A stretch of DNA of 64,000 nucleotides from assembly GCA_039714075.1 (NCBI GenBank), contig JBDLKA010000001.1, positions 1 to 64,000 on the forward strand, in the 5' to 3' direction. Below, piece after piece: positions 1 to 64,000 of the stretch. Within the stretch, counting starts at the first letter, position 1, and each line of letters begins with the position of its first letter. This DNA comes from Candidatus Krumholzibacteriota bacterium. GTDB taxonomy: Bacteria; Krumholzibacteriota; Krumholzibacteriia; LZORAL124-64-63. Below the pieces are notes generated by a model that did not search any database, was not told the origin of the DNA, and saw only the letters and a list, made by a program, of their open reading frames with translations. The position numbers and the translations under genes were made by a program.

Positions 1-57
1 CCCGGCCGCCAGAACCACGATCACCAGCGACATCGCAATGGTCGCTGCAAACTTCAT
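1..57 (-). CDS. N-terminus of a secreted protein (partial, runs off the window)
   Basis: ATG at 57 preceded by an AAGGAG RBS just after the upstream stop. Translates MKFAATIAMSLVIVVLAAG, signal-peptide-like. Not in the ORF track. Confidence 0.6.
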   Translation of the reverse strand, partial: MKFAATIAMSLVIVVLAAG

Positions 58-69
58 GCATAACTCCTT

Positions 70-1725
70 CTAGAACCTGGCGCTGAAGCCAAGGGAGACT
101 TTTCCAACCTTGGAATAGGTCGGGAAACCCTGGATCGCGGGCATGGTGCTGCTCAGTTCGGCGGGTGCGCCCACATGCCAGCCTGATCCCGTGTAATCGT
201 AGTTGTAGTTGATGTAGGCCAGCTTCATGACGAAGCGACGGCTCACGCGGTGGGTGACATAACCTTCCCACACGGTACCACGTGTGCTGGTTTTCGGGGC
301 GATAATGTCATCCTGGCTGGGAGCGAAGTTGAACCAGTACTTGGAACCCTTGTTCCACTCCAGGCCCACCTTGGTCTTTTCTTCGTTGAAGTAATAGCGG
401 GCGCCAAGGTAATACATGTCGCCGGTCTGGCTTTCGGGATTTTCATAGGGGCTGCTCATGAGGCCACCGAAAGGTCCGGTAACGCCCTCTTCGGGACGGC
501 TCTTGCTCCAGCTGCCGGTCACGAACCAATCCAGCGGGCCGTCGCGACGGGCCAGCATCAGGCTGGCGATGTCGAAGTCGCCCAGGTTGGTCGAAGGACT
601 GAACCTGGTCACGATGGGACCCGGCATGGGCTGGCCGCTCACCGGATCGTTGGGCATGATGATATTGCCGGCGAAACCGTCGGTGATGTCGAAGGCCCGG
701 GCGATGGTCGTCTGGATCTGCATCTCTTTGGTGTTCCAGGCGTCGATGTTGAAACCGAAGAAGTGGGCGTCCTTCAAGGCGGCATCCTTGTCCAGGGAAC
801 CGTTGCCGTACTGGGATTCGTAGCCCAGTCCGTAGCAGGCCCTGACCGTGGTCTTGTCGCTGAAGTTGTAACCCAGGGTGGCGCCGTCGAACTGCATGTC
901 GATGATGGTGCCCATGGGCGTGCCCGCGCGCATTTCATCGTTGCGGTAGTGCAGGGGAGGACCATCCGTGCTCGGACGGCGGCCCAGGCTCAGGTAGACC
1001 GGAGCGCCGCCAATCTTTTTCCAGGTGAAGTAGGCGCGGTCGACCTTCAGGGTGGCGTCACCGGCTGTACCGGGCCAGTTGGCGTCGGTGTTCAGGGTGT
1101 TGGCCTGACCATTGAAGACGCCGGTCTGGGTGGAGGCGCCCCAAGGTTTGTACATGCTCATGCGGCCGCTGAAGTCGATGTTCTTGGCAACTTTGGCGGC
1201 CATGTTCAAACGCAGCCGGGTGGTGTAGAGGATGCTGTTGTCGGTCTTGAAGCCTTCACGATAGGCGTCCATCGCGAAAGCATTCATCATGGCACCCATG
1301 TTGGGGTTGGTGGCCATCATCTGCTGGACCCAATCCTTGACCTCCGGGAAGCCGTTCATCCCGCGGAATACCTGGAAATTGGCGTAATTCTGGCCGATGA
1401 ACATGTCGATATCGTTAGGGCCGAACGGGTCGCCAGGAATATATCCCGGGTTGAAATTTGAATCCGTGTAGAACATGGCACCATAGGTCAGGGCCTGCAT
1501 GCGCATGCCGTCGATGTAGGCATCAACTTCGCCGGTGGTGCTGTGGGCCTCGACCCGCAGGTCGCCCGTCCACTGGATACGGTCCTTGTTGGATTTTAGC
1601 TCCAACTTCTGCAGACGCTTCTCCAGAGCCTTGATCTTCGCATCCGTGTCCTTCTCGGCAATGGCGCCCGTCGCGATGGCCAGCAGCGCGATCAGGGTCA
1701 GCAGTGAGAGCATCGTCTTTTTCAT
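70..1725 (-). CDS. DUF3373-like outer-membrane beta-barrel (porin-like) protein
   Basis: Start MKKTML at 1725 with GGAGG RBS. Signal peptide, N-terminal coiled coil (KIKALEKRLQKLE), RLRLNM, VDRAYF and GRRPSTDGPP motifs, C-terminal Phe. Confidence 0.7.
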   Translation of the reverse strand: MKKTMLSLLTLIALLAIATGAIAEKDTDAKIKALEKRLQKLELKSNKDRIQWTGDLRVEAHSTTGEVDAYIDGMRMQALTYGAMFYTDSNFNPGYIPGDPFGPNDIDMFIGQNYANFQVFRGMNGFPEVKDWVQQMMATNPNMGAMMNAFAMDAYREGFKTDNSILYTTRLRLNMAAKVAKNIDFSGRMSMYKPWGASTQTGVFNGQANTLNTDANWPGTAGDATLKVDRAYFTWKKIGGAPVYLSLGRRPSTDGPPLHYRNDEMRAGTPMGTIIDMQFDGATLGYNFSDKTTVRACYGLGYESQYGNGSLDKDAALKDAHFFGFNIDAWNTKEMQIQTTIARAFDITDGFAGNIIMPNDPVSGQPMPGPIVTRFSPSTNLGDFDIASLMLARRDGPLDWFVTGSWSKSRPEEGVTGPFGGLMSSPYENPESQTGDMYYLGARYYFNEEKTKVGLEWNKGSKYWFNFAPSQDDIIAPKTSTRGTVWEGYVTHRVSRRFVMKLAYINYNYDYTGSGWHVGAPAELSSTMPAIQGFPTYSKVGKVSLGFSARF

Positions 1726-1823
1726 TTCCGCCCCTCCGGGGATGAAATCGGCTTTCGCCATGGGTGGGCCGGGCGGGAGTCATTTCCACGCCCGGGTGGG
1801 TGCCGCCGCAGCGGCTCTTGAAT

Positions 1824-2216
1824 CTAGCCGCAGGTCATGGGCTGCTCGCTGTCGGCAGCATGATCCACGCAGAATTTGCGGATCTTCTTGATCATGTCCT
1901 TGTCGATCATGTCGGTGATCTTTTGGTCCTTGTCCTTGGGGCAGGCGACTTCCTTGTGGGTTTCCACGAAAGTCTCGTCGAAGAACTCGTCCCACTGGTC
2001 CATGATCAGGGACATGGGGGTGTACTCGCCCGCATCGGAATCTTCCGTGTGGCAGACCTTGCAGTAGGCAATGAAGAGTTCCTTGCCGTCCATATCCTTG
2101 GTCTCTTTGGTCTTCTCGACCTCTTTGACGGGCTCGTCCCCGGCCAGGGCCGTGGCGGCCAGACCCGTCAGGATCATCAGGGCCAGCAGCACCTTGATCG
2201 TCGTGTTGAATTTCAT
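1824..2216 (-). CDS. Periplasmic monoheme c-type cytochrome
   Basis: Start MKFNTT at 2216 with GGAGG RBS. Signal peptide, single CKVCH heme motif, C-terminal HAADSEQPMTCG. Confidence 0.8.
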   Translation of the reverse strand: MKFNTTIKVLLALMILTGLAATALAGDEPVKEVEKTKETKDMDGKELFIAYCKVCHTEDSDAGEYTPMSLIMDQWDEFFDETFVETHKEVACPKDKDQKITDMIDKDMIKKIRKFCVDHAADSEQPMTCG

Positions 2217-2439
2217 TTCGAACCTCCGGCCGTTTTCCCGGCTGTTTTGGAGCCGCTGAACCGGCACCGTTTTAGTGAACACCTATGACTTAACTGTAAA
2301 TTTAAATCGAAACTTTGAGGATCCTGGGCCCAGGGGCAAGGAATGAAAATACCGGATAAAATTTATCATTTAATTTATCTCCTTTCATTAGTGAAAATGA
2401 GAAAATTTTCATTTCAATTTAGCGGTAACAGTTTGATAA

Positions 2440-2457
2440 ATAACAGGTAACTGTTAT
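2440..2457. promoter_or_regulatory. Perfect inverted repeat, candidate transcription-factor site in an AT-rich divergent intergenic region
   Basis: ATAACAG-GTAA-CTGTTAT. A second palindrome GATAAA-A-TTTATC lies near 2355-2367. Confidence 0.4.
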
Positions 2458-2733
2458 GAGTTCCCAGATATTGAATGGGATTAAGAATTCTTGAAACCAC
2501 GGATCAATATTAATGAAGAAGCCATAGCCCCGCCATTTTTGGAGAATCCCCTCCGCGGGAAAGGGAAAATAGTTATTAAGGGGCAAACCCATTGCAAAGA
2601 AAGCAATTAAGCAGCCAGTGTTTTTCGATAAACAAACCTTGAGTCCGAGAGTCAATTGGTCCAAGGTGTCGAAATATTCTCACATCCCTGCTGCAACCCC
2701 GGCCATTCGGCCCGCAGTTCCTCGGAGGCTGTC

Positions 2734-4470
2734 ATGAGAGTCTTTTGGATTTCCCTCGTTGCCGCTGTTGTGGGCCTGATTCTCGTAATGGGAATGGCCG
2801 TCGGTCTGATCGCCTGGAAGATGGACGAGAAAACAAAGATCCAGGATCAAAGCTGGCTCCACATCGATCTCTACGGATCGCTTCCCGAGTATGATCCGCC
2901 CTCGGGCATCGCGGGAGCCCTGACCGGAGGAGGCGGGCAGACCCTGCAATCGGTCCTGACCAATCTGGAGATGGCCGCCCACGACAAGCGGATTGACGGT
3001 GTTGTTCTTCAACTTTCCGCGGCCCACGACGCCGGCCAGGGAAAACTGGAGGAGATTCGCCGGGGAGTCGCCAGGGTGCAGGCGGCCGGGAAACCCGTCC
3101 TGGCTTTCGCCGACTACATCGATCTGGACGTACTGTACACCGCCGCTGCCTGTGACTCGCTTTTCTGCCCGCCGTCGGCCTATATCACAATCGTCGGGCT
3201 GGACGCCGGCCATCCTCATGTCAAGGAGGGCTTGAAAAAGTTGGGCATCGAGCCCCACCTCAGCGCCATCAAGGATTATAAATCCGCGGCTCAGATCATT
3301 ACCCGCAGCGATCTGACCCCCGAGGCCGTCGCCAACAAGGAATGGATGCTCGACGAATTCATGGATCTCTACCTCGAGGCCTTGTCCGAGGGCCGGGGCA
3401 TTGACGCCGGCGGCCTGGACGCGATCATGACGCGGGCCGAGTTCCTGTCCACCGAAGCCCTGTCCTTCGGCCTTGTCGATGGTGTGATGTACTGGGATGA
3501 ATTGACCGCTCGCTTCCTGCAGGAAGATGAAACGACCCCGCGCATCGTCAGTGGATCCCGTTACGCCCAGGAGGATCCTGAGGACTTCGACCTCGGCGGC
3601 GAGCAAAAGATTGCCGTGATCCATGCCCAAGGCAATATCGGGGGCCGAACGAACGGGGTGAACCCCCTGCTGGGTTTGATGATGGGACACGAGACCATCA
3701 ACGCGGAACTTCAGCGCGCGCTGGATGACGACGATGTGGCGGCCATCGTGCTGCGCATCGACAGCGGCGGGGGCGAGTCGCTGGCCTCGGATCTCATGGG
3801 ACACATGGTCGAAGTTGTCGGCCGCACCAAACCCGTCGTGGTGTCGATGGTGGACGTGGCCGCCTCGGGTGGCTACATGATGGCCTACCGGGCCGACTGG
3901 ATCGTGGCCGACAACATGACCGTCACCGGATCCATCGGTTCGATTTCCGGCAAGTTCGACCTGAGCGGATTGTACGACAAGCTGGGCATCGGGTTCAGTC
4001 ATGTCACGCGCGGGCCCAATGCCCGTCTCATGGGCTCGGACCGGGGCTTCACCGAAGAGGAATTCCATAAATTCGATGAACGCCACAACGCCAGCTTCCA
4101 CACCTGGGTCGAGGGCGTTGCGGAATACAGGAATATGACCGTCGAAAAAGTGGAATCCCTGGGCCAGGGCCGGGTTTGGACAGGGAGGCAGGCGGTGGCC
4201 AACGGCCTGACCGACGAAGTGGGAGGGCTTTGGGAAGCGGTGGCGGCCGCCCGCCGGCTGGCCGAGATTCCCGAAGACACCGCCACGGGATTGTGGCATC
4301 TTCCGGAAAAGCAGGACCTGGTGGCTACCCTGTTGCAGGGTGACTCGGCCGCCCTGACCCAGGCGGGCAGGTGGTTGCTTTACCGTTCCGTCAGGGAGGA
4401 TCTGCACCAGGTGCGGCGCAGCATGGAGTCGGGAGCCTGGCAAGCAAACACCACCGGCTACCTCGAGTAG
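2734..4470 (+). CDS. sppA: Signal peptide peptidase SppA (67K type, S49)
   Basis: N-terminal TM and tandem S49 domains. YKSA, RIDSGGG, SMVDVAASGGY, TGSIG and GRVWTGRQA motifs. Confidence 0.9.
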   Translation: MRVFWISLVAAVVGLILVMGMAVGLIAWKMDEKTKIQDQSWLHIDLYGSLPEYDPPSGIAGALTGGGGQTLQSVLTNLEMAAHDKRIDGVVLQLSAAHDAGQGKLEEIRRGVARVQAAGKPVLAFADYIDLDVLYTAAACDSLFCPPSAYITIVGLDAGHPHVKEGLKKLGIEPHLSAIKDYKSAAQIITRSDLTPEAVANKEWMLDEFMDLYLEALSEGRGIDAGGLDAIMTRAEFLSTEALSFGLVDGVMYWDELTARFLQEDETTPRIVSGSRYAQEDPEDFDLGGEQKIAVIHAQGNIGGRTNGVNPLLGLMMGHETINAELQRALDDDDVAAIVLRIDSGGGESLASDLMGHMVEVVGRTKPVVVSMVDVAASGGYMMAYRADWIVADNMTVTGSIGSISGKFDLSGLYDKLGIGFSHVTRGPNARLMGSDRGFTEEEFHKFDERHNASFHTWVEGVAEYRNMTVEKVESLGQGRVWTGRQAVANGLTDEVGGLWEAVAAARRLAEIPEDTATGLWHLPEKQDLVATLLQGDSAALTQAGRWLLYRSVREDLHQVRRSMESGAWQANTTGYLE

Positions 4471-4485
4471 GCAGGAGCAACAGTC

Positions 4486-5967
4486 GTGAACATCGTACCC
4501 GTCATTTTCGAAGACCACCTTCTGTCGCGTATGCGGCCCGCGGCCTGGAGCGCTCCGGTGTTCGAACTGCGTTGCGGGATGTTCAACACCCGGGAAAGAG
4601 TGGACCTGGGCACGGAACGCCGTGGCGGGATTCTTCTCGGGCGGTCTCTGCTCAAGGGTCTCAATACTTCCGTTGGTTGGGAGTGGGGGGCGGCCGGACT
4701 GGGGGCCAAGAGTGCTCCGGAAACCAGGTTTTTGTTTCTCAACGGACTGCTGGCGCCTTCTTTCCCCCTGATTCAGGGCTTGTTGGATTTGTGTCCCGAC
4801 GCACCCCCTTTCGCCTGGCGAAGCGAAGAGGGGCTGGTGGCCGCCCTGCTCGATCACGAACAGGCGGTTCACCTGGCGATGGACTGGACGGAATGGGAAA
4901 AGGAAAACGACGACCGGGGCGTCTGGGCGGATCCTTCGTCGAGCCCCGCTCCCTGGCTGGCGGGTGTCTCACTGCAGGACGCGGTCACCACGCGACTTGA
5001 AGGCGGCAGCGAAATCATCCACTCCGGTGGTCCCTCCTTGGGAGCGTTCAATCCGGCACGCGTCTTTGCGGGGTTGGAAAAGTTACAGGCCGCGGGACCG
5101 GCGTGGATCTGGAATATCGTCGACGCCACCGGAGCCGCTATTCAGGGAGATCTGGCCTTCGTGGGCGGCGGCCTGGCCTACCGGCGGGTGCCCTTCGGTA
5201 TCTTCCCGGGCGAAGAAGAATCCGGTCCCGACTGGATGCAGGAAACCACCCTGAAGAACCTGGGCTCATGTTTCCCTCCCGAATTTGTTTCCCGTCTGGA
5301 GGTGGACGACTCGAACCGGGTCCATTGCGGGGAAGGGGTCGAGCTGGCCGGCAGCACCGCCATCAACACCCTGTCCGGTCCCGTCATCATCGATCGCGGC
5401 GTCAGGGTCATGCCGCACTGTTATCTGGAAGGTCCCCTGTACATCGGTCCGGGTTCCCTGGTCAAACCGGGGGCGCGCCTGCACGGTGACTCGTCGTTCG
5501 GAATCGTCAACCGCCTGGCGGGCGAAATCGGCGAAAGCACGTTCGGGGACTTTGCCAACAAGCAGCATGCCGGTTTCATCGGCCACGCCGTTCTCGGTTC
5601 CTGGATCAATCTGGGCGCCCTGACCACCTGCAGCGATCTCAAGAACAACTACGGGGAAATCAGGGTGGACCTGGGTTGCGGAGCCGTGGCGACCGGCAGC
5701 CGGTTCGTGGGCTTGATGATGGGTGACCACGCCAAAACCGCCATCGGCACCATGTTCAATACGGGTACCAGCGTCGGCTTCGCCAGCAATATTTTCGGAG
5801 ACGGGATGCCTCCCAAATTCGTGGGTAACTTTCAGTGGGGCGGGCAGGCTGGAGGCGCCAGGTACGCCGTGGACAAGGCGCAGTCCACCTCGGCCGTCGT
5901 CATGTCCCGGCGAGGATGCCGGTTCACGAAGGCCCACACGGAATTATTCAACAAACTCGGATCCTGA
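4486..5967 (+). CDS. Putative sugar nucleotidyltransferase (GlmU-like, hexapeptide repeats)
   Basis: IFED...RP...VFELRCG N-terminus. Left-handed beta-helix with GPVIID, LEGPLYIG, NKQHAGFIGHA and SDLKNNYG. Confidence 0.75.
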   Translation: MNIVPVIFEDHLLSRMRPAAWSAPVFELRCGMFNTRERVDLGTERRGGILLGRSLLKGLNTSVGWEWGAAGLGAKSAPETRFLFLNGLLAPSFPLIQGLLDLCPDAPPFAWRSEEGLVAALLDHEQAVHLAMDWTEWEKENDDRGVWADPSSSPAPWLAGVSLQDAVTTRLEGGSEIIHSGGPSLGAFNPARVFAGLEKLQAAGPAWIWNIVDATGAAIQGDLAFVGGGLAYRRVPFGIFPGEEESGPDWMQETTLKNLGSCFPPEFVSRLEVDDSNRVHCGEGVELAGSTAINTLSGPVIIDRGVRVMPHCYLEGPLYIGPGSLVKPGARLHGDSSFGIVNRLAGEIGESTFGDFANKQHAGFIGHAVLGSWINLGALTTCSDLKNNYGEIRVDLGCGAVATGSRFVGLMMGDHAKTAIGTMFNTGTSVGFASNIFGDGMPPKFVGNFQWGGQAGGARYAVDKAQSTSAVVMSRRGCRFTKAHTELFNKLGS

Positions 5968-6181
5968 TCCCGGCCGGCGCAGCCCGGCGGGGGTGCATTT
6001 TGCCCTTCTTGTGGGGTGTCGTTGTTTCCGATTGCATCCTTCCGGGCAGCCATGCGCCTCGACCGTGCCTTCTCTCACACTCTCGAAACGACATTGCCCT
6101 CCTGTGCTAACTGACATGTTTGCAGACAGTTAAAAACCCCTTCTTTGAAACAGTCTTATGATTGGCCGCCAAGGTAAGACA

Positions 6182-6197
6182 TGGCACAGGGGTTGCG
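6182..6197 (+). promoter_or_regulatory. sigma54 (-24/-12) promoter candidate
   Basis: TGGCACAGGGGTTGCG, GG-N10-GC, near-perfect consensus, upstream of the HU/IHF gene. Confidence 0.6.
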
Positions 6198-6452
6198 ATA
6201 CCCGGGTAAATGTTCTCTGTGCTGTCCGGGATTGATTGCCCCATGACCTACGCTCTCCGTGTTGTAGTGTCGTGGCGGTTCTCACGCGGCAGACTACGGG
6301 GAACATTTTTTTCTTGGAAAGACCTGCCAAATATGGTATTTATTCCATTCTTAACCCGCGAGAAACAAACAAGGTAGCGGGGCGGCCCCATGGGGGTGCA
6401 GAGCGGACTTCAAGTTCGCGCACATCAGGTGGAAAGAATCAGGGAGTAAGGA

Positions 6453-6734
6453 ATGACCAAAGCGGAACTCGTCGAGATCATCTCCCAGCAAACAGGTGTC
6501 AGCAAGAAGGACACCGGCGTCATCGTGAACTTGATCATGGAGAACATCGGTCAGGCCCTGGTCAGCGGCGACAAGGTAGAGCTTCGCGGTTTCGGCAGCT
6601 TCAAGGTCAAGACCCGCCGGGCCCGCCTGGCGCGCAATCCTCGGACCGGAGCCTCGGTGGACGTGCCCGCCAAAAGAGTTCCCTTTTTCAAGTCGTCCAA
6701 CGAACTCAAGGGCCGGTTAAACAACAAAGATTGA
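6453..6734 (+). CDS. HU/IHF family DNA-binding protein
   Basis: MTKAELV...KVELRGFGSF...ARNPRTG...VPFFK. GGGAG RBS. Confidence 0.95.
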   Translation: MTKAELVEIISQQTGVSKKDTGVIVNLIMENIGQALVSGDKVELRGFGSFKVKTRRARLARNPRTGASVDVPAKRVPFFKSSNELKGRLNNKD

Positions 6735-6752
6735 CCAGGTTGCAGTTCCAGG

Positions 6753-6781
6753 TTGTCTAAATTCCCCGGATTACCTATCTT
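6753..6781 (+). promoter_or_regulatory. sigma70-like promoter candidate for the small ribosomal protein gene
   Basis: TTGTCT-N17-TATCTT. Confidence 0.4.
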
Positions 6782-6920
6782 GGGCAGTCCATTGAGCGGC
6801 ACGGGGATCTCTGACTCCTCCGTGTGTATTTTTGTGGCGGTCGATCTTCGCCTGGCGGGATGCTTGCCGGGTCCGATTGAACGACAGTCTTGAATTTTTT
6901 AGATGGAAAGGTGGGAAGAA

Positions 6921-7010
6921 ATGCCTAACGGGCGAAAGCGCAAACGCAAAAAGATTGCGACTCACAAGCGCAAAAAGCGGTTGCGCAAGAACCGTCACAA
7001 GAAGAAGTAA
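6921..7010 (+). CDS. Small basic protein, 30S ribosomal protein bS22 (mS38/AURKAIP1/COX24-like)
   Basis: MPNGRKRKRKKIATHKRKKRLRKNRHKKK (29 aa) with purine-rich RBS. Matches the HKRKKR..R.NRHKK pattern. Below the ORF-track cutoff. Confidence 0.85.
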   Translation: MPNGRKRKRKKIATHKRKKRLRKNRHKKK

Positions 7011-7021
7011 CGAGCCAGAGC

Positions 7022-7057
7022 GGCCGGCATTGTTTCTTGTAAGAATCAATGCCGGCT
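7022..7057 (+). terminator. Stem-loop after bS22 (possible terminator)
   Basis: GCCGGCATTG-TTTCTT-GT-AAGAAT-CAATGCCGGC inverted repeat. No strong U tract. Confidence 0.45.
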
Positions 7058-7167
7058 GGTAGGCTCCCTGCCAGGGTTGTATTTTCACTGCTCTTGTTTT
7101 CTGATGTTATTGGGGGAGTAGGTTTTCCCGCCGGTCGGCGTGGAGCCTTGTCGGAAGGGACATCCGG

Positions 7168-7566
7168 ATGATCGATAAGAACATGGAACGGCGCAAATCC
7201 GACCGGGTCAATGCCCGCCTCAAGTTGGAAGTCAAAGTTCCCCGGGTCGATGGTTCGGAGGAAACCGCCACCCTGGAAACCATCAACATCAGTTCTTCGG
7301 GGATCTATTTCAAAGCCGACCATTTCATCGAACCGATGACCAAACTTGCCATGGTCCTGGAAGTCTCCGTGCCTTCCGGAAGCGGAGCCGATGGCTTTGA
7401 TCTGGCGCCCGTGCCCTGCGAGGGCCTCGTGGTGCGAATCAGGCCGGAAGCCGCTGCGGACGACTGCTCGGAATACGAAGTCGCGGTCTTTTTCACCAAC
7501 ATCGACGCCGCGGGCGCCGCCAATCTTGAAAAACATATTTCCCTGTTGATCGAAGGCCCTGCCTGA
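7168..7566 (+). CDS. PilZ-domain protein (c-di-GMP receptor)
   Basis: RRKSDR (RxxxR) and NISSSG (D/NxSxxG) motifs. Confidence 0.85.
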   Translation: MIDKNMERRKSDRVNARLKLEVKVPRVDGSEETATLETINISSSGIYFKADHFIEPMTKLAMVLEVSVPSGSGADGFDLAPVPCEGLVVRIRPEAAADDCSEYEVAVFFTNIDAAGAANLEKHISLLIEGPA

Positions 7567-7720
7567 CGGGCTTTTAGGTCCGAAACGCCTCAATTTTCCG
7601 TTCAGGAATATTCCCTGCGACCGATATACAAAGGAGAGCCGGGCAGTTATCTGTCCTGTTTCGCACGGTATCGCATCATGTTTTGTCTACCTTGATGTTT
7701 CGAGGAAGTAGGGTTACGGA

Positions 7721-9226
7721 ATGACCGACCCCAAGGACCGCACGATCCTGGTTGTGGATGATTCCCCGCCGACGTGCCTGTATCTCAAAAGGATATTGGA
7801 AAAGAAGGGCTATGGCGTGGTGACCGCCGCCGACGGTGCCATCGGGGCCCGCCTGGCCATGGAGCTTTTGCCGGACCTGATCCTGCTGGACAAGGAAATG
7901 CCCGGAATGCACGGCTTCGATGTCAGCCGCATCCTGCGTAAGCACGAAGACACCCGTGGCATCCCCATCCTGATGATCAGTTCGGAAAGCAAGACCTCGG
8001 AGAAGATCCGCGGTCTGGAAATGGGTGCGGACGACTTCATCACCAAGGGTATCGGCGCCGAGGAACTCCATTCCAAGATCGCCGCCTTTTTGCGCATCAA
8101 GGACCTGCAGGACAAGCTGCGCCTGGAAAGCAACAAGCTCAACCAGATCTTTCGTTTCCTTCACGAACCGGTGGCCATCTGCAGCACCGCGGACGAGATG
8201 CTCCTGGCCAGCCAGGTGTTCCTGAATCTGTTGCGCATGCCCCGCGAGGTGGCCCGCTTCAAGACCATGACCGAAATCCTGCGCACCCTGGAAGTGCCGG
8301 ACGAGACGATCGCCCTGCTCCGCGAAGGCACCCAGGAGGACGTGCGTCTGACCATCAACGTGGACGAAGAGGAAGTTTTTCTCACGGCGCGGACGGCTCC
8401 CATCCAGTTGGAGGAAGGGGAAAGCGCGACGGCCTACACGTTCCGCGACATCACCCGGGAAGTGGCCGCCGAAAGAATCAAGGCCGACTTCCACTCGATG
8501 ATCGCCCACGATCTCCGCTCGCCCATGTCCGTCATCCAGGGCTACGTGTCCCTGATGGCCACGGGGAAGACCGGTGACATCAACGATACGCAGAAGGAAT
8601 TCCTGGGCAGCGTGAACCGTAAGATCACCGAAATGACAGCCCTGCTGAACGATTTCCTGGACATCAGCAAGATCGACGCGGGGTTCGTCAATCTCAAATG
8701 CCGGGACATGGATCTGGGCGAACTGGTGACCGACGTGGTGGCCGATCTCGAACCCATGGCCGCCAGTTCGGACGTGAGCCTGGATGTGGCCATGCCCGCG
8801 GAAAACGTCACGGTATTTGCCGACCCGCTGAGGTTGACCCAGATATTCCGGAACCTGGTGTCCAACGCCATCAAGTACAACGTGGAATCCGGGTGGATCC
8901 GCCTGACGGTTGTGCCACGTGACGGCTGGGCCCAGGTATCCATATCGGACGGCGGCATCGGCATGGCACCCGAGGAACTGGCGGTTCTTTTCGAACCCTA
9001 CACCCGCGGTTCCACCCAGCGGAAAATCAGGGGCGTCGGGCTGGGCGTGGTCATCGTCAAGAAACTGGTGGAATCCCACGGCGGGGAAGTCACCGTGACC
9101 AGCGTTCCGGGCAAGGGATCCACCTTCACCTTCACGATTCCCATGACCACCGCGGCGCTGGACGCGGCCGACGATGCCGCCTCCGGACCCGAAATCGCGC
9201 CGGATCTTCAGGATTCCTTGAATTGA
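7721..9226 (+). CDS. Hybrid receiver-PAS-histidine kinase
   Basis: Receiver (VVDD, LILLD, GADDF), H-box AHDLRSPM, N-box NLVSNAIKY, G-boxes DGGIG and GVGLG. Confidence 0.9.
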   Translation: MTDPKDRTILVVDDSPPTCLYLKRILEKKGYGVVTAADGAIGARLAMELLPDLILLDKEMPGMHGFDVSRILRKHEDTRGIPILMISSESKTSEKIRGLEMGADDFITKGIGAEELHSKIAAFLRIKDLQDKLRLESNKLNQIFRFLHEPVAICSTADEMLLASQVFLNLLRMPREVARFKTMTEILRTLEVPDETIALLREGTQEDVRLTINVDEEEVFLTARTAPIQLEEGESATAYTFRDITREVAAERIKADFHSMIAHDLRSPMSVIQGYVSLMATGKTGDINDTQKEFLGSVNRKITEMTALLNDFLDISKIDAGFVNLKCRDMDLGELVTDVVADLEPMAASSDVSLDVAMPAENVTVFADPLRLTQIFRNLVSNAIKYNVESGWIRLTVVPRDGWAQVSISDGGIGMAPEELAVLFEPYTRGSTQRKIRGVGLGVVIVKKLVESHGGEVTVTSVPGKGSTFTFTIPMTTAALDAADDAASGPEIAPDLQDSLN

Positions 9227-9484
9227 GGGCACTCGGCAACTAATCACCCACAAGGTGCCTTGGTTCCTGTCAGGCCCGGCATTCCGTACTGGAAGCCGGG
9301 GGTTTTCCTTTACCGGGAAAATTTTTCCCCTTGGCCCGGATTCATCTTGTCGACTTCGTGCAAACGGCCCGCAAAGGCCCTGAATCGGCTCTGAACGGAT
9401 CGTGACCCTATTTCCTGTTTGTCGCTCCCAGGAAATTTTTTCCCGCTTTCCCGTTCAATCGATCCCGAAGCGGCCAATGGTGCA

Positions 9485-9500
9485 CGGCATGGGGCTTGCC
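9485..9500 (+). promoter_or_regulatory. sigma54 promoter candidate upstream of the flgL stub and fliW-csrA
   Basis: CGGCATGGGGCTTGCC (GG-N10-GC). Confidence 0.6.
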
Positions 9501-9527
9501 CAGCCGTGTTCAGGAAGTGGGACAGGT

Positions 9528-9620
9528 GTGCCTGCCGAAAGGGCTGAAGCCAGTAACCAGACCAGCTTGCTTGTGACAAGGAAGTTATTGGCCAACAACC
9601 TGATGCAGCGCCTACGTTAA
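9528..9620 (+). pseudogene. flgL: Remnant resembling the C-terminus of hook-filament junction protein FlgL
   Basis: AEASNQTSLLVTRKLLANNLMQRLR* resembles the FlgL end (E..YQASL.VT.KL...SLMD.LR*) and lies immediately before fliW, the usual flgL position. Confidence 0.5.
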
Positions 9621-9669
9621 CATGTCGGATGACCCTGGTTTGCCGGGGCCGGCCAGCAAGGAGCCAGAA

Positions 9670-10287
9670 ATGCCTAAGTTCCAGACCGTACGCTTCGGAG
9701 AACTCGCCTACCGCGAGGAAGACGTCATCCTCCTGCCCGAAGGGCTGGTCGGTATGCCGGATCTCCACAACTGGCTGATCCTCGAAATGGGCGACGATGT
9801 GCCCATGAAGTGGTTCCAGTCCCTGGACAGGGGCGATTTCGGATTTCCGGTAAGCCAACCCGCATTTTTCACGGACAGCTACGATATCCCCCTGCCTCCG
9901 GAGGTCCAGGACCAACTGCGGGGCCGGGAAGGGGAATGGCTGGCCGTCATGGTCATTACCACGGTTCACCCGGGCGGAATCCGGATCACCGGTAACCTTC
10001 TGGCTCCATTGGTGGTTAACGTTGACAGCCGCCGAGGGTTGCAAATGGTCCTGGAGGACCCCGACTTGAGCGTCGAACAGGAAATCAATTACTTGAAATT
10101 TGGGCTTGCCGTGGATGGCCAGTCAGCGGAGAATGAAACGGTAAGCGTTCGTGGCAAGGAATTTGGCCAAGCTGGTTCTCAAACTGGTTGCGAGGCTGGT
10201 TCGCAAGAAAAGCTTGATTCCTCGTCCGAAAGCGGTCAGTCTCAGGTCCGATCCGAGGTGGAAACGCCAGAACCTGTCGGGGTATAG
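9670..10287 (+). CDS. fliW: Flagellar assembly factor FliW with acidic C-terminal extension
   Basis: [26 protein letters not shown] and [11 protein letters not shown] motifs. AAGGAG RBS before ATG 9670. Confidence 0.9.
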
Positions 10288-10337
10288 CCCGCCCCGCAAG
10301 CCCAGGTGGCGTTCCGGAGACAGGACAGGGAGGTCCC

Positions 10338-10610
10338 GTGCTCATACTCAGCCGAAAACGCAACGAGAAAATCATGATCGGAGACGACATCTCCATCATG
10401 ATTGTCGACATACGTGGTGACCAGGTCCAGATCGGTATCGATGCCCCAAGGTCCATTCCCGTCCACCGCCACGAAATCTATGAGGAAATCAAGAGCACCA
10501 CGTTGAGTGCGGCCGAATCCCAGAAGGTCGATCTGGATGGGATTCGCAAAAAGATCAAGGATGACGGCGATAACGACCCCAAGAAGGGGAGAGGGGAAAG
10601 CGGTGCCTGA
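10338..10610 (+). CDS. csrA: Carbon storage regulator CsrA
   Basis: [17 protein letters not shown]...[23 protein letters not shown] start with GGAGG RBS. Confidence 0.95.
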
Positions 10611-10751
10611 TTTTCCCGTCAGGCTTTGCTATTGAAGCAGGCCAGGAGAGGTTCCCCGACCGCGGTCTGGCCTGCGTATTGAAGACATACCCAACCGCTC
10701 CCTGATTTCCAGCGCCAACATGGTTCCCCTGGGACAGGGCTTCACCCTGAA

Positions 10752-10767
10752 CGGCACCACAATTGCA
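10752..10767 (+). promoter_or_regulatory. sigma54 promoter candidate upstream of flgM
   Basis: CGGCACCACAATTGCA (GG-N10-GC). Confidence 0.6.
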
Positions 10768-10821
10768 CCTATGAAATACATCAGAAAGAACTATCCCACT
10801 GCCCTCAGAGGTAGGCTTGCC

Positions 10822-11184
10822 ATGGTCATGGACAGAATCAACGGATTTTCACAACTGAGCCTGGAGCTCCTGAATAATATCAGGAGGCCTGGTCCGGTGG
10901 ATTCCGGAGATGAATTACCTACCCAGTCCCGGGTACCACATGGCGACCACCGTGCCGCTCCGGCGGATAAAGCAGATATTTCTCCCAAGGCCCACCGGCT
11001 CATAGCTTTGCGAAACGATGTCGAATCCGGCCGGCAGGTCTTGGATTCCGTTCCCGAAGTGCGGCAGGACCGGGTGGCCGAAGCTCGCGCGCGCCTTGAT
11101 CGCGGGTTCTACAACTCCGTCGAAGTACGCACCAGGGTTGCCGAACGCCTGGATGACGTGGCCCAGAGCATGGAGGATATCTAA
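10822..11184 (+). CDS. flgM: Anti-sigma28 factor FlgM-like protein
   Basis: DKADISPKA...VPEVRQDRVAEARARLDRGFY pattern typical of FlgM. Start chosen downstream of the sigma54 site. Confidence 0.7.
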   Translation: MVMDRINGFSQLSLELLNNIRRPGPVDSGDELPTQSRVPHGDHRAAPADKADISPKAHRLIALRNDVESGRQVLDSVPEVRQDRVAEARARLDRGFYNSVEVRTRVAERLDDVAQSMEDI

Positions 11185-11343
11185 CAAATATCCCAATTCC
11201 AGGAACCTGGGCTTTTTCTCCCTCCCATCGCGGACTTCCCAATATCGGGAAGAGCTGTTTTTTTTGTTTGCATATACTGGTAAATAACTTTACGGTTCGC
11301 TCTGCGATGGAGCGCAACCCTATCTTGAGGATGTCATGATTTC

Positions 11344-13632
11344 ATGATGGAAGATCACCTTTTCCGTCTCCCGCCACCCATTCCCCATGGGGCGGTTTTT
11401 GTCGGTCCGGCCCACTGGTTGAATTCCCAGCCTATTTCAGAGCGTGAATGCCGCCATTTTTCCCAGGCCAACAAGGCCCTGCCGTGGCTGAAACGGATGT
11501 TCGGAGAAAACAAATCCGACTCCCGGCTCGTTTTTCTGCACCAGGATGCCTTCGCCGGCGAAGATGGAGCCGACGAACTCGTCAACTGGCTGGAATCACT
11601 GACGGTGCTGCGCGCCCCTTATCTGCCCATCCTGCTGCATGGCGATCTTTCCGCAGGACAGTTGGTCCGCTTCTTCCGGGCGGGACTTTTTGACGCCCTG
11701 GTCGTGCCCCTGGATCGAGCCCAGTGGGTGAATATGCTGATCCGGGCGGAAAAACGCTTCGAAATCCGCAGCCAGGGCCGGCTGATCCTCGCGTCATCAG
11801 GCCGCACTCAGGATCTGCTGCACAATCTCCGCCGCAAACTTGGAGATCAGACCGCACGGTCGGCCAGCGAAATGCTGCGGGCCCAGGAATCCCTGGAGGC
11901 AGCCAACCGCCAGCTGAATGAAACCATGGCGGAGCTTTCGCTGCTGTACACCTTCGGACGCCAACTGAGCGCCGCCGGCAATTGGGACGAGGTTCTGCGG
12001 GAAATCCTGAAAAGTCTGGCCGGTTTCATCGGCGCACGCGGTTCCGCGCTCATCCTTCGTTCGGCGCCCGGGGGATCGTATTCCCCCCGGCAAACCTGGC
12101 ACTGGGATGAAACCGCCTGGGACAAGGTCATTGTCGAGCTCAAGGACAAGGTGGATGCCTCCGCCGACGGCGGTATTCTCGCGCCGGGCGTTTTCAAGAT
12201 AGAGGACCAGAGATCCGGGGGCACGGGCTCGGGCCGGCGGATCATCGCCCTTCCCTTGGAACACCAGGATGTTCGTCTCGGGTTTTTACTTCTGCTACTG
12301 GCGGACCCTGCGGAGCGCGACCGGGTCAGCCAAAGGTACGTATCCTTTTTGCAGGCGGTGCAGGTCATCCTGTCCGAAGAGGTGGCCAGCGCCCAGCTGC
12401 TGGACCGCATCCGCGACATCGGCGCCTTTAACGCACGGGTGCTGGAAACGGTCAGCAGCGCCATCTGGGTCACGGACGAAAACGGCCGCACGGTCTATTG
12501 CAACCGGTCGGGCCAGGAACTTTTGACTGGCCATGCGGCGCCCGCCATGGCTCCCGAGGATATCCTTTTCCAGATCGGGCGCGGGCGGGGCGATGGGCCC
12601 CTCGGGGGTGCCGAAGCCGATCTGCCTGAACTTTTTCTCGATGGCCGGCTCCGGCTCGATGATGCCCAGGGCATGCTGCTTCCCTTCCTGCACGGCCAAC
12701 CCAACAGTGTTTTCCGGGGGGAAGGACAGGTCATCCGATCCGATGGCACCGGCATCCCGGTCCTGCTGCAGACCTCCTGCATGCCCGGCAGCATTCCCGA
12801 CCAGACCTGGCTGGTGGTGGTGGCGGAGGACCTCCGCGAAACCCGCAAGCTGGAGGCCGAGAGGCTGCGCTCGGATCAGCTGGAAGGCCTGGTGGAAATG
12901 TCCGCCACGCTGGCCCATGAAATCCGCAATCCGCTGATGGGGCTCAGCGCCCAGGCTGAGCTGCTGGCCGACCAGCTTCCCGCGGACGACAAGCGCTCGC
13001 GCTACATCGACGTCATCACGTCCGAAGTGGACCGCATCAACGCCACGATCACCCGGATGTTGAATTTCGTCCGTCCCTACGAGCCGGACCTGTCGCCGAT
13101 TTTTATCGGGGAGCTTTGCCGCGACGCCTTGGCGCTGACCGAAGTCCGTGCCCGGGACAAAGCCGTCTCCATTGAATTCGCCGCCGATTCCATGTCCGCT
13201 GAGAATGCGGGCCTCGAAATCGAAGTCGATTCCGGGCAGATCAAACAGGTTCTGCTGAACCTCCTGATCAACGCCGTGGATGCCGCTCCCCCCAACGGCC
13301 GGGTCGTCTTGCGGGTGTTGCCCAGCGACAACCTGGAATTGAGTGACCCCACACGGGGGACCCGGCACGCGGGCCCCGGGGTCATCATAGAAGTCCTGGA
13401 TAACGGTCCGGGATTCAAGGATGGTGACCTGGCCAGGATATTTCGCCCCTTCTACACGACCAAAAGCTCGGGCACCGGGCTTGGGCTTGCCATTTGCCAC
13501 AAGATCGTGACCGCCCATGATGGACAGATCATGGCGGGCCGCGACCAGGACCAGACTTTTTTCCGTGTCCAACTGCCCCGCGTTGCGGAACAGCGGGGGG
13601 CAGGGCGCGGCCAACTGGAGGAGATGCAATGA
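11344..13632 (+). CDS. Multi-domain sensor histidine kinase (degenerate receiver, GAF-like, PAS, HisKA, HATPase)
   Basis: H-box AHEIRNPL, QVLLNLLINA, DNGPG, FYTTK, GTGLGL. Overlaps the next gene (ATGA). Confidence 0.85.
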   Translation: MMEDHLFRLPPPIPHGAVFVGPAHWLNSQPISERECRHFSQANKALPWLKRMFGENKSDSRLVFLHQDAFAGEDGADELVNWLESLTVLRAPYLPILLHGDLSAGQLVRFFRAGLFDALVVPLDRAQWVNMLIRAEKRFEIRSQGRLILASSGRTQDLLHNLRRKLGDQTARSASEMLRAQESLEAANRQLNETMAELSLLYTFGRQLSAAGNWDEVLREILKSLAGFIGARGSALILRSAPGGSYSPRQTWHWDETAWDKVIVELKDKVDASADGGILAPGVFKIEDQRSGGTGSGRRIIALPLEHQDVRLGFLLLLLADPAERDRVSQRYVSFLQAVQVILSEEVASAQLLDRIRDIGAFNARVLETVSSAIWVTDENGRTVYCNRSGQELLTGHAAPAMAPEDILFQIGRGRGDGPLGGAEADLPELFLDGRLRLDDAQGMLLPFLHGQPNSVFRGEGQVIRSDGTGIPVLLQTSCMPGSIPDQTWLVVVAEDLRETRKLEAERLRSDQLEGLVEMSATLAHEIRNPLMGLSAQAELLADQLPADDKRSRYIDVITSEVDRINATITRMLNFVRPYEPDLSPIFIGELCRDALALTEVRARDKAVSIEFAADSMSAENAGLEIEVDSGQIKQVLLNLLINAVDAAPPNGRVVLRVLPSDNLELSDPTRGTRHAGPGVIIEVLDNGPGFKDGDLARIFRPFYTTKSSGTGLGLAICHKIVTAHDGQIMAGRDQDQTFFRVQLPRVAEQRGAGRGQLEEMQ

Positions 13633-15089
13633 AATCCAGGATCCTGATCGTCGACGATGAAGCCGCCATCCGCTCTTCCCTTCAGGAGTCGCTTACGTCC
13701 GAGGGGTACGACACCGAGATCGCCGAATCGGGAGAGGAAGCCCTGGCCAAATGCCACGGCGCCGTGTTCGACCTGGTGGTGACCGATCTGCGCCTGCCCG
13801 GCGTCAGCGGTCTGGAAATCCTGCAGGCCCTGCGCAACCAGGGCCAGTCCACGCCGGTCATCATGATGACGGCCTACGGGGATGTGGACACCGCCGTCAG
13901 CGCCATGAGGCTGGGAGCGTATGATTTCATTCCCAAACCCTTCAAGCTGACCGCCATCAAGAAACAGGTGCGGGCCGCCCTGCGCGCCACGGTGGAGCCC
14001 CGGGTAGCGGTGGAGGACAGCCCGGCCGCTGTCGTCGATAAATCCCCGAACGGCGCCGCGCGGGGCCAAGACCCCGAGGGGCCGTACATGGGCATGATCC
14101 GGGCCTGTCCCGGTCTGGAGAAAGTGGCGGACATTCTGGAGAAGATCGGCGCCAGCCGCAGTGGAAACGACACGTCCATTCTCATCCAGGGTGAATCCGG
14201 GTCGGGCAAGGAGATCGTGGCGCGGGCGGTGCACGAGGTCAGCCTCGGTCATACGGACCGCTTCATGGAAATCAACTGCGCGGCCGTTCCGGAAACCCTT
14301 CTGGAAAGTGAATTGTTCGGCTACGAAAAGGGCGCCTTCACGGACGCCAAGGGGCGCAAGGAAGGCCTGTTCGAACTGGCCGGGGGCGGGACCATCTTTC
14401 TGGATGAGATCGGGGAAATGGGTGTGCTGCTCCAGAGCCGCCTGTTGCGGGTCCTGGAAAACCGCCGGTTTCGCCGGGTGGGGGGCAAGGACGATCTCAA
14501 CGTGGAAGCGCGCATCGTCGCGGCCACCAACCGTCGCCTGAGCGAAGCCATCGAGGACGGGTCCTTCCGGAACGATCTCTACTACCGTCTCCAGGTGGTG
14601 GAAATCGAAGTTCCGCCCCTGAGGGAGCGGCCCAAGGACCTGAAGATCCTGATCGACGCATTTTTGCGGGAATTCAACGCCAAGCTGGAACTGAACACCG
14701 AACCGGTGGACGACCGTCTGCTGGAGACGCTGCAAAAGTATCCCTGGCCCGGAAACGTCCGGGAACTGAAGAACATTTTGAAGAGAATCGTCATTCTTGA
14801 CCAGCCGGACAAACTTCTGGAAAGCCATTTCCCCGCCCACATCCTGCAGGGAATGAATCCCCGGAATTCCTCCCGTCAGCAGGTCCTTGGTCAGACCACG
14901 GGCTTGATGCCCTTGTCCGAGGTGGAAAAACTCCAGATTCTCTACACCCTGGAAATGACGGAGAACAACAAGTCGAAGGCGGCCCGCATCCTGGGAATCA
15001 GTCGGCAAACCCTGCGCGAGAAACTTCGAATCTACGAGCAGGGCGCGGCTGAAGAGGGGGATCTCAAATCCGACCTGGCCGAAGGCTGA
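13629..15089 (+). CDS. sigma54-dependent response regulator (NtrC family)
   Basis: Receiver, GESGSGKE, ESELFG, GAFTDA, WPGNVREL, Fis-type HTH. Confidence 0.9.
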   Translation: MKSRILIVDDEAAIRSSLQESLTSEGYDTEIAESGEEALAKCHGAVFDLVVTDLRLPGVSGLEILQALRNQGQSTPVIMMTAYGDVDTAVSAMRLGAYDFIPKPFKLTAIKKQVRAALRATVEPRVAVEDSPAAVVDKSPNGAARGQDPEGPYMGMIRACPGLEKVADILEKIGASRSGNDTSILIQGESGSGKEIVARAVHEVSLGHTDRFMEINCAAVPETLLESELFGYEKGAFTDAKGRKEGLFELAGGGTIFLDEIGEMGVLLQSRLLRVLENRRFRRVGGKDDLNVEARIVAATNRRLSEAIEDGSFRNDLYYRLQVVEIEVPPLRERPKDLKILIDAFLREFNAKLELNTEPVDDRLLETLQKYPWPGNVRELKNILKRIVILDQPDKLLESHFPAHILQGMNPRNSSRQQVLGQTTGLMPLSEVEKLQILYTLEMTENNKSKAARILGISRQTLREKLRIYEQGAAEEGDLKSDLAEG

Positions 15090-15363
15090 GCGGCTCTTTC
15101 CCTGGACCGGTTCCGGGCCGGTCCAGGGGACGATTGCCCTTTTCCCGCTCCTGACCACAAACTGACCATATCGGGTGTTTTCCCACTGTCGCGAGTTTCT
15201 CTTTGCTTTTGTTCCGCTCTGGTGGGCTTGCCTGGAATTTCTTCAGTAAATTTCTTGAAAAACTTTCCAACCAAAGGTAAATAAAAAGCTTAGATAACTT
15301 TTTAGAGTTTCCTGACCCCGCTCGGTATCCGCCATATCCAGCCCGACTTCAAATTTGACCAAA

Positions 15364-15379
15364 AGGCATGCCCTTTGCC
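15364..15379 (+). promoter_or_regulatory. sigma54 promoter candidate heading the main flagellar operon
   Basis: AGGCATGCCCTTTGCC (GG-N10-GC) after an AT-rich stretch. Confidence 0.55.
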
Positions 15380-15427
15380 CTTGTCGGCCAGGAGTTTCCA
15401 TGGGTCCTGAAGGGTAATAGTACAAAA

Positions 15428-16204
15428 ATGAACCTGAAGTTTGAAATTTCATTCCGCACACTCGTTCCTGCCCTGGTGTTGGCGGGCCTTTTCGGCATGT
15501 GCCGGCTGGCATCAGCTGAGACGGTCATGGCAACGGATCATGATTCATTGGCCGACGCCTACCAGGATTGGATTTCGGCCCTGGAAGCCGCCGGCGGCTC
15601 GAATTCCCGCTGGGAATTTCCTTTTGAGGCTCCCAGGCCCGACAACCTGTCGGCCGGAGAGTTGGAAACGGTCCTTTCCCTGCGTCGCCTGGTCCGGGAT
15701 CAGGATACGGGGCCTCTGGAAACCCTTGTCGGGAACCTTACCGGACGGCCGCTGGAAATGCCGGTTCAGATGCGGTACTGGCTTGCCTACGCTCAAAGCG
15801 TTCTCAACCGCCAGGAAGCATGCTGGGACAATCTCCGCCTTCTATTGCTGATGCAGGATAGCGCCGACCATCTGGAACCAGGCCAGCGGGCCTGGGTCCT
15901 GACTGCGTTTGCCGACTACAGCTTTCTATTGGGGAGGCGTCTATTGGCCTCCCGGATGTACGGGCAGTTGGCGGTTTCGACCGTGGAGCAGTTGGAACTG
16001 TGGGGGCAATACCAGCTGGCGGGGATGGATTTTCTGGAACGGAACTTCAACGGCGCCAACCGGAGGTACAAGGTGGTTTGCGAGTCGGATAAATCCGGGA
16101 CCTGGCGGGAACACGCCTGCGCCATGGCGGAAATGGCCGCACGACTGGACAGCCTGGACCTGGAAGGGGGATCCCATGGCCATGTCGCCCTCGTCTCTCC
16201 CTGA
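15428..16204 (+). CDS. Hypothetical exported protein, TPR-like helical repeats
   Basis: Signal-peptide-like N-terminus. YWLAYAQ, FADYSFLLG and YQLAGMDF helical repeat-like segments. Confidence 0.55.
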   Translation: MNLKFEISFRTLVPALVLAGLFGMCRLASAETVMATDHDSLADAYQDWISALEAAGGSNSRWEFPFEAPRPDNLSAGELETVLSLRRLVRDQDTGPLETLVGNLTGRPLEMPVQMRYWLAYAQSVLNRQEACWDNLRLLLLMQDSADHLEPGQRAWVLTAFADYSFLLGRRLLASRMYGQLAVSTVEQLELWGQYQLAGMDFLERNFNGANRRYKVVCESDKSGTWREHACAMAEMAARLDSLDLEGGSHGHVALVSP

Positions 16205-16571
16205 ATCCACGGTCACCGAAGAGAGCCTTCTGGACCGGTTGCTGTCCCTGTATGAAGAAGAGCGGGAATTGTATTCCCAGGTGCTGCAACTGTCCCGCGA
16301 ACAGGGGGAGGCCGTCAGGCAGGGTGGATCGATGGCTTCCGTACGCCGGATCCTCGAACAGAAAAAAGGGTGTCTGGACCTGATCGGCCGCCTGGAACTG
16401 ACCGAGCACAGGACCAAGGTGGCCTGGGAAAAAGGCCGCCACGGGTGGTCCGCGCCGGGTCGGCGGAAACTTCATGATGCCGTCCAGGAAGTCGCCTGCC
16501 TGATCGAGGATATTCTGGTAGCCGAAGAGAAGAACGATCTCCTGCTCATTGAACAGACGAGGGTGGTTTGA
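16176..16571 (+). CDS. FlgN/FliT-like export chaperone
   Basis: About 130 aa, helical: LLSLYEEERELYSQVLQLSREQ...ILEQKKGCL...EEKNDLLL. GGGGG RBS. Confidence 0.55.
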   Translation: MAMSPSSLPESTVTEESLLDRLLSLYEEERELYSQVLQLSREQGEAVRQGGSMASVRRILEQKKGCLDLIGRLELTEHRTKVAWEKGRHGWSAPGRRKLHDAVQEVACLIEDILVAEEKNDLLLIEQTRVV

Positions 16572-17287
16572 TGACAGCCACATTGATTCCGAACGCAGAG
16601 AAAACCGTCTCCCGGACGACCGAAACGGGTGAGCGCCAGGACCGCCGTCTGCTGGTCGGCTATCTGCACAAGACCAGCAATACCCTGTGTGGAATCAAGG
16701 GATACGCAAGCCTCATCGCCGACCGGGAAGCCGGCGCCGGGCAGGCGGGCCGCTGGGCCCGCAAGATCATCGCCGAGGTAGAGAGGATGGAGGAGATATT
16801 CCGTTCCGTTGGTGACCTGACGCGGGGCCGCCAAAACCCCGATGTCGGCGTGGACCTGCCGGGGCTGGTCCACGATGTGGCCAAGGAAATCGCCCGCAAT
16901 GGATGGGGACTCGACCTGCAGGTCGGCGACATACCTGCCGGAGAGCTGAAGCTGCCGGTAGCGGATCTCGTGCTCATGCTGTCGGAAATCCTCAACAACT
17001 GCGCGGAAAGTCGTGCCTCCGATTCAGACCGGGTGTCGGCCGCGATCCACGGCGAACGCGACCGCGATGGCAGGGTTTTCCTGAAGGTGAAGGATGATGG
17101 TTGCGGCATGGATGATGGACTTCTGGCGCAAGCAACAAGTCCTTTCGTGACCAACAAGGAGGGCCACCACGGAGTGGGGCTGACCCGGGTGGACACGTTG
17201 ATGGAGATGTACGGACTGGCCTGGACCCTGGAAAGCCAGGCAGGACGGGGAACCAATATCAGACTTGAGGTCGCCGAAGGTTATTGA
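16571..17287 (+). CDS. Sensor-less histidine kinase (FleS/FlrB position)
   Basis: Atypical H-box LHKTSNTL, EILNNCAES, DDGCG, PFVTNK, GVGL. No input domain. TGATG coupling to the previous gene. Confidence 0.7.
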   Translation: MTATLIPNAEKTVSRTTETGERQDRRLLVGYLHKTSNTLCGIKGYASLIADREAGAGQAGRWARKIIAEVERMEEIFRSVGDLTRGRQNPDVGVDLPGLVHDVAKEIARNGWGLDLQVGDIPAGELKLPVADLVLMLSEILNNCAESRASDSDRVSAAIHGERDRDGRVFLKVKDDGCGMDDGLLAQATSPFVTNKEGHHGVGLTRVDTLMEMYGLAWTLESQAGRGTNIRLEVAEGY

Positions 17288-17303
17288 GGTGGACGAAAGG
17301 GAC

Positions 17304-18677
17304 ATGATGTCTTTGAAACGGAACATCCTGGTTGTCGATGACGAACCGACCATGCGGGACTTTCTGAAGTCTTCCCTGGGAGACAGGTATGAGGTTCGCA
17401 CGGCCGCCGACGGACCCGAGGCCCTGGCCTTGTTGAAGAAATCCCGGAGCGACCTGGTCCTGTCCGACATCCAGATGCCCGCCGGTGGCGGTATGGAACT
17501 GTTGGGGAATATCCGGGAGAGCCTCGACTACCATCCTTCGGTTGTCCTGATGACCGCCTTCGCCACCGTGGAGCAAGCCGTCAAGGCCACGCGGAACGGG
17601 GCGGACGACTACATCTGCAAACCCTTCGGTCTGGATCAACTGGACCACGTCCTGGAGCGTGCCTTCACGGTGCGGCAACTGCACCGGGAGAACACGAATC
17701 TCCGAGCCAACCTGGTGGACCGGACGGGCAATCTGGGTCTGTTGGGCAACAATCCCGCCATGGTCGAACTCCGGGAAAAAATCGCCATGATCGCGGACTC
17801 ACGGGGCACCGTTCTTCTGCAGGGTGAAAGCGGAACCGGGAAGGATGTTGCGGCCCGGGCAATCCACGAATCCGGATCCCGGCGGAACGGACCCTTCATC
17901 CGCCTGAATTGCGCGGCCATCCCCGAGGCTCTTCTGGAATCCGAATTGTTCGGGTACGAACGGGGGGCTTTCACCGGAGCGGTACAATCGCGGCAGGGAA
18001 AATTTGAACTGGCGGACGGTGGCACCCTGCTGCTGGACGAAATCAGCGAAATGCCCCTCACCATGCAAGCCAATCTTTTGCGGGTGCTTCAGGAACGGGA
18101 GTTCATGCGCCTGGGCGCGCGGCACGCGACCCGCGCGGATGTCCGGATCATCGCCACGACGAACCGTAATCTTCGCGAGCGCATCAAGGCCGGGAGTTTC
18201 CGGGAGGATCTGTTCTTTCGTCTCAATTTCATTCCCCTTTGGCTGGTGCCGCTTCGCTCCCGCCTGGACGATGTCCCGCTGCTGGCGCGGCATTTTACCC
18301 AGAACTTCTGTGCCGCTAACAACAAGCCGCTCATGGAATTCACCGGGGGCGCCCTGCGCTGCCTGATAGGCATGGACTGGCCGGGTAACGTCCGGCAGTT
18401 GCGGAATGTCATCGAAAGGGCGGTCATTCTTTCGACCTCCGGCCGCCTTGACGAAGAGGTGCTGGGGCTCACCGACGAAATGGTGGCGGCCCCTGCCGCG
18501 GAGGGCTTTCCCGCCGACATGACCCTCAAGGATATGGAACGGGAACTCATCCTGCGGAAACTGTCCCACACAAGCGGCAACCGGACCAAGGCGGCCCGGG
18601 AGCTCGGGATCAGTGTCAGGACGTTGCGCAATAAACTGAACCTTTACGCCGGCATGGGCCGGGAGATTCCGGGTTGA
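17304..18677 (+). CDS. sigma54-dependent response regulator (FleR/FlrC-like)
   Basis: Receiver, GESGTGKD, GAFTGA, WPGNVRQL, HTH GISVRTLRNKL. Directly upstream of the flgB/fliE position. Confidence 0.9.
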   Translation: MMSLKRNILVVDDEPTMRDFLKSSLGDRYEVRTAADGPEALALLKKSRSDLVLSDIQMPAGGGMELLGNIRESLDYHPSVVLMTAFATVEQAVKATRNGADDYICKPFGLDQLDHVLERAFTVRQLHRENTNLRANLVDRTGNLGLLGNNPAMVELREKIAMIADSRGTVLLQGESGTGKDVAARAIHESGSRRNGPFIRLNCAAIPEALLESELFGYERGAFTGAVQSRQGKFELADGGTLLLDEISEMPLTMQANLLRVLQEREFMRLGARHATRADVRIIATTNRNLRERIKAGSFREDLFFRLNFIPLWLVPLRSRLDDVPLLARHFTQNFCAANNKPLMEFTGGALRCLIGMDWPGNVRQLRNVIERAVILSTSGRLDEEVLGLTDEMVAAPAAEGFPADMTLKDMERELILRKLSHTSGNRTKAARELGISVRTLRNKLNLYAGMGREIPG

Positions 18678-18681
18678 GCCA

Positions 18682-18942
18682 ATGATCAAGACAGGACTTA
18701 TCGACAAAAGCCATCTGGCGGTCCTCAGGAAGGCCGTCGATGTCTACTCGCGACAAACAGTCGACATGGATTCGGGTTTCGGTGACGGGGTCAACAACGT
18801 CGATATCGATCAAGAGATGACGATTCCGGCGACCAAAGACCTCAACTACCGCATGGCCACCCGCTTCCTCAGCATGCGCTATAGCGTGCTGAGGGGAGCC
18901 ATCAAGGGCCAGGACATGTTCAACGACGCACTCAAGATCTAG
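18682..18942 (+). pseudogene. flgB: Internally deleted FlgB fused to a FlgC-like C-terminal tail
   Basis: FlgB N-terminus (VLRKAVDVYSRQ) joined directly to the C-terminal GVNNVDIDQEM...LRGAIKG. The NIAN-TPGY motif is missing. Ends DMFNDALKI*, like FlgC C-termini. 86 aa. Confidence 0.65.
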
Positions 18943-18986
18943 TTGGAAAATGATCCTGGGTCCTTTGAACGAAACGAGGATGTTAC

Positions 18987-19289
18987 ATGGGAATCGGCAG
19001 CATCAAATCCCTGGGTTCGGTTGACCCGCGGGCGGTCTACGGCTCCGCCGGCACGACCCCGGCCCCCCGAACCTCTTTCGCCGAACAGTTGAAGAACGCG
19101 GTGGCCGCGGTGAACGATCTCCAGATCCAGCGTGAAGACATGGTGGAACAGATGGCAACCGGGGAAGTCACCGAGGTCCAGGACGTCATGATTGCGGCCA
19201 AGGAATCGCAGCTGGCCTTCGAGTTGCTATTGGAAATCAGGAACAAGCTGCTGGAGTCATACCAGGAAATCATGCACATGCAGGTTTAG
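18987..19289 (+). CDS. fliE: Flagellar hook-basal body protein FliE
   Basis: SFAEQLKNAV.AVNDLQ...DVMIAA...IRNKLLESYQEIMHMQV. Confidence 0.95.
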   Translation: MGIGSIKSLGSVDPRAVYGSAGTTPAPRTSFAEQLKNAVAAVNDLQIQREDMVEQMATGEVTEVQDVMIAAKESQLAFELLLEIRNKLLESYQEIMHMQV

Positions 19290-19322
19290 GTGCCTCCGGA
19301 ACCCAGAATTTGAGGTAGTGCA

Positions 19323-20855
19323 GTGGATGGAATCAGGAACGCGACGGACAACTTCATGGCTCGCTTCGGAGGACTTTCCTTCAACCAGAAGGTTCTCGCC
19401 GGGGCGATCGCCACGGCCAGCGTGATCAGCATTGCTGTGTTCTCATTGTGGCTTCAAAATGAGGAAACAGCCGTTTTGTTCACGAATTTGAGCCCTGAGG
19501 ACGCATCTGTGGCCCTGGAGGAACTGGCCAAGCAGGATGTCGGCGCCGAGTTGACCAACGGGGGAACCACCATCCTGGTGCCCCGCAAATCCGTTCATCG
19601 CCTGCGTGTGGACCTGGCCGGCAAAGGCGTGCCTTCATCCGGAACCGTGGGTTTCGAGGTCTTCGACGGCAAACAGTACGGCCTCACCGAATTTCTCCAG
19701 AACGTCAATTTCAAGCGCGCCCTGGAGGGCGAACTGACCAAATCCATTGAGTCACTGCAAGGAATCCAGTCAGCCAGGGTCCATCTGGTTCTGCCCAAAC
19801 CGTCCATTTTCAAGACACTGGAGGCTCCGGCAACGGCCAGCGTCGTTCTGCAGATGGGACGCGGCGCGCGGCTGGAAAACGGCCGCATTTCGGGTATCCA
19901 GAGCCTGGTGGCCGGCAGCGTGGAAAACCTGGCTGTCGGCCAGGTCACGATCATCGATCAGTACGGCAAGGTCCTTTCCCGGGGAATCAATGATGGGGAC
20001 ACCGGACGAAGCGAAAACCAATTGGCCCTGCGCAAGGAAGTTGAGGGGCATCTGTCGCGCAAAGCGGGCGTCATGCTGGATCGCGTTCTGGGTCCTGGCC
20101 GCTCGGTTGTCCAGGTGGACGCCACCCTGAATTTCGAAAAGATCGATCGGGAGAGGGAAATTTTCGATCCCCAGAACACCGTCGTGCGCAGCGAGGTGCG
20201 GAACGAAACCACGGACCCCGAAACAGGCGGTTTGGATGAATACAGCACCACGAACTACGAGATCAACCGGACCGTCGAACACATCGTTGGCGAAATCGGC
20301 GGAGTCAAACGCCTCTCCGTGGCCGTGTTCGTTGACGGACACTACGCGGAACTCCAGGACGGGGGAGCGCCTCTTTATCAACCGCTCACCGAAGACGAGT
20401 TGGCCCAGCTGCGCCGCATCGTCCAGACGGCCGTGGGCCTGAACAACGTCAGGGGCGACCAGATCGAGATCGTCAACATGCAGTTCCGCCAACCGGAAAT
20501 CACAGCTCCGACGCCCCTCCAGGAAGACTGGATGGGCATGGTTACCCGCTACGGCGGCAAAGCTTTCCTGTTTTTTCTTTTCGGAGTGATCCTGCTCAGC
20601 CTGCGAAAAGGGTTTAGCGGTTTGATGTCCCTGGAAATGTCCGCCCCGCGGACCCGGATTGCCCAGGCGGCTGCAAAGCGGGAGACCGATCCTTTCGAGG
20701 GCATTCCCGACATGGACGACCAGGTCATCAACGACATCAAGGATTTCGCTGCGGACAATCCCGAACGGGTGGCCGATGTGGTTCAGTCCTGGATCCATGA
20801 AATGAACCTGGGCAACGCGCCCGGGGAACCGGTGGGGGACTCAAGTGAACGATAA
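19323..20855 (+). CDS. fliF: MS-ring protein FliF
   Basis: Two TMs. GFEVFD, RALEGEL, SARVHLVLP, NYEIN, RLSVAV and RGDQIEI motifs. Confidence 0.95.
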   Translation: MDGIRNATDNFMARFGGLSFNQKVLAGAIATASVISIAVFSLWLQNEETAVLFTNLSPEDASVALEELAKQDVGAELTNGGTTILVPRKSVHRLRVDLAGKGVPSSGTVGFEVFDGKQYGLTEFLQNVNFKRALEGELTKSIESLQGIQSARVHLVLPKPSIFKTLEAPATASVVLQMGRGARLENGRISGIQSLVAGSVENLAVGQVTIIDQYGKVLSRGINDGDTGRSENQLALRKEVEGHLSRKAGVMLDRVLGPGRSVVQVDATLNFEKIDREREIFDPQNTVVRSEVRNETTDPETGGLDEYSTTNYEINRTVEHIVGEIGGVKRLSVAVFVDGHYAELQDGGAPLYQPLTEDELAQLRRIVQTAVGLNNVRGDQIEIVNMQFRQPEITAPTPLQEDWMGMVTRYGGKAFLFFLFGVILLSLRKGFSGLMSLEMSAPRTRIAQAAAKRETDPFEGIPDMDDQVINDIKDFAADNPERVADVVQSWIHEMNLGNAPGEPVGDSSER

Positions 20856-21846
20856 CGCCGTACGGAAAGCAGCTGTATTCCTGATGACCCTGGGGCCGGA
20901 CGTGGCCGGCAAGGTCCTTTCCCAGCTGCCCGAGAACATGGTGGAGGAATTGACCCACTCCATCGCCGGCATGGGCCCGGTGGGTTCCAATGAAAAAAAG
21001 CAGTCCCTCAACGATTTCATTTCCAGCAGCGGCCAGAATTCCGGTATAGCCACCGGCGGCCAGGAGATGGCCAAGCAGATTCTGGAAGCGGGGTTCGGCG
21101 CCCGGCGGGCGACCTCGATGCTTAGCCGGGTCACCAGTTACAGTGAAATACAAAGTTTCGAACACCTGAAGGATGTCGATCCGCTGACCATTGCGAACTA
21201 TCTGCGCCATGAACATCCGCAGACCGTGGCGGTGGTTCTGGCCCACATGGATCCCAGGGCCAGCGGACCGATCCTTTCCCAGATGCCGGCTGACATGCAG
21301 GGCAATATCGCCCATCGCATGGCCATTCTGGAGGCGCCCAACGCCGAGACGCTCAAGGCGGTGGAAATCGTGTTGGCTGGTCAGCTCCAGGGAGAGCTGA
21401 CCGCCCGGGAAGCCAAATATGGCGGCCGCAAACAGGTGGCCGATATCCTCAACGAGGTGGACCGGGACGTCTGGCAGGAGATCCTGGACGAGATGCGGGA
21501 AATCGATGATGAAGTGGCCAACGAGGTCAACAACCTCATGTTCGTCTTTGAAGACGTGGTCCTGTTGAACGACGGCCACATTCAGGAAATCCTCAAGGAA
21601 ATCGACGGCAAGGAACTGACTCTGGCCCTCAAGGGGGCCACCAACGAGATACGCGACAAGGTGTTCGGAAACATGTCCAAACGTGCGGCCCAGGGGATCA
21701 TGGAGGACATGGACTACATGGGGCCCGTACGCTTGGCCGAAGTCGAGGAAGCCCAGAAACGTATCGTCGAAGTGATTCGGATCCTGGAGGCGAACGGCAC
21801 CATCACTATCGGAAAGGGCAGCAAGGATGCGGAAATGGTGCCCTAA
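20845..21846 (+). CDS. fliG: Motor switch protein FliG
   Basis: KAAVFL, EHPQTVA, MFVFEDV, NMSKRAA and GPVRLAEVEEAQ motifs. Confidence 0.95.
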   Translation: MNDNAVRKAAVFLMTLGPDVAGKVLSQLPENMVEELTHSIAGMGPVGSNEKKQSLNDFISSSGQNSGIATGGQEMAKQILEAGFGARRATSMLSRVTSYSEIQSFEHLKDVDPLTIANYLRHEHPQTVAVVLAHMDPRASGPILSQMPADMQGNIAHRMAILEAPNAETLKAVEIVLAGQLQGELTAREAKYGGRKQVADILNEVDRDVWQEILDEMREIDDEVANEVNNLMFVFEDVVLLNDGHIQEILKEIDGKELTLALKGATNEIRDKVFGNMSKRAAQGIMEDMDYMGPVRLAEVEEAQKRIVEVIRILEANGTITIGKGSKDAEMVP

Positions 21847-22600
21847 ACCTCTGGCCGTTGATTCGGTAACCGGCAGGACCGTTGCCGAAGACGGTTCCGC
21901 ACCGGGAGAGGGTTTTGTTCCCTGGTCTGCGACCCGGGACCCCGGTTTCGAGAAAGCCCCCGTCTTCGCAAATGACCCGCATCTTACCGGCGGAACTTCA
22001 CTTTGGGACCTGATGAGCGGCAAAGAAAAAGAAGCACTTCTGGCCGAAGCGCGTCATGGTCTCCAGGAGGAGTACCAGACCAGGGAAGCGGAACTTTGTG
22101 AAAGTCACCGTGAGGAATTGGCTGCGGTCCGGGAAAAGCTCGAGGGCCGCCTGGATCATTGGAGCAGGGAGTTCGAGGCGGATCTGGCCCGGGAACGCCA
22201 TGTCCTGGCGGTGGATGCTGCGGGGTTGGCTGTTGCGTTGGCGCGGAAGATCATTCGAGACACGGTGGCCGTTGACCGGGAGGTCGTGGTCCGTACCCTG
22301 GAAACAGCTCTTTACAAAGCGCAGGACTCCCACCCCCTGACGGCGATCCTGAACCCCGCAGACGCAGAATACCTGGAAAATAAACCCGATTTGTTGGCAC
22401 GGCTGCGTATTGCAAAAGTGGTCTCCGACCGTCGGGTGGAAATGGGAGGCTGCCGTGTCCGGGCCGGATCCAGGGAATGGGACGCAACCCTCACGCGGCA
22501 GGTGGACACCCTGGCCGCCATCGTGGAAGAAACATTGGCTGCCGGCGAAACCGATCTTGTGAACCTGCCTGGAGAGACCGATGATTCCGGCCTGGACTAG
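21827..22600 (+). CDS. fliH: Flagellar assembly protein FliH
   Basis: Between fliG and fliI. ALARKII, LNPAD and GGCRV...DAT motifs. Confidence 0.85.
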   Translation: MRKWCPKPLAVDSVTGRTVAEDGSAPGEGFVPWSATRDPGFEKAPVFANDPHLTGGTSLWDLMSGKEKEALLAEARHGLQEEYQTREAELCESHREELAAVREKLEGRLDHWSREFEADLARERHVLAVDAAGLAVALARKIIRDTVAVDREVVVRTLETALYKAQDSHPLTAILNPADAEYLENKPDLLARLRIAKVVSDRRVEMGGCRVRAGSREWDATLTRQVDTLAAIVEETLAAGETDLVNLPGETDDSGLD

Positions 22601-23900
22601 ACTCGACGGAGCGATCCGAACCGCCGGCACCATCCAGCCGGTTGGCCGTGTCTCCAATCTGGTGGGCATGGTCATCGAAGTCGAGGGCTTGACGGCTCCG
22701 ATCGGTTCCTTGTGCCGGATTCATGTGGGGCGTCACGAACCCGATGTCCTCAGTGAAGTCATTGGTTTCCGGGACGACACCCTTTTGGTCATGCCCTACC
22801 AGCTGACCAGGGGAGTGGCCACCGGGTGCCGGGTCGACCTCCTCTCCCGCAAGATGACCGTTCCGACCGGACCCCGTTTGCTCGGGCGCGTTGTCGACGG
22901 CCTGGGTCGTCCCATCGACGGGGGTCCTTCCCTGGCCGGCCTTCCGCAGCGCAACCTCGGCGGCAAACCGCCTTGTCCCCTGAGACGGAAGCGGACCGGG
23001 GAAATCCTGGGCACGGGGATCCGCTCCATCGACAGCCTGGTCACCACCGCCCGCGGCCAAAGGATGGGGATTTTCTCAGGCAGTGGTATTGGTAAATCCG
23101 TACTGATGGGAATGCTGGCCCGGAACGCCCAGTCCGAAGTCAACGTCCTGGCCCTGATCGGTGAGCGCGGGAGGGAAGTAAAGGAATTCCTGGAAAGGGA
23201 CCTGGGGCCGGAAGGCCTGGCCCGCAGCGTCGTGGTCGTTGTCACCTCCGATGAAAGCGCTGTGTTGCGGGCCAAAGGCGCCGACACGGCCATGACCATC
23301 GCCGAATCGTTCCGGGAAAACGACCAGTCCGTCCTGTTCATGATGGATTCCGCCACTCGTTACGCCATGGCCCTGCGTGAAATAGGCCTGGCGGCCGGTG
23401 AGCCTCCGACCACCAAAGGCTACCCGCCCTCGGTCTTCGCCGCCCTGCCCCGCCTGTGCGAGCGTGCCGGCTGGTCGGACGTCAATTCCATGACGGCATT
23501 CTTCTCCGTTCTCATTGAAGGTGATGATATCCAGGATCCGTTGGGTGACGCGATGCGTTCCATTTTGGATGGGCACATCATGCTCAGCCGTGATTTGGCC
23601 CGACGTCACCACTATCCGGCCGTCGATGTCCTGGGCAGCGTCAGCCGCTTGCGAAACGACGTGGTCCCCCAGGAAGACATCCAGGCTGGAGCCAGGATGA
23701 TGAACTGGCTCAAGATCCTGGAAGACAACAGGGATCTGATCAACATCGGTGCTTACGTCCCGGGTTCAGACCCGGTCCTGGACCAGGCCCTTGAACGCGA
23801 AGAGGAAATCAGGTCCTTCCTGACTCAGGAAGTTCATGAAGGCTTTGCCACGGAGGAATGCCTGGCGAGCCTGCGTCGGTTGACGGAGGTCGAAAGATGA
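22581..23900 (+). CDS. fliI: Export ATPase FliI
   Basis: Walker A GSGIGKS, GERGREV, MMDSATRYA, GEPPTTKGYPPSVF, ILDGHIMLSR. Confidence 0.97.
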   Translation: MIPAWTRLDGAIRTAGTIQPVGRVSNLVGMVIEVEGLTAPIGSLCRIHVGRHEPDVLSEVIGFRDDTLLVMPYQLTRGVATGCRVDLLSRKMTVPTGPRLLGRVVDGLGRPIDGGPSLAGLPQRNLGGKPPCPLRRKRTGEILGTGIRSIDSLVTTARGQRMGIFSGSGIGKSVLMGMLARNAQSEVNVLALIGERGREVKEFLERDLGPEGLARSVVVVVTSDESAVLRAKGADTAMTIAESFRENDQSVLFMMDSATRYAMALREIGLAAGEPPTTKGYPPSVFAALPRLCERAGWSDVNSMTAFFSVLIEGDDIQDPLGDAMRSILDGHIMLSRDLARRHHYPAVDVLGSVSRLRNDVVPQEDIQAGARMMNWLKILEDNRDLINIGAYVPGSDPVLDQALEREEEIRSFLTQEVHEGFATEECLASLRRLTEVER

Positions 23901-24385
23901 GTCAATTCAACTTCAGATTGGAAAAGGTTTGGCGCCACCGGCAGCGCCTGGTCGACAAGAATTCCCTGGAAGTCGCGCAGGCCGACCGCCGGGTGGCACG
24001 GCTGGCCCGGCATATTGTGGAATTGGACGGGAATATTTCCCGGCATCACCACACCCTGGAGCCATGTATAGGACAGCAGTTGCAGACCAGTGAGCTCATA
24101 ACCGGGGCGGCCTGGCTGGATCACCTCCAAACCCTGAGAAGCGATCTGGAAGGCCAACTTGAAACGGCCACGCGGGATCTGGCCCGCTTTCGGGCAAGGT
24201 TGACGGAATCCTGGCGCGATCTGGAAATCCTGTCGCGCCTGAAAGACCGTCAGGAAGCGACCTGGCAAACGGTGCAGGATAGAAAGGAACGGCGGGAAAC
24301 GGACGAAATCGGCCGGTCCCGCCGAAGACGGCCTGGACAGGTCCAGGTTTCCGGTAGATGCAAAGTTCTGCCGGATGATAACTGA
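23897..24385 (+). CDS. fliJ: Export protein FliJ
   Basis: MSQFNFRLEKV...coiled coil...ERRETDE. Overlaps the fliI stop. Confidence 0.85.
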   Translation: MSQFNFRLEKVWRHRQRLVDKNSLEVAQADRRVARLARHIVELDGNISRHHHTLEPCIGQQLQTSELITGAAWLDHLQTLRSDLEGQLETATRDLARFRARLTESWRDLEILSRLKDRQEATWQTVQDRKERRETDEIGRSRRRRPGQVQVSGRCKVLPDDN

Positions 24386-24418
24386 ATACTTGAGAAAGGC
24401 TCCGGATGCTCCGGTTAC

Positions 24419-24434
24419 CGGCAGCGGCGTTGCC
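24419..24434 (+). promoter_or_regulatory. sigma54 promoter candidate (internal)
   Basis: CGGCAGCGGCGTTGCC (GG-N10-GC) in the intergenic gap. Confidence 0.4.
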
Positions 24435-24493
24435 AGCAGTCCGGATGCGTACTTGAATCGGAACCCCGCAGGTTCCAGGAATAGGTTGATGGC

Positions 24494-25015
24494 ATGAAAA
24501 GCGTCCTGATCATTTCGGCGGTGACATTCTTCCTCATTTTCGGTGGATTGGCCGTGCTCAGCAACCAGATCGGTGGGAAGTCCGCAACCTATCAGAGGGC
24601 GGAAATTTCCCCCACGGTCCAGGATACGGATTTGATCATGAAGGGCCTGAATGCCGAACGCGCCCTGCTGCGGTGGGAAAAAGAAAAACTGGTGACCATG
24701 CGCCAAACGGTGGCGATCCAGGAACAGGTTCTGGTGGAAGGCCGGCGAGAATTGGCGGCGATAGTGCAGGAAATCGAGTCCAAACAGCGGGTCCTGGGCG
24801 AGGGCAGGGAACGGTCCGCCGTGCGGCTGGCGAAAATGTACGAAAACATGAAACCGGCGCAGGCAGCTCCCATTCTGAGTGCTTTGGAGATGGGAATCGT
24901 ATTGGACATCATGGGCCGCATGAAGGAACGGGACGCGGCCCGGATCCTGGCCCGGATGGATGCCGGACTGGCCGCCCGGATCAGTACCCAATTGAGCTCG
25001 GGGGGTGCCGGGTGA
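24494..25015 (+). CDS. MotE/FlbB/YlxF-like protein (MgtE_N domain)
   Basis: N-terminal TM, coiled coil, LAKMYENMKPAQAAPIL...MKERDAARILARMD. Confidence 0.85.
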   Translation: MKSVLIISAVTFFLIFGGLAVLSNQIGGKSATYQRAEISPTVQDTDLIMKGLNAERALLRWEKEKLVTMRQTVAIQEQVLVEGRRELAAIVQEIESKQRVLGEGRERSAVRLAKMYENMKPAQAAPILSALEMGIVLDIMGRMKERDAARILARMDAGLAARISTQLSSGGAG

Positions 25016-25070
25016 TGAATCTTGATTGGCAGTCCCCGGGACAGGCCGCCGCAGCAAGGAGCTAAAGTTC

Positions 25071-25295
25071 ATGATCAAAGTTACGAAACTTAATGGGAAC
25101 GAACTGGTGGTGAACGCTGACCTTATCGAGTTCATCGAAAGCACGCCCGACACTTTGATCAGCTTGACCACCGGGCGCAAGATCATGGTCCTCGAGGACA
25201 TGGACGACGTGATCCGCCTGGCGGTCCGTTATCGGGCCAAGGCAAGGATTTACCCGGTTCCGGCGGGAGGGACCGGCTCCGTTTTCGAGGGCTGA
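25071..25295 (+). CDS. flbD: FlbD family flagellar protein
   Basis: MIKVTKLNG.ELVVNADLIEFIESTPDTLISLTTGRK. AAGGAG RBS. Confidence 0.9.
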   Translation: MIKVTKLNGNELVVNADLIEFIESTPDTLISLTTGRKIMVLEDMDDVIRLAVRYRAKARIYPVPAGGTGSVFEG

Positions 25296-25356
25296 GGCAT
25301 TTTCCGTTGAACTGGCAGCCAATCGGTTGCGCTTAGTGTAGTCTGGGAGACAGGAA

Positions 25357-26139
25357 GTGGACATTGCAACGATCATTGGTCTGGCCGCCGCCTTCGGGTT
25401 GGTGGGATGGTCCATTCTGGCGGGGGGGAACCTCAGCGGGTTTCTGAACCTGCAGGCAGCTGCCATCGTCCTGGGCGGGACCTTCGGTTCTCTTCTGGTC
25501 CATTTCCCCCTTTCACGAATTTTCGGCCTTTTCCACATCCTCAGGAAAACCCTGGTCTTTTCCCAACTCGAACCCGACGCCGTTATTGGAAAAATGGTCA
25601 AGTACGCGGAAAGGGCCCGGCGGGAAGGAATGCTGGCCCTGGAAGAGGATTCGGAGATCGAGGAAGACGAATTCCTGCGCAAGGGTCTCAGGCTGGCCGT
25701 GGACGGCACCGACCCGCTGCTTTTGGAAAAGATCCTCCACACCGACCTGCAGCAGATAGAGAACCGCCATATGGAAGGGGCCAGGATCCTGGCAGCCGGA
25801 GGGGCCTTCGCGCCGGCCTTCGGCATGATCGGTACCCTGATAGGGTTGGTCAGTATGCTGTCCACCTTGTCGGATCCCGCAAAGATCGGTACCGGCATGG
25901 CGACCGCCCTGGTGACGACCTTCTACGGCGCCGTGTTGGCCAATGCCCTGTTTCTGCCATTGGCGGGGAAACTGGAGACCAGGTCCCGGGAGGAAATCCT
26001 GAACAAGGAAATGGTCATTGACGGCATCATGGCCATTCAAAGCGGAGACTCGCCCCGCATCGTCGAGGAAAAACTGAAATCGTTCCTGTCCCCATCACTG
26101 CGCCGCAAGATCGACGACGCCCGGGAACAGGCCGCCTGA
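25357..26139 (+). CDS. motA: Stator A subunit (MotA/PomA/MotP)
   Basis: MDIATIIG, ARREGMLALE, APAFGMIGTLIGL, ALVTTFYG motifs. Confidence 0.95.
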   Translation: MDIATIIGLAAAFGLVGWSILAGGNLSGFLNLQAAAIVLGGTFGSLLVHFPLSRIFGLFHILRKTLVFSQLEPDAVIGKMVKYAERARREGMLALEEDSEIEEDEFLRKGLRLAVDGTDPLLLEKILHTDLQQIENRHMEGARILAAGGAFAPAFGMIGTLIGLVSMLSTLSDPAKIGTGMATALVTTFYGAVLANALFLPLAGKLETRSREEILNKEMVIDGIMAIQSGDSPRIVEEKLKSFLSPSLRRKIDDAREQAA

Positions 26140-26191
26140 CGGGACCCGTTGAAGGTCATACAAGTGCCGCGCTCGGGAGGGCGGTGTTGCC

Positions 26192-26953
26192 ATGAGAAAA
26201 CGGAGAAAGGAACTGGTAATCCACCGCAAGGTCGACGGTTGGATCATGACCTACGCGGACATGATGAGCCTGCTGCTGACTTTTTTCGTGCTGATCGTTT
26301 CCTTTTCCTCGCTGAAGCATTCCAAGTTCAAACAGGCGGCGCAGTCGTTGCAGGAGGCATTTGGCCTTCTCGAAACCCCCGATTCGGTCATCGAATTCCG
26401 TAACCCCGTTTATCCGGACCGGATCCGGGATTTCGATGACGCCGATGTCTATTACGAGATGCAGGAGCTTGAGCAGGTCATCCTGGAAACCGGACTCGAC
26501 CGCGAAGTTGACATCCAACTCCAGGACAACGGCGTCATGTTCAGGATTCAGGCTCCCTTCCTGTTCGGTTCCGGGGTGGCAGAACTGCGGGATGAACCCC
26601 GGAATGTCCTGAAGGAACTGTCCGTCATGTTCCGGAAATTCCCCTACCTGGTCCGGATCGAAGGCCACACCGACAGCCAGCCCATCAATTCCGAACGTTT
26701 TCCGTCCAACTGGGAGCTCTCGTCCGCCCGTGCGGTGACCGTGGCACGATACTTTCAAGGTCTGGGACTGCCGCCCGCAAGGATAGCGGCCACAGGATTC
26801 GGGGAATACCAACCCATCGGCGACAACGCCACGGCCGCAGGGCGGGAAATGAACAGAAGAGTGGAGATTTTCCTGCAATTGGACAAAAGAGACCTGCCCC
26901 GGGGCGAGGCTTTGCCTTTCGCGGACCCGGTTTTCAAGCGGGCAGGGACCTGA
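26192..26953 (+). CDS. motB: Stator B subunit (MotB/PomB) with OmpA-like peptidoglycan-binding domain
   Basis: WIMTYADMMSLLLTFFVLIVSFS, IEGHTD, NWELSSARA, NRRVEI motifs. Confidence 0.95.
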   Translation: MRKRRKELVIHRKVDGWIMTYADMMSLLLTFFVLIVSFSSLKHSKFKQAAQSLQEAFGLLETPDSVIEFRNPVYPDRIRDFDDADVYYEMQELEQVILETGLDREVDIQLQDNGVMFRIQAPFLFGSGVAELRDEPRNVLKELSVMFRKFPYLVRIEGHTDSQPINSERFPSNWELSSARAVTVARYFQGLGLPPARIAATGFGEYQPIGDNATAAGREMNRRVEIFLQLDKRDLPRGEALPFADPVFKRAGT

Positions 26954-27063
26954 CCAAGGGCTGGGAAAACGGATGAAAATGCGCCGGTGCGGTCGAAAAT
27001 CGAGCCGTGACCGGTGCCAGAGCGGATTCAAGCCGGTTTTGCAACCAGACAAGGAGTATGAGA

Positions 27064-27585
27064 ATGGCCCTCAAATCAACCAAGACCCCGGGTGACGCCG
27101 AAGTGGTGGACAAAAAGGGACTCCTGGACAACAAGGCCGTTCTGCTGGGAGTCATCGTTATCGTCCAGGCCCTGGTGGCCATCGGACTGACGCAATACGT
27201 CCTGGTGCCCAAGCTCAATGTCCAGGAGGCCGCCGTGGTTCCAGAATCCATCGTGGATGTGGCTTCCGAAGTGCCTCAGCGTGGTGTCATGGTCGGTCTG
27301 GAGGATATCATCGTCACCCTGGCCGGCAGTTCGCGCCATCCCCGCTATCTCCGCATCAACATCAATATCGAGGTCCAGGATCAGGTCACCGCCGAAGCCG
27401 TCCGCATGCGCCTGGCGCAGATGCGGGACGCCGTCATCATGACCCTGACCGAAAAAACGGTGGAAGACCTCAGCAAACCGGGCGGCAAGATGAACCTGCG
27501 GGCGGAAATATTCCGCCGTCTGGACGAAAGCATCGCCGGCGGAAAATTGATGAATGTCTACTTCTCGGACCTGGTCATCCAGTAA
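27064..27585 (+). CDS. fliL: Basal body-associated protein FliL
   Basis: N-terminal TM, IIVTLA...RYLRI...MRDAVI...NVYFSDLVIQ. Confidence 0.9.
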   Translation: MALKSTKTPGDAEVVDKKGLLDNKAVLLGVIVIVQALVAIGLTQYVLVPKLNVQEAAVVPESIVDVASEVPQRGVMVGLEDIIVTLAGSSRHPRYLRININIEVQDQVTAEAVRMRLAQMRDAVIMTLTEKTVEDLSKPGGKMNLRAEIFRRLDESIAGGKLMNVYFSDLVIQ

Positions 27586-27603
27586 GCGGACGAAGGGGTT
27601 GTC

Positions 27604-28656
27604 GTGGCGCCAGTCGATTATGAAAACCCAACCGGCGATCCGGGGCTCGATCCGCAGACCGACCTGGGTGACGCCATCGACGCGGCCGAGGAATTGGCAG
27701 GAGCCGTGGATGACGGCCTGGGTCTGGATCTGGCCGATGTCCTGAACGCGTCTTCCCTGGAAGAAGACCCGGGGGACGGGCCGGTTAAATACGATTTCCA
27801 CAGGCCCCATCACATTTCCAGTCCCTTCCAGAAGAACCTGCAGGCGGTATCCGAGTATTTCGCCAAAAACGGGACCATCGAATTCACCAGCCGGCTGCGC
27901 ATGACCACCGATGTCGAATACATGGGATTGCGCCAATGCACCTACGGGGAATTCGTCGGTGAACTTCCCCGGCCGACCTGCGCGGCCATGGTTGATCTGC
28001 CGCCCCTGAAGGGGCCGGCCCTGCTGCACCTGGATCTGGGACTCAGTTTCGTCTTCATGAAGAAACTTCTGGGCGGACTTCCCGAAGCGGAAACCATGTT
28101 GCGGGATTTCACGGAAATCGAACGGGGTATAGCCACCGACCTGGTGGAACGTTTCGTGGAACTGTTCCGCAAATCGATGTCCAAACTCGTGGAAGTCGAT
28201 TCCCGCCTGTCGGGTCTGGAGAACAACCCGCATTACCTGAGCGGCATTTCCGAGGGTTCTTCCCTGCTGATCCTCATGTTCAAGGTCAAACTGGACAATT
28301 TCGAGGGTCCCATCCAATGGGCGATGCCCTTGTCCTCCTTCGGTCCCGTGCGCGAGATCTTCGACCCCACGGACATCAAGGAATCGCGCAACCACAACGA
28401 ATTGCGGGATGACCGCAGGAAAATCCTGGACATGGTCCAGGGCAGCGGCAGCGACCTGGTGGTCCAACTCGGGGAATTCCCCACGAACCTCGAAACAATT
28501 CTCAACCTGTCCGAGGGGGATGTCCTGGATTTGCCCCAGTGCGTGGACGCGCCCCTCAGGATCCAGATCGCCGGCAGGGATGCCTGGCTCGGAGAAGCCG
28601 GGCGGGTGGGCAACAACCGGGCAGTCCAGCTGGTCCGCCAGTTGACCAAGGAGTAG
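27604..28656 (+). CDS. fliM: Motor switch protein FliM (no LSQxEID motif)
   Basis: YDFHRP, TYGEF, LLGG, RDFTEIE and C-terminal SpoA domain (L.EGDVL.L). Confidence 0.88.
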   Translation: MAPVDYENPTGDPGLDPQTDLGDAIDAAEELAGAVDDGLGLDLADVLNASSLEEDPGDGPVKYDFHRPHHISSPFQKNLQAVSEYFAKNGTIEFTSRLRMTTDVEYMGLRQCTYGEFVGELPRPTCAAMVDLPPLKGPALLHLDLGLSFVFMKKLLGGLPEAETMLRDFTEIERGIATDLVERFVELFRKSMSKLVEVDSRLSGLENNPHYLSGISEGSSLLILMFKVKLDNFEGPIQWAMPLSSFGPVREIFDPTDIKESRNHNELRDDRRKILDMVQGSGSDLVVQLGEFPTNLETILNLSEGDVLDLPQCVDAPLRIQIAGRDAWLGEAGRVGNNRAVQLVRQLTKE

Positions 28657-28660
28657 ACGA

Positions 28661-29068
28661 ATGTCAAGCGAAGACAACAATCCGATTTTCGAGGAAAACC
28701 TGGAGCCGGGAGAGGCCGCCTCGCCCGGGGGGGACGCCACCGGTACCGCGGTGATGGATGATGACTCATCCTCCCTTATCAGCGACCTGGAAAACGACGT
28801 GGCGGACCCTTCCAACCTGGACCTGCTGTTGGACGTCAACCTGCAGGTCTCCGTGGAACTCGGACGGGCGGCCTTGAAATTCCGTGAGGTCCTGAACCTG
28901 GCCACCGGCTCGGTGGTGGAACTGGATCGCCAGACCAACGAACCGGTGGACATCCTGGTCAACGGATCACTTCTGGCCACCGGCGAAGTCGTGGTGGTCG
29001 ACGATCATTTCGCCGTACGCATCACCAAGCTTCTCAACCGGGTGGAAAGGCTGAAGAAGGTCCTGTGA
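28661..29068 (+). CDS. fliN: Motor switch protein FliN
   Basis: LDLLLDV.L.VSVELGR...GSVVELD...GEVVVVDD.FAVRIT. Confidence 0.95.
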   Translation: MSSEDNNPIFEENLEPGEAASPGGDATGTAVMDDDSSSLISDLENDVADPSNLDLLLDVNLQVSVELGRAALKFREVLNLATGSVVELDRQTNEPVDILVNGSLLATGEVVVVDDHFAVRITKLLNRVERLKKVL

Positions 29069-29415
29069 TGGTCATCCCCGCGGCATTGATTCAATCGGTC
29101 CCGGCCACTTTGGCCGGCGGCTCGTTTGCCGCGGACGGGGGAATGTCGTGGTGGCAGACCCTGGGCGGGCTGGTGGCTGTCTTCGGCCTGCTGCTGGTCA
29201 GTCTGAAACTCCTGGGAAAATGGAACCGCCGGACCGGCGGGGCCGAATCCTCCCTTCTGACCGTGTGGCATCTGGGACCCAAAAGGGAGATCCAGGTCCT
29301 GCGGTTGGGCGACCAGGTCCATTACGTCTACCGCCACGATGGCGCCATGGTCACTCTCCGGACCGAACCCCTGGTCGATTTCGAACGCACCCAGGCCGGC
29401 GCCCCGGCCGGCTGA
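29065..29415 (+). CDS. fliO: FliO-like export chaperone
   Basis: TM followed by LGPKREIQVLRLGD. Between fliN and fliP. Confidence 0.75.
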   Translation: MMVIPAALIQSVPATLAGGSFAADGGMSWWQTLGGLVAVFGLLLVSLKLLGKWNRRTGGAESSLLTVWHLGPKREIQVLRLGDQVHYVYRHDGAMVTLRTEPLVDFERTQAGAPAG

Positions 29416-29574
29416 TCCCATCTGGCTAGAATCTGGTCGAATTCCTTCCAAATCATCATTATCCCGGGTCGTCTGGACTTTTTCCGGTTGGCCGCGGGCC
29501 TGTCTTGCCATTCTTAACTTGTGATATATTAAGGCCTTAAGAATATTTTTACTGGGATCCCGAACGCACCAGTA

Positions 29575-29590
29575 TGGCATGCCCATTGCC
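29575..29590 (+). promoter_or_regulatory. sigma54 promoter candidate upstream of fliP
   Basis: TGGCATGCCCATTGCC (GG-N10-GC) after an AT-rich gap. Confidence 0.6.
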
Positions 29591-29627
29591 TTACCCTGAT
29601 TGGGAACATCCGGCGCCCCCGTGGGGC

Positions 29628-30491
29628 GTGGTCATTCTTTTCAGGAAGCCGGGCACAATTTTGAATTCGCGCGACAACAATTCTTGGGCACCCAAGGGAA
29701 CCCTGGTGGTTCTCGCGGTCCTGATCGGGATTTCCGTATCAGCCGCATCCGTCCGGGCGGAGGACGCCGCCCAACCCGAGCCCATGGCGACCGCCCAGGT
29801 GGGAAACATCCCTCCGGTGGCTCCGGTGATGACCCTGACCCTCGAAGGCGCGGACGGGCCCAGGTCCATGGACTCCGCCCTGAAAATCGTCCTCCTGATG
29901 ACCGTTCTGTCACTGGCGCCCGCCTTCCTGGTTCTGCTGACCAGTTTCACCCGCATCGTCATCGTTCTGGGATTCCTGCGCCAGGCCATCGGCGCCAACC
30001 AGGCCCCCAACAACCAGATCATCATCGGTCTGGCCCTGTTCCTGACCCTGGTGGTCATGTCGCCGACCCTGCACCAGATGAACCAGGACGCCATCCAGCC
30101 CTTCATGAACGAACAGATGAGCCAGGGGGAGGCCTTCACCAAGGTCCAGGTTCCCCTGAAGGAGTTCATGCTCAGTCAGGTCCGTGAAAAGGATGTGGCT
30201 CTGTTTCTGGACCTGACCGAAACCGAAGCCCCGGACACGCCCCAGGATCTGCCGATGCTGGTGGTGATCCCCAGCTTCGTCCTGAGTGAATTGAAGACCG
30301 CCTTCCAGATGGGTTTCGTTCTCTTCATCCCGTTTCTGATCATCGACATGGTGGTGGCTTCGGTTCTGATGTCCATGGGCATGATGATGCTGCCGCCGGT
30401 CCTGATCAGCCTTCCCTTCAAGATATTGCTCTTCGTTCTCGTCGACGGATGGTTCCTGGTCGTCAAGTCGTTGGTCCAGGCCTTTCAGTAG
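29628..30491 (+). CDS. fliP: Export gate FliP (start uncertain: GTG 29628 or TTG 29661)
   Basis: LAPAF...TSFTRI, SELKTAFQMG, MGMMMLPP, LPFKILLFVLVDGW motifs. Confidence 0.95.
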   Translation: MVILFRKPGTILNSRDNNSWAPKGTLVVLAVLIGISVSAASVRAEDAAQPEPMATAQVGNIPPVAPVMTLTLEGADGPRSMDSALKIVLLMTVLSLAPAFLVLLTSFTRIVIVLGFLRQAIGANQAPNNQIIIGLALFLTLVVMSPTLHQMNQDAIQPFMNEQMSQGEAFTKVQVPLKEFMLSQVREKDVALFLDLTETEAPDTPQDLPMLVVIPSFVLSELKTAFQMGFVLFIPFLIIDMVVASVLMSMGMMMLPPVLISLPFKILLFVLVDGWFLVVKSLVQAFQ

Positions 30492-30509
30492 GGGAAAAGG
30501 AATTCAGTC

Positions 30510-30773
30510 ATGACACCTGAAACGGTTATCGAAATCGGACAATACGCCATGAAGACGGCGATATTCGTGGCCGGGCCGATGCTGGTCGCCGGCATGATCG
30601 TGGGCCTGGCCATCAGTATCTTCCAGGCCGCCACGCAGATCAACGAGATGACCATGACTTTCGTACCCAAGATCCTGACGGTGTTCCTGGTCCTGATCCT
30701 GACCCTGCCCTGGGCCATCAACCAGATGACGGGGTTCACCGTGGCCATGTTCAACCGCATCGCCGGAATGTAG
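30510..30773 (+). CDS. fliQ: Export gate FliQ
   Basis: FQAATQINEMTMTFVPK. Confidence 0.97.
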   Translation: MTPETVIEIGQYAMKTAIFVAGPMLVAGMIVGLAISIFQAATQINEMTMTFVPKILTVFLVLILTLPWAINQMTGFTVAMFNRIAGM

Positions 30774-30781
30774 GCGGACCG

Positions 30782-31564
30782 GTGCGGTTCGAACTGGACA
30801 TAACTCTTCTGGCGGTAACCGCGGCCCTGGCTGTCCGCTTCGGCGTTCTGGCGGCCACCCTTCCCCTGCTGGACAGGAGAAGCGTCCCGCCTCTGTGGAG
30901 GGTTGTCCTGGCCGTCGGTTTTGCCGCCGCCCTGGCGCCCGGCATCTCCCGCGCCCTGCCGCCGGGAATGGCATCCTTGGCCTGGCCCGATCTGGTGATG
31001 GAAGCGGTGCGCTCGCTGGTGGTGGGGGCGCTTTTGGGGTTCACCATCAACCTGGTCTTCACGGCCGTCCGTTACGCGGGCTCCATTGCAGGCATGCAGA
31101 TCGGATTCGCCATCGTCAACTCCTACGATCCCATGAGCAACTCCCAGGTTTCCGTGATTTCCCAGCTCTACTACCTGTTGGCCGTCCTGCTCTTTTTCGT
31201 CACCGGCGCGCATCAGATTCTCGTGGCGGCCATGTACCAGTCATGCCTGGCAGTGCCGCCCTTCACTCCGGGGGATCCGGTCGGCGGTGCCTGGTTCCTG
31301 ATGCGTGAATTCGGCACCGTATTCTCTCTCGGACTGCAGATCGCCGCGCCCATCGTGATCGTCCTTCTCCTGGTCAGCGCTTCGATGGGGGTCATCGTGA
31401 AAACCGTGCCCCAGCTCAATGTCCTGGTGGTGGGGTTTCCCATCAAGATCGGGGTGGGGCTCATCACCCTGGGGCTTTCGCTGGTGTTCTTCCGGGAAAT
31501 CACCACTTCGGTGATGGCGGGTATGCAGGGCCGGCTGGCTGATCTGCTGCTGGCCATGAAATAG
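30782..31564 (+). CDS. fliR: Export gate FliR
   Basis: Multi-TM. AG...GMQIGF...YDP and PQLNVLVVGFPIKI motifs. Confidence 0.93.
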   Translation: MRFELDITLLAVTAALAVRFGVLAATLPLLDRRSVPPLWRVVLAVGFAAALAPGISRALPPGMASLAWPDLVMEAVRSLVVGALLGFTINLVFTAVRYAGSIAGMQIGFAIVNSYDPMSNSQVSVISQLYYLLAVLLFFVTGAHQILVAAMYQSCLAVPPFTPGDPVGGAWFLMREFGTVFSLGLQIAAPIVIVLLLVSASMGVIVKTVPQLNVLVVGFPIKIGVGLITLGLSLVFFREITTSVMAGMQGRLADLLLAMK

Positions 31565-31580
31565 TACGGGGAGGTGAATC

Positions 31581-32642
31581 ATGGCCGATGAAACAGGCGC
31601 CGAAAGAACAGAAAAAGCGACAGTCAAGCGCAGGGAACAGGCACGCGAACGCGGGCAGGTGGCACGCAGCACGGAAGTCACCAGCGCCGTTCTGCTGTTT
31701 GCCGGCGTCCTGGTCCTCGTGGGCGGCAGCGGGCATTTCTCTTCGGTCCTCGGCCGGAACACTTTCTATCTCTTGTCGCAAGCACACATCCTGGGTCCGG
31801 ACAACCAGTTCGCCTTGCAGGAACTGGTGCGGGGCAACCTCGAAATTCTCTTGTCGGCGTTGGCTCCCCTGCTGCTGGTCGTTCTGCTGGCGGCCGTGGG
31901 CGCCAACGTGATGCAGGTCGGCTTCCACGCCAGCACCAAGGCCATTGCCTTCAAGACCGAAAAGCTGAATCCCGTCACCGGAATGAAACGCTTCTTCCAG
32001 AAGACGACCTACTTCGACATGGTCAAACACTTCCTCAAGATCCTGGTCATCGGGCTCCTGGCCTGGGTCACGATCCAGGGCCTGCTGGAGCATCTGGTGG
32101 GGGCGGCGGTCCTGCCGCTACCGGCCATCGTGGATATGGCCCGGACCGATTTTGTGCACCTGATGGTAAAACTCCTTCTCTTCATGGCCATCCTTGCCGT
32201 CATCGACTGGTTTTGGCAAAAGAACCGGCATGAGGAAAACCTCAAAATGACCCGGCAGGAAGTGAAGCGGGAAAACAGGGACATCGAAGGGGATCCCCAG
32301 ATCAAGGCCCGTGTCCGGGGCCTCCAGTACGAGATGGCCCGCAAGCGAATGCTGGCCGATGTGCCCACCGCGGACGTCGTGGTGACCAATCCGACCCATT
32401 TCGCGGTGGCCTTGAAATACGCCCCCGGCTCGTCGGCTCCCCAGGTGGTTGCCAAGGGTCAGGACCATGTGGCACAGATGATCAAAAAAGTGGCCCGCCA
32501 GTCACGCGTTCCCGTCATGGAAAACAAGCCTTTGGCCCGCGCATTGCACAAGGAAGTCGAAGTGGGGGCCGGAATTCCCGAAAGCCTGTACCAGGCCTTG
32601 GCCGAAGTGCTGGCCTACGTGTACCACCGGAAAAGGTCCTGA
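31581..32642 (+). CDS. flhB: Export switch protein FlhB
   Basis: ERTEKAT, EGDPQIK, NPTH autocleavage motif, VAKG, LARAL. Confidence 0.96.
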   Translation: MADETGAERTEKATVKRREQARERGQVARSTEVTSAVLLFAGVLVLVGGSGHFSSVLGRNTFYLLSQAHILGPDNQFALQELVRGNLEILLSALAPLLLVVLLAAVGANVMQVGFHASTKAIAFKTEKLNPVTGMKRFFQKTTYFDMVKHFLKILVIGLLAWVTIQGLLEHLVGAAVLPLPAIVDMARTDFVHLMVKLLLFMAILAVIDWFWQKNRHEENLKMTRQEVKRENRDIEGDPQIKARVRGLQYEMARKRMLADVPTADVVVTNPTHFAVALKYAPGSSAPQVVAKGQDHVAQMIKKVARQSRVPVMENKPLARALHKEVEVGAGIPESLYQALAEVLAYVYHRKRS

Positions 32643-32672
32643 CCCGGGCCGTCGGACAAGGGAGACTGAAGC

Positions 32673-34790
32673 TTGCAGCAGGATCAAGTCATCAACAGGG
32701 ATCTCGTGCTGGCCAACAGCAACGTGCTGAGCGCCGGCGCGGTTTTGGTCATTCTGGGCCTGTTGGTGGTTCCGGTGCCGCCGATCCTGTTGGATCTGAT
32801 GCTGACCTTCAGCATCGCTTTTTCGGTGACGGTCCTGCTGGTGTCCCTCTACATCAAGCAGCCCCTTCAATTCAACAGCTTCCCTTCCCTGCTTCTGATT
32901 CTCACCCTGATGCGCCTGTCCCTGAACGTGGCTTCCACCCGCCTGATCCTCAGCAAGGGTTCGGCGGGCCAGGTCATCCAGAGTTTCGGCGATTTTGTCG
33001 TGGGGGGGAACTACGTCATCGGGGTGATCGTCTTCATCATCCTGGTGGTCATCAACTTCATGGTCATCACCAAGGGGTCCGGGCGCATCGCCGAAGTGGC
33101 CGCCCGCTTCACCCTCGACGCCATGCCCGGCAAGCAGATGGCCATCGACGCCGACCTCAACGCCGGCCTGATCAATGAAGCGCAGGCCAGGGCCAGGCGT
33201 CAGGAAATTTCCCAGGAAGCTGAATTTTTCGGGGCCATGGACGGGGCCAGCAAATTCGTCAAGGGCGACGCCGTCGCCGGCATCATCATCACCGTCATCA
33301 ATATCGCCGCGGGCTTTGTCGTCGGCATGATCCAGATGGGGATGTCCGGTAGCGAAGCCCTGAGCCGTTTCACGATCCTGACGGTGGGCGACGGCCTGGT
33401 GTGCCAGATCCCCGCCCTGTTGGTCTCCACCAGCGCCGGCCTGGTGGTGACCCGTTCCAGCGGCAGCCACAATCTCGGGCAGGCGGTCACCCTGCAGATC
33501 TTCCGGCAACGCAAGGCCCTGTTCCTTTCCGCGGGGGCCATGATGGTTCTCGCCCTGGTGCCGGGGTTGCCGACCGGCCCCTTCATGTTCCTGTCCGTGG
33601 CCACGGCTTTGACCGGGTTCATCCTGGGCCGCAAGGTGGCCAGCTACGATGAAGACAAGGCCCGCAGCCTGGAAATCGACCGGATGGCGGAAGTGCAGCC
33701 CGAAGAGGAATCCGACGGGATACGTTCGGAAGACCTGTTTGTACTGGATCGCCTGGAACTGGAGATCGGGTACGGGTTGATCCCACTGGTCGATGACTCG
33801 CGCGGAGGGGATCTGCTGGCCCGGGTGGGCAACATCAGGCGTCAGGTGGGTAAGGAACTGGGGATTTTCGTTCATCCCATCCGCGTCCGGGACAACCTCC
33901 AGCTTGGCGCCCAGCAATACGTCATCCGGCTGAAGGGCGTGGAAATCGCCCGGGCCGAACTGATGCCCGATAAACTGCTGGCCATGAACACCAGGCCGGA
34001 CACGGGAGAGATCGAGGGCACCTCCACCACCGAACCCGCCTTTGGCCTGCCCGCGGTTTGGATCGACCGGGATAACAAACAAGCCGCCGAACGCGAGGGC
34101 TTCACCGTGGTCGAACCACCTGCGGTTCTGGCCACCCATCTGTCGGAATTGATCCGCATCCACGCCGATGAGCTCTTGAGCCGCCAAGACGTCAAGGACA
34201 TGTGCGAATCCATCAGGGAATTCGCGCCCTCCCTGGTGGAAGACCTGATCCCCGACAAGGTGCCGGTCAACACGCTGCACAATGTTCTGCGGGCCCTGCT
34301 GCATGAACGTGTTCCCGTGCGGGACATAATTTCCATTCTGGAAACCCTGGCCGACCACGGGGGCGGCAACCTGGCCACGGATTACCTGGTGGTCAAGGTG
34401 CGCGAGGCGCTGGGCCGTTCCATCACCGCCCTGTACGCGGAAAACGGTGGCCGCCTGCACGTCGTTTCCCTGCATCCGGAAACGGAGCAGGTGTTCCTGC
34501 AGGCCAGCCGCAATTCGGAGCAGGCGGGTGGCGTGGTGCTTGATCCCGGTTTCACCCAGGAATTCCTGACCCGCACCGAAGCCGTTCTTCGTGCGGCCTC
34601 CGCCAACGGGCCACAGCCGGTCCTGCTGGTGCCCACACCCATCCGCCTCTTCGTGAAAAGTCTCGTCGAACCGACCTTTCCCAATCTGGCCGTCATGGGC
34701 TACACCGAAGTTTCCGATTCGGTGACCATCCAGTCGGCAGGAACGGTGGTGGCCAATGGAATTCCCCAGGAACAACACGCAGCCGGCTGA
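32673..34790 (+). CDS. flhA: Export gate FlhA (TTG start)
   Basis: RIAEVAARFTLDAMPGKQMAIDADL, FFGAMDGASKFVKGDA, GDGLV, LEIGYGL motifs. Confidence 0.97.
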   Translation: MQQDQVINRDLVLANSNVLSAGAVLVILGLLVVPVPPILLDLMLTFSIAFSVTVLLVSLYIKQPLQFNSFPSLLLILTLMRLSLNVASTRLILSKGSAGQVIQSFGDFVVGGNYVIGVIVFIILVVINFMVITKGSGRIAEVAARFTLDAMPGKQMAIDADLNAGLINEAQARARRQEISQEAEFFGAMDGASKFVKGDAVAGIIITVINIAAGFVVGMIQMGMSGSEALSRFTILTVGDGLVCQIPALLVSTSAGLVVTRSSGSHNLGQAVTLQIFRQRKALFLSAGAMMVLALVPGLPTGPFMFLSVATALTGFILGRKVASYDEDKARSLEIDRMAEVQPEEESDGIRSEDLFVLDRLELEIGYGLIPLVDDSRGGDLLARVGNIRRQVGKELGIFVHPIRVRDNLQLGAQQYVIRLKGVEIARAELMPDKLLAMNTRPDTGEIEGTSTTEPAFGLPAVWIDRDNKQAAEREGFTVVEPPAVLATHLSELIRIHADELLSRQDVKDMCESIREFAPSLVEDLIPDKVPVNTLHNVLRALLHERVPVRDIISILETLADHGGGNLATDYLVVKVREALGRSITALYAENGGRLHVVSLHPETEQVFLQASRNSEQAGGVVLDPGFTQEFLTRTEAVLRAASANGPQPVLLVPTPIRLFVKSLVEPTFPNLAVMGYTEVSDSVTIQSAGTVVANGIPQEQHAAG

Positions 34791-35901
34791 CGGACGGACG
34801 TCCGTCGTGACCGGGCCCACCCTCAGCGAAACCTTCAAGCTGGTTCGTCAGGAATTTGGCCCGGACGCAGTGATCGCTGGGTCACGAACCAATACGCGCC
34901 GCAAAAGCAACGGGTGGGGGACCGAGCAGGTTGTCGAAGTCCTGGTCCAGAACCCGGGAGCCTTCCCGGTGGTAGCCGAGGGAGACCGCGACCCGGAAGA
35001 AAACCTGACCGGTGACATCCGCCGCGAAGTGGAACGTCTGGAAAAAATGGTGGAAGAAATATGCAAAGGGGACGCGCTTGCCGATGCCCCTGAAAAGATT
35101 CAACCGGCGAATCCGTTGGGCGAATACCTGGAGCAGAACGGGGCTTCCCCGGGCGCGGTCACCAGGCTTTTGAACCGGTTCGCAGGTGAGACGGGTTCGT
35201 CCGTGGACGACAGGCCGGCCGCCATTCGCTGGTTGGCGTCCCGGCTGGATACCGTCCCCGGGGACCTGACTGCCCCTGCGGGCATCCACGCCTTCCTGAC
35301 GGAACACGCCGGTGACAGGTTGGACCTCGTTCTTCATCTGGCCCGGCGGATGACGGACCTGGGTCGCCGTGTCCTGGTGCTCTCCATCCTGCCTGATCCG
35401 GAAACACAGTTGCCCAGGTTGCGTGCCGTGGCCGCCGCATCCGGCCACGATGCCGCGGTTGTGCAGGACCTCGACCAACTGGCGGACCTTCAACAACAGC
35501 TCGACGGATATGATCTGATCCTCATGGATTTGCCGGCCCTGGCAGATCCGGCCCTGGGCGAAGGAACCCCCCTCCACAAGTGGTTGGCGGCCGATGTCCA
35601 GGTCCAACGTCATCTGCAGGTGCCCATGGACCGCGATTTCCTGGATCTGGCCGACCTGCGGGAAGCGGCGCGCCTCTGGAATTGCGACTCGCTGGCCCTG
35701 GCCCGGCTGGATGGGACCCGCCGACCCGCCAAGCTCCTGGATCTGATCGACACCATTCCTCTTCCGGTTTCGCTGCTGGCGGACAGCGCCACGGGGAGCG
35801 GCTACCTGGAGGCGGCCACCCCGGATTTGCTGTTGGACAGGATCCTGGCCCTGAAATCAGGTCCCAACTTCAAACCGGGTCTGGAAATTGAAAGCGCCTG
35901 A
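34756..35901 (+). CDS. flhF: FlhF-derived protein with degenerate GTPase motifs
   Basis: FlhF B-domain start (VRQEFGPDAVI...VVEV) directly after flhA. The G-domain layout is recognisable, but P-loop, DTAG and TKLD are replaced. Confidence 0.65.
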   Translation: MEFPRNNTQPADGRTSVVTGPTLSETFKLVRQEFGPDAVIAGSRTNTRRKSNGWGTEQVVEVLVQNPGAFPVVAEGDRDPEENLTGDIRREVERLEKMVEEICKGDALADAPEKIQPANPLGEYLEQNGASPGAVTRLLNRFAGETGSSVDDRPAAIRWLASRLDTVPGDLTAPAGIHAFLTEHAGDRLDLVLHLARRMTDLGRRVLVLSILPDPETQLPRLRAVAAASGHDAAVVQDLDQLADLQQQLDGYDLILMDLPALADPALGEGTPLHKWLAADVQVQRHLQVPMDRDFLDLADLREAARLWNCDSLALARLDGTRRPAKLLDLIDTIPLPVSLLADSATGSGYLEAATPDLLLDRILALKSGPNFKPGLEIESA

Positions 35902-35924
35902 AGGGCGAAAGGAAATCAGACGGT

Positions 35925-36158
35925 ATGCAGAAGTTCATCCACAACGTCGCCCTGCTGGCCAGTTTCGTGGTCCTGTCCTGCGGGCTTTGGCAGGACTGGG
36001 GAGCGTGGCTCACCGTCAAGCGGATGTTCGTTTCCTACATGGGGTTTTTCATCTGCGGATCGGGCCTTTTTCTGGCCTTCAGGGCCGTTCTCCGGTTCGA
36101 GTCCGGACCCCGGGACGCAAAGAGTGACAAGTCCGTCGGCCGGGTCGCAAAAGGTTGA
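35925..36158 (+). CDS. Small two-TM hypothetical protein
   Basis: Two hydrophobic segments, AAAGGA RBS, located in the operon before fliA. Confidence 0.6.
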   Translation: MQKFIHNVALLASFVVLSCGLWQDWGAWLTVKRMFVSYMGFFICGSGLFLAFRAVLRFESGPRDAKSDKSVGRVAKG

Positions 36159-36185
36159 CGGCACCCGTACGCGCAGGGCGGCTGA

Positions 36186-36201
36186 TGGCATGGAAAGTGC
36201 A
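36186..36201 (+). promoter_or_regulatory. sigma54 promoter candidate upstream of fliA
   Basis: TGGCATGGAAAGTGCA (GG-N10-GC), followed by the palindrome TGCAAC-AGG-GTTGCA. Confidence 0.5.
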
Positions 36202-36239
36202 AATGCAACAGGGTTGCACCTCACCAGAAAGGTTGGCTA

Positions 36240-37190
36240 ATGATCGACACAGTCCAGATCGCGCACCAGGATCTCTGGGAACAGACCGAAGGCAGACACA
36301 GCCAGGAAGCCCGCCGGGACCTGGTCAATATCTATGCCCGCATCGTTAAATACGTGGCCGGAAGAATGGCCATCGGGCTGCCTCACTACGTTGAATTCAA
36401 CGACCTGATTTCCGCCGGTCTTCTGGGGCTGATCCAGGCGATCGATAATTTCGACCACGAGCGGGGGATAAAGTTCGAAACCTATGCCATTCCCCGCATC
36501 CGGGGCTCCATTCTGGATGAACTGCGCAGCCAGGACTGGTTCCCGCGCTCGCTGCGGCGCAAGGCAAAGCAACTGGAAGAAGCCTACTCCACTCTGGAAG
36601 TCCAGCTTGGCCGTCCCGCCACCGACGCGGAAGTCGCCAAAAAGCTCAGTATAAAAATCGAGGAGCTGGACAGCATGGTGGGCGAGGTCTCCATCGCCAC
36701 GATCATGTCCCTGGACGCCGACACCTCCGGCGACGACAACGAGAATTCCACCAGCCTGGGGGACTATCTGGCCGACGTGAACAACGAAGACGTCGAACAG
36801 ATCCTGGCCCGGCAGGAGATGAAGGAACTGATCGGGACGCGCATGGCGGAACTTCCCGAAAAGGAACAGCTGGTCCTGGTCCTGTACTACTACGAGGAAT
36901 TGACCCTCAAGGAAATCGGGGAAATCCTCGACGTCACCGAAAGCCGGGTCTGCCAGATCCACACCAAGGCAATTCTGAGGCTGAAGGGCAAGATCGAACG
37001 GCACGAGGGCAAGAGCTCCATCGGCCAGATAACGCAGCAGATCCAGCGTCAGCAGCAGCCTCAGGAGGGTACTGCCAAGGCAGGCACCGACAAGGCAGGC
37101 ACCCTGGTGGAAAAAACCCTGAAGACCCTGGAGCCGGTGAACGTCATGGCCTGTGTGACCCTGTTTCACCTTTGCACATTCCTGACCTGA
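36240..37190 (+). CDS. fliA: RNA polymerase sigma28 FliA/WhiG with ~60 aa C-terminal extension
   Basis: DLISAGLLGL, KFETYA..RIRGSILDELRSQDWFPRS, YYYEELTLKEIG, ESRVCQIH motifs. Confidence 0.95.
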   Translation: MIDTVQIAHQDLWEQTEGRHSQEARRDLVNIYARIVKYVAGRMAIGLPHYVEFNDLISAGLLGLIQAIDNFDHERGIKFETYAIPRIRGSILDELRSQDWFPRSLRRKAKQLEEAYSTLEVQLGRPATDAEVAKKLSIKIEELDSMVGEVSIATIMSLDADTSGDDNENSTSLGDYLADVNNEDVEQILARQEMKELIGTRMAELPEKEQLVLVLYYYEELTLKEIGEILDVTESRVCQIHTKAILRLKGKIERHEGKSSIGQITQQIQRQQQPQEGTAKAGTDKAGTLVEKTLKTLEPVNVMACVTLFHLCTFLT

Positions 37191-37262
37191 ATGGCGAAAA
37201 CTGGGGGGGGTGACCGGGGCCGCAGCCTGACCATTCGTATCTGTAGATGACGAGGAGCGAAC

Positions 37263-37637
37263 ATGCCCGGTGATGGAGTTTCCCTGCCGACCACCCTGGC
37301 CCAGATGGGCAACGTGGCCAGGACCCAGGCCCGGGGACAGCAGGCCTCGCCCCAGGTGACGCCCTTCTCCGAGCAGAAGGACGACAAGAACGAGTTGAAG
37401 ATCCAAGGGGTCAAGGAAACCACCGAAGCCGAACAAAGCCGGGTCATTGCCGATCAGGAGGAAAACGACAAACGGAAACGTCGCCGCCTGAAACGCCGGC
37501 GGAAAAGGATCACCAGGTCAGGGAATGATCAGCAGGCAAGTCGGGAAAAGGACTTGAACAATGACCAGGACGACTCGACGCGGACCAGCGTCGAAGAGGA
37601 AGAGGATCTGGGCAGCCTGATCGACATGAGGGTTTGA
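37263..37637 (+). CDS. Hypothetical low-complexity flagellar-operon protein
   Basis: GAGGAG RBS. Gln-rich and charged, ends in LGSLIDMRV (G..ID-type tail seen in small ORFs after fliA). Confidence 0.6.
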   Translation: MPGDGVSLPTTLAQMGNVARTQARGQQASPQVTPFSEQKDDKNELKIQGVKETTEAEQSRVIADQEENDKRKRRRLKRRRKRITRSGNDQQASREKDLNNDQDDSTRTSVEEEEDLGSLIDMRV

Positions 37638-37655
37638 TTTCCCAGGAGGGAAACC

Positions 37656-38045
37656 GTGGATTTCACCGCCATTTGGGAAAGTATCGCAGGCCAGGAGCCC
37701 GTGTTCCTGGCGGCCACAGGATCTGTGGCCCTCGGGATCACCCTCATTCTGATGGCTGGAATCGTCCCGCTGAAGCGGGTCCGGACATGGGCCCGTCCTG
37801 AGGCCCCTGCGGAAGAGCCCCGAACGCTACCCACGGCTGTCGTTGCACCGGAACACCATCAATCACGGACCGAACCCGCCCGGAACCCTGAATTGCGGCA
37901 TCTTATGACCAGATTGAGGGCCGCGGCGGACAAACTGGAACATTCAACGGCCGCAAATGCCGATTATCCCGATAACCCCGCCGATTCCCCACTAAAGAAG
38001 GTTCCCTCCGGAGTCGAATATATCTTCAGAGCCGGAACGGGATGA
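37656..38045 (+). CDS. Hypothetical membrane-anchored protein
   Basis: AGGAGG RBS with GTG start, N-terminal TM. Confidence 0.55.
   Translation: MDFTAIWESIAGQEPVFLAATGSVALGITLILMAGIVPLKRVRTWARPEAPAEEPRTLPTAVVAPEHHQSRTEPARNPELRHLMTRLRAAADKLEHSTAANADYPDNPADSPLKKVPSGVEYIFRAGTG
37992..38020 (+). promoter_or_regulatory. sigma28-type promoter candidate upstream of the HDOD genes
   Basis: CTAAA-N16-GTCGAATA resembles TAAA-N15/16-GCCGATAA. Confidence 0.4.
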
Positions 38046-38109
38046 AAAGCACCTCCCGGAACGGTGATGCGTACCTTGGCTTGAATACGCCCCGACTTCA
38101 GGAGAAAGC

Positions 38110-39009
38110 ATGGGCAGTTCCGTAATGGCCCCTCAATTTTCAGAGTCCGCGAACGACACCGGGGTCAGTGAACAGCTGAAGAATATCATCATGACCACCG
38201 GGGACCTGCCGGCCATGCCGCAGGTGGCCAGCAAGGTGCTCGAGTTGTCGTCCGACCCGAACACTTCCGCCCAACAGCTGCAGCACATCATCGCCGACGA
38301 CCAGGCCATGACGGCGCGAATTCTCAAGATCGCCAACAGCGCCATGTATTCCTGCAGCCGCAAGGTCAAGACCCTGACCGAAGCCATCGTCATGCTCGGC
38401 TTCAACTCCATCCGCAGCCTGGTGGTGACCAGCGCCGCCCGCAATCTTTACAACACGCGCAAATCCACCACAGGGCTGAAGGAGCGGCTTCTGTGGGAAC
38501 ATTCCATCGGCGTGGCCTTCGCTTGCCGGTTGCTTGTCCAGGAAAGGATTCCTTCCCTGGCGGAGGAGGCGTTCCTGGCCGGGCTTATGCACGACATCGG
38601 GAAACTCGTCCTAAATTTGCGTGTGCCGGAACAATTCGATGAAATCGTCCAGCAGGTCTACAACGACAACCGGGCCTTCAGCCCCACGGAAAAAGAGATC
38701 CTGGGGTTCGATCATTCCGTGGTGGGGGCGCGGTTGATCAACAAGTGGAATCTTTCGACGGTCCTTGAAGAAACAATCCTGAACCATCACAACCCACAGG
38801 CGATGACCGAGGACAACCCTTTGCTGCTGTACCTTGATCTGGGCAACAGGATCTGCCACAAACTCGGCATCGGGTTCTTGGACGAACCGGATCTGGAAAT
38901 CAGCAACTGCCGGGCCAATTCCATTCTCGGCCTGCCGCCCGAAACATTCGATTCGGTGGCCGTCCGCCTGCAGGAAACACTTGAAACCGAGATGGAAATC
39001 TTTATCTGA
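38110..39009 (+). CDS. HDOD domain protein
   Basis: LPAMPQVA, ILKIANSA, LWEHS, AGLMHDIGK, GFDH, HHNP motifs. Confidence 0.9.
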   Translation: MGSSVMAPQFSESANDTGVSEQLKNIIMTTGDLPAMPQVASKVLELSSDPNTSAQQLQHIIADDQAMTARILKIANSAMYSCSRKVKTLTEAIVMLGFNSIRSLVVTSAARNLYNTRKSTTGLKERLLWEHSIGVAFACRLLVQERIPSLAEEAFLAGLMHDIGKLVLNLRVPEQFDEIVQQVYNDNRAFSPTEKEILGFDHSVVGARLINKWNLSTVLEETILNHHNPQAMTEDNPLLLYLDLGNRICHKLGIGFLDEPDLEISNCRANSILGLPPETFDSVAVRLQETLETEMEIFI

Positions 39010-39018
39010 GGTTAAAGT

Positions 39019-39927
39019 ATGCATTCGATCAGCTTGGGAGAAAGAGTCATTGATCCGGGTCAGCTTCAGGAGATGCTGTCCAATTTCGAAGAGTTGCCCA
39101 CGATCCCGGATATCCTGTTCCAGATTCTGAAGATCCTGGACGACCCCGACAGCGGAGCCGCGGATCTTGCCGAAGTCGTGCGGCTGGACGCTCCCTTGAC
39201 CGCCCGCATCCTGCGGCTGGCCAATTCCCCCTACTATTCATCCCGTGGCGACATGGCCGACATCCATCGCTGCATCGCCGTGCTCGGTTACCGGACCATC
39301 CGCCAGGTTGCCATCTGTGTTTCGGTCGCCACCAGCGTGGTGACCGCCGCAGCCCGTGCCAAAGGGCAACTTGACTACAAGGAATTATGGCAACACTCCG
39401 TGGCCACCGGCGCCATCGCCAAGCATTTGGCGGAAATGGTGGGACACCGGGAGCCGGACGAGGTTTTCACCGCCGGTCTGCTGCACGATCTCGGCAAATT
39501 CATCCTGGAGATCTATTCTCCCGAGTCCTACGGAAAGGTCATCCGCTCCCGCAGGGAACGGAACCTGACCCTGCTGGAAATGGAACGTGAAGCATACGGC
39601 TTCGACCATGCCGTCCTGGGGGAGGCTTTTGGATTTTCCTGGCGTTTCCCCGGCATCCTGACGCGCTGCATGGGTCACCATCACAACCAGGGGCAGTCCT
39701 CCAGCAGATCCAATAGTCAGGGGCACGCCGTTGCCCTGGTCGCACTGGCCGATTTCCTGGCCCACACACTGTTCCCCGCGATCGGCGACCTGGGTTATGA
39801 TCCCGATGCGGCGAACCTGGGAGATTTGTGTGCGGGGGCAGGGTTGACCGAGGCCATCGTTGTCCCCGAATACGCTTCAATGCAGGACGTTGTCCGGAAG
39901 TCCACCATCTATCTCGATCTGCGCTGA
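39019..39927 (+). CDS. HDOD domain protein
   Basis: LPTIP, ILRLANSPYY, LWQHS, AGLLHDLGK, GFDHA motifs. Confidence 0.9.
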   Translation: MHSISLGERVIDPGQLQEMLSNFEELPTIPDILFQILKILDDPDSGAADLAEVVRLDAPLTARILRLANSPYYSSRGDMADIHRCIAVLGYRTIRQVAICVSVATSVVTAAARAKGQLDYKELWQHSVATGAIAKHLAEMVGHREPDEVFTAGLLHDLGKFILEIYSPESYGKVIRSRRERNLTLLEMEREAYGFDHAVLGEAFGFSWRFPGILTRCMGHHHNQGQSSSRSNSQGHAVALVALADFLAHTLFPAIGDLGYDPDAANLGDLCAGAGLTEAIVVPEYASMQDVVRKSTIYLDLR

Positions 39928-40043
39928 CGGGTGCCTTGCCTGACAGGCCGCCAGGAAAAACCTGCTGGCATTGTTGCCACTATAATGTAATATGACATAT
40001 TGACAGTATCTGGTTCCATCGAATCCACAGGAACGGGAACGGT

Positions 40044-41570
40044 TTGCGTTCAGTCGTCTTGTTAAGCCGGAGACATCGGGTCTATTCCGCGGCGGCGTCA
40101 TGGAATCTGCCCGAGGTCGAACTTTTTCTGTATGACTCTCCCTCCGAGGCGCTGGCGCGCATCTCCCTGGGAAAAACCTCGCTTTTCGTCTTCGATACCC
40201 GCGATTATCCCCGCTTCAAACATGTCGTGCGCAAATTCCTTTCCATGAAGACCGACGCCGATATGGTGATCGTCGGCCAGGACGATATCATGCCGGATGT
40301 CGCGGCCACGGATCATCAGGAAGCTGTCCGGCAGCTGCCGGCCGATGCCGACCCCGAGGAAATCCAGCAGGTTGTCGAAAGGCTGCTGCGCCTGCGCCGG
40401 GTGCGGGAGGGAAGCGGCATCGTGGGCCGCAGCCTGGCCGTGGCGGAGATGTTGTCCCTGATCGCCCATGCCGCCCCCCTGGACGTGAATATCCTCATCC
40501 TGGGGGAAAGCGGGACCGGCAAGGAGTTGGTGGCCCGGGCCATCCACGACAATTCCCACCGCAAGGACGGACCGTTCATCAGCCTGAATTGCGGGGCCAT
40601 GAGTGAAGGTGTTCTCGAGAGTGAACTCTTCGGCCATGTCCGCGGCGCCTTCACCGGTGCGGTGGCGGATCATGAAGGGGTCTTCAAGCGGGCCGACGGC
40701 GGCACCCTGTTCCTGGATGAAGTCGCCGAAATGCCCCTGGGCATGCAGACCCGGTTCCTGCGGGCCCTGGAAACGGGCGACTTCACGCCCGTCGGGGGGC
40801 GGGCCACCGAACACGGCGACATCCGGCTGGTGGCGGCCACCCATCGCGATCTGGCCCAGGACGTGACCCAGGGCCGGTTCCGGCAGGATCTCTACTACCG
40901 TTTGAAGGTCGTGGTCATCAATGCCCCGCCGCTGCGGGATCGCAAGGACGACATCCCGATCCTGTCCGACAAGTTCCTGAACGATCAGAACGAAAAACAC
41001 GGCTTGCATATCCGCGGCCTGACCCGCGCGGCGGAGCAGGCTTTGTTCAACCACGATTGGCCGGGCAACGTCCGCGAGCTCCTCAACACCATCAGCTCGG
41101 TCGCCGTTCTCAAACAGCGCGGCATGATCGAGCTGGAGGATCTGCCCCTGGAAATCCGTTTCGGGGAAGGGCCGGACCAGGATGCCTTCCTGCCCGTCCC
41201 GTTGGATGGGCAGGGAGCCGGGAACATCGACTTTGCCGTTTTGGCCACCACCCTGCTCGAGTTGCGCCACGACATCCGGGAGATCAAGGCCATGCTGAAA
41301 GCCGGCGCCGGGTCCCTCCAGGATTCCGGGGAATGGCCACTGTCTGCCAACGGCCGCCTGCCGGCCACCGAGGGAGTGGTGGAAACATTTTCGGGCGCGG
41401 CGGGTTACAGCCCGCTGCAGAGTGACCGGGCCGGCGATCTGCAGACCGCTGAACGGTCCCTGATCGAATCCGCCCTGAAACACGCGGGCGGCAATCGTCG
41501 CAAGGCGGCCGATCGACTGGGAATCAGCGAGCGGACTCTCTACCGCAAGATCAAGCTCTACGGTCTTTGA
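40044..41570 (+). CDS. sigma54-interacting transcriptional regulator (degenerate N-terminal receiver)
   Basis: GESGTGKE, ESELFGH, GAFTGA, WPGNVREL, HTH GISERTLYRK. TTG start. Confidence 0.88.
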   Translation: MRSVVLLSRRHRVYSAAASWNLPEVELFLYDSPSEALARISLGKTSLFVFDTRDYPRFKHVVRKFLSMKTDADMVIVGQDDIMPDVAATDHQEAVRQLPADADPEEIQQVVERLLRLRRVREGSGIVGRSLAVAEMLSLIAHAAPLDVNILILGESGTGKELVARAIHDNSHRKDGPFISLNCGAMSEGVLESELFGHVRGAFTGAVADHEGVFKRADGGTLFLDEVAEMPLGMQTRFLRALETGDFTPVGGRATEHGDIRLVAATHRDLAQDVTQGRFRQDLYYRLKVVVINAPPLRDRKDDIPILSDKFLNDQNEKHGLHIRGLTRAAEQALFNHDWPGNVRELLNTISSVAVLKQRGMIELEDLPLEIRFGEGPDQDAFLPVPLDGQGAGNIDFAVLATTLLELRHDIREIKAMLKAGAGSLQDSGEWPLSANGRLPATEGVVETFSGAAGYSPLQSDRAGDLQTAERSLIESALKHAGGNRRKAADRLGISERTLYRKIKLYGL

Positions 41571-41680
41571 CCCGGAAGTGATTGAAGGCAAGTCTTTTCA
41601 GATGGCTCAAAATGTCCTATAATGATTTAAACTCGTACCGAATCACCCTCCGACCTTACCCCTGGTTAGCGAGGCAAGTT

Positions 41681-42790
41681 ATGCTGTTGAAACGGGTGCG
41701 GCCTGTTCCGGGTCGACTTGTGTGGCCAGCTACATGTCCAGTATCGGGCTTGCGCCTGGCCCTGCTGGTTGTTTTTGTCGCTCTCGCCCTGCCCGGCAGC
41801 GCCTTGGCCACCAAGTACGCCGGCGCCTTCATGGAAAACGGCGGCGGCGCCCGGGCTCTGGGCATGGGCGGGGCCTTCACCGCCGTTGCCGATGATCCTT
41901 CGGCCACGTTCTGGAATCCCGCGGGCCTGGCCACCTTGCCCGAGCGGGAACTGCTGCTGATGCATTCCGAACGTTTCGGCGATCTGATCGACCGGGATTT
42001 CGTTTCCTACACCCAGCCGGTCGGCTGGTCCATTTTCGGCGGGGAATCGGCGGGCATCGGGGTTTCGGTCATCCGCCTGGGCGTGGACGACATTCCCTTC
42101 ACGGAGCATCTGTTGGACTTGATGGACACCGACAACAGCGGCAAAGTCGATGATGACGAACTCCTTGATCCCGTCACTGGTCTTTTGGCAAACCAGGATG
42201 AGATCGAATACAAGAGCGACCAGGAATTCGCCCTGATGTTTTCCTACGGCGAGCAGTTGGGTGAATGGCAGGCGGGGGGCACCCTCAAACTCGTGCGGCA
42301 AAGCGTGGGACCCTATTCAAGTCTCGGATTCGGTGCGGACATCGCCTTTCTGCGGCCCCGGATCTGGAAGAGCCTGGATTTCGGCATCAAGTTCCAGGAC
42401 ATCACCACCACCTATCTTTCCTGGAGTACCGGACGCAATGAACTGATCACGCCCGCGGTTGTCCCCGGGCTGGCCTGGAACCATGAAGTGCCGGACTGGA
42501 ACATGAATTTCGTCATGGCCGCGTCCCTGGAAACCAGGTTCGACAACCGTCGTGACGCCGATCAGATGTGGGGCGGATCGACGAGTGCGAATTCGCACCT
42601 CGGGATGGAAATCGGGTTTTCCCGCAAGGTGTTCCTGCGGGTGGGGTACGACAGTGGCTTCAACGAGGACGATCTCACCGGCGGCGCCGGTTTCCGGATC
42701 AATCCCTTGACCGTGGACTACGCCTACGCGGGGGACACCCTGGACATCGACGAGGTGACCCACCGGATCAGCATGTCGGTACGTTTCTGA
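41681..42790 (+). CDS. PorV/UPF0164-like outer-membrane beta-barrel
   Basis: Signal peptide, GARALGMGGAFTAVADD.SA.FWNPAGLA motif, DYAY...HRIS..RF C-terminus. Confidence 0.75.
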   Translation: MLLKRVRPVPGRLVWPATCPVSGLRLALLVVFVALALPGSALATKYAGAFMENGGGARALGMGGAFTAVADDPSATFWNPAGLATLPERELLLMHSERFGDLIDRDFVSYTQPVGWSIFGGESAGIGVSVIRLGVDDIPFTEHLLDLMDTDNSGKVDDDELLDPVTGLLANQDEIEYKSDQEFALMFSYGEQLGEWQAGGTLKLVRQSVGPYSSLGFGADIAFLRPRIWKSLDFGIKFQDITTTYLSWSTGRNELITPAVVPGLAWNHEVPDWNMNFVMAASLETRFDNRRDADQMWGGSTSANSHLGMEIGFSRKVFLRVGYDSGFNEDDLTGGAGFRINPLTVDYAYAGDTLDIDEVTHRISMSVRF

Positions 42791-42816
42791 TCCTGCGTTC
42801 GAACATTGAACCCGAC

Positions 42817-42850
42817 AAAAAAAGAGGCCCCGCAAGAGGCCTCTTTTTTT
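42817..42850. terminator. Bidirectional rho-independent terminator
   Basis: AAAAAAAGAGGCC-CCGCAAGA-GGCCTCTTTTTTT between convergent genes. Confidence 0.9.
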
Positions 42851-42866
42851 GTTCGACATCCCGTGG

Positions 42867-44654
42867 CTAATTGCCGGGACGGTAGGCGTACAGCCTAAGG
42901 CCTGGATGGATGAGGTTGGTCTTGTAGAGGTTGTTCACCTTGCGCAGATGCTTCAGGGAAACCCCGAGTTTGCGCGCGACTCCGCCCAACGTGTCACCCG
43001 ACTTGACCTTGTAGCTGACCCGCACATATCCGTCCGGCGGGACGTAGTGGCCCTTTTCCGAAGCCCGGCTGCGCGCCTTGGCGGCCAGTTCGGCCGGCAT
43101 GGGGATCAGCAACTGGTCCCCGGGGCGAATCAGGTGGACGTCGCCCAGTTTGTTCAGGGTGGCGATGTCATTGACGCTGGTGCCGTAGTCGCGGGCAATG
43201 TGTCCCAGGGTCTGGCCCCTCTCGACCCGGTGACGTCTCCAGGTCAATCTTTTGTCCTTCGGAACCCGCCGCAGCGCGTCCCTGGCCTTGGATCCCGTGC
43301 CGGCGGGAATACGCACGGGATAGTCTTTCGTGTCCGGGGGACTGGCGCCGCGAACCAGGGCGGGATTCAGTTTCCTGACTTCATCGGCGGGGACACCGGC
43401 GCACCTGGCGATCAAATCCAGATCCGTGGCGTCATCCACCTTGATGATGTCGTACCTGAGGGGTGGAATGTCCCGTTTCTGGAAACCGTACTTCTCGGGG
43501 TCCTCGCCGATACGCGCGGCCGCTATGAACTTGGGCACGTAATCGGTGGTCTGGCTGGGCAGCCGCATTTTCCAGTAGTTGTCGTGGCCGTGCATCCGGA
43601 TTTTCCGGGCGATCCTGCCGCCGCCGGTGTTGTAGGCCGCCAGGACCAGGGCCCAGTCGCCGAACTTGCCGTGGAGGTATTTGATGTACCTGGCGGCCGC
43701 CCGGGTCGACATTTCCATGTCCCGGCGTTCGTCCAGCCACCAGCTGAGGCGCAGGTCGTAATCCCGGGCCGTCCCGGCCATGAATTGCCAGGGGCCGACC
43801 GCGCTGACTTTGGATACGGCGCGCGGACTCATGCCGCTTTCGATCATGGCCAGATAGATCAATTCCCGGGGGAGATCATTTTCCTCGAGGATGGAGGTCA
43901 CCAGTGGTTCGGCCGCGGTCTTGCGGTCAAGCCAGAACTGAAAATTCCGGCGCCCCTTGCCGGTAAAATAGTTTTCCCACTTCCGTACGGCCTGGTTTTC
44001 GACCTTCATCAGGTCCGCAGTGATGCTGGCCAACCGGGTCCCGGTGGCCGGAACCAGGGAATCGGGAAAAGCGGAATTGGCCAGACGGCCGTAGTTGGCG
44101 GCCAGCAGGGAATCCGCGTCACCGGGATGGCCCGCGTAGGCATTCTGTTCCGCCAGGATTCCCTGCAACAGCCAAACCCGGCGGTCCAGACTGCGCAGAT
44201 GGGACGCATAAAGGGAATCCACATCGTCCGGCAGGGGAAGGTGGACCTGCTCCTGCAAGGTATAGAGGTGATCCTGGGCCAGATCGAGTTTGTCCTGCCC
44301 CGCAAACTCCAATGCCGTTTCGCAGAGGGCTTCCAGGTCTTCCAGACTGGCACGACCCTCCGGGCCGACCGGAAGCGTAACCACGGGTTCGTCAGGCAGG
44401 ACAACCGGCTGAATGGTGTCCAGAGGTGCCTCGCCAATGGTCACGCCACCCTGGGCCGCCCAACCCTCCGTGAGGTGAGCGTTGTCCCCGGTAGCGCTAA
44501 ACCCTGGGTCGCCGTCCCGCTGAGCAGACTTGCCGGCGCAGGAATTCAAGAAAACAGCTGAAGGAATAAGCATAAGCAACAGCAAGCAAAGGCGATAAGC
44601 CCAAGGCTTCCTGTTTCTGGAATTCTTGTCGTCAAGGTTGTTTCGACCTGTCAT
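42867..44654 (-). CDS. mltD: MltD-like lytic transglycosylase with LysM domains (probable lipoprotein)
   Basis: Lipobox-like LNSC, LAMIESG, AVGPWQFM, LAAYNTG, LysM repeats (HRVERGQTL, YKVKSGDTL). Confidence 0.85.
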   Translation of the reverse strand: MTGRNNLDDKNSRNRKPWAYRLCLLLLMLIPSAVFLNSCAGKSAQRDGDPGFSATGDNAHLTEGWAAQGGVTIGEAPLDTIQPVVLPDEPVVTLPVGPEGRASLEDLEALCETALEFAGQDKLDLAQDHLYTLQEQVHLPLPDDVDSLYASHLRSLDRRVWLLQGILAEQNAYAGHPGDADSLLAANYGRLANSAFPDSLVPATGTRLASITADLMKVENQAVRKWENYFTGKGRRNFQFWLDRKTAAEPLVTSILEENDLPRELIYLAMIESGMSPRAVSKVSAVGPWQFMAGTARDYDLRLSWWLDERRDMEMSTRAAARYIKYLHGKFGDWALVLAAYNTGGGRIARKIRMHGHDNYWKMRLPSQTTDYVPKFIAAARIGEDPEKYGFQKRDIPPLRYDIIKVDDATDLDLIARCAGVPADEVRKLNPALVRGASPPDTKDYPVRIPAGTGSKARDALRRVPKDKRLTWRRHRVERGQTLGHIARDYGTSVNDIATLNKLGDVHLIRPGDQLLIPMPAELAAKARSRASEKGHYVPPDGYVRVSYKVKSGDTLGGVARKLGVSLKHLRKVNNLYKTNLIHPGLRLYAYRPGN

Positions 44655-44870
44655 CCGTGACCAATCCTTTAAATCAGCCCCGGGTTTCCCATCCGGCCAA
44701 TACCCGGTGGTAATCCCTGGGGAACAATTCGTGGCAATCAGCTTTCATGTTTCCGGAAAAATAGCAAATTCCGGGCCCTTGTTCCAATGTAGGGTGTTGC
44801 TAAAATTCTAATGATATGTCATAATTAAGTATCAATTCTTACAACCCCTGACAGGCAGACAATACCAAGA

Positions 44871-46316
44871 ATGGCCACACCGGAAATTGCACTGAAACGG
44901 ATGCTATCGGGCGAGCTGCCTTTGGAGAAGGTGGGTCCCCATCTGCGTCATGCCTGCCGGCGAGCCCTTCGTTCGGGAGATTTCGAGCGGATGCGCCTGG
45001 CGGCCAAGGTGGTCGTCACCGAATTGGCGCGGAGGGGAGAGTTGGTCGGGATTGCCCTGGACCAAAGCCCCGGTAATCATTCCGGGGGCGGGCCATTCTG
45101 CATGGCCAAGGGCAGCCGGCGGGTATTTGACCTGTCTATTCTGGGAGATGACGCGGTCATTTTTCCGCAGCATGAAACGCCTGCCAAACCACCGGCGCCG
45201 CCGGTTTCTTCGCCGGTCACCTCCCGACCTGCCTCCCAATTGAACCTGGACGTTTTCACCGGAATTCTCGGGGCCATGGAACAGGCCCAGGATCTTGAAA
45301 TCGGTGACCCCCGCTCCGGTGAAAACGGCATCATCCTGGTCGGTATCCTTGAGTTGCTGGGGCGTTTCATGCCCCAGTTCCCCATGTTCATCATGTGGAA
45401 CGAAGGCCAGCAGGTACCGGAGGAACAGGAACAACTTTTCAAGATCAGCACCGATGAATCGGAAACCGGTTGGCTTTCCCTGCGCACGCCCGGCCATTCC
45501 GTCTGGATTCCCGACCCCGCGGAACTTCCCGCGCATATCAGAAAACGGGACAGGGGCGCGGGGTCCGGGCAGGTATCCCACCGCCGGGCGGTGGCCGTTC
45601 CCCTGTGGGAACCCAAAATCGGTGATCGCTCCACCTCGTCCCCGCAGGAATCCGGGCTCCTGTTCCTGATCACCGACGATGACCTGACCCGCGACCTGTT
45701 GCTCGGCCTCGGGGAAAGGCTTTCCCGATTTGTCACCCGGCGTTGGCAGCACCAGAGGGAAGTCAACCAGCGGATTCACGTGGACAGTCTGACCGGCGCC
45801 TTCAACCGCGCGTTTTTCGACGCCCAGTTCCCCCTCGAACTGGAAAGGGCTCGCCGGTCGGAAGTGCCTTTGACGCTGGTCATTGCGGATCTGGACAAAT
45901 TCAAGAGGATCAACGACACCCACGGCCACCAGGCCGGCGACGAGATCCTGCGCATGGTGGCACGCCGCCTGCACGAGGAATTGCGCCGTATCGACCTGAT
46001 CTGCCGGATCGGGGGAGAAGAGTTTGCCCTCATTCTTCCCGACACTTCCCAGGACGCCGCCCAGGATGTCATGAGCCGATTGCTGGATTCCAGTTTCAGC
46101 ACCAGCATGACCACCGAGGGGGAAACCATCGAGATCACGGCGACTTTTTCTTATGGTGCCGTCACCTTCCCGGCCGCCGGCGCGGACCCTCTTGAACTGT
46201 ACCGCAAGGCCGATGGCCTGCTTTTCCTGTCCAAGGACCTGGGCCGTAACCGATGCCACTTCTGGAACAGCGACGGAGACCATCTTCAGATTCTGCCTTC
46301 CGATCCCGGCGACTGA
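44871..46316 (+). CDS. Diguanylate cyclase (GGDEF)
   Basis: DSLTG.FNR, DLDKFKRIND.HGH, I-site RRID, GGEEF. Confidence 0.9.
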   Translation: MATPEIALKRMLSGELPLEKVGPHLRHACRRALRSGDFERMRLAAKVVVTELARRGELVGIALDQSPGNHSGGGPFCMAKGSRRVFDLSILGDDAVIFPQHETPAKPPAPPVSSPVTSRPASQLNLDVFTGILGAMEQAQDLEIGDPRSGENGIILVGILELLGRFMPQFPMFIMWNEGQQVPEEQEQLFKISTDESETGWLSLRTPGHSVWIPDPAELPAHIRKRDRGAGSGQVSHRRAVAVPLWEPKIGDRSTSSPQESGLLFLITDDDLTRDLLLGLGERLSRFVTRRWQHQREVNQRIHVDSLTGAFNRAFFDAQFPLELERARRSEVPLTLVIADLDKFKRINDTHGHQAGDEILRMVARRLHEELRRIDLICRIGGEEFALILPDTSQDAAQDVMSRLLDSSFSTSMTTEGETIEITATFSYGAVTFPAAGADPLELYRKADGLLFLSKDLGRNRCHFWNSDGDHLQILPSDPGD

Positions 46317-48799
46317 CATCCCTCGGGAAGAAATTCCTTTCCGGCACCGCGAGAAACTGGCCCCTCTGCTGGGCGTTGGTCTACCTGGCGGGTTTCGGCC
46401 TGGGAGGAAGGCTACCTTTTGGTGCTGCTTCGACGGCCATGGAACTCCAGGTGTTTCCCCTGGCGGCCCGGGGCGCGGCGCTGCTGCCGGCGGTTTTTGC
46501 CATGGTGACCGGCTGGGGTGTTGTTCCGGTCTGGCTGGGAGTTCTGGCCGGCGGTTATGCCGCGGGTTCCATGGAGGCGATCCAACGCCAGTCCAGGCAT
46601 ACTGCTGTTGCCGAACGGCCCTACTCCGTTGCCCAGTCCCTGGTGTGGCACGGACCGGCCATCGTGCGGATCACCGGCTGGCCGGCGAAGGCCGCCAATG
46701 ACCGCTGGCGGGCTCCGGCCCGCATTCTTCACCTGGGTGATCCTGTCGATCGAAAAGGGGACCTGGACCCCCGACCCGGACAGGGAGTGATGCTGTCGGG
46801 CAAAGGCACCGCACCTGAACCGGGGGCGCGACTGACCGGGCCGTTGGAATTTTCAGTTCCCTCCGGGGCCTCCGTGCCGGGCGCCTTCGACTACCGTCTC
46901 TTTCTGGCCGGTCGCGGATTGGCATGGCGCGGCCGCCTTACCGACTGGCGCATCCTGTCCGATCCCGACCTCGTTGCCACCCTTGGCAGCGACTACCTGG
47001 GCCCTTTGCGCCGGGGGATCGTCGCTCGAATCAGCCGCCTGTTGCCCCCCGGAGAAGCCAGGATGGCCGGCGCCGTCCTGCTGGGCATCAGGGATTCCGA
47101 GAGCCGCCGTGCCAGCCGCTCCTTTTCCGATCTGGGTCTGGCCCACCTGTTTGCCGTCAGTGGACTCCATGTGGGCATCCTGCTGGGGATCATCGTTCTG
47201 CCGGGGCAATGGAGCGGGTTATCGCCAGGCCTGCGTCTTGTTCCCATCATGGTTTTCCTGCCCGTTTACGTCCTGCTCACCGGGCTGCCGGGGTCGGTCA
47301 TGCGCGCGGCGTCCCTGGGTTTCTTGGCCCTTTTGGCGGCAGGGGTCGGCAGGCCCGCGAACGCCCTGCGCCTGATCGGACTCCTGTTCTGGGCCGGCAC
47401 AATTTGGGACCCGGTCCAGAACCTGGACACCGGCCTCAAGCTTTCCTATTTCGCGGCGGGGGGCATTCTGGGCGTCAGCGCGCTGTCCAACGGCCTGCGG
47501 TTCTCCACCAACAGGTTCCTGGGGCCATTGTTCACGGGCCTGGCCGTCAGCGCCGCGGCCCAGTGGTTCACCCTGCCGCTGGTCGCCGGTTCGTTCGGGC
47601 GGATCAGTTCCCTGTCGCTGCTGGCCAATCTTGTCGCCGTTCCCTTGTTCGGCCTGGCCGTCTGGTGTGTGGTGTTGTCCCTTCTGGCGGCGTCCGTCTG
47701 GGCAGGCGGTGCTGAAATCCTGGGTGCCCTGTCCTGGTTCCTGTTCAGGACTCTGGGGGGTATGGCAGGTTATGTCAGCCGGGGAACGGCCGGTTTTCCG
47801 GTCGGGTTGCCGCCGCCCGATGTGGCCCTGCTAGTCCTGTGGATACTGCTTTCGGCGGTCGGTCTGTTCACATTGAACCTCCACCTGAATAATAAACTGA
47901 GAGGTTCCCTGACTCTGGGAATCTGCTTGTTGATGCTGACCGCAGGCGTCATGTCCTTTGGACCCTTGTCCTGGAAACTGGGGGCGAAAGACAAAGTCAC
48001 CGCCTGGCAGTTCGATGTGGGGCAGGGGGACTGCGGCCTGATCATTTTTCCCGACGGTTGGTCGCTCATGATCGACACCGCTGGACTGTTCGGATTCGGT
48101 CGGGCCGCAGCCGATGGGCCCTTGACCCGAAGCATCATGCCCTTCTTGCAAAGAAACGGCCTCGCCGAAATCGACGCGGTGGTCTTGACCCACGGCCACC
48201 GCGACCATACCGGAGGCGCCCGCTCCCTCAACCAGGCGGTTCGTGTCGGCGCCTGGTTTGTTTCCGGCAAGGCGGGACATTCACTGACCGGTCAGGTCGA
48301 CTCCACCCGCATCGTATTCCCCCGAACCGGGCAGGTGCTCCACCGGTGGCGGGAATGGGATATCAGGGTCGCCTATCCTCCGGGCCCGCTGGGGGATGAC
48401 ATATACGAAAACGATCATTCCCTGGTGGTGGTCCTGCGCCGGTCGGGACGGGATCTTGCTGTCTGGAGCGGAGACCTGGAACTGGAGGGGGAACACCACA
48501 TGCTGGCCGGGGGCCAGGCCCCGGCCGATGTCCAGGTCTGGAAGGCAGGACATCACGGAAGCGACACTTCGGGATCTCCCGCCCTGCTGGACCTGCTTGA
48601 CCCGGAACTGGTTTTGATAAGTTGCGGGGTGGGCAACAGCTACAAACATCCCAGCCATGGCGCCTATGTGGTGGCCGGCGACACCGTGGCCATCGCGCGG
48701 ACGGACCTGCAGGGAACCATCCGCCTGGAATGGGACCTGGGCGGGACCCTGACCTGGCGAACCATGGCCACCGAACCCCGAAAAATCGGCCTGCCTTGA
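46253..48799 (+). CDS. comEC: ComEC/Rec2 competence protein (true start probably a little downstream)
   Basis: HLFAVSGLHVG, SVMRA, FDVGQGD, LTHGHRDHTGG, GHHGS, NSYKHP motifs. Confidence 0.9.
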   Translation: MPLLEQRRRPSSDSAFRSRRLTSLGKKFLSGTARNWPLCWALVYLAGFGLGGRLPFGAASTAMELQVFPLAARGAALLPAVFAMVTGWGVVPVWLGVLAGGYAAGSMEAIQRQSRHTAVAERPYSVAQSLVWHGPAIVRITGWPAKAANDRWRAPARILHLGDPVDRKGDLDPRPGQGVMLSGKGTAPEPGARLTGPLEFSVPSGASVPGAFDYRLFLAGRGLAWRGRLTDWRILSDPDLVATLGSDYLGPLRRGIVARISRLLPPGEARMAGAVLLGIRDSESRRASRSFSDLGLAHLFAVSGLHVGILLGIIVLPGQWSGLSPGLRLVPIMVFLPVYVLLTGLPGSVMRAASLGFLALLAAGVGRPANALRLIGLLFWAGTIWDPVQNLDTGLKLSYFAAGGILGVSALSNGLRFSTNRFLGPLFTGLAVSAAAQWFTLPLVAGSFGRISSLSLLANLVAVPLFGLAVWCVVLSLLAASVWAGGAEILGALSWFLFRTLGGMAGYVSRGTAGFPVGLPPPDVALLVLWILLSAVGLFTLNLHLNNKLRGSLTLGICLLMLTAGVMSFGPLSWKLGAKDKVTAWQFDVGQGDCGLIIFPDGWSLMIDTAGLFGFGRAAADGPLTRSIMPFLQRNGLAEIDAVVLTHGHRDHTGGARSLNQAVRVGAWFVSGKAGHSLTGQVDSTRIVFPRTGQVLHRWREWDIRVAYPPGPLGDDIYENDHSLVVVLRRSGRDLAVWSGDLELEGEHHMLAGGQAPADVQVWKAGHHGSDTSGSPALLDLLDPELVLISCGVGNSYKHPSHGAYVVAGDTVAIARTDLQGTIRLEWDLGGTLTWRTMATEPRKIGLP

Positions 48800-48824
48800 C
48801 ACCGACCCGGCCCCTGCCTACAAT
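48796..48824 (+). promoter_or_regulatory. sigma70 promoter candidate for purC-purH
   Basis: TTGACA-N17-TACAAT. Confidence 0.75.
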
Positions 48825-48905
48825 GCCGCCTGCGTCCCCCAGAATCCATTTTCCAGGGCCGGGCGAAAACCGTCCCGCCCCCCAACCCATCCCGAGGGAG
48901 TCCCC

Positions 48906-49811
48906 GTGGCAGCCTTGCGCAGTACCAGGGATCTCGGTCTTGACCCCACCTACGAGGGCAAGGTCCGGGACATGTTCGACCTAGGTGACCGATACCTTAT
49001 CGTGACCACCGACCGTATCTCCGCCTTCGACGTGATCATGAACGACGTGGTGCCCGGCCGCGGCGTGGTGCTCAATGTGATGAGCCTGGCCTGGTTCAAG
49101 CATTTCGCCGACGTGGTTCCCAACCACCTGATCACCGCCGACCCCGCGGAATTCCCCGCCCCCTTCAACATTCACGCCAAAGCCCTGGCGGGGCGTTCCG
49201 TCCTGGTGCACAAAGCCGAGCGCTTTCCCGTGGAATGCGTGGTGCGCGGGTATATCGCCGGCTCGGGGTGGAAGTCCTATGGGCAGGACGGGACTATTTG
49301 CGGCCATCGTCTTCCCGATGGTCTTCGTCTCGCCGACCGTCTGCCGGAGGCCATTTTCACGCCCTCCACCAAGGAAGACGAGGGCCATGACGAAAACATC
49401 CCCTATGAGACCGTGGTGGAGATGATCGGGGAATCCGATGCGGCCCGGTTGCGGGACATATCCCTAAAGCTTTACAGCGAAGGCGCCGAGTATGCGCTGC
49501 CGCGGGGCGTCATCCTGGCCGACACCAAATTTGAATTCGGGATGATAGGGGGAAAGTTGACCCTGATCGACGAAGTCCTGACACCCGATTCAAGCCGGTT
49601 CTGGCCCGCGGCCGACCACAACCCGGGGCAGGAGCCTCCGAGCTGGGACAAGCAGATCCTGCGCAATCATCTGGAGACCCTGGACTGGGACCACAGCCCG
49701 CCGCCGCCCGCCCTGCCCGCGGAGATCCTGGCCAAGACCTCCCGCCGTTATCATGAAGTCCTGGAAATACTCTTTCCCGCGGAGGCCGCCCAATGGCAAC
49801 AGTACCTGTAG
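48906..49811 (+). CDS. purC: SAICAR synthase
   Basis: GKVRD, TDRISAFD, ECVVRGY, ADTKFEFG, DEVLTPDSSRFW motifs. Confidence 0.97.
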   Translation: MAALRSTRDLGLDPTYEGKVRDMFDLGDRYLIVTTDRISAFDVIMNDVVPGRGVVLNVMSLAWFKHFADVVPNHLITADPAEFPAPFNIHAKALAGRSVLVHKAERFPVECVVRGYIAGSGWKSYGQDGTICGHRLPDGLRLADRLPEAIFTPSTKEDEGHDENIPYETVVEMIGESDAARLRDISLKLYSEGAEYALPRGVILADTKFEFGMIGGKLTLIDEVLTPDSSRFWPAADHNPGQEPPSWDKQILRNHLETLDWDHSPPPPALPAEILAKTSRRYHEVLEILFPAEAAQWQQYL

Positions 49812-51319
49812 GGGAACGCCGCCGGGCTCTCTTGAGCGTGACGGACAAGACGCGTCTGGCCGAAATCGGCCGGCTTCTGCACGGCTACGGCTACGAGCTG
49901 ATCGCCTCCGGTGGAACGGCGGGGCACTTGCGGGACAACGACGTGCCGGTCGTCGAAGTCAGTGAACTGACCGGTTACCCGGAAATCTTCGGCGGCCGGG
50001 TCAAGACCTTGCACCCGGTCATTCACGGTGGCATCCTGGGGCCCTCCGAGGCCAGCTTCAAGGAAACCGAGGAGTTGGGGATCGGCCCTATTGATCTGGT
50101 GGTGGTGAATCTTTACCAATTCCAGGAAGCGGTCGCGGCCGGAGCCGGGGAAGCCGAAACCGTGGAGAAGATCGACATCGGCGGCCCGACCCTGCTGCGT
50201 GCCGCGGCCAAGAATTTCTCCCGGGTGACCGTGGTGAGCGACCCCCGATTCTACGACGAGTTGGTCACCGAACTGGAACAGGGCCAGGGAAAGACCAGCC
50301 TGGAATTCCGGCGCCGCCTGGCTGGTGAGACATTCCGCCTGGTCGCCGATTACAACGACGCGATCGCGGCCTGGTTCGCCGGTGCCGGTGACATCCCGCT
50401 GAGGTACGGGGAAAACCCCCACCAGCAGGCCACCCTGCGTCTGCCCGCGGCACCTGCTGGCGAACCGCAGCTGGCCGGAATCGGCCTGACCCAGCACGGC
50501 GGCAAGGAGCTTTCCTACAACAACATCGTGGACCTGGTGGCCGCGGTGAAACTCGTCGGCGATTTTGCCGAGCCCTGCTGCGGCATCCTGAAACACACCA
50601 ACCCCTGCGGCTTCGGCCTGGGCGCCGGGGCGGTCGGGCTGGAACGGGCCCTCAAATGCGATCCCGTTTCCGCGTTCGGCGGTGTTTTCGCCTTCAACGA
50701 AACCATCGACGAAGAGGCCGCCGGTATCCTGGCCAAGCGTTTCCTGGAAATCATCGTGGCGCCGAAGTACACGCCGGAGGCCCTGGCGCGCCTGGCCAAA
50801 AAGAAGAACGTGCGCGTGCTGACGGTGGACATGGCTCGTTTCCTGGCCGGCACCCGGGACCGCACCCGCGCCTGGGGCGATCTGGTTCTCACCCAGGGTG
50901 AGGACGAAAAATTTCCGGAGCTTGACGAGTGGAACGTGGTTGCCGGCGACGAGCCCGATCCCGCCACGCGGACCGCCCTGGAAATGGTCTGGAAGGTTTG
51001 CAAGCACGGCAAGAGCAACGCCATTGTCCTGGGGGACATGACCTCGACCCTGGGTATGGGATTCGGTCAGATGAGCCGGGTCGACTCCACCGAACTGGCG
51101 GTCATGAAGGCGGGCAACCAGGAGTTGGACCTCGCAAATTGCGTGGCCGCTTCCGATGGTTTCTTCCCCTTTCCCGACGGGATCGAGAAGCTGGCGGCCG
51201 CCGGAGCCCGGGCCGTGATCGCCCCGGGGGGCTCCATCCGCGATGATGAAGTCGCCGCGGCGGCAGCAAAGCTGGGGCTCACCTTGATCCTGACCAACCG
51301 GCGGCATTTCAATCATTGA
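49793..51319 (+). CDS. purH: Bifunctional AICAR transformylase/IMP cyclohydrolase
   Basis: ALLSVTDK, GRVKTLHP, IDIGGP, LRYGENPHQ, KHTNPCG, ASDGFFPF, RHFNH motifs. Confidence 0.97.
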   Translation: MATVPVGERRRALLSVTDKTRLAEIGRLLHGYGYELIASGGTAGHLRDNDVPVVEVSELTGYPEIFGGRVKTLHPVIHGGILGPSEASFKETEELGIGPIDLVVVNLYQFQEAVAAGAGEAETVEKIDIGGPTLLRAAAKNFSRVTVVSDPRFYDELVTELEQGQGKTSLEFRRRLAGETFRLVADYNDAIAAWFAGAGDIPLRYGENPHQQATLRLPAAPAGEPQLAGIGLTQHGGKELSYNNIVDLVAAVKLVGDFAEPCCGILKHTNPCGFGLGAGAVGLERALKCDPVSAFGGVFAFNETIDEEAAGILAKRFLEIIVAPKYTPEALARLAKKKNVRVLTVDMARFLAGTRDRTRAWGDLVLTQGEDEKFPELDEWNVVAGDEPDPATRTALEMVWKVCKHGKSNAIVLGDMTSTLGMGFGQMSRVDSTELAVMKAGNQELDLANCVAASDGFFPFPDGIEKLAAAGARAVIAPGGSIRDDEVAAAAAKLGLTLILTNRRHFNH

Positions 51320-51389
51320 GGAAATGCCGTATATTTACATGACCGGCCCGGTCGGGAACTCCTCCCGGCCGGGCCTGTTCTCAAAATCC

Positions 51390-54275
51390 ATGTTGACGAC
51401 CGGATTACATGCCCTGCGGCCCCCTTTGGCGAGGATCATCCTTTGTCTGGCCGCCGTTTTTTCCCTTGGCGCCCCTTTTGCCAATGCTTCGGAAGAGGAT
51501 ACCCTCAGGGATATGCGTGCCCGCAGGCGGGCAGCCATGAAGACCATCAATACGTCGCCGGACAAGGCCGAGCAACCCGCACTGTTCGGACTGCTGGTCA
51601 TCCCGGTGGATTTCGCGGACGCCAGGGTCGGTTCCGACTGGGACCGCACGTCCTTGACCAATCGGCTCACTTCGACCGGCGGACAATCCCTGACCCGATA
51701 TTTCAACGCGGCCTCGAGAGGCCGGCTGGACTTGCGCATCACCCAGGCGCCGATGATCCATCTGCCTGGAACCAGGCGCGACTATTCCGACATCCATCTC
51801 AACGGGTTCACCAGGACCCGCGCCCTGGCCACCGAGTCGTTGCAGGCGGTCAGGGACCTGGGCCTGGAATTCCGACGCCTGGACATGGAAGGTCCGGACC
51901 GCACTCCCGGGACGGATGACGACGACGGGGAAGTGGACGGCGTTCTCATTCTCCATGCCGGCATCGGTCAGGAAAACGATCCTGAAGACGGGTTGGTCCA
52001 GGCCCTGCAGTTTTTCCTGGAGGAGCCCATCACCTCCCAGGGCATCCACGCCACTTTCTACGCCGTAGCCAGCCTGCACAGCGGACCCGGCATCTGGGCC
52101 CATGAAACCGCTCACCTTCTGGGCCTTGAAGATCGCTACGACCCGGGCCTGCGCCCTGCCGGGGGAAGCGAGGTACTTTCCCGGGGAGGATTGGGCCGGT
52201 TCAGCCTGATGGGTTCCGGCGCCTGGGGAACGGGGGACGGGTACGGTGCCGCCTTGCCGGACGCCTATTCGTCTTTGCAGATGGGTTGGTATGATTCACG
52301 AAACCTGGCCCACAGTGTTGATGGCCCCGACACGCTTCGACCGGGCCTGGTTTCGGGCCTCGTGGACAGGGTCTGGACCAGGAGCGAATTCGGCCCCGAG
52401 TTCTTTCTGCTGGAAACACGCGACCCCGCCGCAGCCTTCCCTTTCGACGCCGACATTCCCGGCAATCACCTGCTGGTCTACCATGTCGATGAATCCCTGC
52501 CCGAAGGAAGCCATGCCGTTGATGGAGAAAACAAGTGGCATTTGCGGGTGTCCCTGGTCGAAGCCGACGCCGATTTCAAACTTCTCCGTGGGGAGGACGC
52601 CGGCCGTGAAGCGGATCTGTTTCCCGGGCCTCTGGGCAAAACGGATTTCGATCCCGGTTCCGTGCCGTCCAGTGATGGGTACAACTCGATTTCCTTTGTG
52701 AGGCTGAACGATATTTCCCCCATACCAGGGGGCATGACCTACCGGACTTCAGTGTGGCCGACGCCGAATATCGATTTCACATCCGGCTTCCATGGCGAAA
52801 CGGATCTCACCCTCGCTCTTGCGGCCCGGTCAACCGGCACTCCGGTTGCCGACCTTCGCTGTACTGTGACTGCTGTTTCCAACCCCACCTGGGGTACTTT
52901 TGCCGGTGGTCAAACGTCCGTCGCCTTCGATCTGGTGGAAGACGGGAACGGCCAATGGCGGCCCGATAGTCCGGTGACCTGGGTTCCCGTTGCCTCTGTT
53001 CCGGCGAACGGCCAAACCAGGTTCCGGTACGATTTCGAGTTTGACGGCGGCCTGGAATCCGAGACCAGGAATTGGGTATGGAAGGACAATGCCGGTGTCC
53101 TGGACTTTGCCGTGAATTGGCCGGGGGGGTGGTCAATTTCCAATCCCGGCGAAAACCCCAACACATTCTGGCATCGCTGGAACACCGGTCCCCCTTGGCT
53201 GACGGAGGACAGGACTCCGGTTCTGGCCTGCACCGGCTTCGAATTTTTCGACTCTTCCGCCTGGCCGGTGGTGACCTACCAGAATTCGGGGTACGTAAAG
53301 CTGACCTCAGGGGAATTGGGGCCCGATGTTCGTGCCGTCAGACTCATCCACGCCATGGAAGTGGAATTCCTCACCGCGAATGTCGCCATGGACGGGGGAG
53401 TGGCCGTGTGGATCGATTCCCAAAACAGGGAATATCCTGCCGAACCGCTGGCGGGCTGGCGGGGACGGATATCCGACAAGGCCGTCAATCCCCTTCACGG
53501 GCAAGGGGCGCTGATTCACAAGGAACTTGAATTAACCGGGGATATCCCCTTGTGGCGCACGGACATCATTCCTGTGCCCCCAGGGTTGCCGGGGCCCTGG
53601 CGATTACGTCTGGCTTTCGGCAGCAACACCCTGTGGCGCCAGCGGGGCTGGTTCGTGGCGGACGTGGAGGCCATCACTTCCGAACCTGCGGACGCGGCTT
53701 TCACTGGGGAGTGGATTTCCGGGCAGGGCGCCGGATTGAGCTGGCATTGGCCCTGGAAAACGGGAACACCCCAGGGCTTTGTCATTGAACACCGGGTGGA
53801 TGAAGATGGGCCCTGGACGGACATGATCCGGGTTGAGCCAGCCGTCCCACCGGGTGATGATCCGTATTTCATCCCCGCCGCCGATATTTTGCCATTGCTG
53901 GGTGGGGCCCGCCGCAACCGCCATGCTTTGCGAATCGTGGGTTCCATGGACAAAGGCCTGGTTGCCACCCGGGAGATTGTTGTTTTTCCTGACGGGGGTG
54001 ACGGGAAACCCGTGACCCTGGGTATTCCCTGGCCCAATCCAACTCTTGATTCAATCCGGTTTCTGGTGGACATTCCCGCAGGTGTCCGGGGAACTTGGAG
54101 TATCTACGATCTCCAGGGTCGATTGGTCCGGAAACACGGTTTGGGCGCGGGCAGCCATCTGCTCGAATGGGACGGCCGCGATTCCCAGGGTGGCCGGGCC
54201 GCTTCCGGTACATATTTTCTCCGCCTGGAAGGATCCGGTGCGGCTGTCATGCGCAAGGTGGTGCTTCTCCATTGA
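51390..54275 (+). CDS. Secreted M6-family (immune inhibitor A-like) metalloprotease with FlgD-Ig/T9SS-like C-terminal domain
   Basis: IPVDFAD, DGEVDG..ILHAG, HETAHLLGLED, SLMGSG.W, YHVDE. Tail PWPNP...IYDLQGRLV...WDGRD...SGTYF. Confidence 0.8.
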   Translation: MLTTGLHALRPPLARIILCLAAVFSLGAPFANASEEDTLRDMRARRRAAMKTINTSPDKAEQPALFGLLVIPVDFADARVGSDWDRTSLTNRLTSTGGQSLTRYFNAASRGRLDLRITQAPMIHLPGTRRDYSDIHLNGFTRTRALATESLQAVRDLGLEFRRLDMEGPDRTPGTDDDDGEVDGVLILHAGIGQENDPEDGLVQALQFFLEEPITSQGIHATFYAVASLHSGPGIWAHETAHLLGLEDRYDPGLRPAGGSEVLSRGGLGRFSLMGSGAWGTGDGYGAALPDAYSSLQMGWYDSRNLAHSVDGPDTLRPGLVSGLVDRVWTRSEFGPEFFLLETRDPAAAFPFDADIPGNHLLVYHVDESLPEGSHAVDGENKWHLRVSLVEADADFKLLRGEDAGREADLFPGPLGKTDFDPGSVPSSDGYNSISFVRLNDISPIPGGMTYRTSVWPTPNIDFTSGFHGETDLTLALAARSTGTPVADLRCTVTAVSNPTWGTFAGGQTSVAFDLVEDGNGQWRPDSPVTWVPVASVPANGQTRFRYDFEFDGGLESETRNWVWKDNAGVLDFAVNWPGGWSISNPGENPNTFWHRWNTGPPWLTEDRTPVLACTGFEFFDSSAWPVVTYQNSGYVKLTSGELGPDVRAVRLIHAMEVEFLTANVAMDGGVAVWIDSQNREYPAEPLAGWRGRISDKAVNPLHGQGALIHKELELTGDIPLWRTDIIPVPPGLPGPWRLRLAFGSNTLWRQRGWFVADVEAITSEPADAAFTGEWISGQGAGLSWHWPWKTGTPQGFVIEHRVDEDGPWTDMIRVEPAVPPGDDPYFIPAADILPLLGGARRNRHALRIVGSMDKGLVATREIVVFPDGGDGKPVTLGIPWPNPTLDSIRFLVDIPAGVRGTWSIYDLQGRLVRKHGLGAGSHLLEWDGRDSQGGRAASGTYFLRLEGSGAAVMRKVVLLH

Positions 54276-56554
54276 ACCGAAAAATTCTTCTCTGTCTGGC
54301 GGGCTGGGCGCTGGGTGCCGGGAATGTCCTGGCCGGCCCTCTTTATGACCCGTTTCTCGAACGCTTCCAGGTCGGAACCTACAATGATCCCGAGACGATC
54401 AGCCTCAAGGACGGATATCCCGCCGATATTCTGGATCCCGCGGAAGTCGATCCCGTCTGGATGGCCGCCGCCCGCCGGGTGCTTGACTCCCGGGACGCCG
54501 GGTCCGGGTCCTATTTATGCCGCCGCATGATCAGCGTAGCCACTGGTCCAGCCGGGGAAACCGAGTGGCTGGACCGCATGGCCGACGTCCTGGAGCAACT
54601 GGAAAACGGCCCCCTGTCCAACCCCTTGGATCAGGACTCCGATCCTCTGTTGGCGGAACGGGCCACGCGGGACGTTTTCAACCATCTTGAAGCCGGCCGC
54701 ATCATGCAGGCCGCCGCCGGGGCGATCCGGTTGCGGGACGGCGGCAGGAAAATGGGATTGTCCGACCGGGAAATATTCGTGTGGGACCTGCGGGCCAAAG
54801 CGCTTTTTCGACAAGTCGGCAACAGACCGTCCGGCACCAACAATTCCTGGCCGACCATGCTTGTGCTGGGCCCTTTCGATTCGGGGAGCGCCTGGACCTT
54901 GTGGGTGGCGTACTGCCGCGGCACCGGCCATCCCGTTCTGCCCTCATCCATGGCCGTCAAGAAGTGGGGCAAACACCTGACCCGCATTTCCCGATCCTGG
55001 CTTTCCCCGGAGGAATTGTACGGTTCGGGACTGGCCCCGGAGTTCAAAGCCGGCCTGGGGGCGGTCATGTTCAGGGGCGCCTCCAGGGATGCCCATTTCG
55101 TGAAATACCCCGAACCCCCTGCCGACAATTCTCTCCAGGGATTATGGGTCCGGGGCCGCAGACTGCAGTCCGGAGGCGACCCCGCCGTCTATGAGGAATT
55201 GGCGCTGAGAAAGGATCTCAAACCCGGTTGGCGGATGGATGTCTGGCGCCGGGCTTCGGAACTCCGCCTCCTGAAGGGCCAGTGGGAGCAGGGCCTGGAG
55301 GACCTGCGGCAGGCTCTTCAACTGGCGGCGAACGGGCACGGCCACCGGTCCACGCGCCGGCGACTGCGGCAGTGGAACGAGCAGGCGTTGGTCCTGGCCC
55401 TGGCCCAGGGGGATATTCCTGTCGCCCGGCAGGTCCATGACCTGGGCCTGGAATATTTCAAGGACAAGGAAAGAGAAGCCTTCCTCAGGGAAACCGGTCA
55501 TTGGGAAGATCGGATTTCCGCCGGTGACCGGGTTGATTCCGACCCTGGTGCAGATATCCTCGTCCAGGCACGGTCGGTTGTCGAAACCGGTCGTGCGGAC
55601 GACCTGGAACCCGCAGCCGAACCCCGGCGTGACCTTTTCCGTCAGGCCACCAGCAAACCTCGCTGGGACTTGTGGATCCGGTGGGGACTTGCCCTGGCCA
55701 ATCCGGAACCCGTGCAGGGCCTCAAGCGGGAACGCGCCATTCTCTACGGACAGGCCCTGCAACGAATGCAGCAACTGACCGATCCGGCGGAACAGGAATT
55801 GGCGGCCCTGAAGATCATCGCCGATCGTCTGGGAAACCGAACGGTATACCGGCAAATGCTGGAGCAGGCCTTTGACCGGGATGTCGGCCTGGCCAGCGGC
55901 TGGAAGACACTGCCGCAACCCTCGGCGGTTCCCCGATTCCTTCAGGAACTCAAGGGCAGCGAGTTGGACCGGCACGCGCTGCTGGGGTTCGCCCTGGCCA
56001 TGGGTGATATGCGCGGGACCCTGGCCGTGGCCGTCCAGCTGGAAGGGCGCGGTTTGACTCCCGGGGAAAAAAGACGTTTCCTTTACCCGCTTCCCGATTC
56101 CGACGCCATCCACGCGGCCATCCTGGAAGCGGGCAGCGACCCGGCCCTGCTGCTGGCGGTGGCTCGCAACGAATCACTGTTCGAGCCCTCGGTCCGTTCC
56201 CGCGCCGGGGCGTTGGGCTGGATGCAGATCATGCCCTTCCACTACGAGGAACGCGGCGCGTTGCCCGGGGAGGCCAACTGGAGAAACCCCGGTGTTTCCA
56301 TCCGGCATGGGGATCAGTTGCTGCAGGAGAACAGCCGGCGTTACCAGGGCAATCCCTACCAGGCCGTGGCCGCGTACAATGCCGGTCCGCGGGCCGCATC
56401 CCGCTGGGAAAAGCAACTGGGGGGATCGCCTGCCAGGGACATCTATCTGGCCTGGATCGGGTATCCCGAGACCCGGCATTACGTGGAAAAAGTCTTGATC
56501 GACCGCGAAATTTACGATTGGATCATCCGGGCTGAAGCACCGGAACAGCAGTAG
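54272..56554 (+). CDS. Slt-like soluble lytic transglycosylase
   Basis: TTG start with signal peptide. C-terminal [24 protein letters not shown] and ETRHYV motifs. Confidence 0.85.
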
Positions 56555-56583
56555 GCATCGCCTTCCCAGAACGGAGCAGGAGC

Positions 56584-59604
<3,021 letters not shown>

Positions 59605-59630
59605 CGCCGGGTCGATCAAGCGGCCCGGAC

Positions 59631-59659
59631 TTGCCGAGCCAGGCGGGCCATGCTAGTTT
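59631..59659 (+). promoter_or_regulatory. sigma70-like promoter candidate for smg-topA-trmFO
   Basis: TTGCCG-N17-TAGTTT with extended TG. Confidence 0.4.
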
Positions 59660-59727
59660 TTGGCCGCCTCCGCTGTCGTCGGCAAATTGGTCCCGGCGCA
59701 AACGGCAGGCCCTGAAAGTGAAGAGAT

Positions 59728-60213
59728 ATGGATCCTGAGAGGGACAGACTCAAACATCTGCTGATCATCCTGCTGGAGGCCCTGTCGGGGCCGACCGAGG
59801 TGTCGCCCCCCATCAAGGCCCGTATCCAGGAGAAGGCCGAGGCCGCGGGATTGGACGAGGGAGACGTGCACGGGCTGCTGGACTGGATCGAATCCCACTG
59901 GCAGCACGACGACCGGCCGAACTGGGACCGCAGCCCCCAACCCGACACCCCGTCGGACAAGGCGTTCCGTTTTTTCGGGGACCTGGATTCCGACTACCTG
60001 TCGCCCCGGGGTCTCGGATTCCTGATGGAGTTGTTGAACAAGCGCCAGATCAACCGTGCCCAGCTGGAGGCCCTGTTGCAGTACTCGTCGTTCATCGCCT
60101 TGAAGCCCCTGGAACCCGACGAACTGGAATCGGTCCTGGAGCAGGTGTTGTTCCGGCCGGGACGGCCGGGGATGACCGGCGGCGCATCGGAGGGATTCGA
60201 GAACATCCATTGA
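59728..60213 (+). CDS. smg: DUF494/Smg family protein
   Basis: AGLDEGDV..LLDW, FRFF...LSPRGLGFLMEL pattern. Directly upstream of topA. Confidence 0.7.
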   Translation: MDPERDRLKHLLIILLEALSGPTEVSPPIKARIQEKAEAAGLDEGDVHGLLDWIESHWQHDDRPNWDRSPQPDTPSDKAFRFFGDLDSDYLSPRGLGFLMELLNKRQINRAQLEALLQYSSFIALKPLEPDELESVLEQVLFRPGRPGMTGGASEGFENIH

Positions 60214-60290
60214 GCGACCCTCATTTCCGGGAGCGCATTCGGACCGGCCGCTGATTTCAGTTGCCGGGTTTTAATTGGAAGGAACAATAC

Positions 60291-63002
60291 TTGAAACTGA
60301 TCATCGTCGAATCACCCGCCAAGGCCCGGACCATCACCCGGTTCCTGGACAAGGACTACACCGTCACTTCCAGTTACGGACACATCAGGGATCTGCCCGG
60401 TTCGGCCAAGGAAATTCCGGCCAAATACAAGAAAGAGCCCTGGCGGCGTTACGGAGTCAATCTCGACGACGGCTACCAGCCCATCTATGTCATCTCCGCG
60501 GACAGCAAGAAGCAGGTCGCCGAGCTGAAGAAACTGCTGAAGAAAGCGGACGAGGTCCTGCTCGCGACGGATGAGGACCGTGAGGGGGAGGCCATCAGCT
60601 GGCACCTGCTGGAGGTCCTGAACCCCAAGGTTCCCGTCCGCAGGATTTCCTTCCATGAGATCACCCGGTCTGCCATCCAGGAAGCCCTGGAGAATCCCCG
60701 CGAAGTCGACATGAAACTGGTGCGGGCCCAGGAGGGGCGGCGCATTCTCGACCGCCTCTATGGTTATTCGCTGTCGCCGGTGCTGTGGAAAAAAGTGCGG
60801 ACCAAATTGTCGGCCGGGCGCGTGCAGAGCGTCGCGGTCCGGCTGGTGGTGGAGAAGGAAGAAGAGCGCCAGCGCTTCCACGTCGCGAAGTACTGCGACA
60901 TCGAAGCCGGAATGACCAGCGGTGATTTTGCCTTCACGGCCCGTTTGACGGAAATCGATGGCGTCAAGCTGGCCGGGGGCAAGGATTTCGATCCCGATTC
61001 GGGGGAACTCAAGAAGCCCGGACAGCGCATCCAGCTTTCCGAAGAAGTGGCCGCCCAACTGGCTCCCGCCGCCGGCGAAACCCTGCCCTGGCGCATCGCC
61101 CAGGTGACACGCAAGGAGTCCACCCAGCGACCCTCGCCGCCCTTCACCACGTCGACCCTCCAGCAGGCCGCCAGCGGCCGTTTGAAGATGTCGCCCCAAA
61201 GGGTCATGCGTATCGCGCAGCGTCTGTACGAGGGGATCGGCGCCGTCCGTGACGGTTTGATCACCTACATGAGGACCGATTCGCTGACCCTGAGTGAAAA
61301 ATCCCTGGCCGAGATCGAGGGCCACGTCCGGGAAAATTTCGGTCCCGAATACACCACCGGCCCGCGGCGCTACAAAACCAAGGCCAAGGGCGCACAGGAA
61401 GCCCATGAGGCCATCCGACCCACCCATGTGGACCGCACCCCGGAATCGGTGGCGGACCGCCTGGACAGCGAAGAGCTGGCCGTCTACCGGTTGATCTGGA
61501 ACCGTACCGTGGCTTCCCAGATGGCCGAGGCCAAACTGGACAAGACAGCCGTTGATTTCGCCGTTGAAGCGGGGGACCGCCAACTGACCTTCCGGGCCAA
61601 CGGTTCGGTGGTTCGTTTTCCAGGTTTTCTCAAGGTCTATGGCGACAAGGGCAAGGACACCCTCCTGCCGGAACTGGCCGAAGGCAAGACCGTCGGCGGC
61701 ACCGCCCAGGACAACACACCTCCGGTCCAGATCGGCGAAGTGGCGTCTGTGCCCCACGAAACGCAGCCACCCGCCCGGTTCACCGAAGCGTCCCTTATCA
61801 AGAAGCTGGAAGATGAAGGGATCGGCCGGCCCTCGACCTATGCCTCGGTGATCGCCACCATCCAGAGCCGGGAATACGTCGTCAAGAAGAACGGCGCCTT
61901 GCTGCCTTCCTACATCGGCATCGCCGTCACCCATCTTCTGCGGGAACACTTCAACAAGTACGTGGACCCCAAGTTCACCGCGCACATGGAGGAGGAACTC
62001 GACCTGATAGCCTCCGGCGAGGTGGACTGGATCGAATTCCTCGACTGTTTCTTCCGGGGATGCAAAGGCGAAACGGGACTGGAACAGGACATTGACGAAG
62101 AGATGGAGAAGATCGAATTCCCCCGGATAAAGGTCGGCGACGATCCGGAAACCGGGCACCCCCTGGTGCTGAGAATCGGGCGTAACTACGTGTCGGTCCA
62201 TGTGGAGGGTGTCGATGATCGCCGCGCCACCCTGCCGGTCGATCTGCTCATCGACGAGTTGACCCCGGACAAGGCCCTGGAGCTCATCATCCAGAGGGAC
62301 AAGTCGCGCGAGCCCATCGGACAGCATCCCGAAACGGGGCAGAACATCTACGCCCTGACCGGACCGTTCGGTCCCTACCTCCAGTTGGGGGAACAGGAAG
62401 AAGACAAGAAGCCCAAGCGGATCAGCCTGGGCAAGAAAACCGACCCGACCACCATCGATCTGGACTACGCCTTGCGGCTTCTGTCACTGCCCCGCGAAAT
62501 CGGAACCGATCCGGAGACCGGGAAACCGGTGCGAGCCGGCCTGGGCCGATTTGGACCCTACGTGGAGAGGGACCGCGTCTTCGCCAGTGTGCAGACCGTC
62601 GACACGCTGTTCACCATCAATCTCGAGGATGCCCTGGAACGGATCCGGAACAAGAACAAGCGGACCGTCCTGAAGGATCTGGGCAAACATCCCGAGTCCG
62701 GGGAAGCCCTCGCCATCTGCAAGGGGCGTTACGGCCCCTACGTGACCGACGGTAAACTCAACGCCAATATCGGGCGTGACCGGGATCCCGAAGATGTGAC
62801 CGTGGAGATGGCCGTGTCCCTCCTGAAGGACGCCGCCCTGCGAAAGAAAAACGGCAAGAAAAAAACCGCGAAGAAGAAAACGGCCAAGAAAAAGACCGCC
62901 AAAAAGAAGACTGCCAAGAAAAAGACTGCGAAGAAGAAAACCGCCAAAAAGAAGACGACCAAAAAGGTATCGGCCCGGGCGGACAAGCCCGACGATTCCT
63001 GA
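60291..63002 (+). CDS. topA: DNA topoisomerase I with C-terminal repeats and Lys-rich tail
   Basis: LIIVESPAKA, GHIRDL, ATDEDREGE, SAGRVQS, ITYMRTDS, GIGRPSTY, GRFGPY repeats. TTG start. Confidence 0.97.
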   Translation: MKLIIVESPAKARTITRFLDKDYTVTSSYGHIRDLPGSAKEIPAKYKKEPWRRYGVNLDDGYQPIYVISADSKKQVAELKKLLKKADEVLLATDEDREGEAISWHLLEVLNPKVPVRRISFHEITRSAIQEALENPREVDMKLVRAQEGRRILDRLYGYSLSPVLWKKVRTKLSAGRVQSVAVRLVVEKEEERQRFHVAKYCDIEAGMTSGDFAFTARLTEIDGVKLAGGKDFDPDSGELKKPGQRIQLSEEVAAQLAPAAGETLPWRIAQVTRKESTQRPSPPFTTSTLQQAASGRLKMSPQRVMRIAQRLYEGIGAVRDGLITYMRTDSLTLSEKSLAEIEGHVRENFGPEYTTGPRRYKTKAKGAQEAHEAIRPTHVDRTPESVADRLDSEELAVYRLIWNRTVASQMAEAKLDKTAVDFAVEAGDRQLTFRANGSVVRFPGFLKVYGDKGKDTLLPELAEGKTVGGTAQDNTPPVQIGEVASVPHETQPPARFTEASLIKKLEDEGIGRPSTYASVIATIQSREYVVKKNGALLPSYIGIAVTHLLREHFNKYVDPKFTAHMEEELDLIASGEVDWIEFLDCFFRGCKGETGLEQDIDEEMEKIEFPRIKVGDDPETGHPLVLRIGRNYVSVHVEGVDDRRATLPVDLLIDELTPDKALELIIQRDKSREPIGQHPETGQNIYALTGPFGPYLQLGEQEEDKKPKRISLGKKTDPTTIDLDYALRLLSLPREIGTDPETGKPVRAGLGRFGPYVERDRVFASVQTVDTLFTINLEDALERIRNKNKRTVLKDLGKHPESGEALAICKGRYGPYVTDGKLNANIGRDRDPEDVTVEMAVSLLKDAALRKKNGKKKTAKKKTAKKKTAKKKTAKKKTAKKKTAKKKTTKKVSARADKPDDS
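62856..62960 (+). repeat. 15-nt coding tandem repeat, KKKTA x6 plus KKKTT
   Basis: Seven degenerate copies of aagaaraaracNgcN within the topA tail. Confidence 0.9.
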
Positions 63003-64000
63003 TGGATCCGACCTCCGGACCGGCCGTCACCGTCGTGGGGGGCGGGCTGGCCGGTTGTGAAGCCGCGCTGCAGCTGGCCCGTTTCGGGATCCGCACACGA
63101 CTGGTCGAAATGCGGCCGGCGGTTCAGACGCCGGCCCACCGCAGCGACGGTCTGGCGGAAATCGTCTGCAGCAACTCCCTCAAAAGCACGGCTCCGGCCA
63201 CCGCTTCCGGTCTATTGAAGGAAGAACTGGATCTTTTTGGCTGCCGGCTGCTGGCCTGCGCCCGGCAGGCTGCGGTTCCCGCGGGCGCCGCCCTGGCGGT
63301 CGACCGGGAGGAATTCTCGAACCTGGTCGCGGCCAACCTCGCGGCCGAGCCCCTGGTCGAGGTTTCCCGCCAAGAAGTTTCCGAACTTCCCGAAACCGAC
63401 GGTCACCATTGGCTGGTGGCCACCGGACCTTTGACCAGTTCCGGCCTCATGGAGGAACTGGGAATAATCACCGGCCGACCCGCGCTCCATTTTTTCGACG
63501 CCATTGCGCCCACGGTCACCCTGGAATCCCTGGACCTGGAGCTTCTCTACCGGGCGGCCCGTTACGACCGGGGTGAGGCCGACTATCTCAACGCCGCCCT
63601 GGATGAGGCCGAATACGGGGAATTCCAGGCCGCTCTCGTAGCCGCCGAAAAGGCCGAAGTCCACGACTTCGACAAGGGCGAGTTGTTCGAGGGCTGCCAA
63701 CCCATCGAGGAAATCGCCTCTTCGGGTCCGAAATCCCTTTCCTTCGGGCCGCTCCGACCGGTCGGCCTGCATGATCCCCGCACCGGCCGCCGCCCGCATG
63801 CCGTGGTTCAGCTACGGCAGGAAAACCGGGAAGGGACGCTCTTCGGCCTGGTCGGGTTTCAGACCCGCCTCAAGTACGGCGAACAGAAGCGTGTCTTCCG
63901 GATGATCCCCGGGCTTCAGAACGCGGAATTCGTTCGTTATGGCCAACTGCACCGGAATTTCTATCTCGATACACCCCGTTGCTGCGCCCGGGATTTTTCC
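63002..64000 (+). CDS. trmFO: Methylenetetrahydrofolate-tRNA-(uracil-5)-methyltransferase TrmFO (partial)
   Basis: ATG overlaps the topA stop. VVGGGLAGCEAA, EMRP, AEIVCSNSLKS, HFFDAIAP, FEGCQPIE and VGFQTRL motifs. Runs off the window. Confidence 0.93.
   Translation, partial: MDPTSGPAVTVVGGGLAGCEAALQLARFGIRTRLVEMRPAVQTPAHRSDGLAEIVCSNSLKSTAPATASGLLKEELDLFGCRLLACARQAAVPAGAALAVDREEFSNLVAANLAAEPLVEVSRQEVSELPETDGHHWLVATGPLTSSGLMEELGIITGRPALHFFDAIAPTVTLESLDLELLYRAARYDRGEADYLNAALDEAEYGEFQAALVAAEKAEVHDFDKGELFEGCQPIEEIASSGPKSLSFGPLRPVGLHDPRTGRRPHAVVQLRQENREGTLFGLVGFQTRLKYGEQKRVFRMIPGLQNAEFVRYGQLHRNFYLDTPRCCARDFS

Follow-up and report, generated by a model that had tools for sequence, protein, structure and literature searches.

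The window analysed here, a 64-kb stretch of DNA that begins at a contig end, belongs to a metagenome-assembled genome (MAG; G000, 4.06 Mb in 260 contigs, 92.2% complete, 4.3% contamination) of an uncultured bacterium with a genome of ~4 Mb, recovered from a marine metagenome. The Pfam scan of its flagellar locus covered 36 plus-strand open reading frames (ORFs), of which 5 had no family at E<=0.01, and every ORF with a family was uninterrupted (Table 1). The list of uninterrupted flagellar ORFs in an earlier note on this DNA is thereby confirmed, with fliO (29065-29415), which has no Pfam match, identified by its position and by 81% identity to the orthologue in the flagellated sister genome G001. 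The flagellar genes of the window are 63-97% identical to the orthologues of a congener, and the MotB plug/Asp and MotA cytoplasmic motifs, as we take these to be, the FliG torque helix and the FlhB NPTH site are all intact. The weakly matching flgM gene is the orthologue of FlgM in G003 and G006, its true start being likely the ATG at 10771, and the FlgN-like ORF, whose 5' part contains stops in relatives, probably starts near 16180. The MgtE_N-like gene is conserved in all relatives, as well as in genome G013 and contig L134, both considered below. The 381-aa protein at the flhF position gave no match in the Pfam search, and a profile of 6 of its orthologues found FlhF chain 8r9r_A as its best match (E 0.009), the P-loop column of that profile not being conserved. 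Only 3 sigma-28-like promoter matches were counted genome-wide, about the chance number by a rough estimate for which no control was run. Genes for rod, hook, ring, junction, cap or filament were not detected by Pfam in the window, nor were flhG or che genes, in agreement with the earlier note; neither secretin nor needle genes were detected in the flagellar cluster.

Table 1. Features of the flagellar locus and the remnants of deleted genes (window positions).
Feature	Position	Strand	Basis and remarks
Hybrid histidine kinase/receiver	7721..9226	+	Pfam; final gene left of deletion 1
Leftover intergenic region, formerly upstream of flgF	9227..9542	+	G001 alignment reaches 9542
Scar: last 25-26 codons of flgL, including its end	9543..9620	+	Alignment with FlgL C-termini of G003, G007, G012
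fliW	9622..10287	+	Intact; Pfam FliW 1.3e-26
csrA	10338..10610	+	Intact; Pfam CsrA 3e-25; unique changes 1/64
Junction 2 region	10611..10770	.	Collinearity with relatives
flgM (anti-sigma-28)	10771..11184	+	Pfam FlgM E 1.8e-4 (weak, under curated cut-off)
Histidine kinase	11344-13632	+	Pfam; conserved in relatives and G013
Sigma-54 response regulator	13629-15089	+	Pfam; conserved in relatives and G013
FlgN-like ORF	starts 15909, block to 18677	+	Pfam
Short histidine kinase	16568-17287	+	Pfam
Sigma-54 response regulator	17265-18677	+	Pfam
Scar ORF, 86 aa, flgB/flgC remnant	18682..18942	+	Alignment
fliE, fliF, fliG, fliH, fliI, fliJ	18987..24385	+	Intact; Pfam; full-length orthologue matches
MgtE_N-like membrane protein ('MotE-like')	24494..25015	+	Pfam MgtE_N 5.6e-5, just under curated cut-off
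Scar: first ~12 codons of fliK into old flgE-flbD spacer	25015..25065	+	
flbD, motA, motB, fliL	25071..27585	+	Intact; Pfam
fliM, fliN, fliO-like, fliP, fliQ, fliR, flhB, flhA	27604..34790	+	Intact; Pfam; full-length orthologue matches
Divergent FlhF-like protein without P-loop, 381 aa, at flhF position	34756..35901	+	
fliA (sigma-28)	36240..37190	+	Intact; Pfam sigma-70 regions r2/r3/r4
Two small conserved ORFs, 124 and 129 aa	37263..38045	+	In congeners, not found in G013; no significant Pfam match

The relatives used for comparison are MAGs labelled Candidatus Krumholzibacteriia, with seven congeners of G000 among them. By blastn against G006, G003 and G012, the window aligns collinearly with the one flagellar supercluster that these relatives have and differs from it by five in-situ deletions, the gaps being confined to axial blocks whose genes are annotated in G012 and G006; as sized in relatives, the missing sequence amounts to ~9.1 kb, 5.1-8.1 kb, 0.17 + 0.5 kb and 3.7-4.2 kb. 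Deletion 1 took flgF, flgG, flgA, flgH, flgI, flgJ, flgN, flgK and most of flgL: the hybrid kinase gene borders the ancestral flgF block on the left, with flgF coming next in G012, G003 and G007, and all seven congeners resume their alignment, about 9 kb further on, at 9540-9543, where the junction carries an AGG microhomology and the flgL scar lies directly 5' of fliW. At the site of deletion 2 relatives carry fliS, fliD, flaG, one to three flagellin genes (minus strand) and a GNAT gene, a block of 5.1 kb in G003 and 8.1 kb in G012 that is gone from the window. The 86-aa scar ORF joins, in frame at both points, FlgB(1-24), the C-terminal ~53 aa of FlgB and the last 9 aa of FlgC: junction 3a (18754/18755) marks the loss of 57 flgB codons, and junction 3b (18912/18913) the fusion to the final 9 codons of flgC, nearly all of which is lost. 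Junction 4, near 25045-25052, lies in the fliK scar between the MgtE_N-like gene and flbD; fliK, flgD and flgE are lost there, with the flbD ribosome-binding site AAGGAG (25056-25061) kept. Because the deletions stop at gene borders or stay in frame, the downstream operons remain readable. The scars at the flgBC, fliK-flgDE and flgKL positions are as the earlier note described them, and its view that the genes were deleted in situ rather than relocated holds on the strength of the collinearity, the scars and the whole-assembly searches.

Across the 4.06 Mb assembly, these searches returned 0 matches for each of Flg_bb_rod, Flg_bbr_C, Flagellin_N, FlgI, FliD_N and FlgH, and 19 of 21 deleted-class queries from G012 had no tblastn match; the two others were flgJ, matching nothing but an unrelated SLT domain, and flgB, matching the scar. 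All 7 positive controls matched the window. With the genes of this assembly no flagellum can be built. The full axial set is present in all seven congeners, and among 208 genomes of the phylum FHIPEP occurs in 123 and Flg_bbr_C in 122, the per-family tallies becoming identical once G000 is omitted, so that G000 is the only genome with FlhA but without rod genes. It is one species representative, with no clade of such genomes among the 208; complete flagellar loss is common, FHIPEP being absent from 85. Three of the junctions were reproduced in other assemblies: contigs of the separate Logan assembly of run X1 bridge junctions 3 and 4 at an even depth of ~17x, and one contig of run X2, from another sample of the same study in which 28/45 pieces are 95-99% identical to the window, bridges junction 1, which is therefore common to a second strain. 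For junction 2 no bridging piece was seen among the matches listed, and depth is continuous there.

Along the terminal branch of G000 the retained flagellar genes (4476 codons) have a dN/dS of 0.137 (0.114-0.167), far from the value near 1 that the earlier note would have read as decay, compared with 0.157 (0.131-0.192) for control genes and 0.149 for the flagellated sister G001; dS is near saturation for deeper genome pairs. The branch dN of the retained genes is 0.049 in G000 vs 0.070 in G001, and ~19 kb of these genes contain no stop or frameshift. At otherwise invariant residues, G000-unique changes number 48/2235 in retained flagellar genes and 45/3287 in controls; MotA has 1/173, fliA 0/217 and fliW 13/138, the last not above G003 (18/143) or G007 (29/154). 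The scars, in contrast, have 14/67 such residues changed, ~10x the proportion in retained genes (Fisher P 7.6e-10), in a clock of only 67 residues, all near junctions. The flgL scar contributes 6/19, with 0/13 changed in the FlgL tail of both G003 and G007, and the flgB/flgC scar ORF 8/48, the matching FlgB positions showing 1/41 in G001 (five-taxon set), 0/40 in G003 and 2/42 in G007 (six-taxon set); the FlgB remnant has a branch dN of 0.098 in G000 vs 0.031 in G001. These data show that the retained genes have been under purifying selection since the axial loss. Since the scars have changed more than the retained genes and a second strain carries junction 1, the loss is not fresh and the remainder is still constrained.

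A second reduced lineage is represented by G013 (98% complete, 20 contigs), from the same family as G000 and a different genus. FHIPEP, Flg_bbr_C, Flagellin_N and FliP were not found genome-wide, and beyond the axial genes G013 has lost fliH, fliI, fliJ, fliO, fliP, fliQ, fliR, flhB, flhA and most of fliE. Still present in its syntenic locus are fliG, the MgtE_N-like gene, flbD, motAB, fliL, fliM and fliN, and further the FlhF-like gene, fliA, fliW and csrA. RBM1-2 are absent from its FliF, in which RBM3, the two TM segments and the tail that binds FliG remain. The torque-generating motifs are kept, and over this genus-level branch the unique-change rate is 28.3% in flagellar genes vs 25.0% in controls. 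The metagenome contig L134, with the order fliG-MgtE_N-flbD-motA as in G013, groups with it. As the junctions differ and the genus is another, the losses in G000 and G013 are independent, and G013/L134 is a second lineage without axial genes and export apparatus. An existing filament would be the simplest reason to have FliW, FlgM, FliL and the stators, FliW being a partner of flagellin and FlgM a substrate exported late; as a counterpoint, G013 keeps FliW, FliL and stators, and flagellin was not found there. The presence of rotor and stator in a genome where FlhA and FliP were not found makes export a less likely core function.

Intact and conserved rotor, export gate and stator genes without an axis suggest that the motor core serves a purpose other than swimming. 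The ancestor of G000 carried a single ~48 kb flagellar supercluster, as relatives still do, and five separate deletions removed the rod (flgC, flgF, flgG and the middle of flgB), the hook (flgE, flgD, fliK), the P and L rings with their helpers (flgI, flgH, flgA, flgJ), the hook-filament junction (flgK, flgL, flgN), and the cap and filament (fliD, fliS, flaG, flagellins). Left behind are the genes for FliE, FliF of the MS ring, FliG/M/N of the C ring, FliOPQR, FlhAB and FliHIJ as export gate and ATPase, MotAB as the stator together with FliL, FlbD, the MgtE_N-like and FlhF-like proteins, FliA/FlgM, FliW/CsrA and two sigma-54 two-component pairs. In the reading that we consider somewhat better supported than not, the inner membrane of G000 would still hold a basal body without a shaft, retained for a role other than motility; this role probably resides in the rotor-stator/C-ring module driven by protons, and the export gate may persist because full-length FliF and a regulatory checkpoint need it. 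Signalling, polar organisation or the powering of something else are candidate roles of this module; to our knowledge, a free rotor-stator has no established function anywhere.

Other explanations have to be weighed. That the deletions are artefacts of assembly or binning, from collapsed or chimeric contigs, is barely credible: although the genome is a metagenome assembly and the window begins at a contig end, contigs from other assemblies bridge junctions 1, 3 and 4, the scars bear substitutions of their own, two junctions are in frame and no repeats flank the junctions. It is also improbable, if less so, that the bacterium is still flagellated, replacement axial genes (duplicated or horizontally acquired) lying on unassembled or unbinned DNA and the native copies having been lost as redundant. 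The fragmented and incomplete MAG leaves room for this, and it would explain the constraint on stators, FliL, FliW/CsrA, FlgM/FliA and the FlhB NPTH site. However, six Pfam families and 21 orthologue queries gave no intact axial gene in the assembly, and all ~20 genes would have to lie together on the missing DNA. Among the relatives listed, those with rods mostly have ~5 Flg_bbr_C matches, a few 6-8, in keeping with a single set (FlgC, E, F, G, K); we know of no described chimeric flagellum with a native motor and a foreign axis; and G013 has the same rotor/stator constraint, with flagellin, FliP, FlhA and rod genes not found in its nearly complete genome.

An intermediate stage of ordinary flagellar loss, in which the genes still present are functionless and have had too little time to decay, with G013 as a later stage, would fit the frequency of complete loss in the phylum, the singleton status of G000 and the further losses in G013. 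It is nevertheless unlikely given the decay of the scars, the branch omega equal to that of controls and sister, the absence of stops and frameshifts and the junction shared with the X2 strain. All five deletions, moreover, struck axial-class genes only, the uniform-placement chance of falling wholly in axial blocks being 0.023 for 8.1 kb, 0.40 for 0.55 kb and 0.18 for 4.2 kb, in a crude test that the 9.07 kb deletion does not fit at +-150 bp; and the remaining genes of G013 evolve like its housekeeping genes. We regard with similar doubt the proposal that the locus is mainly a type III exporter into the periplasm (of FliE, FlgM and perhaps new substrates), or an assembly checkpoint for the two sigma-54 systems and FliA/FlgM, with rotor and stator secondary. 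In its favour, the complete export gate is intact and constrained, as are the ATPase complex and the FlhB NPTH site; FlgM and FliA are kept, a two-component system senses the MS ring/export apparatus in Campylobacter-type polar flagellates (as the available text of PMC7064773 has it), and the basal bodies of Buchnera are thought to serve as exporters (likewise PMC8109811). Yet the equally strong constraint on MotA, MotB, FliL, FlbD and the FliG torque helix would be left unexplained, the deletions removed every known late substrate together with the chaperones, and G013 shed the whole export apparatus and kept rotor and stator. Of the two outcomes offered by the earlier note, a repurposed machine or an intermediate of loss, the former is thus favoured, with support from G013/L134, and plain recent decay is disfavoured, as the scars have decayed and the retained genes have not. 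The preferred reading is a rod-less basal body with a non-motility role centred on rotor and stator.

The G013-type remnant shares with G000 the syntenic locus, its regulators, the loss of all axial genes and the retention of FliG/M/N, MotAB, FliL, FlbD, the MgtE_N-like and FlhF-like proteins, FliA and FliW/CsrA, and differs in the additional loss of export genes, most of fliE and FliF RBM1-2. The contrast that the earlier note had drawn with Buchnera and injectisomes is a fair one; it did not take in the partial sets of Lysobacter or those found in surveys. Rod, hook and rings persist in Buchnera, which has lost stators and filament; injectisomes possess a secretin, a needle and translocators, and have no stators or FliG-type torque ring. 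The injectisome, or non-flagellar type III secretion system, descends from the export core of the flagellum and, like G000, has no flagellar rod, hook or filament proteins (accessible text of PMC3459982). The genes of G000, however, are orthologues of flagellar genes in a congener, stators are kept and the cluster is without secretin or needle gene. Lysobacter enzymogenes and other non-flagellated Lysobacter have lost fliC, fliD, flgK, flgL and flgB and, like G000, keep many flagellar genes without a flagellum, for which new roles have been proposed; they also lost fliE, fliG, fliM, motA and motB, whereas G000 and G013 keep that rotor and stator (all from the accessible part of PMC9927559). 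A survey of partial flagellar gene sets assigned intermediate sets to 4% of genomes on presence/absence, and in its accessible part no individual locus is described with in-situ scars, with tests of selection or as a rotor-stator-only module. Buchnera aphidicola, a non-motile bacterium with a reduced flagellum of hook-basal bodies without filament, resembles G000, predicted to be non-motile as well, in keeping part of the flagellar apparatus, MS/C ring and type III export machinery included (available text of PMC8109811). Buchnera is, however, an obligate endosymbiont with a tiny genome, whereas G000 is a ~4 Mb marine MAG, and the partition is the opposite one: G000 has dispensed with rod, hook, rings and filament and has kept stators, FliL and FlbD.

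The 185 kb contig that begins with the window belongs to a 260-contig assembly of 4.06 Mb (92.2% complete, 4.3% contaminated), here called G000; the closest named records of its FliI are MAGs labelled Candidatus Krumholzibacteriia (71-83% identical), and the stretch is present in two DNA runs of one study, both marine metagenomes, no RNA run being listed as containing it. A Pfam scan of the 36 plus-strand ORFs between 9.6 and 39.9 kb, five of which gave no family, reveals one long co-directional flagellar cluster, the remainder of the window consisting of ordinary genes. On the + strand the cluster reads fliW, csrA and flgM; a histidine kinase with a sigma-54 response regulator, a FlgN-like ORF, a second kinase/regulator pair and an 86-aa ORF; fliE, F, G, H, I and J; an MgtE_N-like gene, flbD, motA, motB, fliL, fliM and fliN; a fliO-sized ORF, fliP, Q, R, flhB and flhA; and finally a 381-aa ORF, fliA, two small ORFs and two HDOD genes. 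The type III export core expected of a flagellum (FlhA, FlhB, FliP, FliQ, FliR) is complete, with Pfam matches to FHIPEP (2.3e-259), Bac_export_2 (6.7e-117), FliP (1.2e-79), Bac_export_3 and Bac_export_1. The MS and C rings are represented by FliF, FliG, FliM and FliN (Pfam and full-length orthologue matches) and the stator by MotA_ExbB, MotB_plug and OmpA, and the alignment shows as intact what we take to be the FlhB NPTH site, the MotB plug and conserved Asp, the MotA cytoplasmic motifs and the FliG torque helix. Pfam detected no gene of the rod, hook, rings, junction, cap or filament in the window, and no flhG or che gene.

The axial, ring, cap and filament genes have been lost completely and in situ, together with their chaperones. 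Collinearity by blastn with two congeners (G006, contig C5; G003, contig C3) and with G012, a family member holding one contiguous flagellar cluster (contig C92), is unbroken across the whole window except at four places, and the deleted content was read from the Pfam families in those parts of G012 and G006 that the window does not match. At gap 1, about 9 kb is present in 7 of 7 congeners, all of which rejoin the window at the same point, where the old flgF upstream region runs into the last 25 flgL codons; this scar ends 1 nt ahead of the fliW start. The two events at gap 3 leave an 86-aa scar ORF that ends at the old flgC end, 44 nt 5' of fliE, and at junction 4 about 12 fliK codons are left, the fliK start still overlapping the stop of the MgtE_N-like gene and the flbD ribosome-binding site being preserved. 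The next retained gene therefore keeps its own translation signals at every deletion. The earlier note had proposed a motor and export gate kept while axial genes had gone from the window, by in situ deletion with scars at the flgBC, fliK-flgDE and flgKL positions, and the Pfam scan, the collinearity and the junction remnants agree with it throughout. A joint result from random placement (0 in 200,000) was left unused, since the test design itself produces it, the 9.07 kb deletion being larger than its block with the ±150 bp tolerance added; only the figures for three deletions taken singly were used.

Coordinates of the features discussed (positions without a handle refer to the window)
Feature	Coordinates	Flanking genes	Content or remark	Length missing
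Gap 1, junction 1	9540-9543	hybrid kinase / fliW	flgF, G, A, H, I, J, flgN, flgK, flgL lost; AGG microhomology	9.1 kb
Gap 2, junction 2	between 10611 and 10770	csrA / flgM	fliS, fliD, flaG, 1-3 flagellins, GNAT gene lost	5.1 kb (G003), 8.1 kb (G012)
Gap 3, event within flgB	18754/18755	second response regulator / fliE	flgB, flgC lost; in-frame loss of 57 codons	
Gap 3, FlgB-flgC fusion	18912/18913	second response regulator / fliE	in-frame; FlgB C-terminus to last 9 flgC codons	
Gap 4, junction 4		MgtE_N-like gene / flbD	fliK, flgD, flgE lost	3.7-4.2 kb
Departure of X1 contigs	8851 and 9130		8874-9107 omitted	232 nt
Diverged stretch in X2 strain	9344-9434		89 nt, within leftover flgF upstream region	
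Interval	15090-16571	first response regulator / FlgN-like gene	about 1.1 kb; about 300 bp in G013	
ORF	15368-16204		no Pfam match; poorly conserved among congeners	
381-aa protein	34756-35901		at the flhF position	
Match of flgJ query	56141-56497		SLT domain of another gene	
Lone CheW gene	G000:C71:10355-10780 (L117:6308-6814)		adjoins HDOD gene	
Metagenome contig L134	L134:1-1292		1.3 kb: fliG end, MgtE_N-like gene, flbD, motA start	
G013 syntenic locus	G013:C16:138001-172000 (L198, L199)			
G013 FliF	L198:11903-13192		RBM1-2 missing	
G013 75-aa ORF	L198:11880-12107		ahead of fliF; just the last ~30 FliE residues	
L177 flbD	L177:784-1008		directly 3' of an aminoacyl-tRNA-synthetase-like gene	
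Faulty FlhA	G140:C3:1336821-1338729		several frames or TGA stops	
Faulty FlhA	G195:C11:4435-6379		several frames or TGA stops	
Faulty FlhA	G171:C2:543944-545906		several frames or TGA stops	
Faulty FlhA	G139:C15:236835-238810		several frames or TGA stops	
G003 fliG	G003:C3:2671-2991		one in-frame TAG within FliG_C match	

None of the six profiles Flg_bb_rod, Flg_bbr_C, Flagellin_N, FlgI, FliD_N and FlgH found a match in six-frame searches of the whole 4.06 Mb assembly, and every one of them matched in 3 or 4 of 14 control genomes. When the assembly was searched by tblastn (E<=1e-3) with 28 G012 proteins, 7 of 7 controls matched the window and 19 of the 21 deleted-class queries, including flgC, flgF and flgG, were unmatched; the flgB query matched the scar, and the flgJ query matched the SLT domain alone. 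All that is left of FlgB, FlgC, FlgF and FlgG in this 92% complete assembly is the 86-aa FlgB/FlgC scar, and of FliC, FliD, FlgK and FlgL, in the assembly-wide search, the flgL tail; for FlgE, FlgD and FliK, tblastn and Flg_bbr_C were blank and the in situ gap is seen. As to the junctions, Logan contigs (a separate assembly) of one run, X1 (0.95 of sampled words), which may be the source sample, span junctions 3 and 4 with depth steady near 17x, and a contig of another sample, X2, spans junction 1, 28 of 45 X2 pieces being 95-99% identical to the window; among the pieces listed, none spans junction 2. On two concerns of the earlier note, intact axial genes elsewhere in the genome and an assembly artefact at the junctions, the outcome thus favours its reading, the profile searches and tblastn of the assembly having found no such genes and junctions 1, 3 and 4 being reproduced in contigs of other assemblies. 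Upstream of junction 1, the X1 contigs depart from the window and the X2 strain carries a diverged stretch, oddities that could be traces of a co-occurring relative and of rapid evolution in a disused promoter region.

The MS ring, C ring, export, stator and regulator genes are intact and constrained, and the scars have decayed. Every retained gene aligns end to end with its orthologues, and none is interrupted over about 19 kb. Codon alignments of 18 retained flagellar genes (4476 codons) and 12 neighbouring controls (6689 codons) were compared in G000, its nearest, flagellated sister G001, G006, G007 and G012; genes lacking one of the five were excluded, which leaves fliW, csrA, flgM, fliO, fliP and flhA outside the concatenates. 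By the Nei-Gojobori method, G000 and G001 differ by dN 0.119 and dS 0.83 in retained genes and by 0.109 and 0.86 in controls. With G006 as outgroup, the terminal-branch dN of G000 is 0.049 (95% bootstrap 0.044-0.055) for retained genes and 0.052 for controls, that of G001 being 0.070 and 0.056. Plain decay had been predicted to bring dN/dS near 1, and the branch omega of G000 is 0.137 (0.114-0.167) for retained genes, with 0.157 (0.131-0.192) for its controls and 0.149 and 0.106, respectively, in G001. In a dS-free count of residues invariant in the other four taxa and altered in one, G000 shows 48/2235 unique changes (2.1%) in flagellar genes and 45/3287 (1.4%) in controls, against 71/2258 (3.1%) and 65/3307 (2.0%) in G001, so that the retained genes of G000 are not accelerated relative to the flagellated sister. 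FliW (13/138), CsrA (1/64) and FlgM (7/52) change no faster than in relatives, and the most G000-specific changes fall in FliE (5/59), FliG (8/235) and the MgtE_N-like protein (5/70). Matches running through stops or misaligned (the second response regulator of G001, fliJ, flbD, fliL, SLT) contribute few columns to these counts, and the first response regulator of G001, a paralogue match, was dropped.

In the scars, 8 of 48 otherwise invariant residues of the FlgB remnant and 6 of 19 of the FlgL tail are changed in G000, together 14/67 (21%), about 10 times the retained-gene rate (Fisher P 7.6e-10). The same FlgB positions show 1/41 changes in G001 (five-taxon set), 0/40 in G003 and 2/42 in G007 (six-taxon set), the FlgL tail 0/13 in both G003 and G007, and the branch dN of the FlgB remnant is 0.098 in G000 versus 0.031 in G001. 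The sequence adjoining the junctions (FliE N-terminus, FlbD, MgtE_N-like C-terminus) carries no excess, and junction-associated mutagenesis is therefore an unlikely cause of the scar changes. As a rough estimate from few sites, the axial genes may have lost constraint about one fifth to one third of the way back along the terminal branch (dS about 0.35), a span over which neutral evolution would roughly give hundreds of replacements and many stops in the ~19 kb; junction 1, common to a second strain, likewise points to a loss that is not fresh.

The FliW-CsrA-flagellin partner switch lacks its third member, FliW and CsrA being constrained and flagellin not found in the G000 assembly, and likewise in G013, a genome of another genus in the family, FliW and CsrA are kept and no flagellin was found. 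A sigma-28 motif derived from flagellin upstream regions of G012 and G006 (TAAAG-N13-16-GCCGA[AT]A) occurs 3 times in the G000 genome, roughly as often as we would expect by chance, and is missing from the window, also in a relaxed form. The 381-aa protein has no Pfam match, and its sequence is conserved in G013 as in the rest of the family; a profile built from 6 orthologues has FlhF as its best match (8r9r_A, E 0.009) with an unconserved P-loop column, so on its sequence it looks FlhF-like and may not bind GTP. The FlgN-like gene is a second flgN paralogue, distinct from the copy deleted with flgK, and is preceded by an interval of about 1.1 kb with an ORF of its own. A lone CheW gene occurs in each of 8 genus genomes, and the absence of che genes therefore looks like a genus trait and not part of the axial loss; a genome search of G000 found no MCPsignal and no CheA dimerisation domain, and a classical chemotaxis pathway may be dispensable for swimming in its flagellated congeners.

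The arrangement is rare. Among 41 relatives FlhA is found in 31 and rod-type C-termini in 30, the odd one being G000; among 208 genomes of the phylum FHIPEP is found in 123 and Flg_bbr_C in 122, per-family tallies being identical without G000, and each of 7 congeners has 3-6 Flg_bbr_C matches. FliG_C occurs in 121 of the 208, and among those listed G013 alone has FliG without FHIPEP. Four phylum genomes have an FlhA split into several frames or with TGA stops, some of them in very few contigs, which could be long-read indel errors or real pseudogenes, and the TAG in the fliG of G003, the rest of whose cluster is complete, comes either from an error in sequencing or from a gene that is really broken. 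In metagenome contigs, an exact scan for the degenerate FlgB'-FlgC' junction peptide pattern gave 0 matches, and a FlbD-anchored scan retained 80 loci, none of which repeats the G000 junction: in 67 the distance from flbD to an upstream FlgE is 224 bp or less and in 1 it is 1.8 kb, 7 have too little upstream DNA, the contig L134 alone has the MgtE_N-like gene directly upstream of flbD, and 4 have neither gene upstream (L177, L189, L193, L195). L177, from an unrelated low-GC organism and of unrelated gene arrangement, has a possible fliL-like ORF 3' of flbD on reading the translation, and neither flgE nor motA is adjacent.

An independent lineage holds a smaller set centred on the rotor and stator. 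L134 lacks fliHIJ and fliK-flgD-flgE in its interval, and searching it against family genomes led to G013 (98% complete, 20 contigs), in which no FHIPEP, Flg_bbr_C, Flagellin_N or FliP match was found genome-wide. The syntenic locus of G013 reads hybrid kinase, fliW, csrA, kinase, regulator, FlgN-like, kinase, regulator, a fliE scrap, a shortened fliF, fliG, MgtE_N-like, flbD, motA, motB, fliL, fliM, fliN, FlhF-like, fliA and HDOD; the same axial blocks are lost as in G000, with different junctions, and fliH, I, J, O, P, Q, R, flhB and flhA are missing in addition. The shortened FliF still has RBM3, TM2, a TM1-like segment and the tail that binds FliG; RBM1-2, the region enclosing the export gate, is missing. 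G013 also retains the Asp of MotB, the charged loop of MotA and the torque helix of FliG, and this rotor-stator remnant evolves at housekeeping rates: of the residues that do not vary between G000, G006 and G012, it has uniquely changed 376/1327 (28.3%) in its flagellar genes and 390/1560 (25.0%) in its controls. A small tree of the FliG C-terminus and MgtE_N-like protein places L134 and G013 on one side of a split (support 0.79); with the two no more than 65% and 42% identical in these proteins, their lineage must have had the reduced arrangement for a long time.

What selection keeps in these genomes is most likely the rotor-stator/C-ring module, which is favoured because G000 and G013 share it and both conserve its torque interface. 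The G000 cell would assemble a rod-less basal body, whose export gate may persist as full-length FliF and a kinase checkpoint depend on it, an idea borrowed from polar flagellates (PMC7064773); alternatively, the gate may still export FliE and FlgM. We tentatively propose, as a possible rather than a probable reading, that functioning flagella gave rise two or more times to a free-standing, shaft-less rotary module, which lives on in Krumholzibacteriia as an independent machine. It would consist of an S/MS ring, C ring, MotAB, FliL, FlbD and the MgtE_N-like protein under sigma-54/sigma-28 control, with one origin in G000, where the export gate was kept, and another in G013/L134, where the gate would have been discarded and FliF trimmed to RBM3. 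Such a module would use stator ion flow on an externally unloaded rotor, and its output would be signalling, polar organisation or the driving of some partner.

Other explanations account for part of these observations. Axial genes hidden on unbinned DNA would explain the constraint without new biology, and a MAG that is 92% complete leaves room for them, but G013 displays the same constraint without axial genes, and we consider this decidedly unlikely. Plain decay, with retained genes already functionless, is improbable, being contradicted by the contrast between the scars and the retained genes, and we give equally little credence to a function centred on export, which leaves both the stators and G013 unexplained. 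That the locus is an assembly artefact can hardly be entertained, given the bridging contigs from other assemblies.

If the rotary module is real, these bacteria offer a natural system for what a rotor and stator do without a shaft and for the minimal self-assembling ring, on which the FliF of G013, lacking RBM1-2 and the gate, bears directly. Finding FlhA, FliG or MotAB annotated in a MAG should not be equated with motility or a type III exporter, and dated natural in-frame deletion scars lend themselves to the study of operon pruning without polar effects.

Reduced flagella are usually read as decay or as motor-less export machines, as in Buchnera and the injectisome lineage, and here the partition would be reversed, the torque parts being kept by selection in two independent lineages and all that they would turn being gone. 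The reduced flagellum of Buchnera keeps rod, hook and P/L rings and has lost stators and filament, whereas G000 lacks rod, hook, FlgI and FlgH and has stators. Injectisomes have a secretin and needle and no stators; in G000, by contrast, secretin and needle families are absent among the 60 window ORFs scanned, MotAB is present and the orthologues of the genes in congeners are flagellar. For Lysobacter, PMC9927559 describes a partial set in which fliC, fliD, flgK, flgL and flgB are lost along with fliE, fliG, fliM, motA and motB; the loss of the first five is alike in G000, which, however, keeps the other five. No locus-level description of a rod-less, stator-retaining remnant under selection was found in the literature searched, and the G000 system is filed as a reduced, possibly repurposed flagellar system that is a member of none of the named types.

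Follow-up and report, generated by a model that had tools for sequence, protein, structure and literature searches.

Partial flagellar gene sets are known, and it is disputed whether they are functional or merely decaying. Lysobacter enzymogenes OH11 is described as non-flagellated and without fliC, with flgC, flgG, flgE, flgD, flgH and flgI kept, and both expression of its flagellar T3SS and export of other proteins through it have been reported (PMC7688988). In the scenario described by Abby and Rocha (2012), the injectisome lineage began when genes specific to the flagellum were lost, and translocation was kept (PMC3459982). Intermediate flagellar gene counts are reported for ~4% of genomes in a 2025 ISME J survey of how flagella are lost, which also asks what rotor proteins do when there is no filament (PMC12199754). 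We found no paper describing the reduction pattern reported here, or flagellar reduction in Krumholzibacteriota.

The stretch of DNA that we analyzed, called the window below, is the opening 64 kb of contig C1 in G000, a metagenome bin of 260 contigs with an estimated completeness of 92% and an estimated contamination of 4.3%. It contains an open reading frame (ORF) of 86 codons located where relatives encode the rod proteins FlgB and FlgC, and we think it probable that this ORF is a decaying scar left by in-frame deletions in flgB and flgC. The ORF, its parts and its neighbors are as follows.

17265..18677, + strand: sigma-54 response regulator gene, directly upstream of the ORF (ORF calls, Pfam)
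18682..18942, + strand: chimeric flgB/flgC remnant ORF, 86 codons (alignment with FlgB homologues, TIGR01396 profile search)
18682..18753, + strand: segment 1, FlgB residues 1-24 (same-genus matches, alignment)
18754..18912, + strand: segment 2, FlgB residues 82-134, C-terminal helix region (alignment, blastn)
18907..18912, + strand: GGCCAG at the second junction (overlapping blastn pieces)
18913..18942, + strand: segment 3, last 9 codons of flgC and stop codon (FlgC tail identity, synteny into fliE)
18987..19289, + strand: fliE, intact, the only axial-type protein left (PF02049, 9.2e-26)

Alignment with 25 FlgB homologues placed FlgB residues 1-24 at residues 1-24 of the ORF and FlgB residues 82-134 at residues 25-77. 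The 57 FlgB residues between them (25-81), including the NISNVETPGY rod motif, are missing, which bears out the proposal in the initial annotation that the N-terminal part of FlgB is joined in frame to its C-terminal helix and skips the N(I/L)..TPGY segment. Of 41 genomes searched with the ORF protein, 33 matched. All seven same-genus genomes (7/7) matched twice inside one FlgB frame, first with ORF residues 1-25/27 (72-78% identity, E 3e-7 to 9e-6) and again from approximately residues 9-30 to 77-78 (E 6e-21 to 2e-18). The tail, DMFNDALKI, had been read as the end of FlgC, and this assignment held: it is identical at 9/9 positions to the last nine FlgC residues in 6/6 same-genus loci with a recovered FlgC ORF, variants of it form the FlgC C-terminus in 6 loci from other genera, and fliE comes next. 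The ORF lists of two same-genus loci gave a 136-aa FlgB, a 167-aa FlgC ending ...TAKDMFNDALKI, and then a 100-aa FliE; FlgB has a length of 136 aa in all of the same-genus relatives, and FlgC of 167 aa in those that were checked. Homology by blastn was unbroken from 18907 through the flgC-fliE spacer into fliE. The start codon of flgB itself is kept, 4 nt past the stop codon of the regulator gene, and 44 nt separate the end of the ORF from fliE.

No Pfam family, PF00460 (Flg_bb_rod) included, matched the ORF at E≤1. The FlgB profile TIGR01396 matched ORF residues 10-75 on profile positions 67-131 of 131, with a score of 31.2 bits (E 2.1e-7) that lies below the curated cut-off of 59.05; scored against the genome it gave 29 bits. 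The ORF has the position of a FlgB orthologue, between the regulator gene and flgC/fliE, and retains the homologous C-terminal helix. The FlgC profile TIGR01395 had 0 matches in G000 at E≤10, and only the last 9 FlgC residues remain.

In the coordinates of the congener G003, the deletion internal to flgB measures 171 nt (57 codons). The second deletion measures 498 nt (166 codons), extends from flgB codon 135 to flgC codon 158, and is composed of the 9-nt end of flgB, a 15-nt spacer and 474 nt of flgC. Both lengths are multiples of 3, in agreement with the earlier suggestion of two frame-keeping deletions; the chance that two deletions are both in frame is 1 in 9. Comparison with G003 and a second congener, G004, placed the junctions at ~18753/18754 and 18912/18913. 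The GGCCAG hexamer at the second junction aligns both with the end of flgB (GGTCAG in G003) and with the site in flgC (GCCAAG in G003), an overlap that is a possible microhomology of 5-6 nt.

We located deletion scars by blastn of the window against three congeneric contigs, and named the missing genes by Pfam searches of the relatives' ORFs. The window is collinear with its relatives across 40 kb and is broken at four places.

9349..9539, no strand: scar, ~8.9 kb lost (flgF, flgG, flgA, flgH, flgI, flgJ, flgN, flgK and most of flgL), from blastn synteny and Pfam; flanked by an HK-RR gene and fliW (9622), with the last ~65-80 nt of flgL remaining
10722..10741, no strand: scar, ~4.9 kb lost (fliS, fliD, a 155-aa ORF, fliC and a GNAT gene), from blastn synteny and Pfam; flanked by csrA (10338-10610) and flgM (10771-11184)
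18753/18754 and 18912/18913, + strand: scar, 0.67 kb lost (inner flgB; flgB end to flgC codon 158); flanked by the regulator gene and fliE
25017..25049, no strand: scar, ~3.7 kb lost (fliK, flgD and flgE), from blastn synteny and Pfam; flanked by an MgtE_N-like gene (24494-25015) and flbD (25071-25295)

That the flgB/flgC scar is one of four had escaped the initial annotation. The missing genes have not moved elsewhere in the bin. Across the whole G000 assembly, PF00460 and Flagellin_N (PF00669) had 0 matches each, and PF06429 had one sub-threshold match (E 0.135, contig C240); five same-genus genomes had 4-5 PF00460 matches each. For 18 of 26 proteins encoded in the relatives' flagellar regions, tblastn found no match anywhere in G000: FlgC, FlgF, FlgG, FlgA, FlgH, FlgI, FlgN, FlgK, FlgL, FliC, FliD, FliS, FlgE, FlgD, FliK, the GNAT protein and two unnamed ORFs. 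A candidate FlgJ was rejected, as its tblastn matches were to unrelated SLT domains only. We conclude that every rod, hook, ring and filament gene has been cleanly deleted in G000, and none was found elsewhere in this 92%-complete genome. MCPsignal matches are absent from the flagellated congeners as well, so chemotaxis genes say nothing about how recent the loss is.

The genes that remain encode the membrane-associated core of the flagellum.

19323..24385, + strand: fliF, fliG, fliH, fliI and fliJ, full length (Pfam, comparison with relatives)
25357..37190, + strand: motA, motB, fliL, fliM, fliN, fliP, fliQ (30510-30773), fliR, flhB, flhA, an flhF-like gene and fliA

The MgtE_N-like gene and flbD are full length relative to their orthologues, as are fliW, csrA, flgM, a second flgN-like gene, three histidine kinase genes and sigma-54 regulator genes. 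The export gate is represented by FHIPEP, FliP, FliQ, FliR and FlhB.

Rates of change in these genes were close to those in flagellated relatives. For the concatenated FliE-FliJ genes (1752 codons), omega was 0.126 on the G000 branch vs 0.132 in relatives, and for four regulator genes the values were 0.120 and 0.119. FliE, which is 86% identical to that of G003, had an omega of 0.13 on the G000 branch. Protein identities between G000 and its relatives were 90-92% for FliG (91-93% among the relatives), 76-80% for FliF (79-84%) and 81-84% for FliI (84-88%). Of the columns that are invariant in five flagellated genomes from three genera, G000 keeps 1141/1180 (96.7%) in motor genes, 943/969 (97.3%) in export genes and 1174/1200 (97.8%) in regulators. 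The core thus remains under normal purifying selection, from which we presume that it has a role apart from driving a filament. That non-filament role would belong to a set composed of FliE, the MS ring, the C ring, the export gate and its ATPase, the stators, FliL, FlhF, FliA/FlgM and the regulators.

The 86-aa ORF behaves differently. Over the same 77 codons it is 60-62% identical to FlgB of G003, G004 and a third congener, G006, which are 86-91% identical to one another. Branch estimates assumed the topology ((G003,G004),(G000,G006)), taken from the four-point condition on FliF dN. On its terminal branch the remnant has a dN of 0.249 (bootstrap 0.17-0.35) vs 0.018-0.040 in the three relatives, 8.7x higher. 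Its omega is ~0.29 (bootstrap 0.14-1.0) vs 0.065 in relatives. All of these omega values, those of the retained genes included, are rough because NG86 dS is 0.5-1.6, near saturation.

The nature of the replacements points the same way. In a 26-sequence alignment, the remnant deviates at 7/50 FlgB columns that are ≥95% conserved, and the other 25 sequences deviate at 0-3. The seven replacements (ORF numbering) are F7I, K16R, D34G, N35D, L49P, S55N and L62F, of which L49P substitutes proline for a near-invariant leucine in the C-terminal helix. Scored on the same kind of five-genome invariant columns as the core genes, the remnant keeps 25/29. Thirteen real differences separate it from the closest FlgB sequences (P0002-P0004). 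Of these, 11 fall in aa 25-63 and the other 2 in aa 1-24, and aa 64-77 have 0; F7I and K16R are the only two lineage-specific replacements in segment 1, and the 9-residue FlgC tail has none. A binomial estimate for the clustering in aa 25-63 is ~0.013 with windows chosen post hoc, and the ends of the peptide could still be selected.

What distinguishes the ORF from a conventional pseudogene is its frame, which is open from the flgB start to the flgC stop, with no indel and no stop in the 77 aligned codons. The marks of a gene remnant are nonetheless all present, namely a full-length orthologue in relatives, the loss of essential segments and faster nonsynonymous evolution. We considered an argument that selection has held the frame open, and dropped it: when neutral change was simulated to 0.2 substitutions per site, 35% of runs left the ORF without a stop, and because so many neutral runs stay open, openness says little in either direction.

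The initial annotation had suggested checking sister genomes for the fusion. No sister genome with the same flgB-flgC fusion was found among the genomes and metagenome contigs searched. A large protein search returned 132 proteins, with the query alone in its own cluster (1 member); among the 120 matches listed, 117 of the 119 other proteins are 135-137 aa long. The two exceptions, P0093 (75 aa, with NISNV joined to DIDNEM) and P0098 (109 aa), have internal in-frame FlgB deletions and no FlgC tail, and these deletions are independent of the one described here. A degenerate DNA pattern for IKGQ|DMFNDA had 0 matches in metagenome_contigs and 0 in genome_contigs, searches from which the window's own record was possibly omitted.

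Taken together, these observations favor a scar. Two in-frame deletions, of 57 and 166 codons, would have left the 86-aa ORF as part of a lineage-specific, multi-step removal of the rod, hook, P and L rings, hook-filament junction, filament and cap, along with their chaperones. This removal would have taken place in one species of a genus that otherwise has complete flagellar gene sets. To judge from the organisms named for its FlgB homologues, the group is probably Candidatus Krumholzibacteriia. The deletions that survived may have been those that spared expression of fliE, fliF and the genes that follow, and the ORF may act as a leader-like frame that keeps ribosomes on the ~310 nt between the regulator gene and fliE. 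As a protein it would no longer be FlgB-like because the constraint on its sequence has relaxed. The remnant is visibly decayed and ~25 neighboring flagellar genes are not, which argues that the rodless core is maintained by selection.

We surveyed 151 genomes of the phylum for the joint presence of rod and rotor genes. PF00460 was found in 86 genomes and FliG_C in 87, and 148/151 genomes were concordant, having both or neither. Three genomes are discordant. G112 (86% complete) has rod genes without FliG, and G000 and G013 have FliG without rod genes; G013 belongs to the same family as G000 but to another genus and is 98% complete in 20 contigs. The syntenic locus of G013 lies inside a 237-kb contig and is reduced further than that of G000. 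It keeps the kinase and regulator genes, fliW, csrA, fliG (N, M and C domains), the MgtE_N-like gene, flbD, motA, motB, fliL, fliM, fliN, an flhF-like gene, fliA and HDOD genes. Its FliF has YscJ_FliF_C without the N-terminal YscJ_FliF domain, and its FliE is a decayed C-terminal stub with ~30 recognizable residues in a mini-ORF. The locus lacks flgB, flgC, fliH, fliI, fliJ, fliPQR, flhB, flhA and flgM and has no FlgB/FlgC remnant; the whole G013 genome had no FHIPEP, FliP or Flagellin_N match.

Conservation in G013 was compared with that in flagellated genera, represented by G016 and G024, over one and the same set of reference columns. For motor proteins G013 scored 73.4% vs 77.0% for G016, and 84.4% vs 87.4% for G024; for regulators it scored 85.6% vs 86.8% for G016, and 91.6% vs 88.1% for G024. 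MotA, MotB, FliL and FlbD of G013 were equal to or better than those of the flagellated genera, and FliF, FliG and FliM were 4-10 points lower. By this measure of sequence, the G013 motor proteins are almost as conserved as those of flagellated genera. The reductions in G000 and G013 are independent, because all other sampled members of the G000 genus have rods. It is a tentative proposal, to which we give somewhat less than even credence, that in two genera of one Krumholzibacteriia family the flagellum has been pared down, independently, to a core in the inner membrane on which selection still acts, with the rotor and stator, accompanied by the export gate or not, serving a non-swimming function.

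An alternative that shares the scar but not the maintained core is that the deletions are recent and total flagellar loss is under way, with the core intact only for want of time and the replacements in the remnant arising in a burst at the time of deletion or under brief positive selection. The clustering of replacements beside the first junction would suit such a burst, and the searches turned up no sister genome sharing the fusion by which the event could be dated. The branch-wide omega of the retained genes would moreover be dominated by the time before the deletions, and in the phylum sample it is the rule that FliG and rod are both present or both absent (148/151). However, the neutral time needed for the extra dN of the remnant (~0.2) would have left stops and frameshifts throughout ~20 kb of genes had these been unconstrained, and all core genes checked are full length and keep 96.7-97.8% of deeply invariant columns. 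G013 also argues against it: in another genus, it independently keeps fliF', fliG, fliM, fliN, motAB, fliL, flbD, flhF and fliA, and its motor genes are near-normally conserved whereas its FliE stub has decayed. We consider ongoing loss unlikely, though it is the strongest competitor to a maintained core with a decaying scar.

In basal-body structures from Salmonella, FliE sits directly beneath FlgB. The initial annotation had left open the choice between a scar and a selected mini inner-rod peptide that pairs with FliE. In its most specific form, the second option is a functional mini-peptide that folds as a D0-like helical hairpin, from the N- and C-terminal helices of FlgB and the end of FlgC, and associates with FliE as a cap, plug or regulator of the rodless export gate. 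Several observations would fit. The frame survived two deletions and later divergence; the N-terminal 24 and last 23 residues, which differ from G003 at several synonymous sites, have a combined total of just 2 lineage-specific replacements; FliE is retained and constrained; and the omega of the remnant on the G000 branch, for all its wide bootstrap range, lies below 1. A low-confidence AF2 model of the ORF (pLDDT 64, pTM 0.30) also has one helix at residues 9-28 and another at 40-84.

Export is the first difficulty for such a peptide. An FxxxΦ gate-recognition motif is reported to be essential for FlhB-mediated export of rod/hook-type substrates (PMC10965912), and in Salmonella FlgB a deletion of aa 39-58, or a change of F45, is reported to impair secretion (PMC9307174). 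In the relatives, this motif (F48-E-E/D-L/M-L, F48xxxL) lies inside residues 25-81. Because it falls within the deleted segment, the stub should, by homology, be poorly exported. The conserved rod motif has been lost with this FlhB-docking motif, the long helix has a proline in place of leucine along with six more replacements at near-invariant columns, and nonsynonymous change is ~9x faster. The rod, hook and ring proteins that could have been its partners are all gone, the fusion occurs in no other genome or metagenome contig searched, and the second reduced lineage, G013, has only its decayed FliE stub and nothing of FlgB or FlgC. Poor predicted export, the helix proline, the relaxed rate and the lack of any other rod protein make a working "mini rod" unlikely, and we regard a functional mini-peptide as improbable, somewhat more so than ongoing loss. 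The scar half of the earlier either-or thus stands, favored by the dN, the 7/50 columns and the motif loss, and the peptide half is less supported.

A decaying scar may still be expressed. The flgB start beside the regulator stop, the 3' end of flgC and the ribosome-binding spacer of fliE have all been kept, and the ORF is for these reasons probably still transcribed and translated. A scan of 18200-19400 for sigma-70 promoters and terminators found nothing. A sigma-54 consensus had 63 matches vs 67.7 expected by chance, none of them upstream of the ORF. Tight translational coupling of the ORF to fliE was set aside, as the 44-nt spacer is too long for classic stop-start coupling.

The junctions were checked against independent assemblies. 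A 2050-nt contig, built with a different assembler from a public marine metagenome run, covers 17174-19223 at a depth of 16.6; its alignment has 3 mismatches and is free of gaps, and the depth across this ORF-spanning contig (~17x) equals that of its neighbors. The concern raised earlier, that reads might reveal a full flgB-flgC here, was not borne out in these contigs, and among the independent-assembly contigs listed there was no alternative joint at either junction; as the check used contigs, rare full-length flgB-flgC variants could escape detection. A second independent contig from the same marine run bridges 21703-25411. In run X1, among the matches listed, no contig crossed 9155-9540 or 10563-10742. 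As weak evidence, contigs from a second run of the same study matched parts of the region at 95-99%, and none of the insertions listed for them fell at the junctions. An assembly or binning artefact, in which the organism has a full flgB-flgC or the contig is chimeric, might be suspected in a 260-contig bin with 4.3% estimated contamination whose region was checked with contigs, but is very improbable given the gap-free contig at even depth, a junction overlap of at most 6 nt that is too short to collapse an assembly, flanks collinear with relatives on both sides across 40 kb, four separate deletions that hit exactly one functional class with the genes on no other contig, and a remnant that carries substitutions of its own.

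By itself the 86-aa ORF is a gene remnant, useful mainly as a marker and as a rough clock. The larger result is that selection keeps a flagellar core without a rod, and that the loss in G000 has a parallel in a sister genus, where a separate reduction went deeper and left rotor and stator only. This provides a natural system for asking what half a motor does, and how a secretion-only or rotor-only machine arises from a flagellum. The organisms are uncultured and represented by metagenome bins only, which limits direct tests. If the two-genus reading is true, flagellar exaptation could be seen here while it is still going on, and the 86-aa stub would be either a scar that dates the transition or a cap left behind on FliE.

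Compared with FlgB, the proximal rod protein, the ORF is alike in its orthologous position (regulator, flgB, flgC, fliE) and in sequence. It differs in lacking 57 internal residues with the Flg_bb_rod and FxxxΦ motifs, in its sub-cut-off profile score, in its fusion to 9 FlgC residues and in the change of 7 near-invariant residues. As far as the published description of L. enzymogenes OH11 extends, G000 resembles that strain in having no flagellin and in keeping the export gate (flhA, flhB, fliP, fliQ, fliR). Unlike OH11, G000 has lost all rod, hook and ring genes, and it keeps the C-ring, stator and fliH/fliI genes. Relative to the flagellar-loss survey, to the extent that its account covers such cases, the loss in G000 is resolved to breakpoints against congeners and is class-specific, taking exactly the exported and periplasmic parts, and a rate test indicates that the retained genes are still constrained. 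Set beside the Abby and Rocha scenario and the Myxococcales "Myxo" T3SS, as described there, G000 is a case in which a gene set of this kind arose inside a genus that is flagellated. Unlike the injectisome lineage, its core consists of plain flagellar orthologues by synteny, with motAB, fliG and fliL kept, in a single recent lineage and not a conserved clade.

Two regulatory pairs, CsrA-FliW and FlgM-FliA, are retained in the rodless flagellar core of the Krumholzibacteriota genome G000. The genes concerned, a flgN-like gene, and a protein encoded beyond the cluster lie at these window positions:

9622-10287, fliW, retained
10338-10610, csrA, retained
10771-11184, flgM, anti-sigma factor, retained
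16200-16571, flgN-like gene
36240-37190, fliA, sigma factor, retained
51324-54275, 983-aa protein with a weak match to peptidase M6 and, at its C-terminus, an FlgD_ig-like domain

Flagellin is the partner of FliW in the CsrA-FliW circuit, and the pair is still present despite the flagellin deletion. The right-hand deletion starts ~110 nt past the csrA stop, and the C-terminal tail of the encoded CsrA is unlike that of its relatives. FlgM and FliA persist though the hook-length protein FliK has been lost, along with the late-substrate chaperones of the deleted regions (FliS and one FlgN).

In a second public metagenome run, one contig matches both flanks of window 9344-9434; between them it carries a diverged 89-nt segment, equal in length to the corresponding stretch of the window, which falls within the scar of the flgF-flgL deletion.

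Two HDOD-domain genes in tandem, and a gene for a GGDEF diguanylate cyclase, sit just downstream of the flagellar cluster (window 38110-39927 and 44871-46316). The 983-aa protein is, by its position, unrelated to the flagellar hook cap.

The first of the two HDOD genes is likewise conserved adjoining the reduced cluster of G013, a genome from another genus of the same family. This syntenic cluster (G013:C16:145001-165000, ~4880-15159 of locus L041; also locus L040) is more reduced than that of G000: FliE is a C-terminal stub within a mini-ORF, and FliF has lost its N-terminal ring domains by in-frame deletion. After FliF follow fliG, an MgtE_N-like gene, flbD, motAB, fliL, fliM and fliN, and then a flhF-like gene, fliA and an HDOD gene. 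Searches of the whole G013 genome returned 0 matches to FHIPEP (FlhA), FliP, Flagellin_N and Flg_bb_rod, and a 60-kb stretch surrounding the cluster gave no match to fliH, fliI, fliJ, fliR or flhB.

Independent in-frame internal deletions were also seen in two metagenome FlgB proteins, the 75-aa P0093 and the 109-aa P0098, both from short contigs. The P0093 join sits between repeated NISNV and NNV-DIDNEM motifs. Because P0093 deviates at only 1 of 45 conserved columns, either its deletion arose recently or it was produced during assembly.

We compared chemotaxis domains across the whole genomes of G000, its flagellated congeners G003 and G006, and G013 with those of G024, a flagellated member of another genus in the family. 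No MCPsignal match at E<=1e-10 was found in G000, G003 or G006, each of which has only 1 CheW-domain match, whereas for G024 the counts are 10 (MCPsignal) and 4 (CheW domain). The genus of G000 may swim without a canonical chemoreceptor array.

Follow-up and report, generated by a model that had tools for sequence, protein, structure and literature searches.

A flagellar stator and rotor retained without axial genes in two Krumholzibacteriia species

Introduction

Buchnera is non-flagellated and carries a partial flagellar gene set. A survey of non-flagellated Lysobacter reports 15 of 15 species without fliC, fliD, flgK, flgL, flgB, fliE, fliG, fliM, motA and motB (PMC9927559). For the stator itself, residues that distinguish Na+-driven from H+-driven types have been described. 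According to Hu et al. (PMC10374538), T158, T185 and T186 of PomA line the Na+ site, and H+ stators have Ala in place of T158 and T185. In Na+ stators a Leu replaces Val in the middle of the TM of the B subunit, at the position of E. coli MotB V43 (PMC3457975). Stators have also been studied in the absence of outer flagellar parts. In the Caulobacter crescentus delta-flgH and V. cholerae delta-flaA mutants, engaged, ion-conducting stators trigger c-di-GMP and adhesion programmes; the rise in c-di-GMP-dependent adhesion or biofilm output requires a stator that both conducts ions and is engaged with the rotor (PMC7885107 and PMC7098655).

Here we describe a stator locus from an uncultured marine Krumholzibacteriia MAG (G000; 92.22% complete, 260 contigs). 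Positions refer to the window, meaning the whole 64-kb stretch of DNA that was analyzed. We also report a second species of the same family (G013; 98% complete, 20 contigs) that has a motor set without an exporter or axle.

Results

The stator locus

Positions 25357-27585 of the window encode intact MotA, MotB and FliL, as judged by ORF translation and Pfam (Table 1). The stator is of the MotA5B2 type, is accompanied by FliL and FlbD, and is the sole flagellar-type stator of this 92%-complete MAG. An earlier note, made from the letters alone, had described an intact stator with FliL and a peptidoglycan-binding domain, and the ORFs and Pfam domains bear this out. The MotA_ExbB domain of MotA scores 103 bits (Pfam cut-off 22.9), and in MotB the MotB_plug and OmpA domains score 60.5 bits (cut-off 24) and 63 bits (cut-off 27.2), respectively. 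The likely true start of FliL was assigned by aligning the protein to G006 FliL; every NCBIfam FliL model scored below cut-off. Candidates for a second stator were sought among nine MotA_ExbB matches, and the two whose loci were inspected (C41 and C6) are of the ExbB/ExbD/TonB type. No MotA paralogue above 42 bits was found elsewhere in the assembly.

Every motif quoted in the earlier note occurs in the translations: YADMMSLLLTFFVLIVSFS in MotB, GMIGT, ALVTT and ERARREGMLALEE in MotA, and MSKRAAQGIMEDMDYMGPVRL in FliG. The charged cytoplasmic loop of MotA, RARREGMLALEE, aligns with AARKGGFLALEE of PomA, and the charged C-terminal helix of FliG is conserved across G000, G006 and G013. These segments hold what we take to be the torque-bearing residues, and their conservation suggests that the rotor-stator interface is preserved, as had been proposed.

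Table 1. Features of the flagellar cluster and of its deletion junctions (window coordinates).
Feature	Position	Strand	Evidence or content
Junction J1, ~395 bp	9227-9621		G003 has ~9 kb: flgF, flgG, flgA, flgH, flgI, flgJ, flgN, flgK, flgL
FliW, CsrA, FlgM-like	9622-11184	+	Pfam FliW 1.3e-26, CsrA 3e-25, FlgM 1.8e-4 (FlgM below cut-off)
Junction J2, 109 bp	10611-10719		G003 has ~5 kb: flagellin, fliD, small ORFs
Junction J3, 86-codon in-frame scar	18682-18942	+	FlgB 1-24 + FlgB 82-134 + last 9 FlgC residues
FliE	18987-19289	+	Pfam FliE 9.2e-26
FliF, full-length MS-ring protein (510 aa)	19323-20855	+	Pfam YscJ_FliF, YscJ_FliF_C
FliG, rotor protein, conserved torque helix	20845-21846	+	Pfam FliG_N, FliG_M, FliG_C; G006/G013 alignment
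FliH, FliI, FliJ, export ATPase complex	21827-24385	+	Pfam FliH, ATP-synt_ab/T3SS_ATPase_C, FliJ
MgtE_N-like / FlbB-like protein, 173 aa	24494-25015	+	Pfam MgtE_N 5.6e-05; NCBIfam collar_FlbB 1.8e-05, below cut-off
Junction J4, 55 bp	25016-25070		Same-genus genomes have fliK-flgD-flgE, ~3.7 kb
FlbD, 74 aa	25071-25295	+	Pfam FlbD 3.6e-25
MotA, stator A subunit, 260 aa	25357-26139	+	Pfam MotA_ExbB E 1.2e-29
MotB, stator B subunit, 253 aa, plug and peptidoglycan-binding domain	26192-26953	+	MotB_plug 1.1e-16, OmpA 3.5e-17
FliL, 173 aa from likely start 27064	27064-27585 (ORF opens 27007)	+	Pfam FliL 3.5e-21
FliM (27604-28656) and FliN (28661-29068), C ring	27604-29068	+	Pfam FliM, FliMN_C
FliO, FliP, FliQ, FliR, FlhB, FlhA, export gate	29065-34790	+	Pfam FliP, Bac_export_1/2/3, FHIPEP
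FlhF-like protein lacking a P-loop; sigma factor FliA	34756-37190	+	NCBIfam FlhF; Pfam Sigma70 r2, r3, r4

Na+-type signature

MotA has all three PomA-type threonines (columns of T158, T185 and T186, by alignment to PomA), which had been described beforehand as PomA-like. In the TM helix of MotB the residues of interest are D23 and L34, located by alignment to PomB, C. sporogenes MotB and B. subtilis MotB. D23 corresponds to the conserved Asp of the ion-binding site in all three (D24 in PomB). L34 lies at Asp+11, a column that holds Leu in PomB (L35) and Val in B. subtilis MotB, which bears out the PomB-like Leu pointed out in the earlier note. NCBIfam gives PomA as the best model for MotA at 267 bits, under the equivalog cut-off of 341; the scores for MotP and MotS also lie below their equivalog cut-offs (233 vs 394 and 152 vs 264, respectively), and the best model for MotB is MotD, not PomB. 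The signature is also common to flagellated relatives and to the stator of C. sporogenes, the best solved match, and the three threonines occur in G013 as well. The label "Na+-type" applies to this stator only at the level of signature residues; the signature is real yet not specific to this genome.

The retained cluster

The stator genes share a + strand cluster with the rotor genes fliG, fliM and fliN. None of the ~25 retained flagellar genes is interrupted. The export genes (FliH, FliI, FliJ, FliO-R, FlhB and FlhA) and FliE are intact, with conservation equal to that in flagellated relatives; FliO was identified from its place in the cluster and from orthologues in related genomes. The match of the FlhF-like protein to NCBIfam FlhF is confined to its N-terminus. 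The flagellin-linked regulators FliW, CsrA and FlgM-like are retained though flagellin is gone.

Directly 5' of flbD is the ribosome-binding stretch GCAAGGAGCTAAAG, conserved together with the ATG in G006 and G013. Over this ribosome-binding site lies a candidate CsrA hairpin, AGC-AAGGA-GCU, which G000 and G006 share and which is almost fully conserved in G013; in flagellin leaders, compared for this hairpin, only CAAGGAGG was seen. The window was scanned with what we take to be the sigma-54 and sigma-28 consensus motifs, giving 6 and 4 matches, respectively, vs 1.9 and 1.7 expected, none of them 5' of flbD/motA or fliE. A GGDEF gene (44871-46316) lies in the same neighbourhood as the stator, 18 kb off.

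Loss of the axial genes

In same-genus genomes the axial genes occupy four sites within the cluster, and the window has 45-395 bp at these sites (synteny). The extra blocks of the relatives carry 15 Pfam-named axial or ring genes. When these blocks were compared with the genome by tblastx, the 1789 alignments were short and noisy, and tblastn of translated frames was used instead. By this method, 33 of 35 frames had no match anywhere in the assembly, among them the Pfam-named P/L ring genes FlgI and FlgH of G003. The other two frames correspond to an FlgB tail (18646-18912) and to an SLT domain matching unrelated SLT genes. A Pfam domain search of the same assembly gave zero matches to three universal axial domains (Flagellin_N, Flg_bb_rod and Flg_bbr_C).

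The composition of the J3 scar was derived from alignment and from blastp against G003/G006 FlgB and FlgC; its NCBIfam FlgB score is 31 bits, below cut-off. The scar is in frame and upstream of fliE, and the J4 deletion spares the FlbD ribosome-binding stretch. Three junctions are spanned by Logan contigs of two public marine runs: J1 by run X2 record 9 (9206-9999), J3 by run X1 record 4, and J4 by run X1 record 7 (21703-25411). No spanning contig for J2 was found among the matches listed. Note that the strain of run X2, which is slightly diverged, shares J1, and that its sole reported indel over 20 kb is intergenic (at 11204). Among 40 listed of 321 strain differences, the three in motB are all synonymous and a single one at 27043 precedes the likely fliL start, counts too small to be informative.

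Through at least four clean deletions, the flagellar mega-operon has lost all of its axial and outer parts, and it still encodes the MS ring, the C ring, the export apparatus and the regulators. The lost parts are FlgB (partly), FlgC, FlgF, FlgG, FlgE, FlgD, FliK, FlgK, FlgL, flagellin, FliD, FlgH, FlgI, FlgA and FlgJ. Since the axial genes are absent from their syntenic sites within one contiguous contig, this is more than an assembly gap. The "no propeller" of the earlier note therefore holds, with no flagellin, rod or hook domains in the assembly, empty syntenic sites and three of four junctions bridged; a flagellum encoded elsewhere, which would have told against it, was not found in the assembly by Pfam and tblastn.

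Selection on the motor genes

Pairwise dN/dS values between G000 and its flagellated sister species G001 are 0.065 (MotA), 0.167 (MotB), 0.058 (FliG), 0.015 (FlbD) and 0.145 (FliF), with 0.103 for SecA. Three flagellated pairs gave 0.042-0.096 for MotA, 0.131-0.177 for MotB and 0.045-0.084 for FliG, and the G000 values for these three proteins fall inside this range. Identity to genus members parallels that of SecA. With dS to the nearest flagellated species at 0.65-0.8, a short neutral phase would stay hidden in pairwise dN/dS. Amino-acid change on the G000 branch relative to the G001 branch is ~2x for FliG and 1.2-1.4x for MotA, a mild excess that derives from small counts; MotB, FliF and FliH have no such excess. 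For FliG and the ORF at 15368, a TAG or a faulty frame in the G003 sequence skewed a three-taxon dN/dS comparison, and the values given here come from genus loci. A non-functional stator, the other outcome that had been held to speak against the idea, is not what these sequences suggest, there being no broken genes and dN/dS values as in flagellated pairs. No RNA runs were present among the public runs listed for 18600-28599.

A motor-only relative

For G013 there are no matches to Flagellin_N, Flg_bb_rod, Flg_bbr_C, FHIPEP or FliP. Intact FliG, FlbD, MotA, MotB, FliL, FliM, FliN, FlhF and FliA are retained (locus G013:C16:149000-160000), and the orthologues are in the order found in G000 (FlbD-MotA-MotB-FliL-FliM-FliN, FliG, FlhF, FliA). 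The genome additionally lacks FliH, FliI, FliJ, FliO-R, FlhB, FlhA and most of FliE. Its mini-FliF keeps both TM helices, the RBM3/collar and the C-terminus, and RBM1/2 are absent. Key stator, FliG and Na+-type motifs are conserved by alignment.

A MotA phylogeny, proposed in advance as a check, was built. G000 and G013 sit apart in it, each beside a flagellated relative: G000 is sister to G001, and G013 is sister to G016 with support 100/98 and end branches of 0.24 and 0.26. The rate of MotA evolution in G013 does not exceed that in G016. Identities to G000 for SecA/MotA/FliG are 65/61/55 for G013 and 67/62/59 for G016. No close relative of G013 (above 60% MotA identity) was found in a metagenome scan; with a single genome, constraint is deduced from intact genes and branch lengths.

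Discussion

Whether the axle-less rotor and stator have a non-motility role under selection is, in our judgement, an even call. In such a role the stator would still dock on FliG, conduct ions (probably Na+) and turn, or push on, an axle-free rotor, and selection would retain the motor for a non-swimming job. By analogy with the Caulobacter and V. cholerae mutants, stator-dependent signalling is probably the likeliest mechanism, the natural axle-less motor being a permanent, ion-motive-force-dependent version of the mutant stator switch. The same analogy would make the role c-di-GMP-type signalling specifically, which we consider unlikely. As a tentative proposal, somewhat short of an even chance, the basal body in two Krumholzibacteriia species may have become a selected, axle-less, Na+-driven rotary device, made of MS/C ring and stator, with a non-motility function, for instance as a sensor of ion-motive force or of the envelope that signals via c-di-GMP or sigma factors. 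In the G013 version of the device, FliF would be pared to the RBM3 ring.

The genome may alternatively be a transitional relic, in which the axial genes were deleted recently, swimming being unneeded or flagellin costly, and the remaining genes are functionless, not yet mutated and bound to decay. This is a serious possibility, although one that we lean against. The flgB-flgC scar ORF persists, FliW, CsrA and FlgM are kept without flagellin as would fit early decay, and G000 keeps a whole export apparatus that is dispensable judging by G013. The slight excess of change in FliG and MotA points the same way, and a short neutral phase would lie below the resolution of dN/dS. However, all four deletions took axial, ring or chaperone genes only and ended at gene borders, sparing the FlbD ribosome-binding stretch and leaving one frame intact. 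The retained genes are without interruptions, the diverged strain shares J1 with its only reported indel between genes, and in G013 the motor subset persists long after the export genes disappeared.

It is rather improbable that the cluster is a repurposed secretion machine, with type III export and the C ring exporting into the periplasm and the stator as passenger or energy helper. Known reduced flagellar systems retain the exporter, as in Buchnera. The same applies to Lysobacter (PMC9927559), and the export set of G000, intact and conserved to the degree seen in flagellated relatives, favours this reading; without rod, P ring or L ring there is nevertheless no conduit through the wall and outer membrane, and no candidate substrate was identified. 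Moreover, G013 has kept stator and rotor with the exporter entirely gone, so the exporter is not what retains the stator across the family. That a normal flagellum is present and its genes lie in the unassembled 8% is scarcely credible: the assembly is in 260 contigs and three other genomes of the family (G002, G080 and G101), without a flagellin match yet with rod genes, are merely incomplete, but the missing genes are within this very cluster in all same-genus genomes examined (G001, G003, G004, G006 and others), and the window is contiguous over those sites, with J1, J3 and J4 bridged and no match to three universal axial domains.

If the selected, axle-less motor is real, it is a natural rotor-stator module working without an export gate or axial structure, and the rotor-stator pair is useful in its own right. 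Selection for it would bear on the evolution of flagellar modules, on stator signalling in surface sensing and on assembly of the MS/C ring without an export gate. The set of FliF (minimal), FliG, FliM, FliN and MotAB is a natural test bed.

Relation to known systems

The stator of G000 resembles V. alginolyticus PomAB (Na+-driven; PDB 8BRI, 8BRD) in the end-to-end alignment of MotA (203 bits), the three threonines, the D23/L34 pair equivalent to PomB D24/L35, and the plug and OmpA-like domain. It differs in that MotA is below the PomA equivalog cut-off and MotB fits MotD best, in having flbD-motA-motB-fliL in a large operon rather than the Vibrio layout, and in having no flagellum to drive. 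C. sporogenes MotAB (PDB 6YSF, 8UCS) is the best solved match (MotA 217 bits, MotB 125 bits), with identical threonines and Leu at Asp+11, and comes from a motile, flagellated bacterium. The delta-flgH and delta-flaA strains likewise have rotor and stator without outer parts; they are laboratory mutants of swimmers, whereas the state described here occurs naturally and is inherited, and in G013 it is an old one. G013 shares orthologous stator and C-ring genes with G000, in the same order and with the same Na+-type motifs, and differs in that the exporter, most of FliE and FliF RBM1/2 are also gone. Non-flagellated Lysobacter also retain some of their flagellar genes, in the opposite pattern: G000 retains C ring and stator, with fliG, fliM, fliN, motA and motB all present. 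The flagellar reductions compared here drop the motor and keep the exporter; in G000 and G013 it is the motor that survives.

Gene content of the flagellar cluster

The window forms the start of a 185-kb contig in G000, a metagenome-assembled genome (MAG) of 4.06 Mb in 260 contigs, 92.22% complete with 4.32% contamination. It carries a single flagellar cluster (table) in which stator, rotor and exporter are intact and the axle is absent. The stretch 25357..27585 corresponds exactly to MotA, MotB and FliL, all uninterrupted, as an earlier note had proposed for the stator, and no retained flagellar gene in the window is broken. Every peptide string quoted in that note is present in the window translations; the identities of the torque residues in MotA and FliG follow the literature. 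Of nine MotA_ExbB matches in the assembly, two besides the window's MotA were inspected and are ExbB/ExbD/TonB-type.

Positions of cluster features and deletion junctions in the window
Feature	Position	Strand	Remarks
Flagellar cluster	~9.6-37.2 kb	+	ORF calls; Pfam on 55 chosen ORFs
FliW, CsrA, weak FlgM		+	first in cluster; Pfam
PAS histidine kinase, sigma-54 response regulator, unnamed ORF, kinase ATPase domain protein, second sigma-54 response regulator		+	after weak FlgM
86-codon ORF, FliE, FliF, FliG, FliH, FliI, FliJ		+	after second sigma-54 response regulator
MgtE_N/FlbB-like protein, FlbD		+	between FliJ and MotA
MotA	25357-26139	+	Pfam above cut-off
MotB	26192-26953	+	Pfam above cut-off
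FliL	27007-27585 (ORF; likely start 27064)	+	Pfam above cut-off
FliM, FliN, FliO, FliP, FliQ, FliR, FlhB, FlhA, FlhF-like protein, FliA		+	after FliL, in this order
J1	9227..9621		relatives: flgF, flgG, flgA, flgH, flgI, flgJ, flgN, flgK, weak flgL between hybrid kinase and fliW (Pfam); window: ~395 bp; bridged over 9206-9999 by X2 record 9, slightly diverged strain
J2	10611..10719		relatives: flagellin, fliD between csrA and flgM (Pfam); window: 109 bp
J3	18682..18942		relatives: flgC adjoining flgB (Pfam); window: 45 bp and scar ORF; bridged over 17174-19223 by X1 record 4
J4	25016..25070		relatives: fliK, flgD, flgE between FlbB-like gene and flbD (Pfam); window: 55 bp; bridged over 21703-25411 by X1 record 7
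278-aa ORF	15368-16204		no Pfam match; 47-49% identity to same-genus orthologues; G013 has a 122-aa ORF with weak FlgN match at this place
FliM N-terminus	27604-27700		clear LSQxEIDALL-type CheY-binding motif absent; G013 FliM starts MDSLLSHAEIDALL
FlhF-like protein	34756-35901		no recognisable P-loop, e.g. FLTEHAGDRLDL instead of expected GxxGxGKT; no SRP54 Pfam match in G000
Two tandem HDOD-domain genes, sigma-54 activator without receiver domain	38110-41570		downstream of fliA; G013 has the activator and one HDOD gene in synteny

The FlhF-like protein is also without a recognisable P-loop in G006 (L172), G015 (L173) and G013; because flagellated relatives share this feature, it characterises the family as a whole and is no sign of decay. 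No MCP signalling domain was found in the whole genomes of G000 and two same-genus swimmers, G003 and G006, and only one CheW-domain gene was found in these genus members. The fliG of flagellated G003 (G003:C3:2638-3633) has one in-frame TAG, for which a sequencing error, a pseudogene and read-through are all conceivable.

Absence of axial genes

Profile searches with Flagellin_N, Flg_bb_rod and Flg_bbr_C returned no match in the entire G000 assembly, and returned matches in all four flagellated control genomes. In two flagellated genomes of the same genus (G003:C3 and G006:C5) the cluster is collinear with that of the window but has four additional blocks, at the places of J1 to J4. When 35 translated frames from these blocks were searched against the G000 assembly by tblastn, 33 had no match anywhere, one matched the FlgB tail at 18646-18912, and one, the FlgJ SLT domain, matched two unrelated SLT genes. 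The statement that there is no propeller was thus upheld, and a flagellum encoded elsewhere in G000 was looked for assembly-wide by both methods and not found. That the axial genes merely lie in an unassembled part of the MAG is extremely improbable, since they have known syntenic addresses inside this cluster in same-genus genomes, and incompleteness therefore does not explain their absence.

Deletion junctions

The stretch is present in two public DNA runs (X1 and X2), both belonging to a single marine-metagenome study, and their Logan contigs bridge J1, J3 and J4; for J2 there was no bridging contig among the matches listed. Note that X1 may be the source sample of the MAG, so this support comes from an independent assembly and not from an independent sample. 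At J3, the 86-codon scar ORF joins FlgB residues 1-24, FlgB residues 82-134 and the final nine FlgC residues, in frame throughout, and the rod N-terminal motif is absent from it. At J4, the sequence stops after the stop codon of the FlbB-like gene and picks up ∼30 bp 5' of the flbD ATG (25071), retaining GCAAGGAGCTAAAG, which is found at the same place in G006 and G013. Over the flbD ribosome-binding site lies AGCAAGGAGCU (25053-25073; also 5' of flbD in G006 and G013). It may fold into a hairpin resembling a CsrA site, its 3-bp stem capped by an AAGGA loop, and such a candidate site might explain why FliW and CsrA were kept without flagellin.

A second axial-less genome

G013, of the same family (98% complete, 20 contigs), gives no match genome-wide to Flagellin_N, Flg_bb_rod, Flg_bbr_C, FHIPEP or FliP. 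Its syntenic locus retains FliW, CsrA, weak FlgM, the regulators, FliG, the FlbB-like protein, FlbD, MotA, MotB, FliL, FliM, FliN, FlhF and FliA; FliH, FliI, FliJ, FliO-R, FlhB and FlhA are missing, and of FliE there is only the tail. FliF is reduced in frame to ∼340-360 residues (G013:C16 ∼150100-151190; L003:18105-19193), consisting of the first TM helix, ∼220 periplasmic residues, the second TM helix and the C-terminal tail. The periplasmic part matches only YscJ_FliF_C and aligns to Salmonella FliF 223-290 and 345-438; the Pfam YscJ_FliF part (RBM1/2) is gone, and the RBM3/collar and FliG-binding tail are kept. From structural work on the FliF domains, RBM1/2 houses the export gate, so gate and holder domains were lost together while the FliG-carrying ring was kept. 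Conserved motor sequences include YGDMMSLLL..FFILLVSFS and the plug and OmpA motifs of MotB, ERARKDGMLALEE, GMIGT and ALITT of MotA, and the FliG helix MSKRAVLGIEEDMEFMGPVRL. Note that G013 is the lone representative of its lineage and, like G000, a MAG.

Flagellin was present in 86 of 91 species genomes of the family. Besides G000 and G013 it was missing from G002, G080 and G101, which have rod domains and FlhA at 75-89% completeness and are therefore simply incomplete. FliG was found in 96 of 155 phylum genomes of at least 85% completeness; outside the family, 25 of 26 FliG-positive genomes have flagellin and the other, G113, has five rod-domain matches. Among the genomes searched, FliG in the absence of both flagellin and rod is confined to G000 and G013, rod domains having been examined in the flagellin-less genomes.

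Phylogeny and evolutionary rates

Of the MotA/B phylogeny and dN/dS suggested in the earlier note, a MotA tree and pairwise dN/dS values were obtained. In the tree (21 rows), G000 is sister to flagellated G001 (support 84/80; end branches 0.074 and 0.046), in which FlgE adjoins motA and FlgC adjoins fliG, and G013 is sister to flagellated G016 (100/98; 0.24 and 0.26). The two axial-less genomes thus belong to separate clades, and the neighbour of each is a flagellated species. Identities to G000 for SecA/MotA/FliG were 77/75/79 (G015), 69/67/73 (G024), 68/67/63 (G011), 67/62/59 (G016) and 65/61/55 (G013); judged by these values, the motor proteins of G013 are conserved as much as those of swimmers at equal distance.

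Within the genus, pairwise dN/dS for G000-G001 was 0.065 for MotA, 0.167 for MotB and 0.058 for FliG, inside the ranges of three flagellated pairs (0.042-0.096, 0.131-0.177 and 0.045-0.084). Values for FlbD, FliF, FliH and SecA were 0.015, 0.145, 0.193 and 0.103. In relative-rate tests against G001 using other genus members, the G000 branch had a modest excess resting on a handful of substitutions (∼2x for FliG, 1.2-1.4x for MotA) and none for MotB, FliF or FliH.

Coupling ion

Among solved stators, MotA matched C. sporogenes MotA best (217 bits), followed by V. alginolyticus PomA (203 bits); B. subtilis MotA (146 bits) and C. jejuni MotA (91 bits) scored well below. Hu et al. 2023 (PMC10374538) describe PomA T158, T185 and T186 as conserved in all Na+ stators and report Ala in place of T158 and T185 for C. 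jejuni and B. subtilis, whose stators use H+; the window MotA has Thr at all three. The position of E. coli V43 is reported as Val in H+ MotB and Leu in Na+ MotS/PomB (Terahara et al. 2012, PMC3457975), and MotB L34 (Asp+11) aligns to PomB Leu and B. subtilis MotB Val. The top NCBIfam model was PomA for MotA, at 267 bits below the equivalog cut-off of 341, and MotD for MotB. The earlier description "Na+-type-looking" therefore held for the three Thr and the Leu and fell short at the PomA cut-off; it is a fair label. C. sporogenes MotAB has the same Na+ signature and V. alginolyticus PomAB the same Thr and Leu, differing in that the window MotA lies under the PomA cut-off. The runs carrying the stretch are marine. 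The signature also occurs in G006, which is flagellated, in G013 and in the Clostridium stator; it is a lineage trait unrelated to axial loss.

Possible function

The stator would still dock on FliG and conduct ions. A maintained function of the rotor-stator we regard as about as likely as not; we prefer this reading mainly because G013 kept just these parts. The same observation argues against the motor genes being a mere relic, which is quite conceivable, if short of probable: dS to the nearest swimmer is 0.65-0.8, leaving room for a brief and recent spell of neutral evolution in G000. A reading centred on the exporter fits G000 but does not fit G013, and is improbable.

If function is maintained, a natural axle-less motor could act as a standing, ion-motive-force-dependent signalling device, for which there is precedent. 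C. crescentus mutants without outer parts are reported to show a stator-dependent response abolished by a MotB Asp mutation or rotor loss (PMC7885107), and in filament-less V. cholerae c-di-GMP and biofilm output reportedly rise only with a functional Na+ stator (PMC7098655). The specific signalling mechanism would be a guess, and a rather doubtful one. GGDEF and HDOD genes near the cluster are neighbours by position only.

Comparison with known reductions

A limited search of titles and beginnings of abstracts on non-flagellated stator/FliG and on Krumholzibacteriota flagella found no motor-only or axial-less natural system. Buchnera keeps basal body and exporter. All 15 non-flagellated Lysobacter species are reported to have lost fliG, fliM, motA and motB together with filament and junction genes (PMC9927559). 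Both reductions are the reverse of the pattern in G000 and G013.
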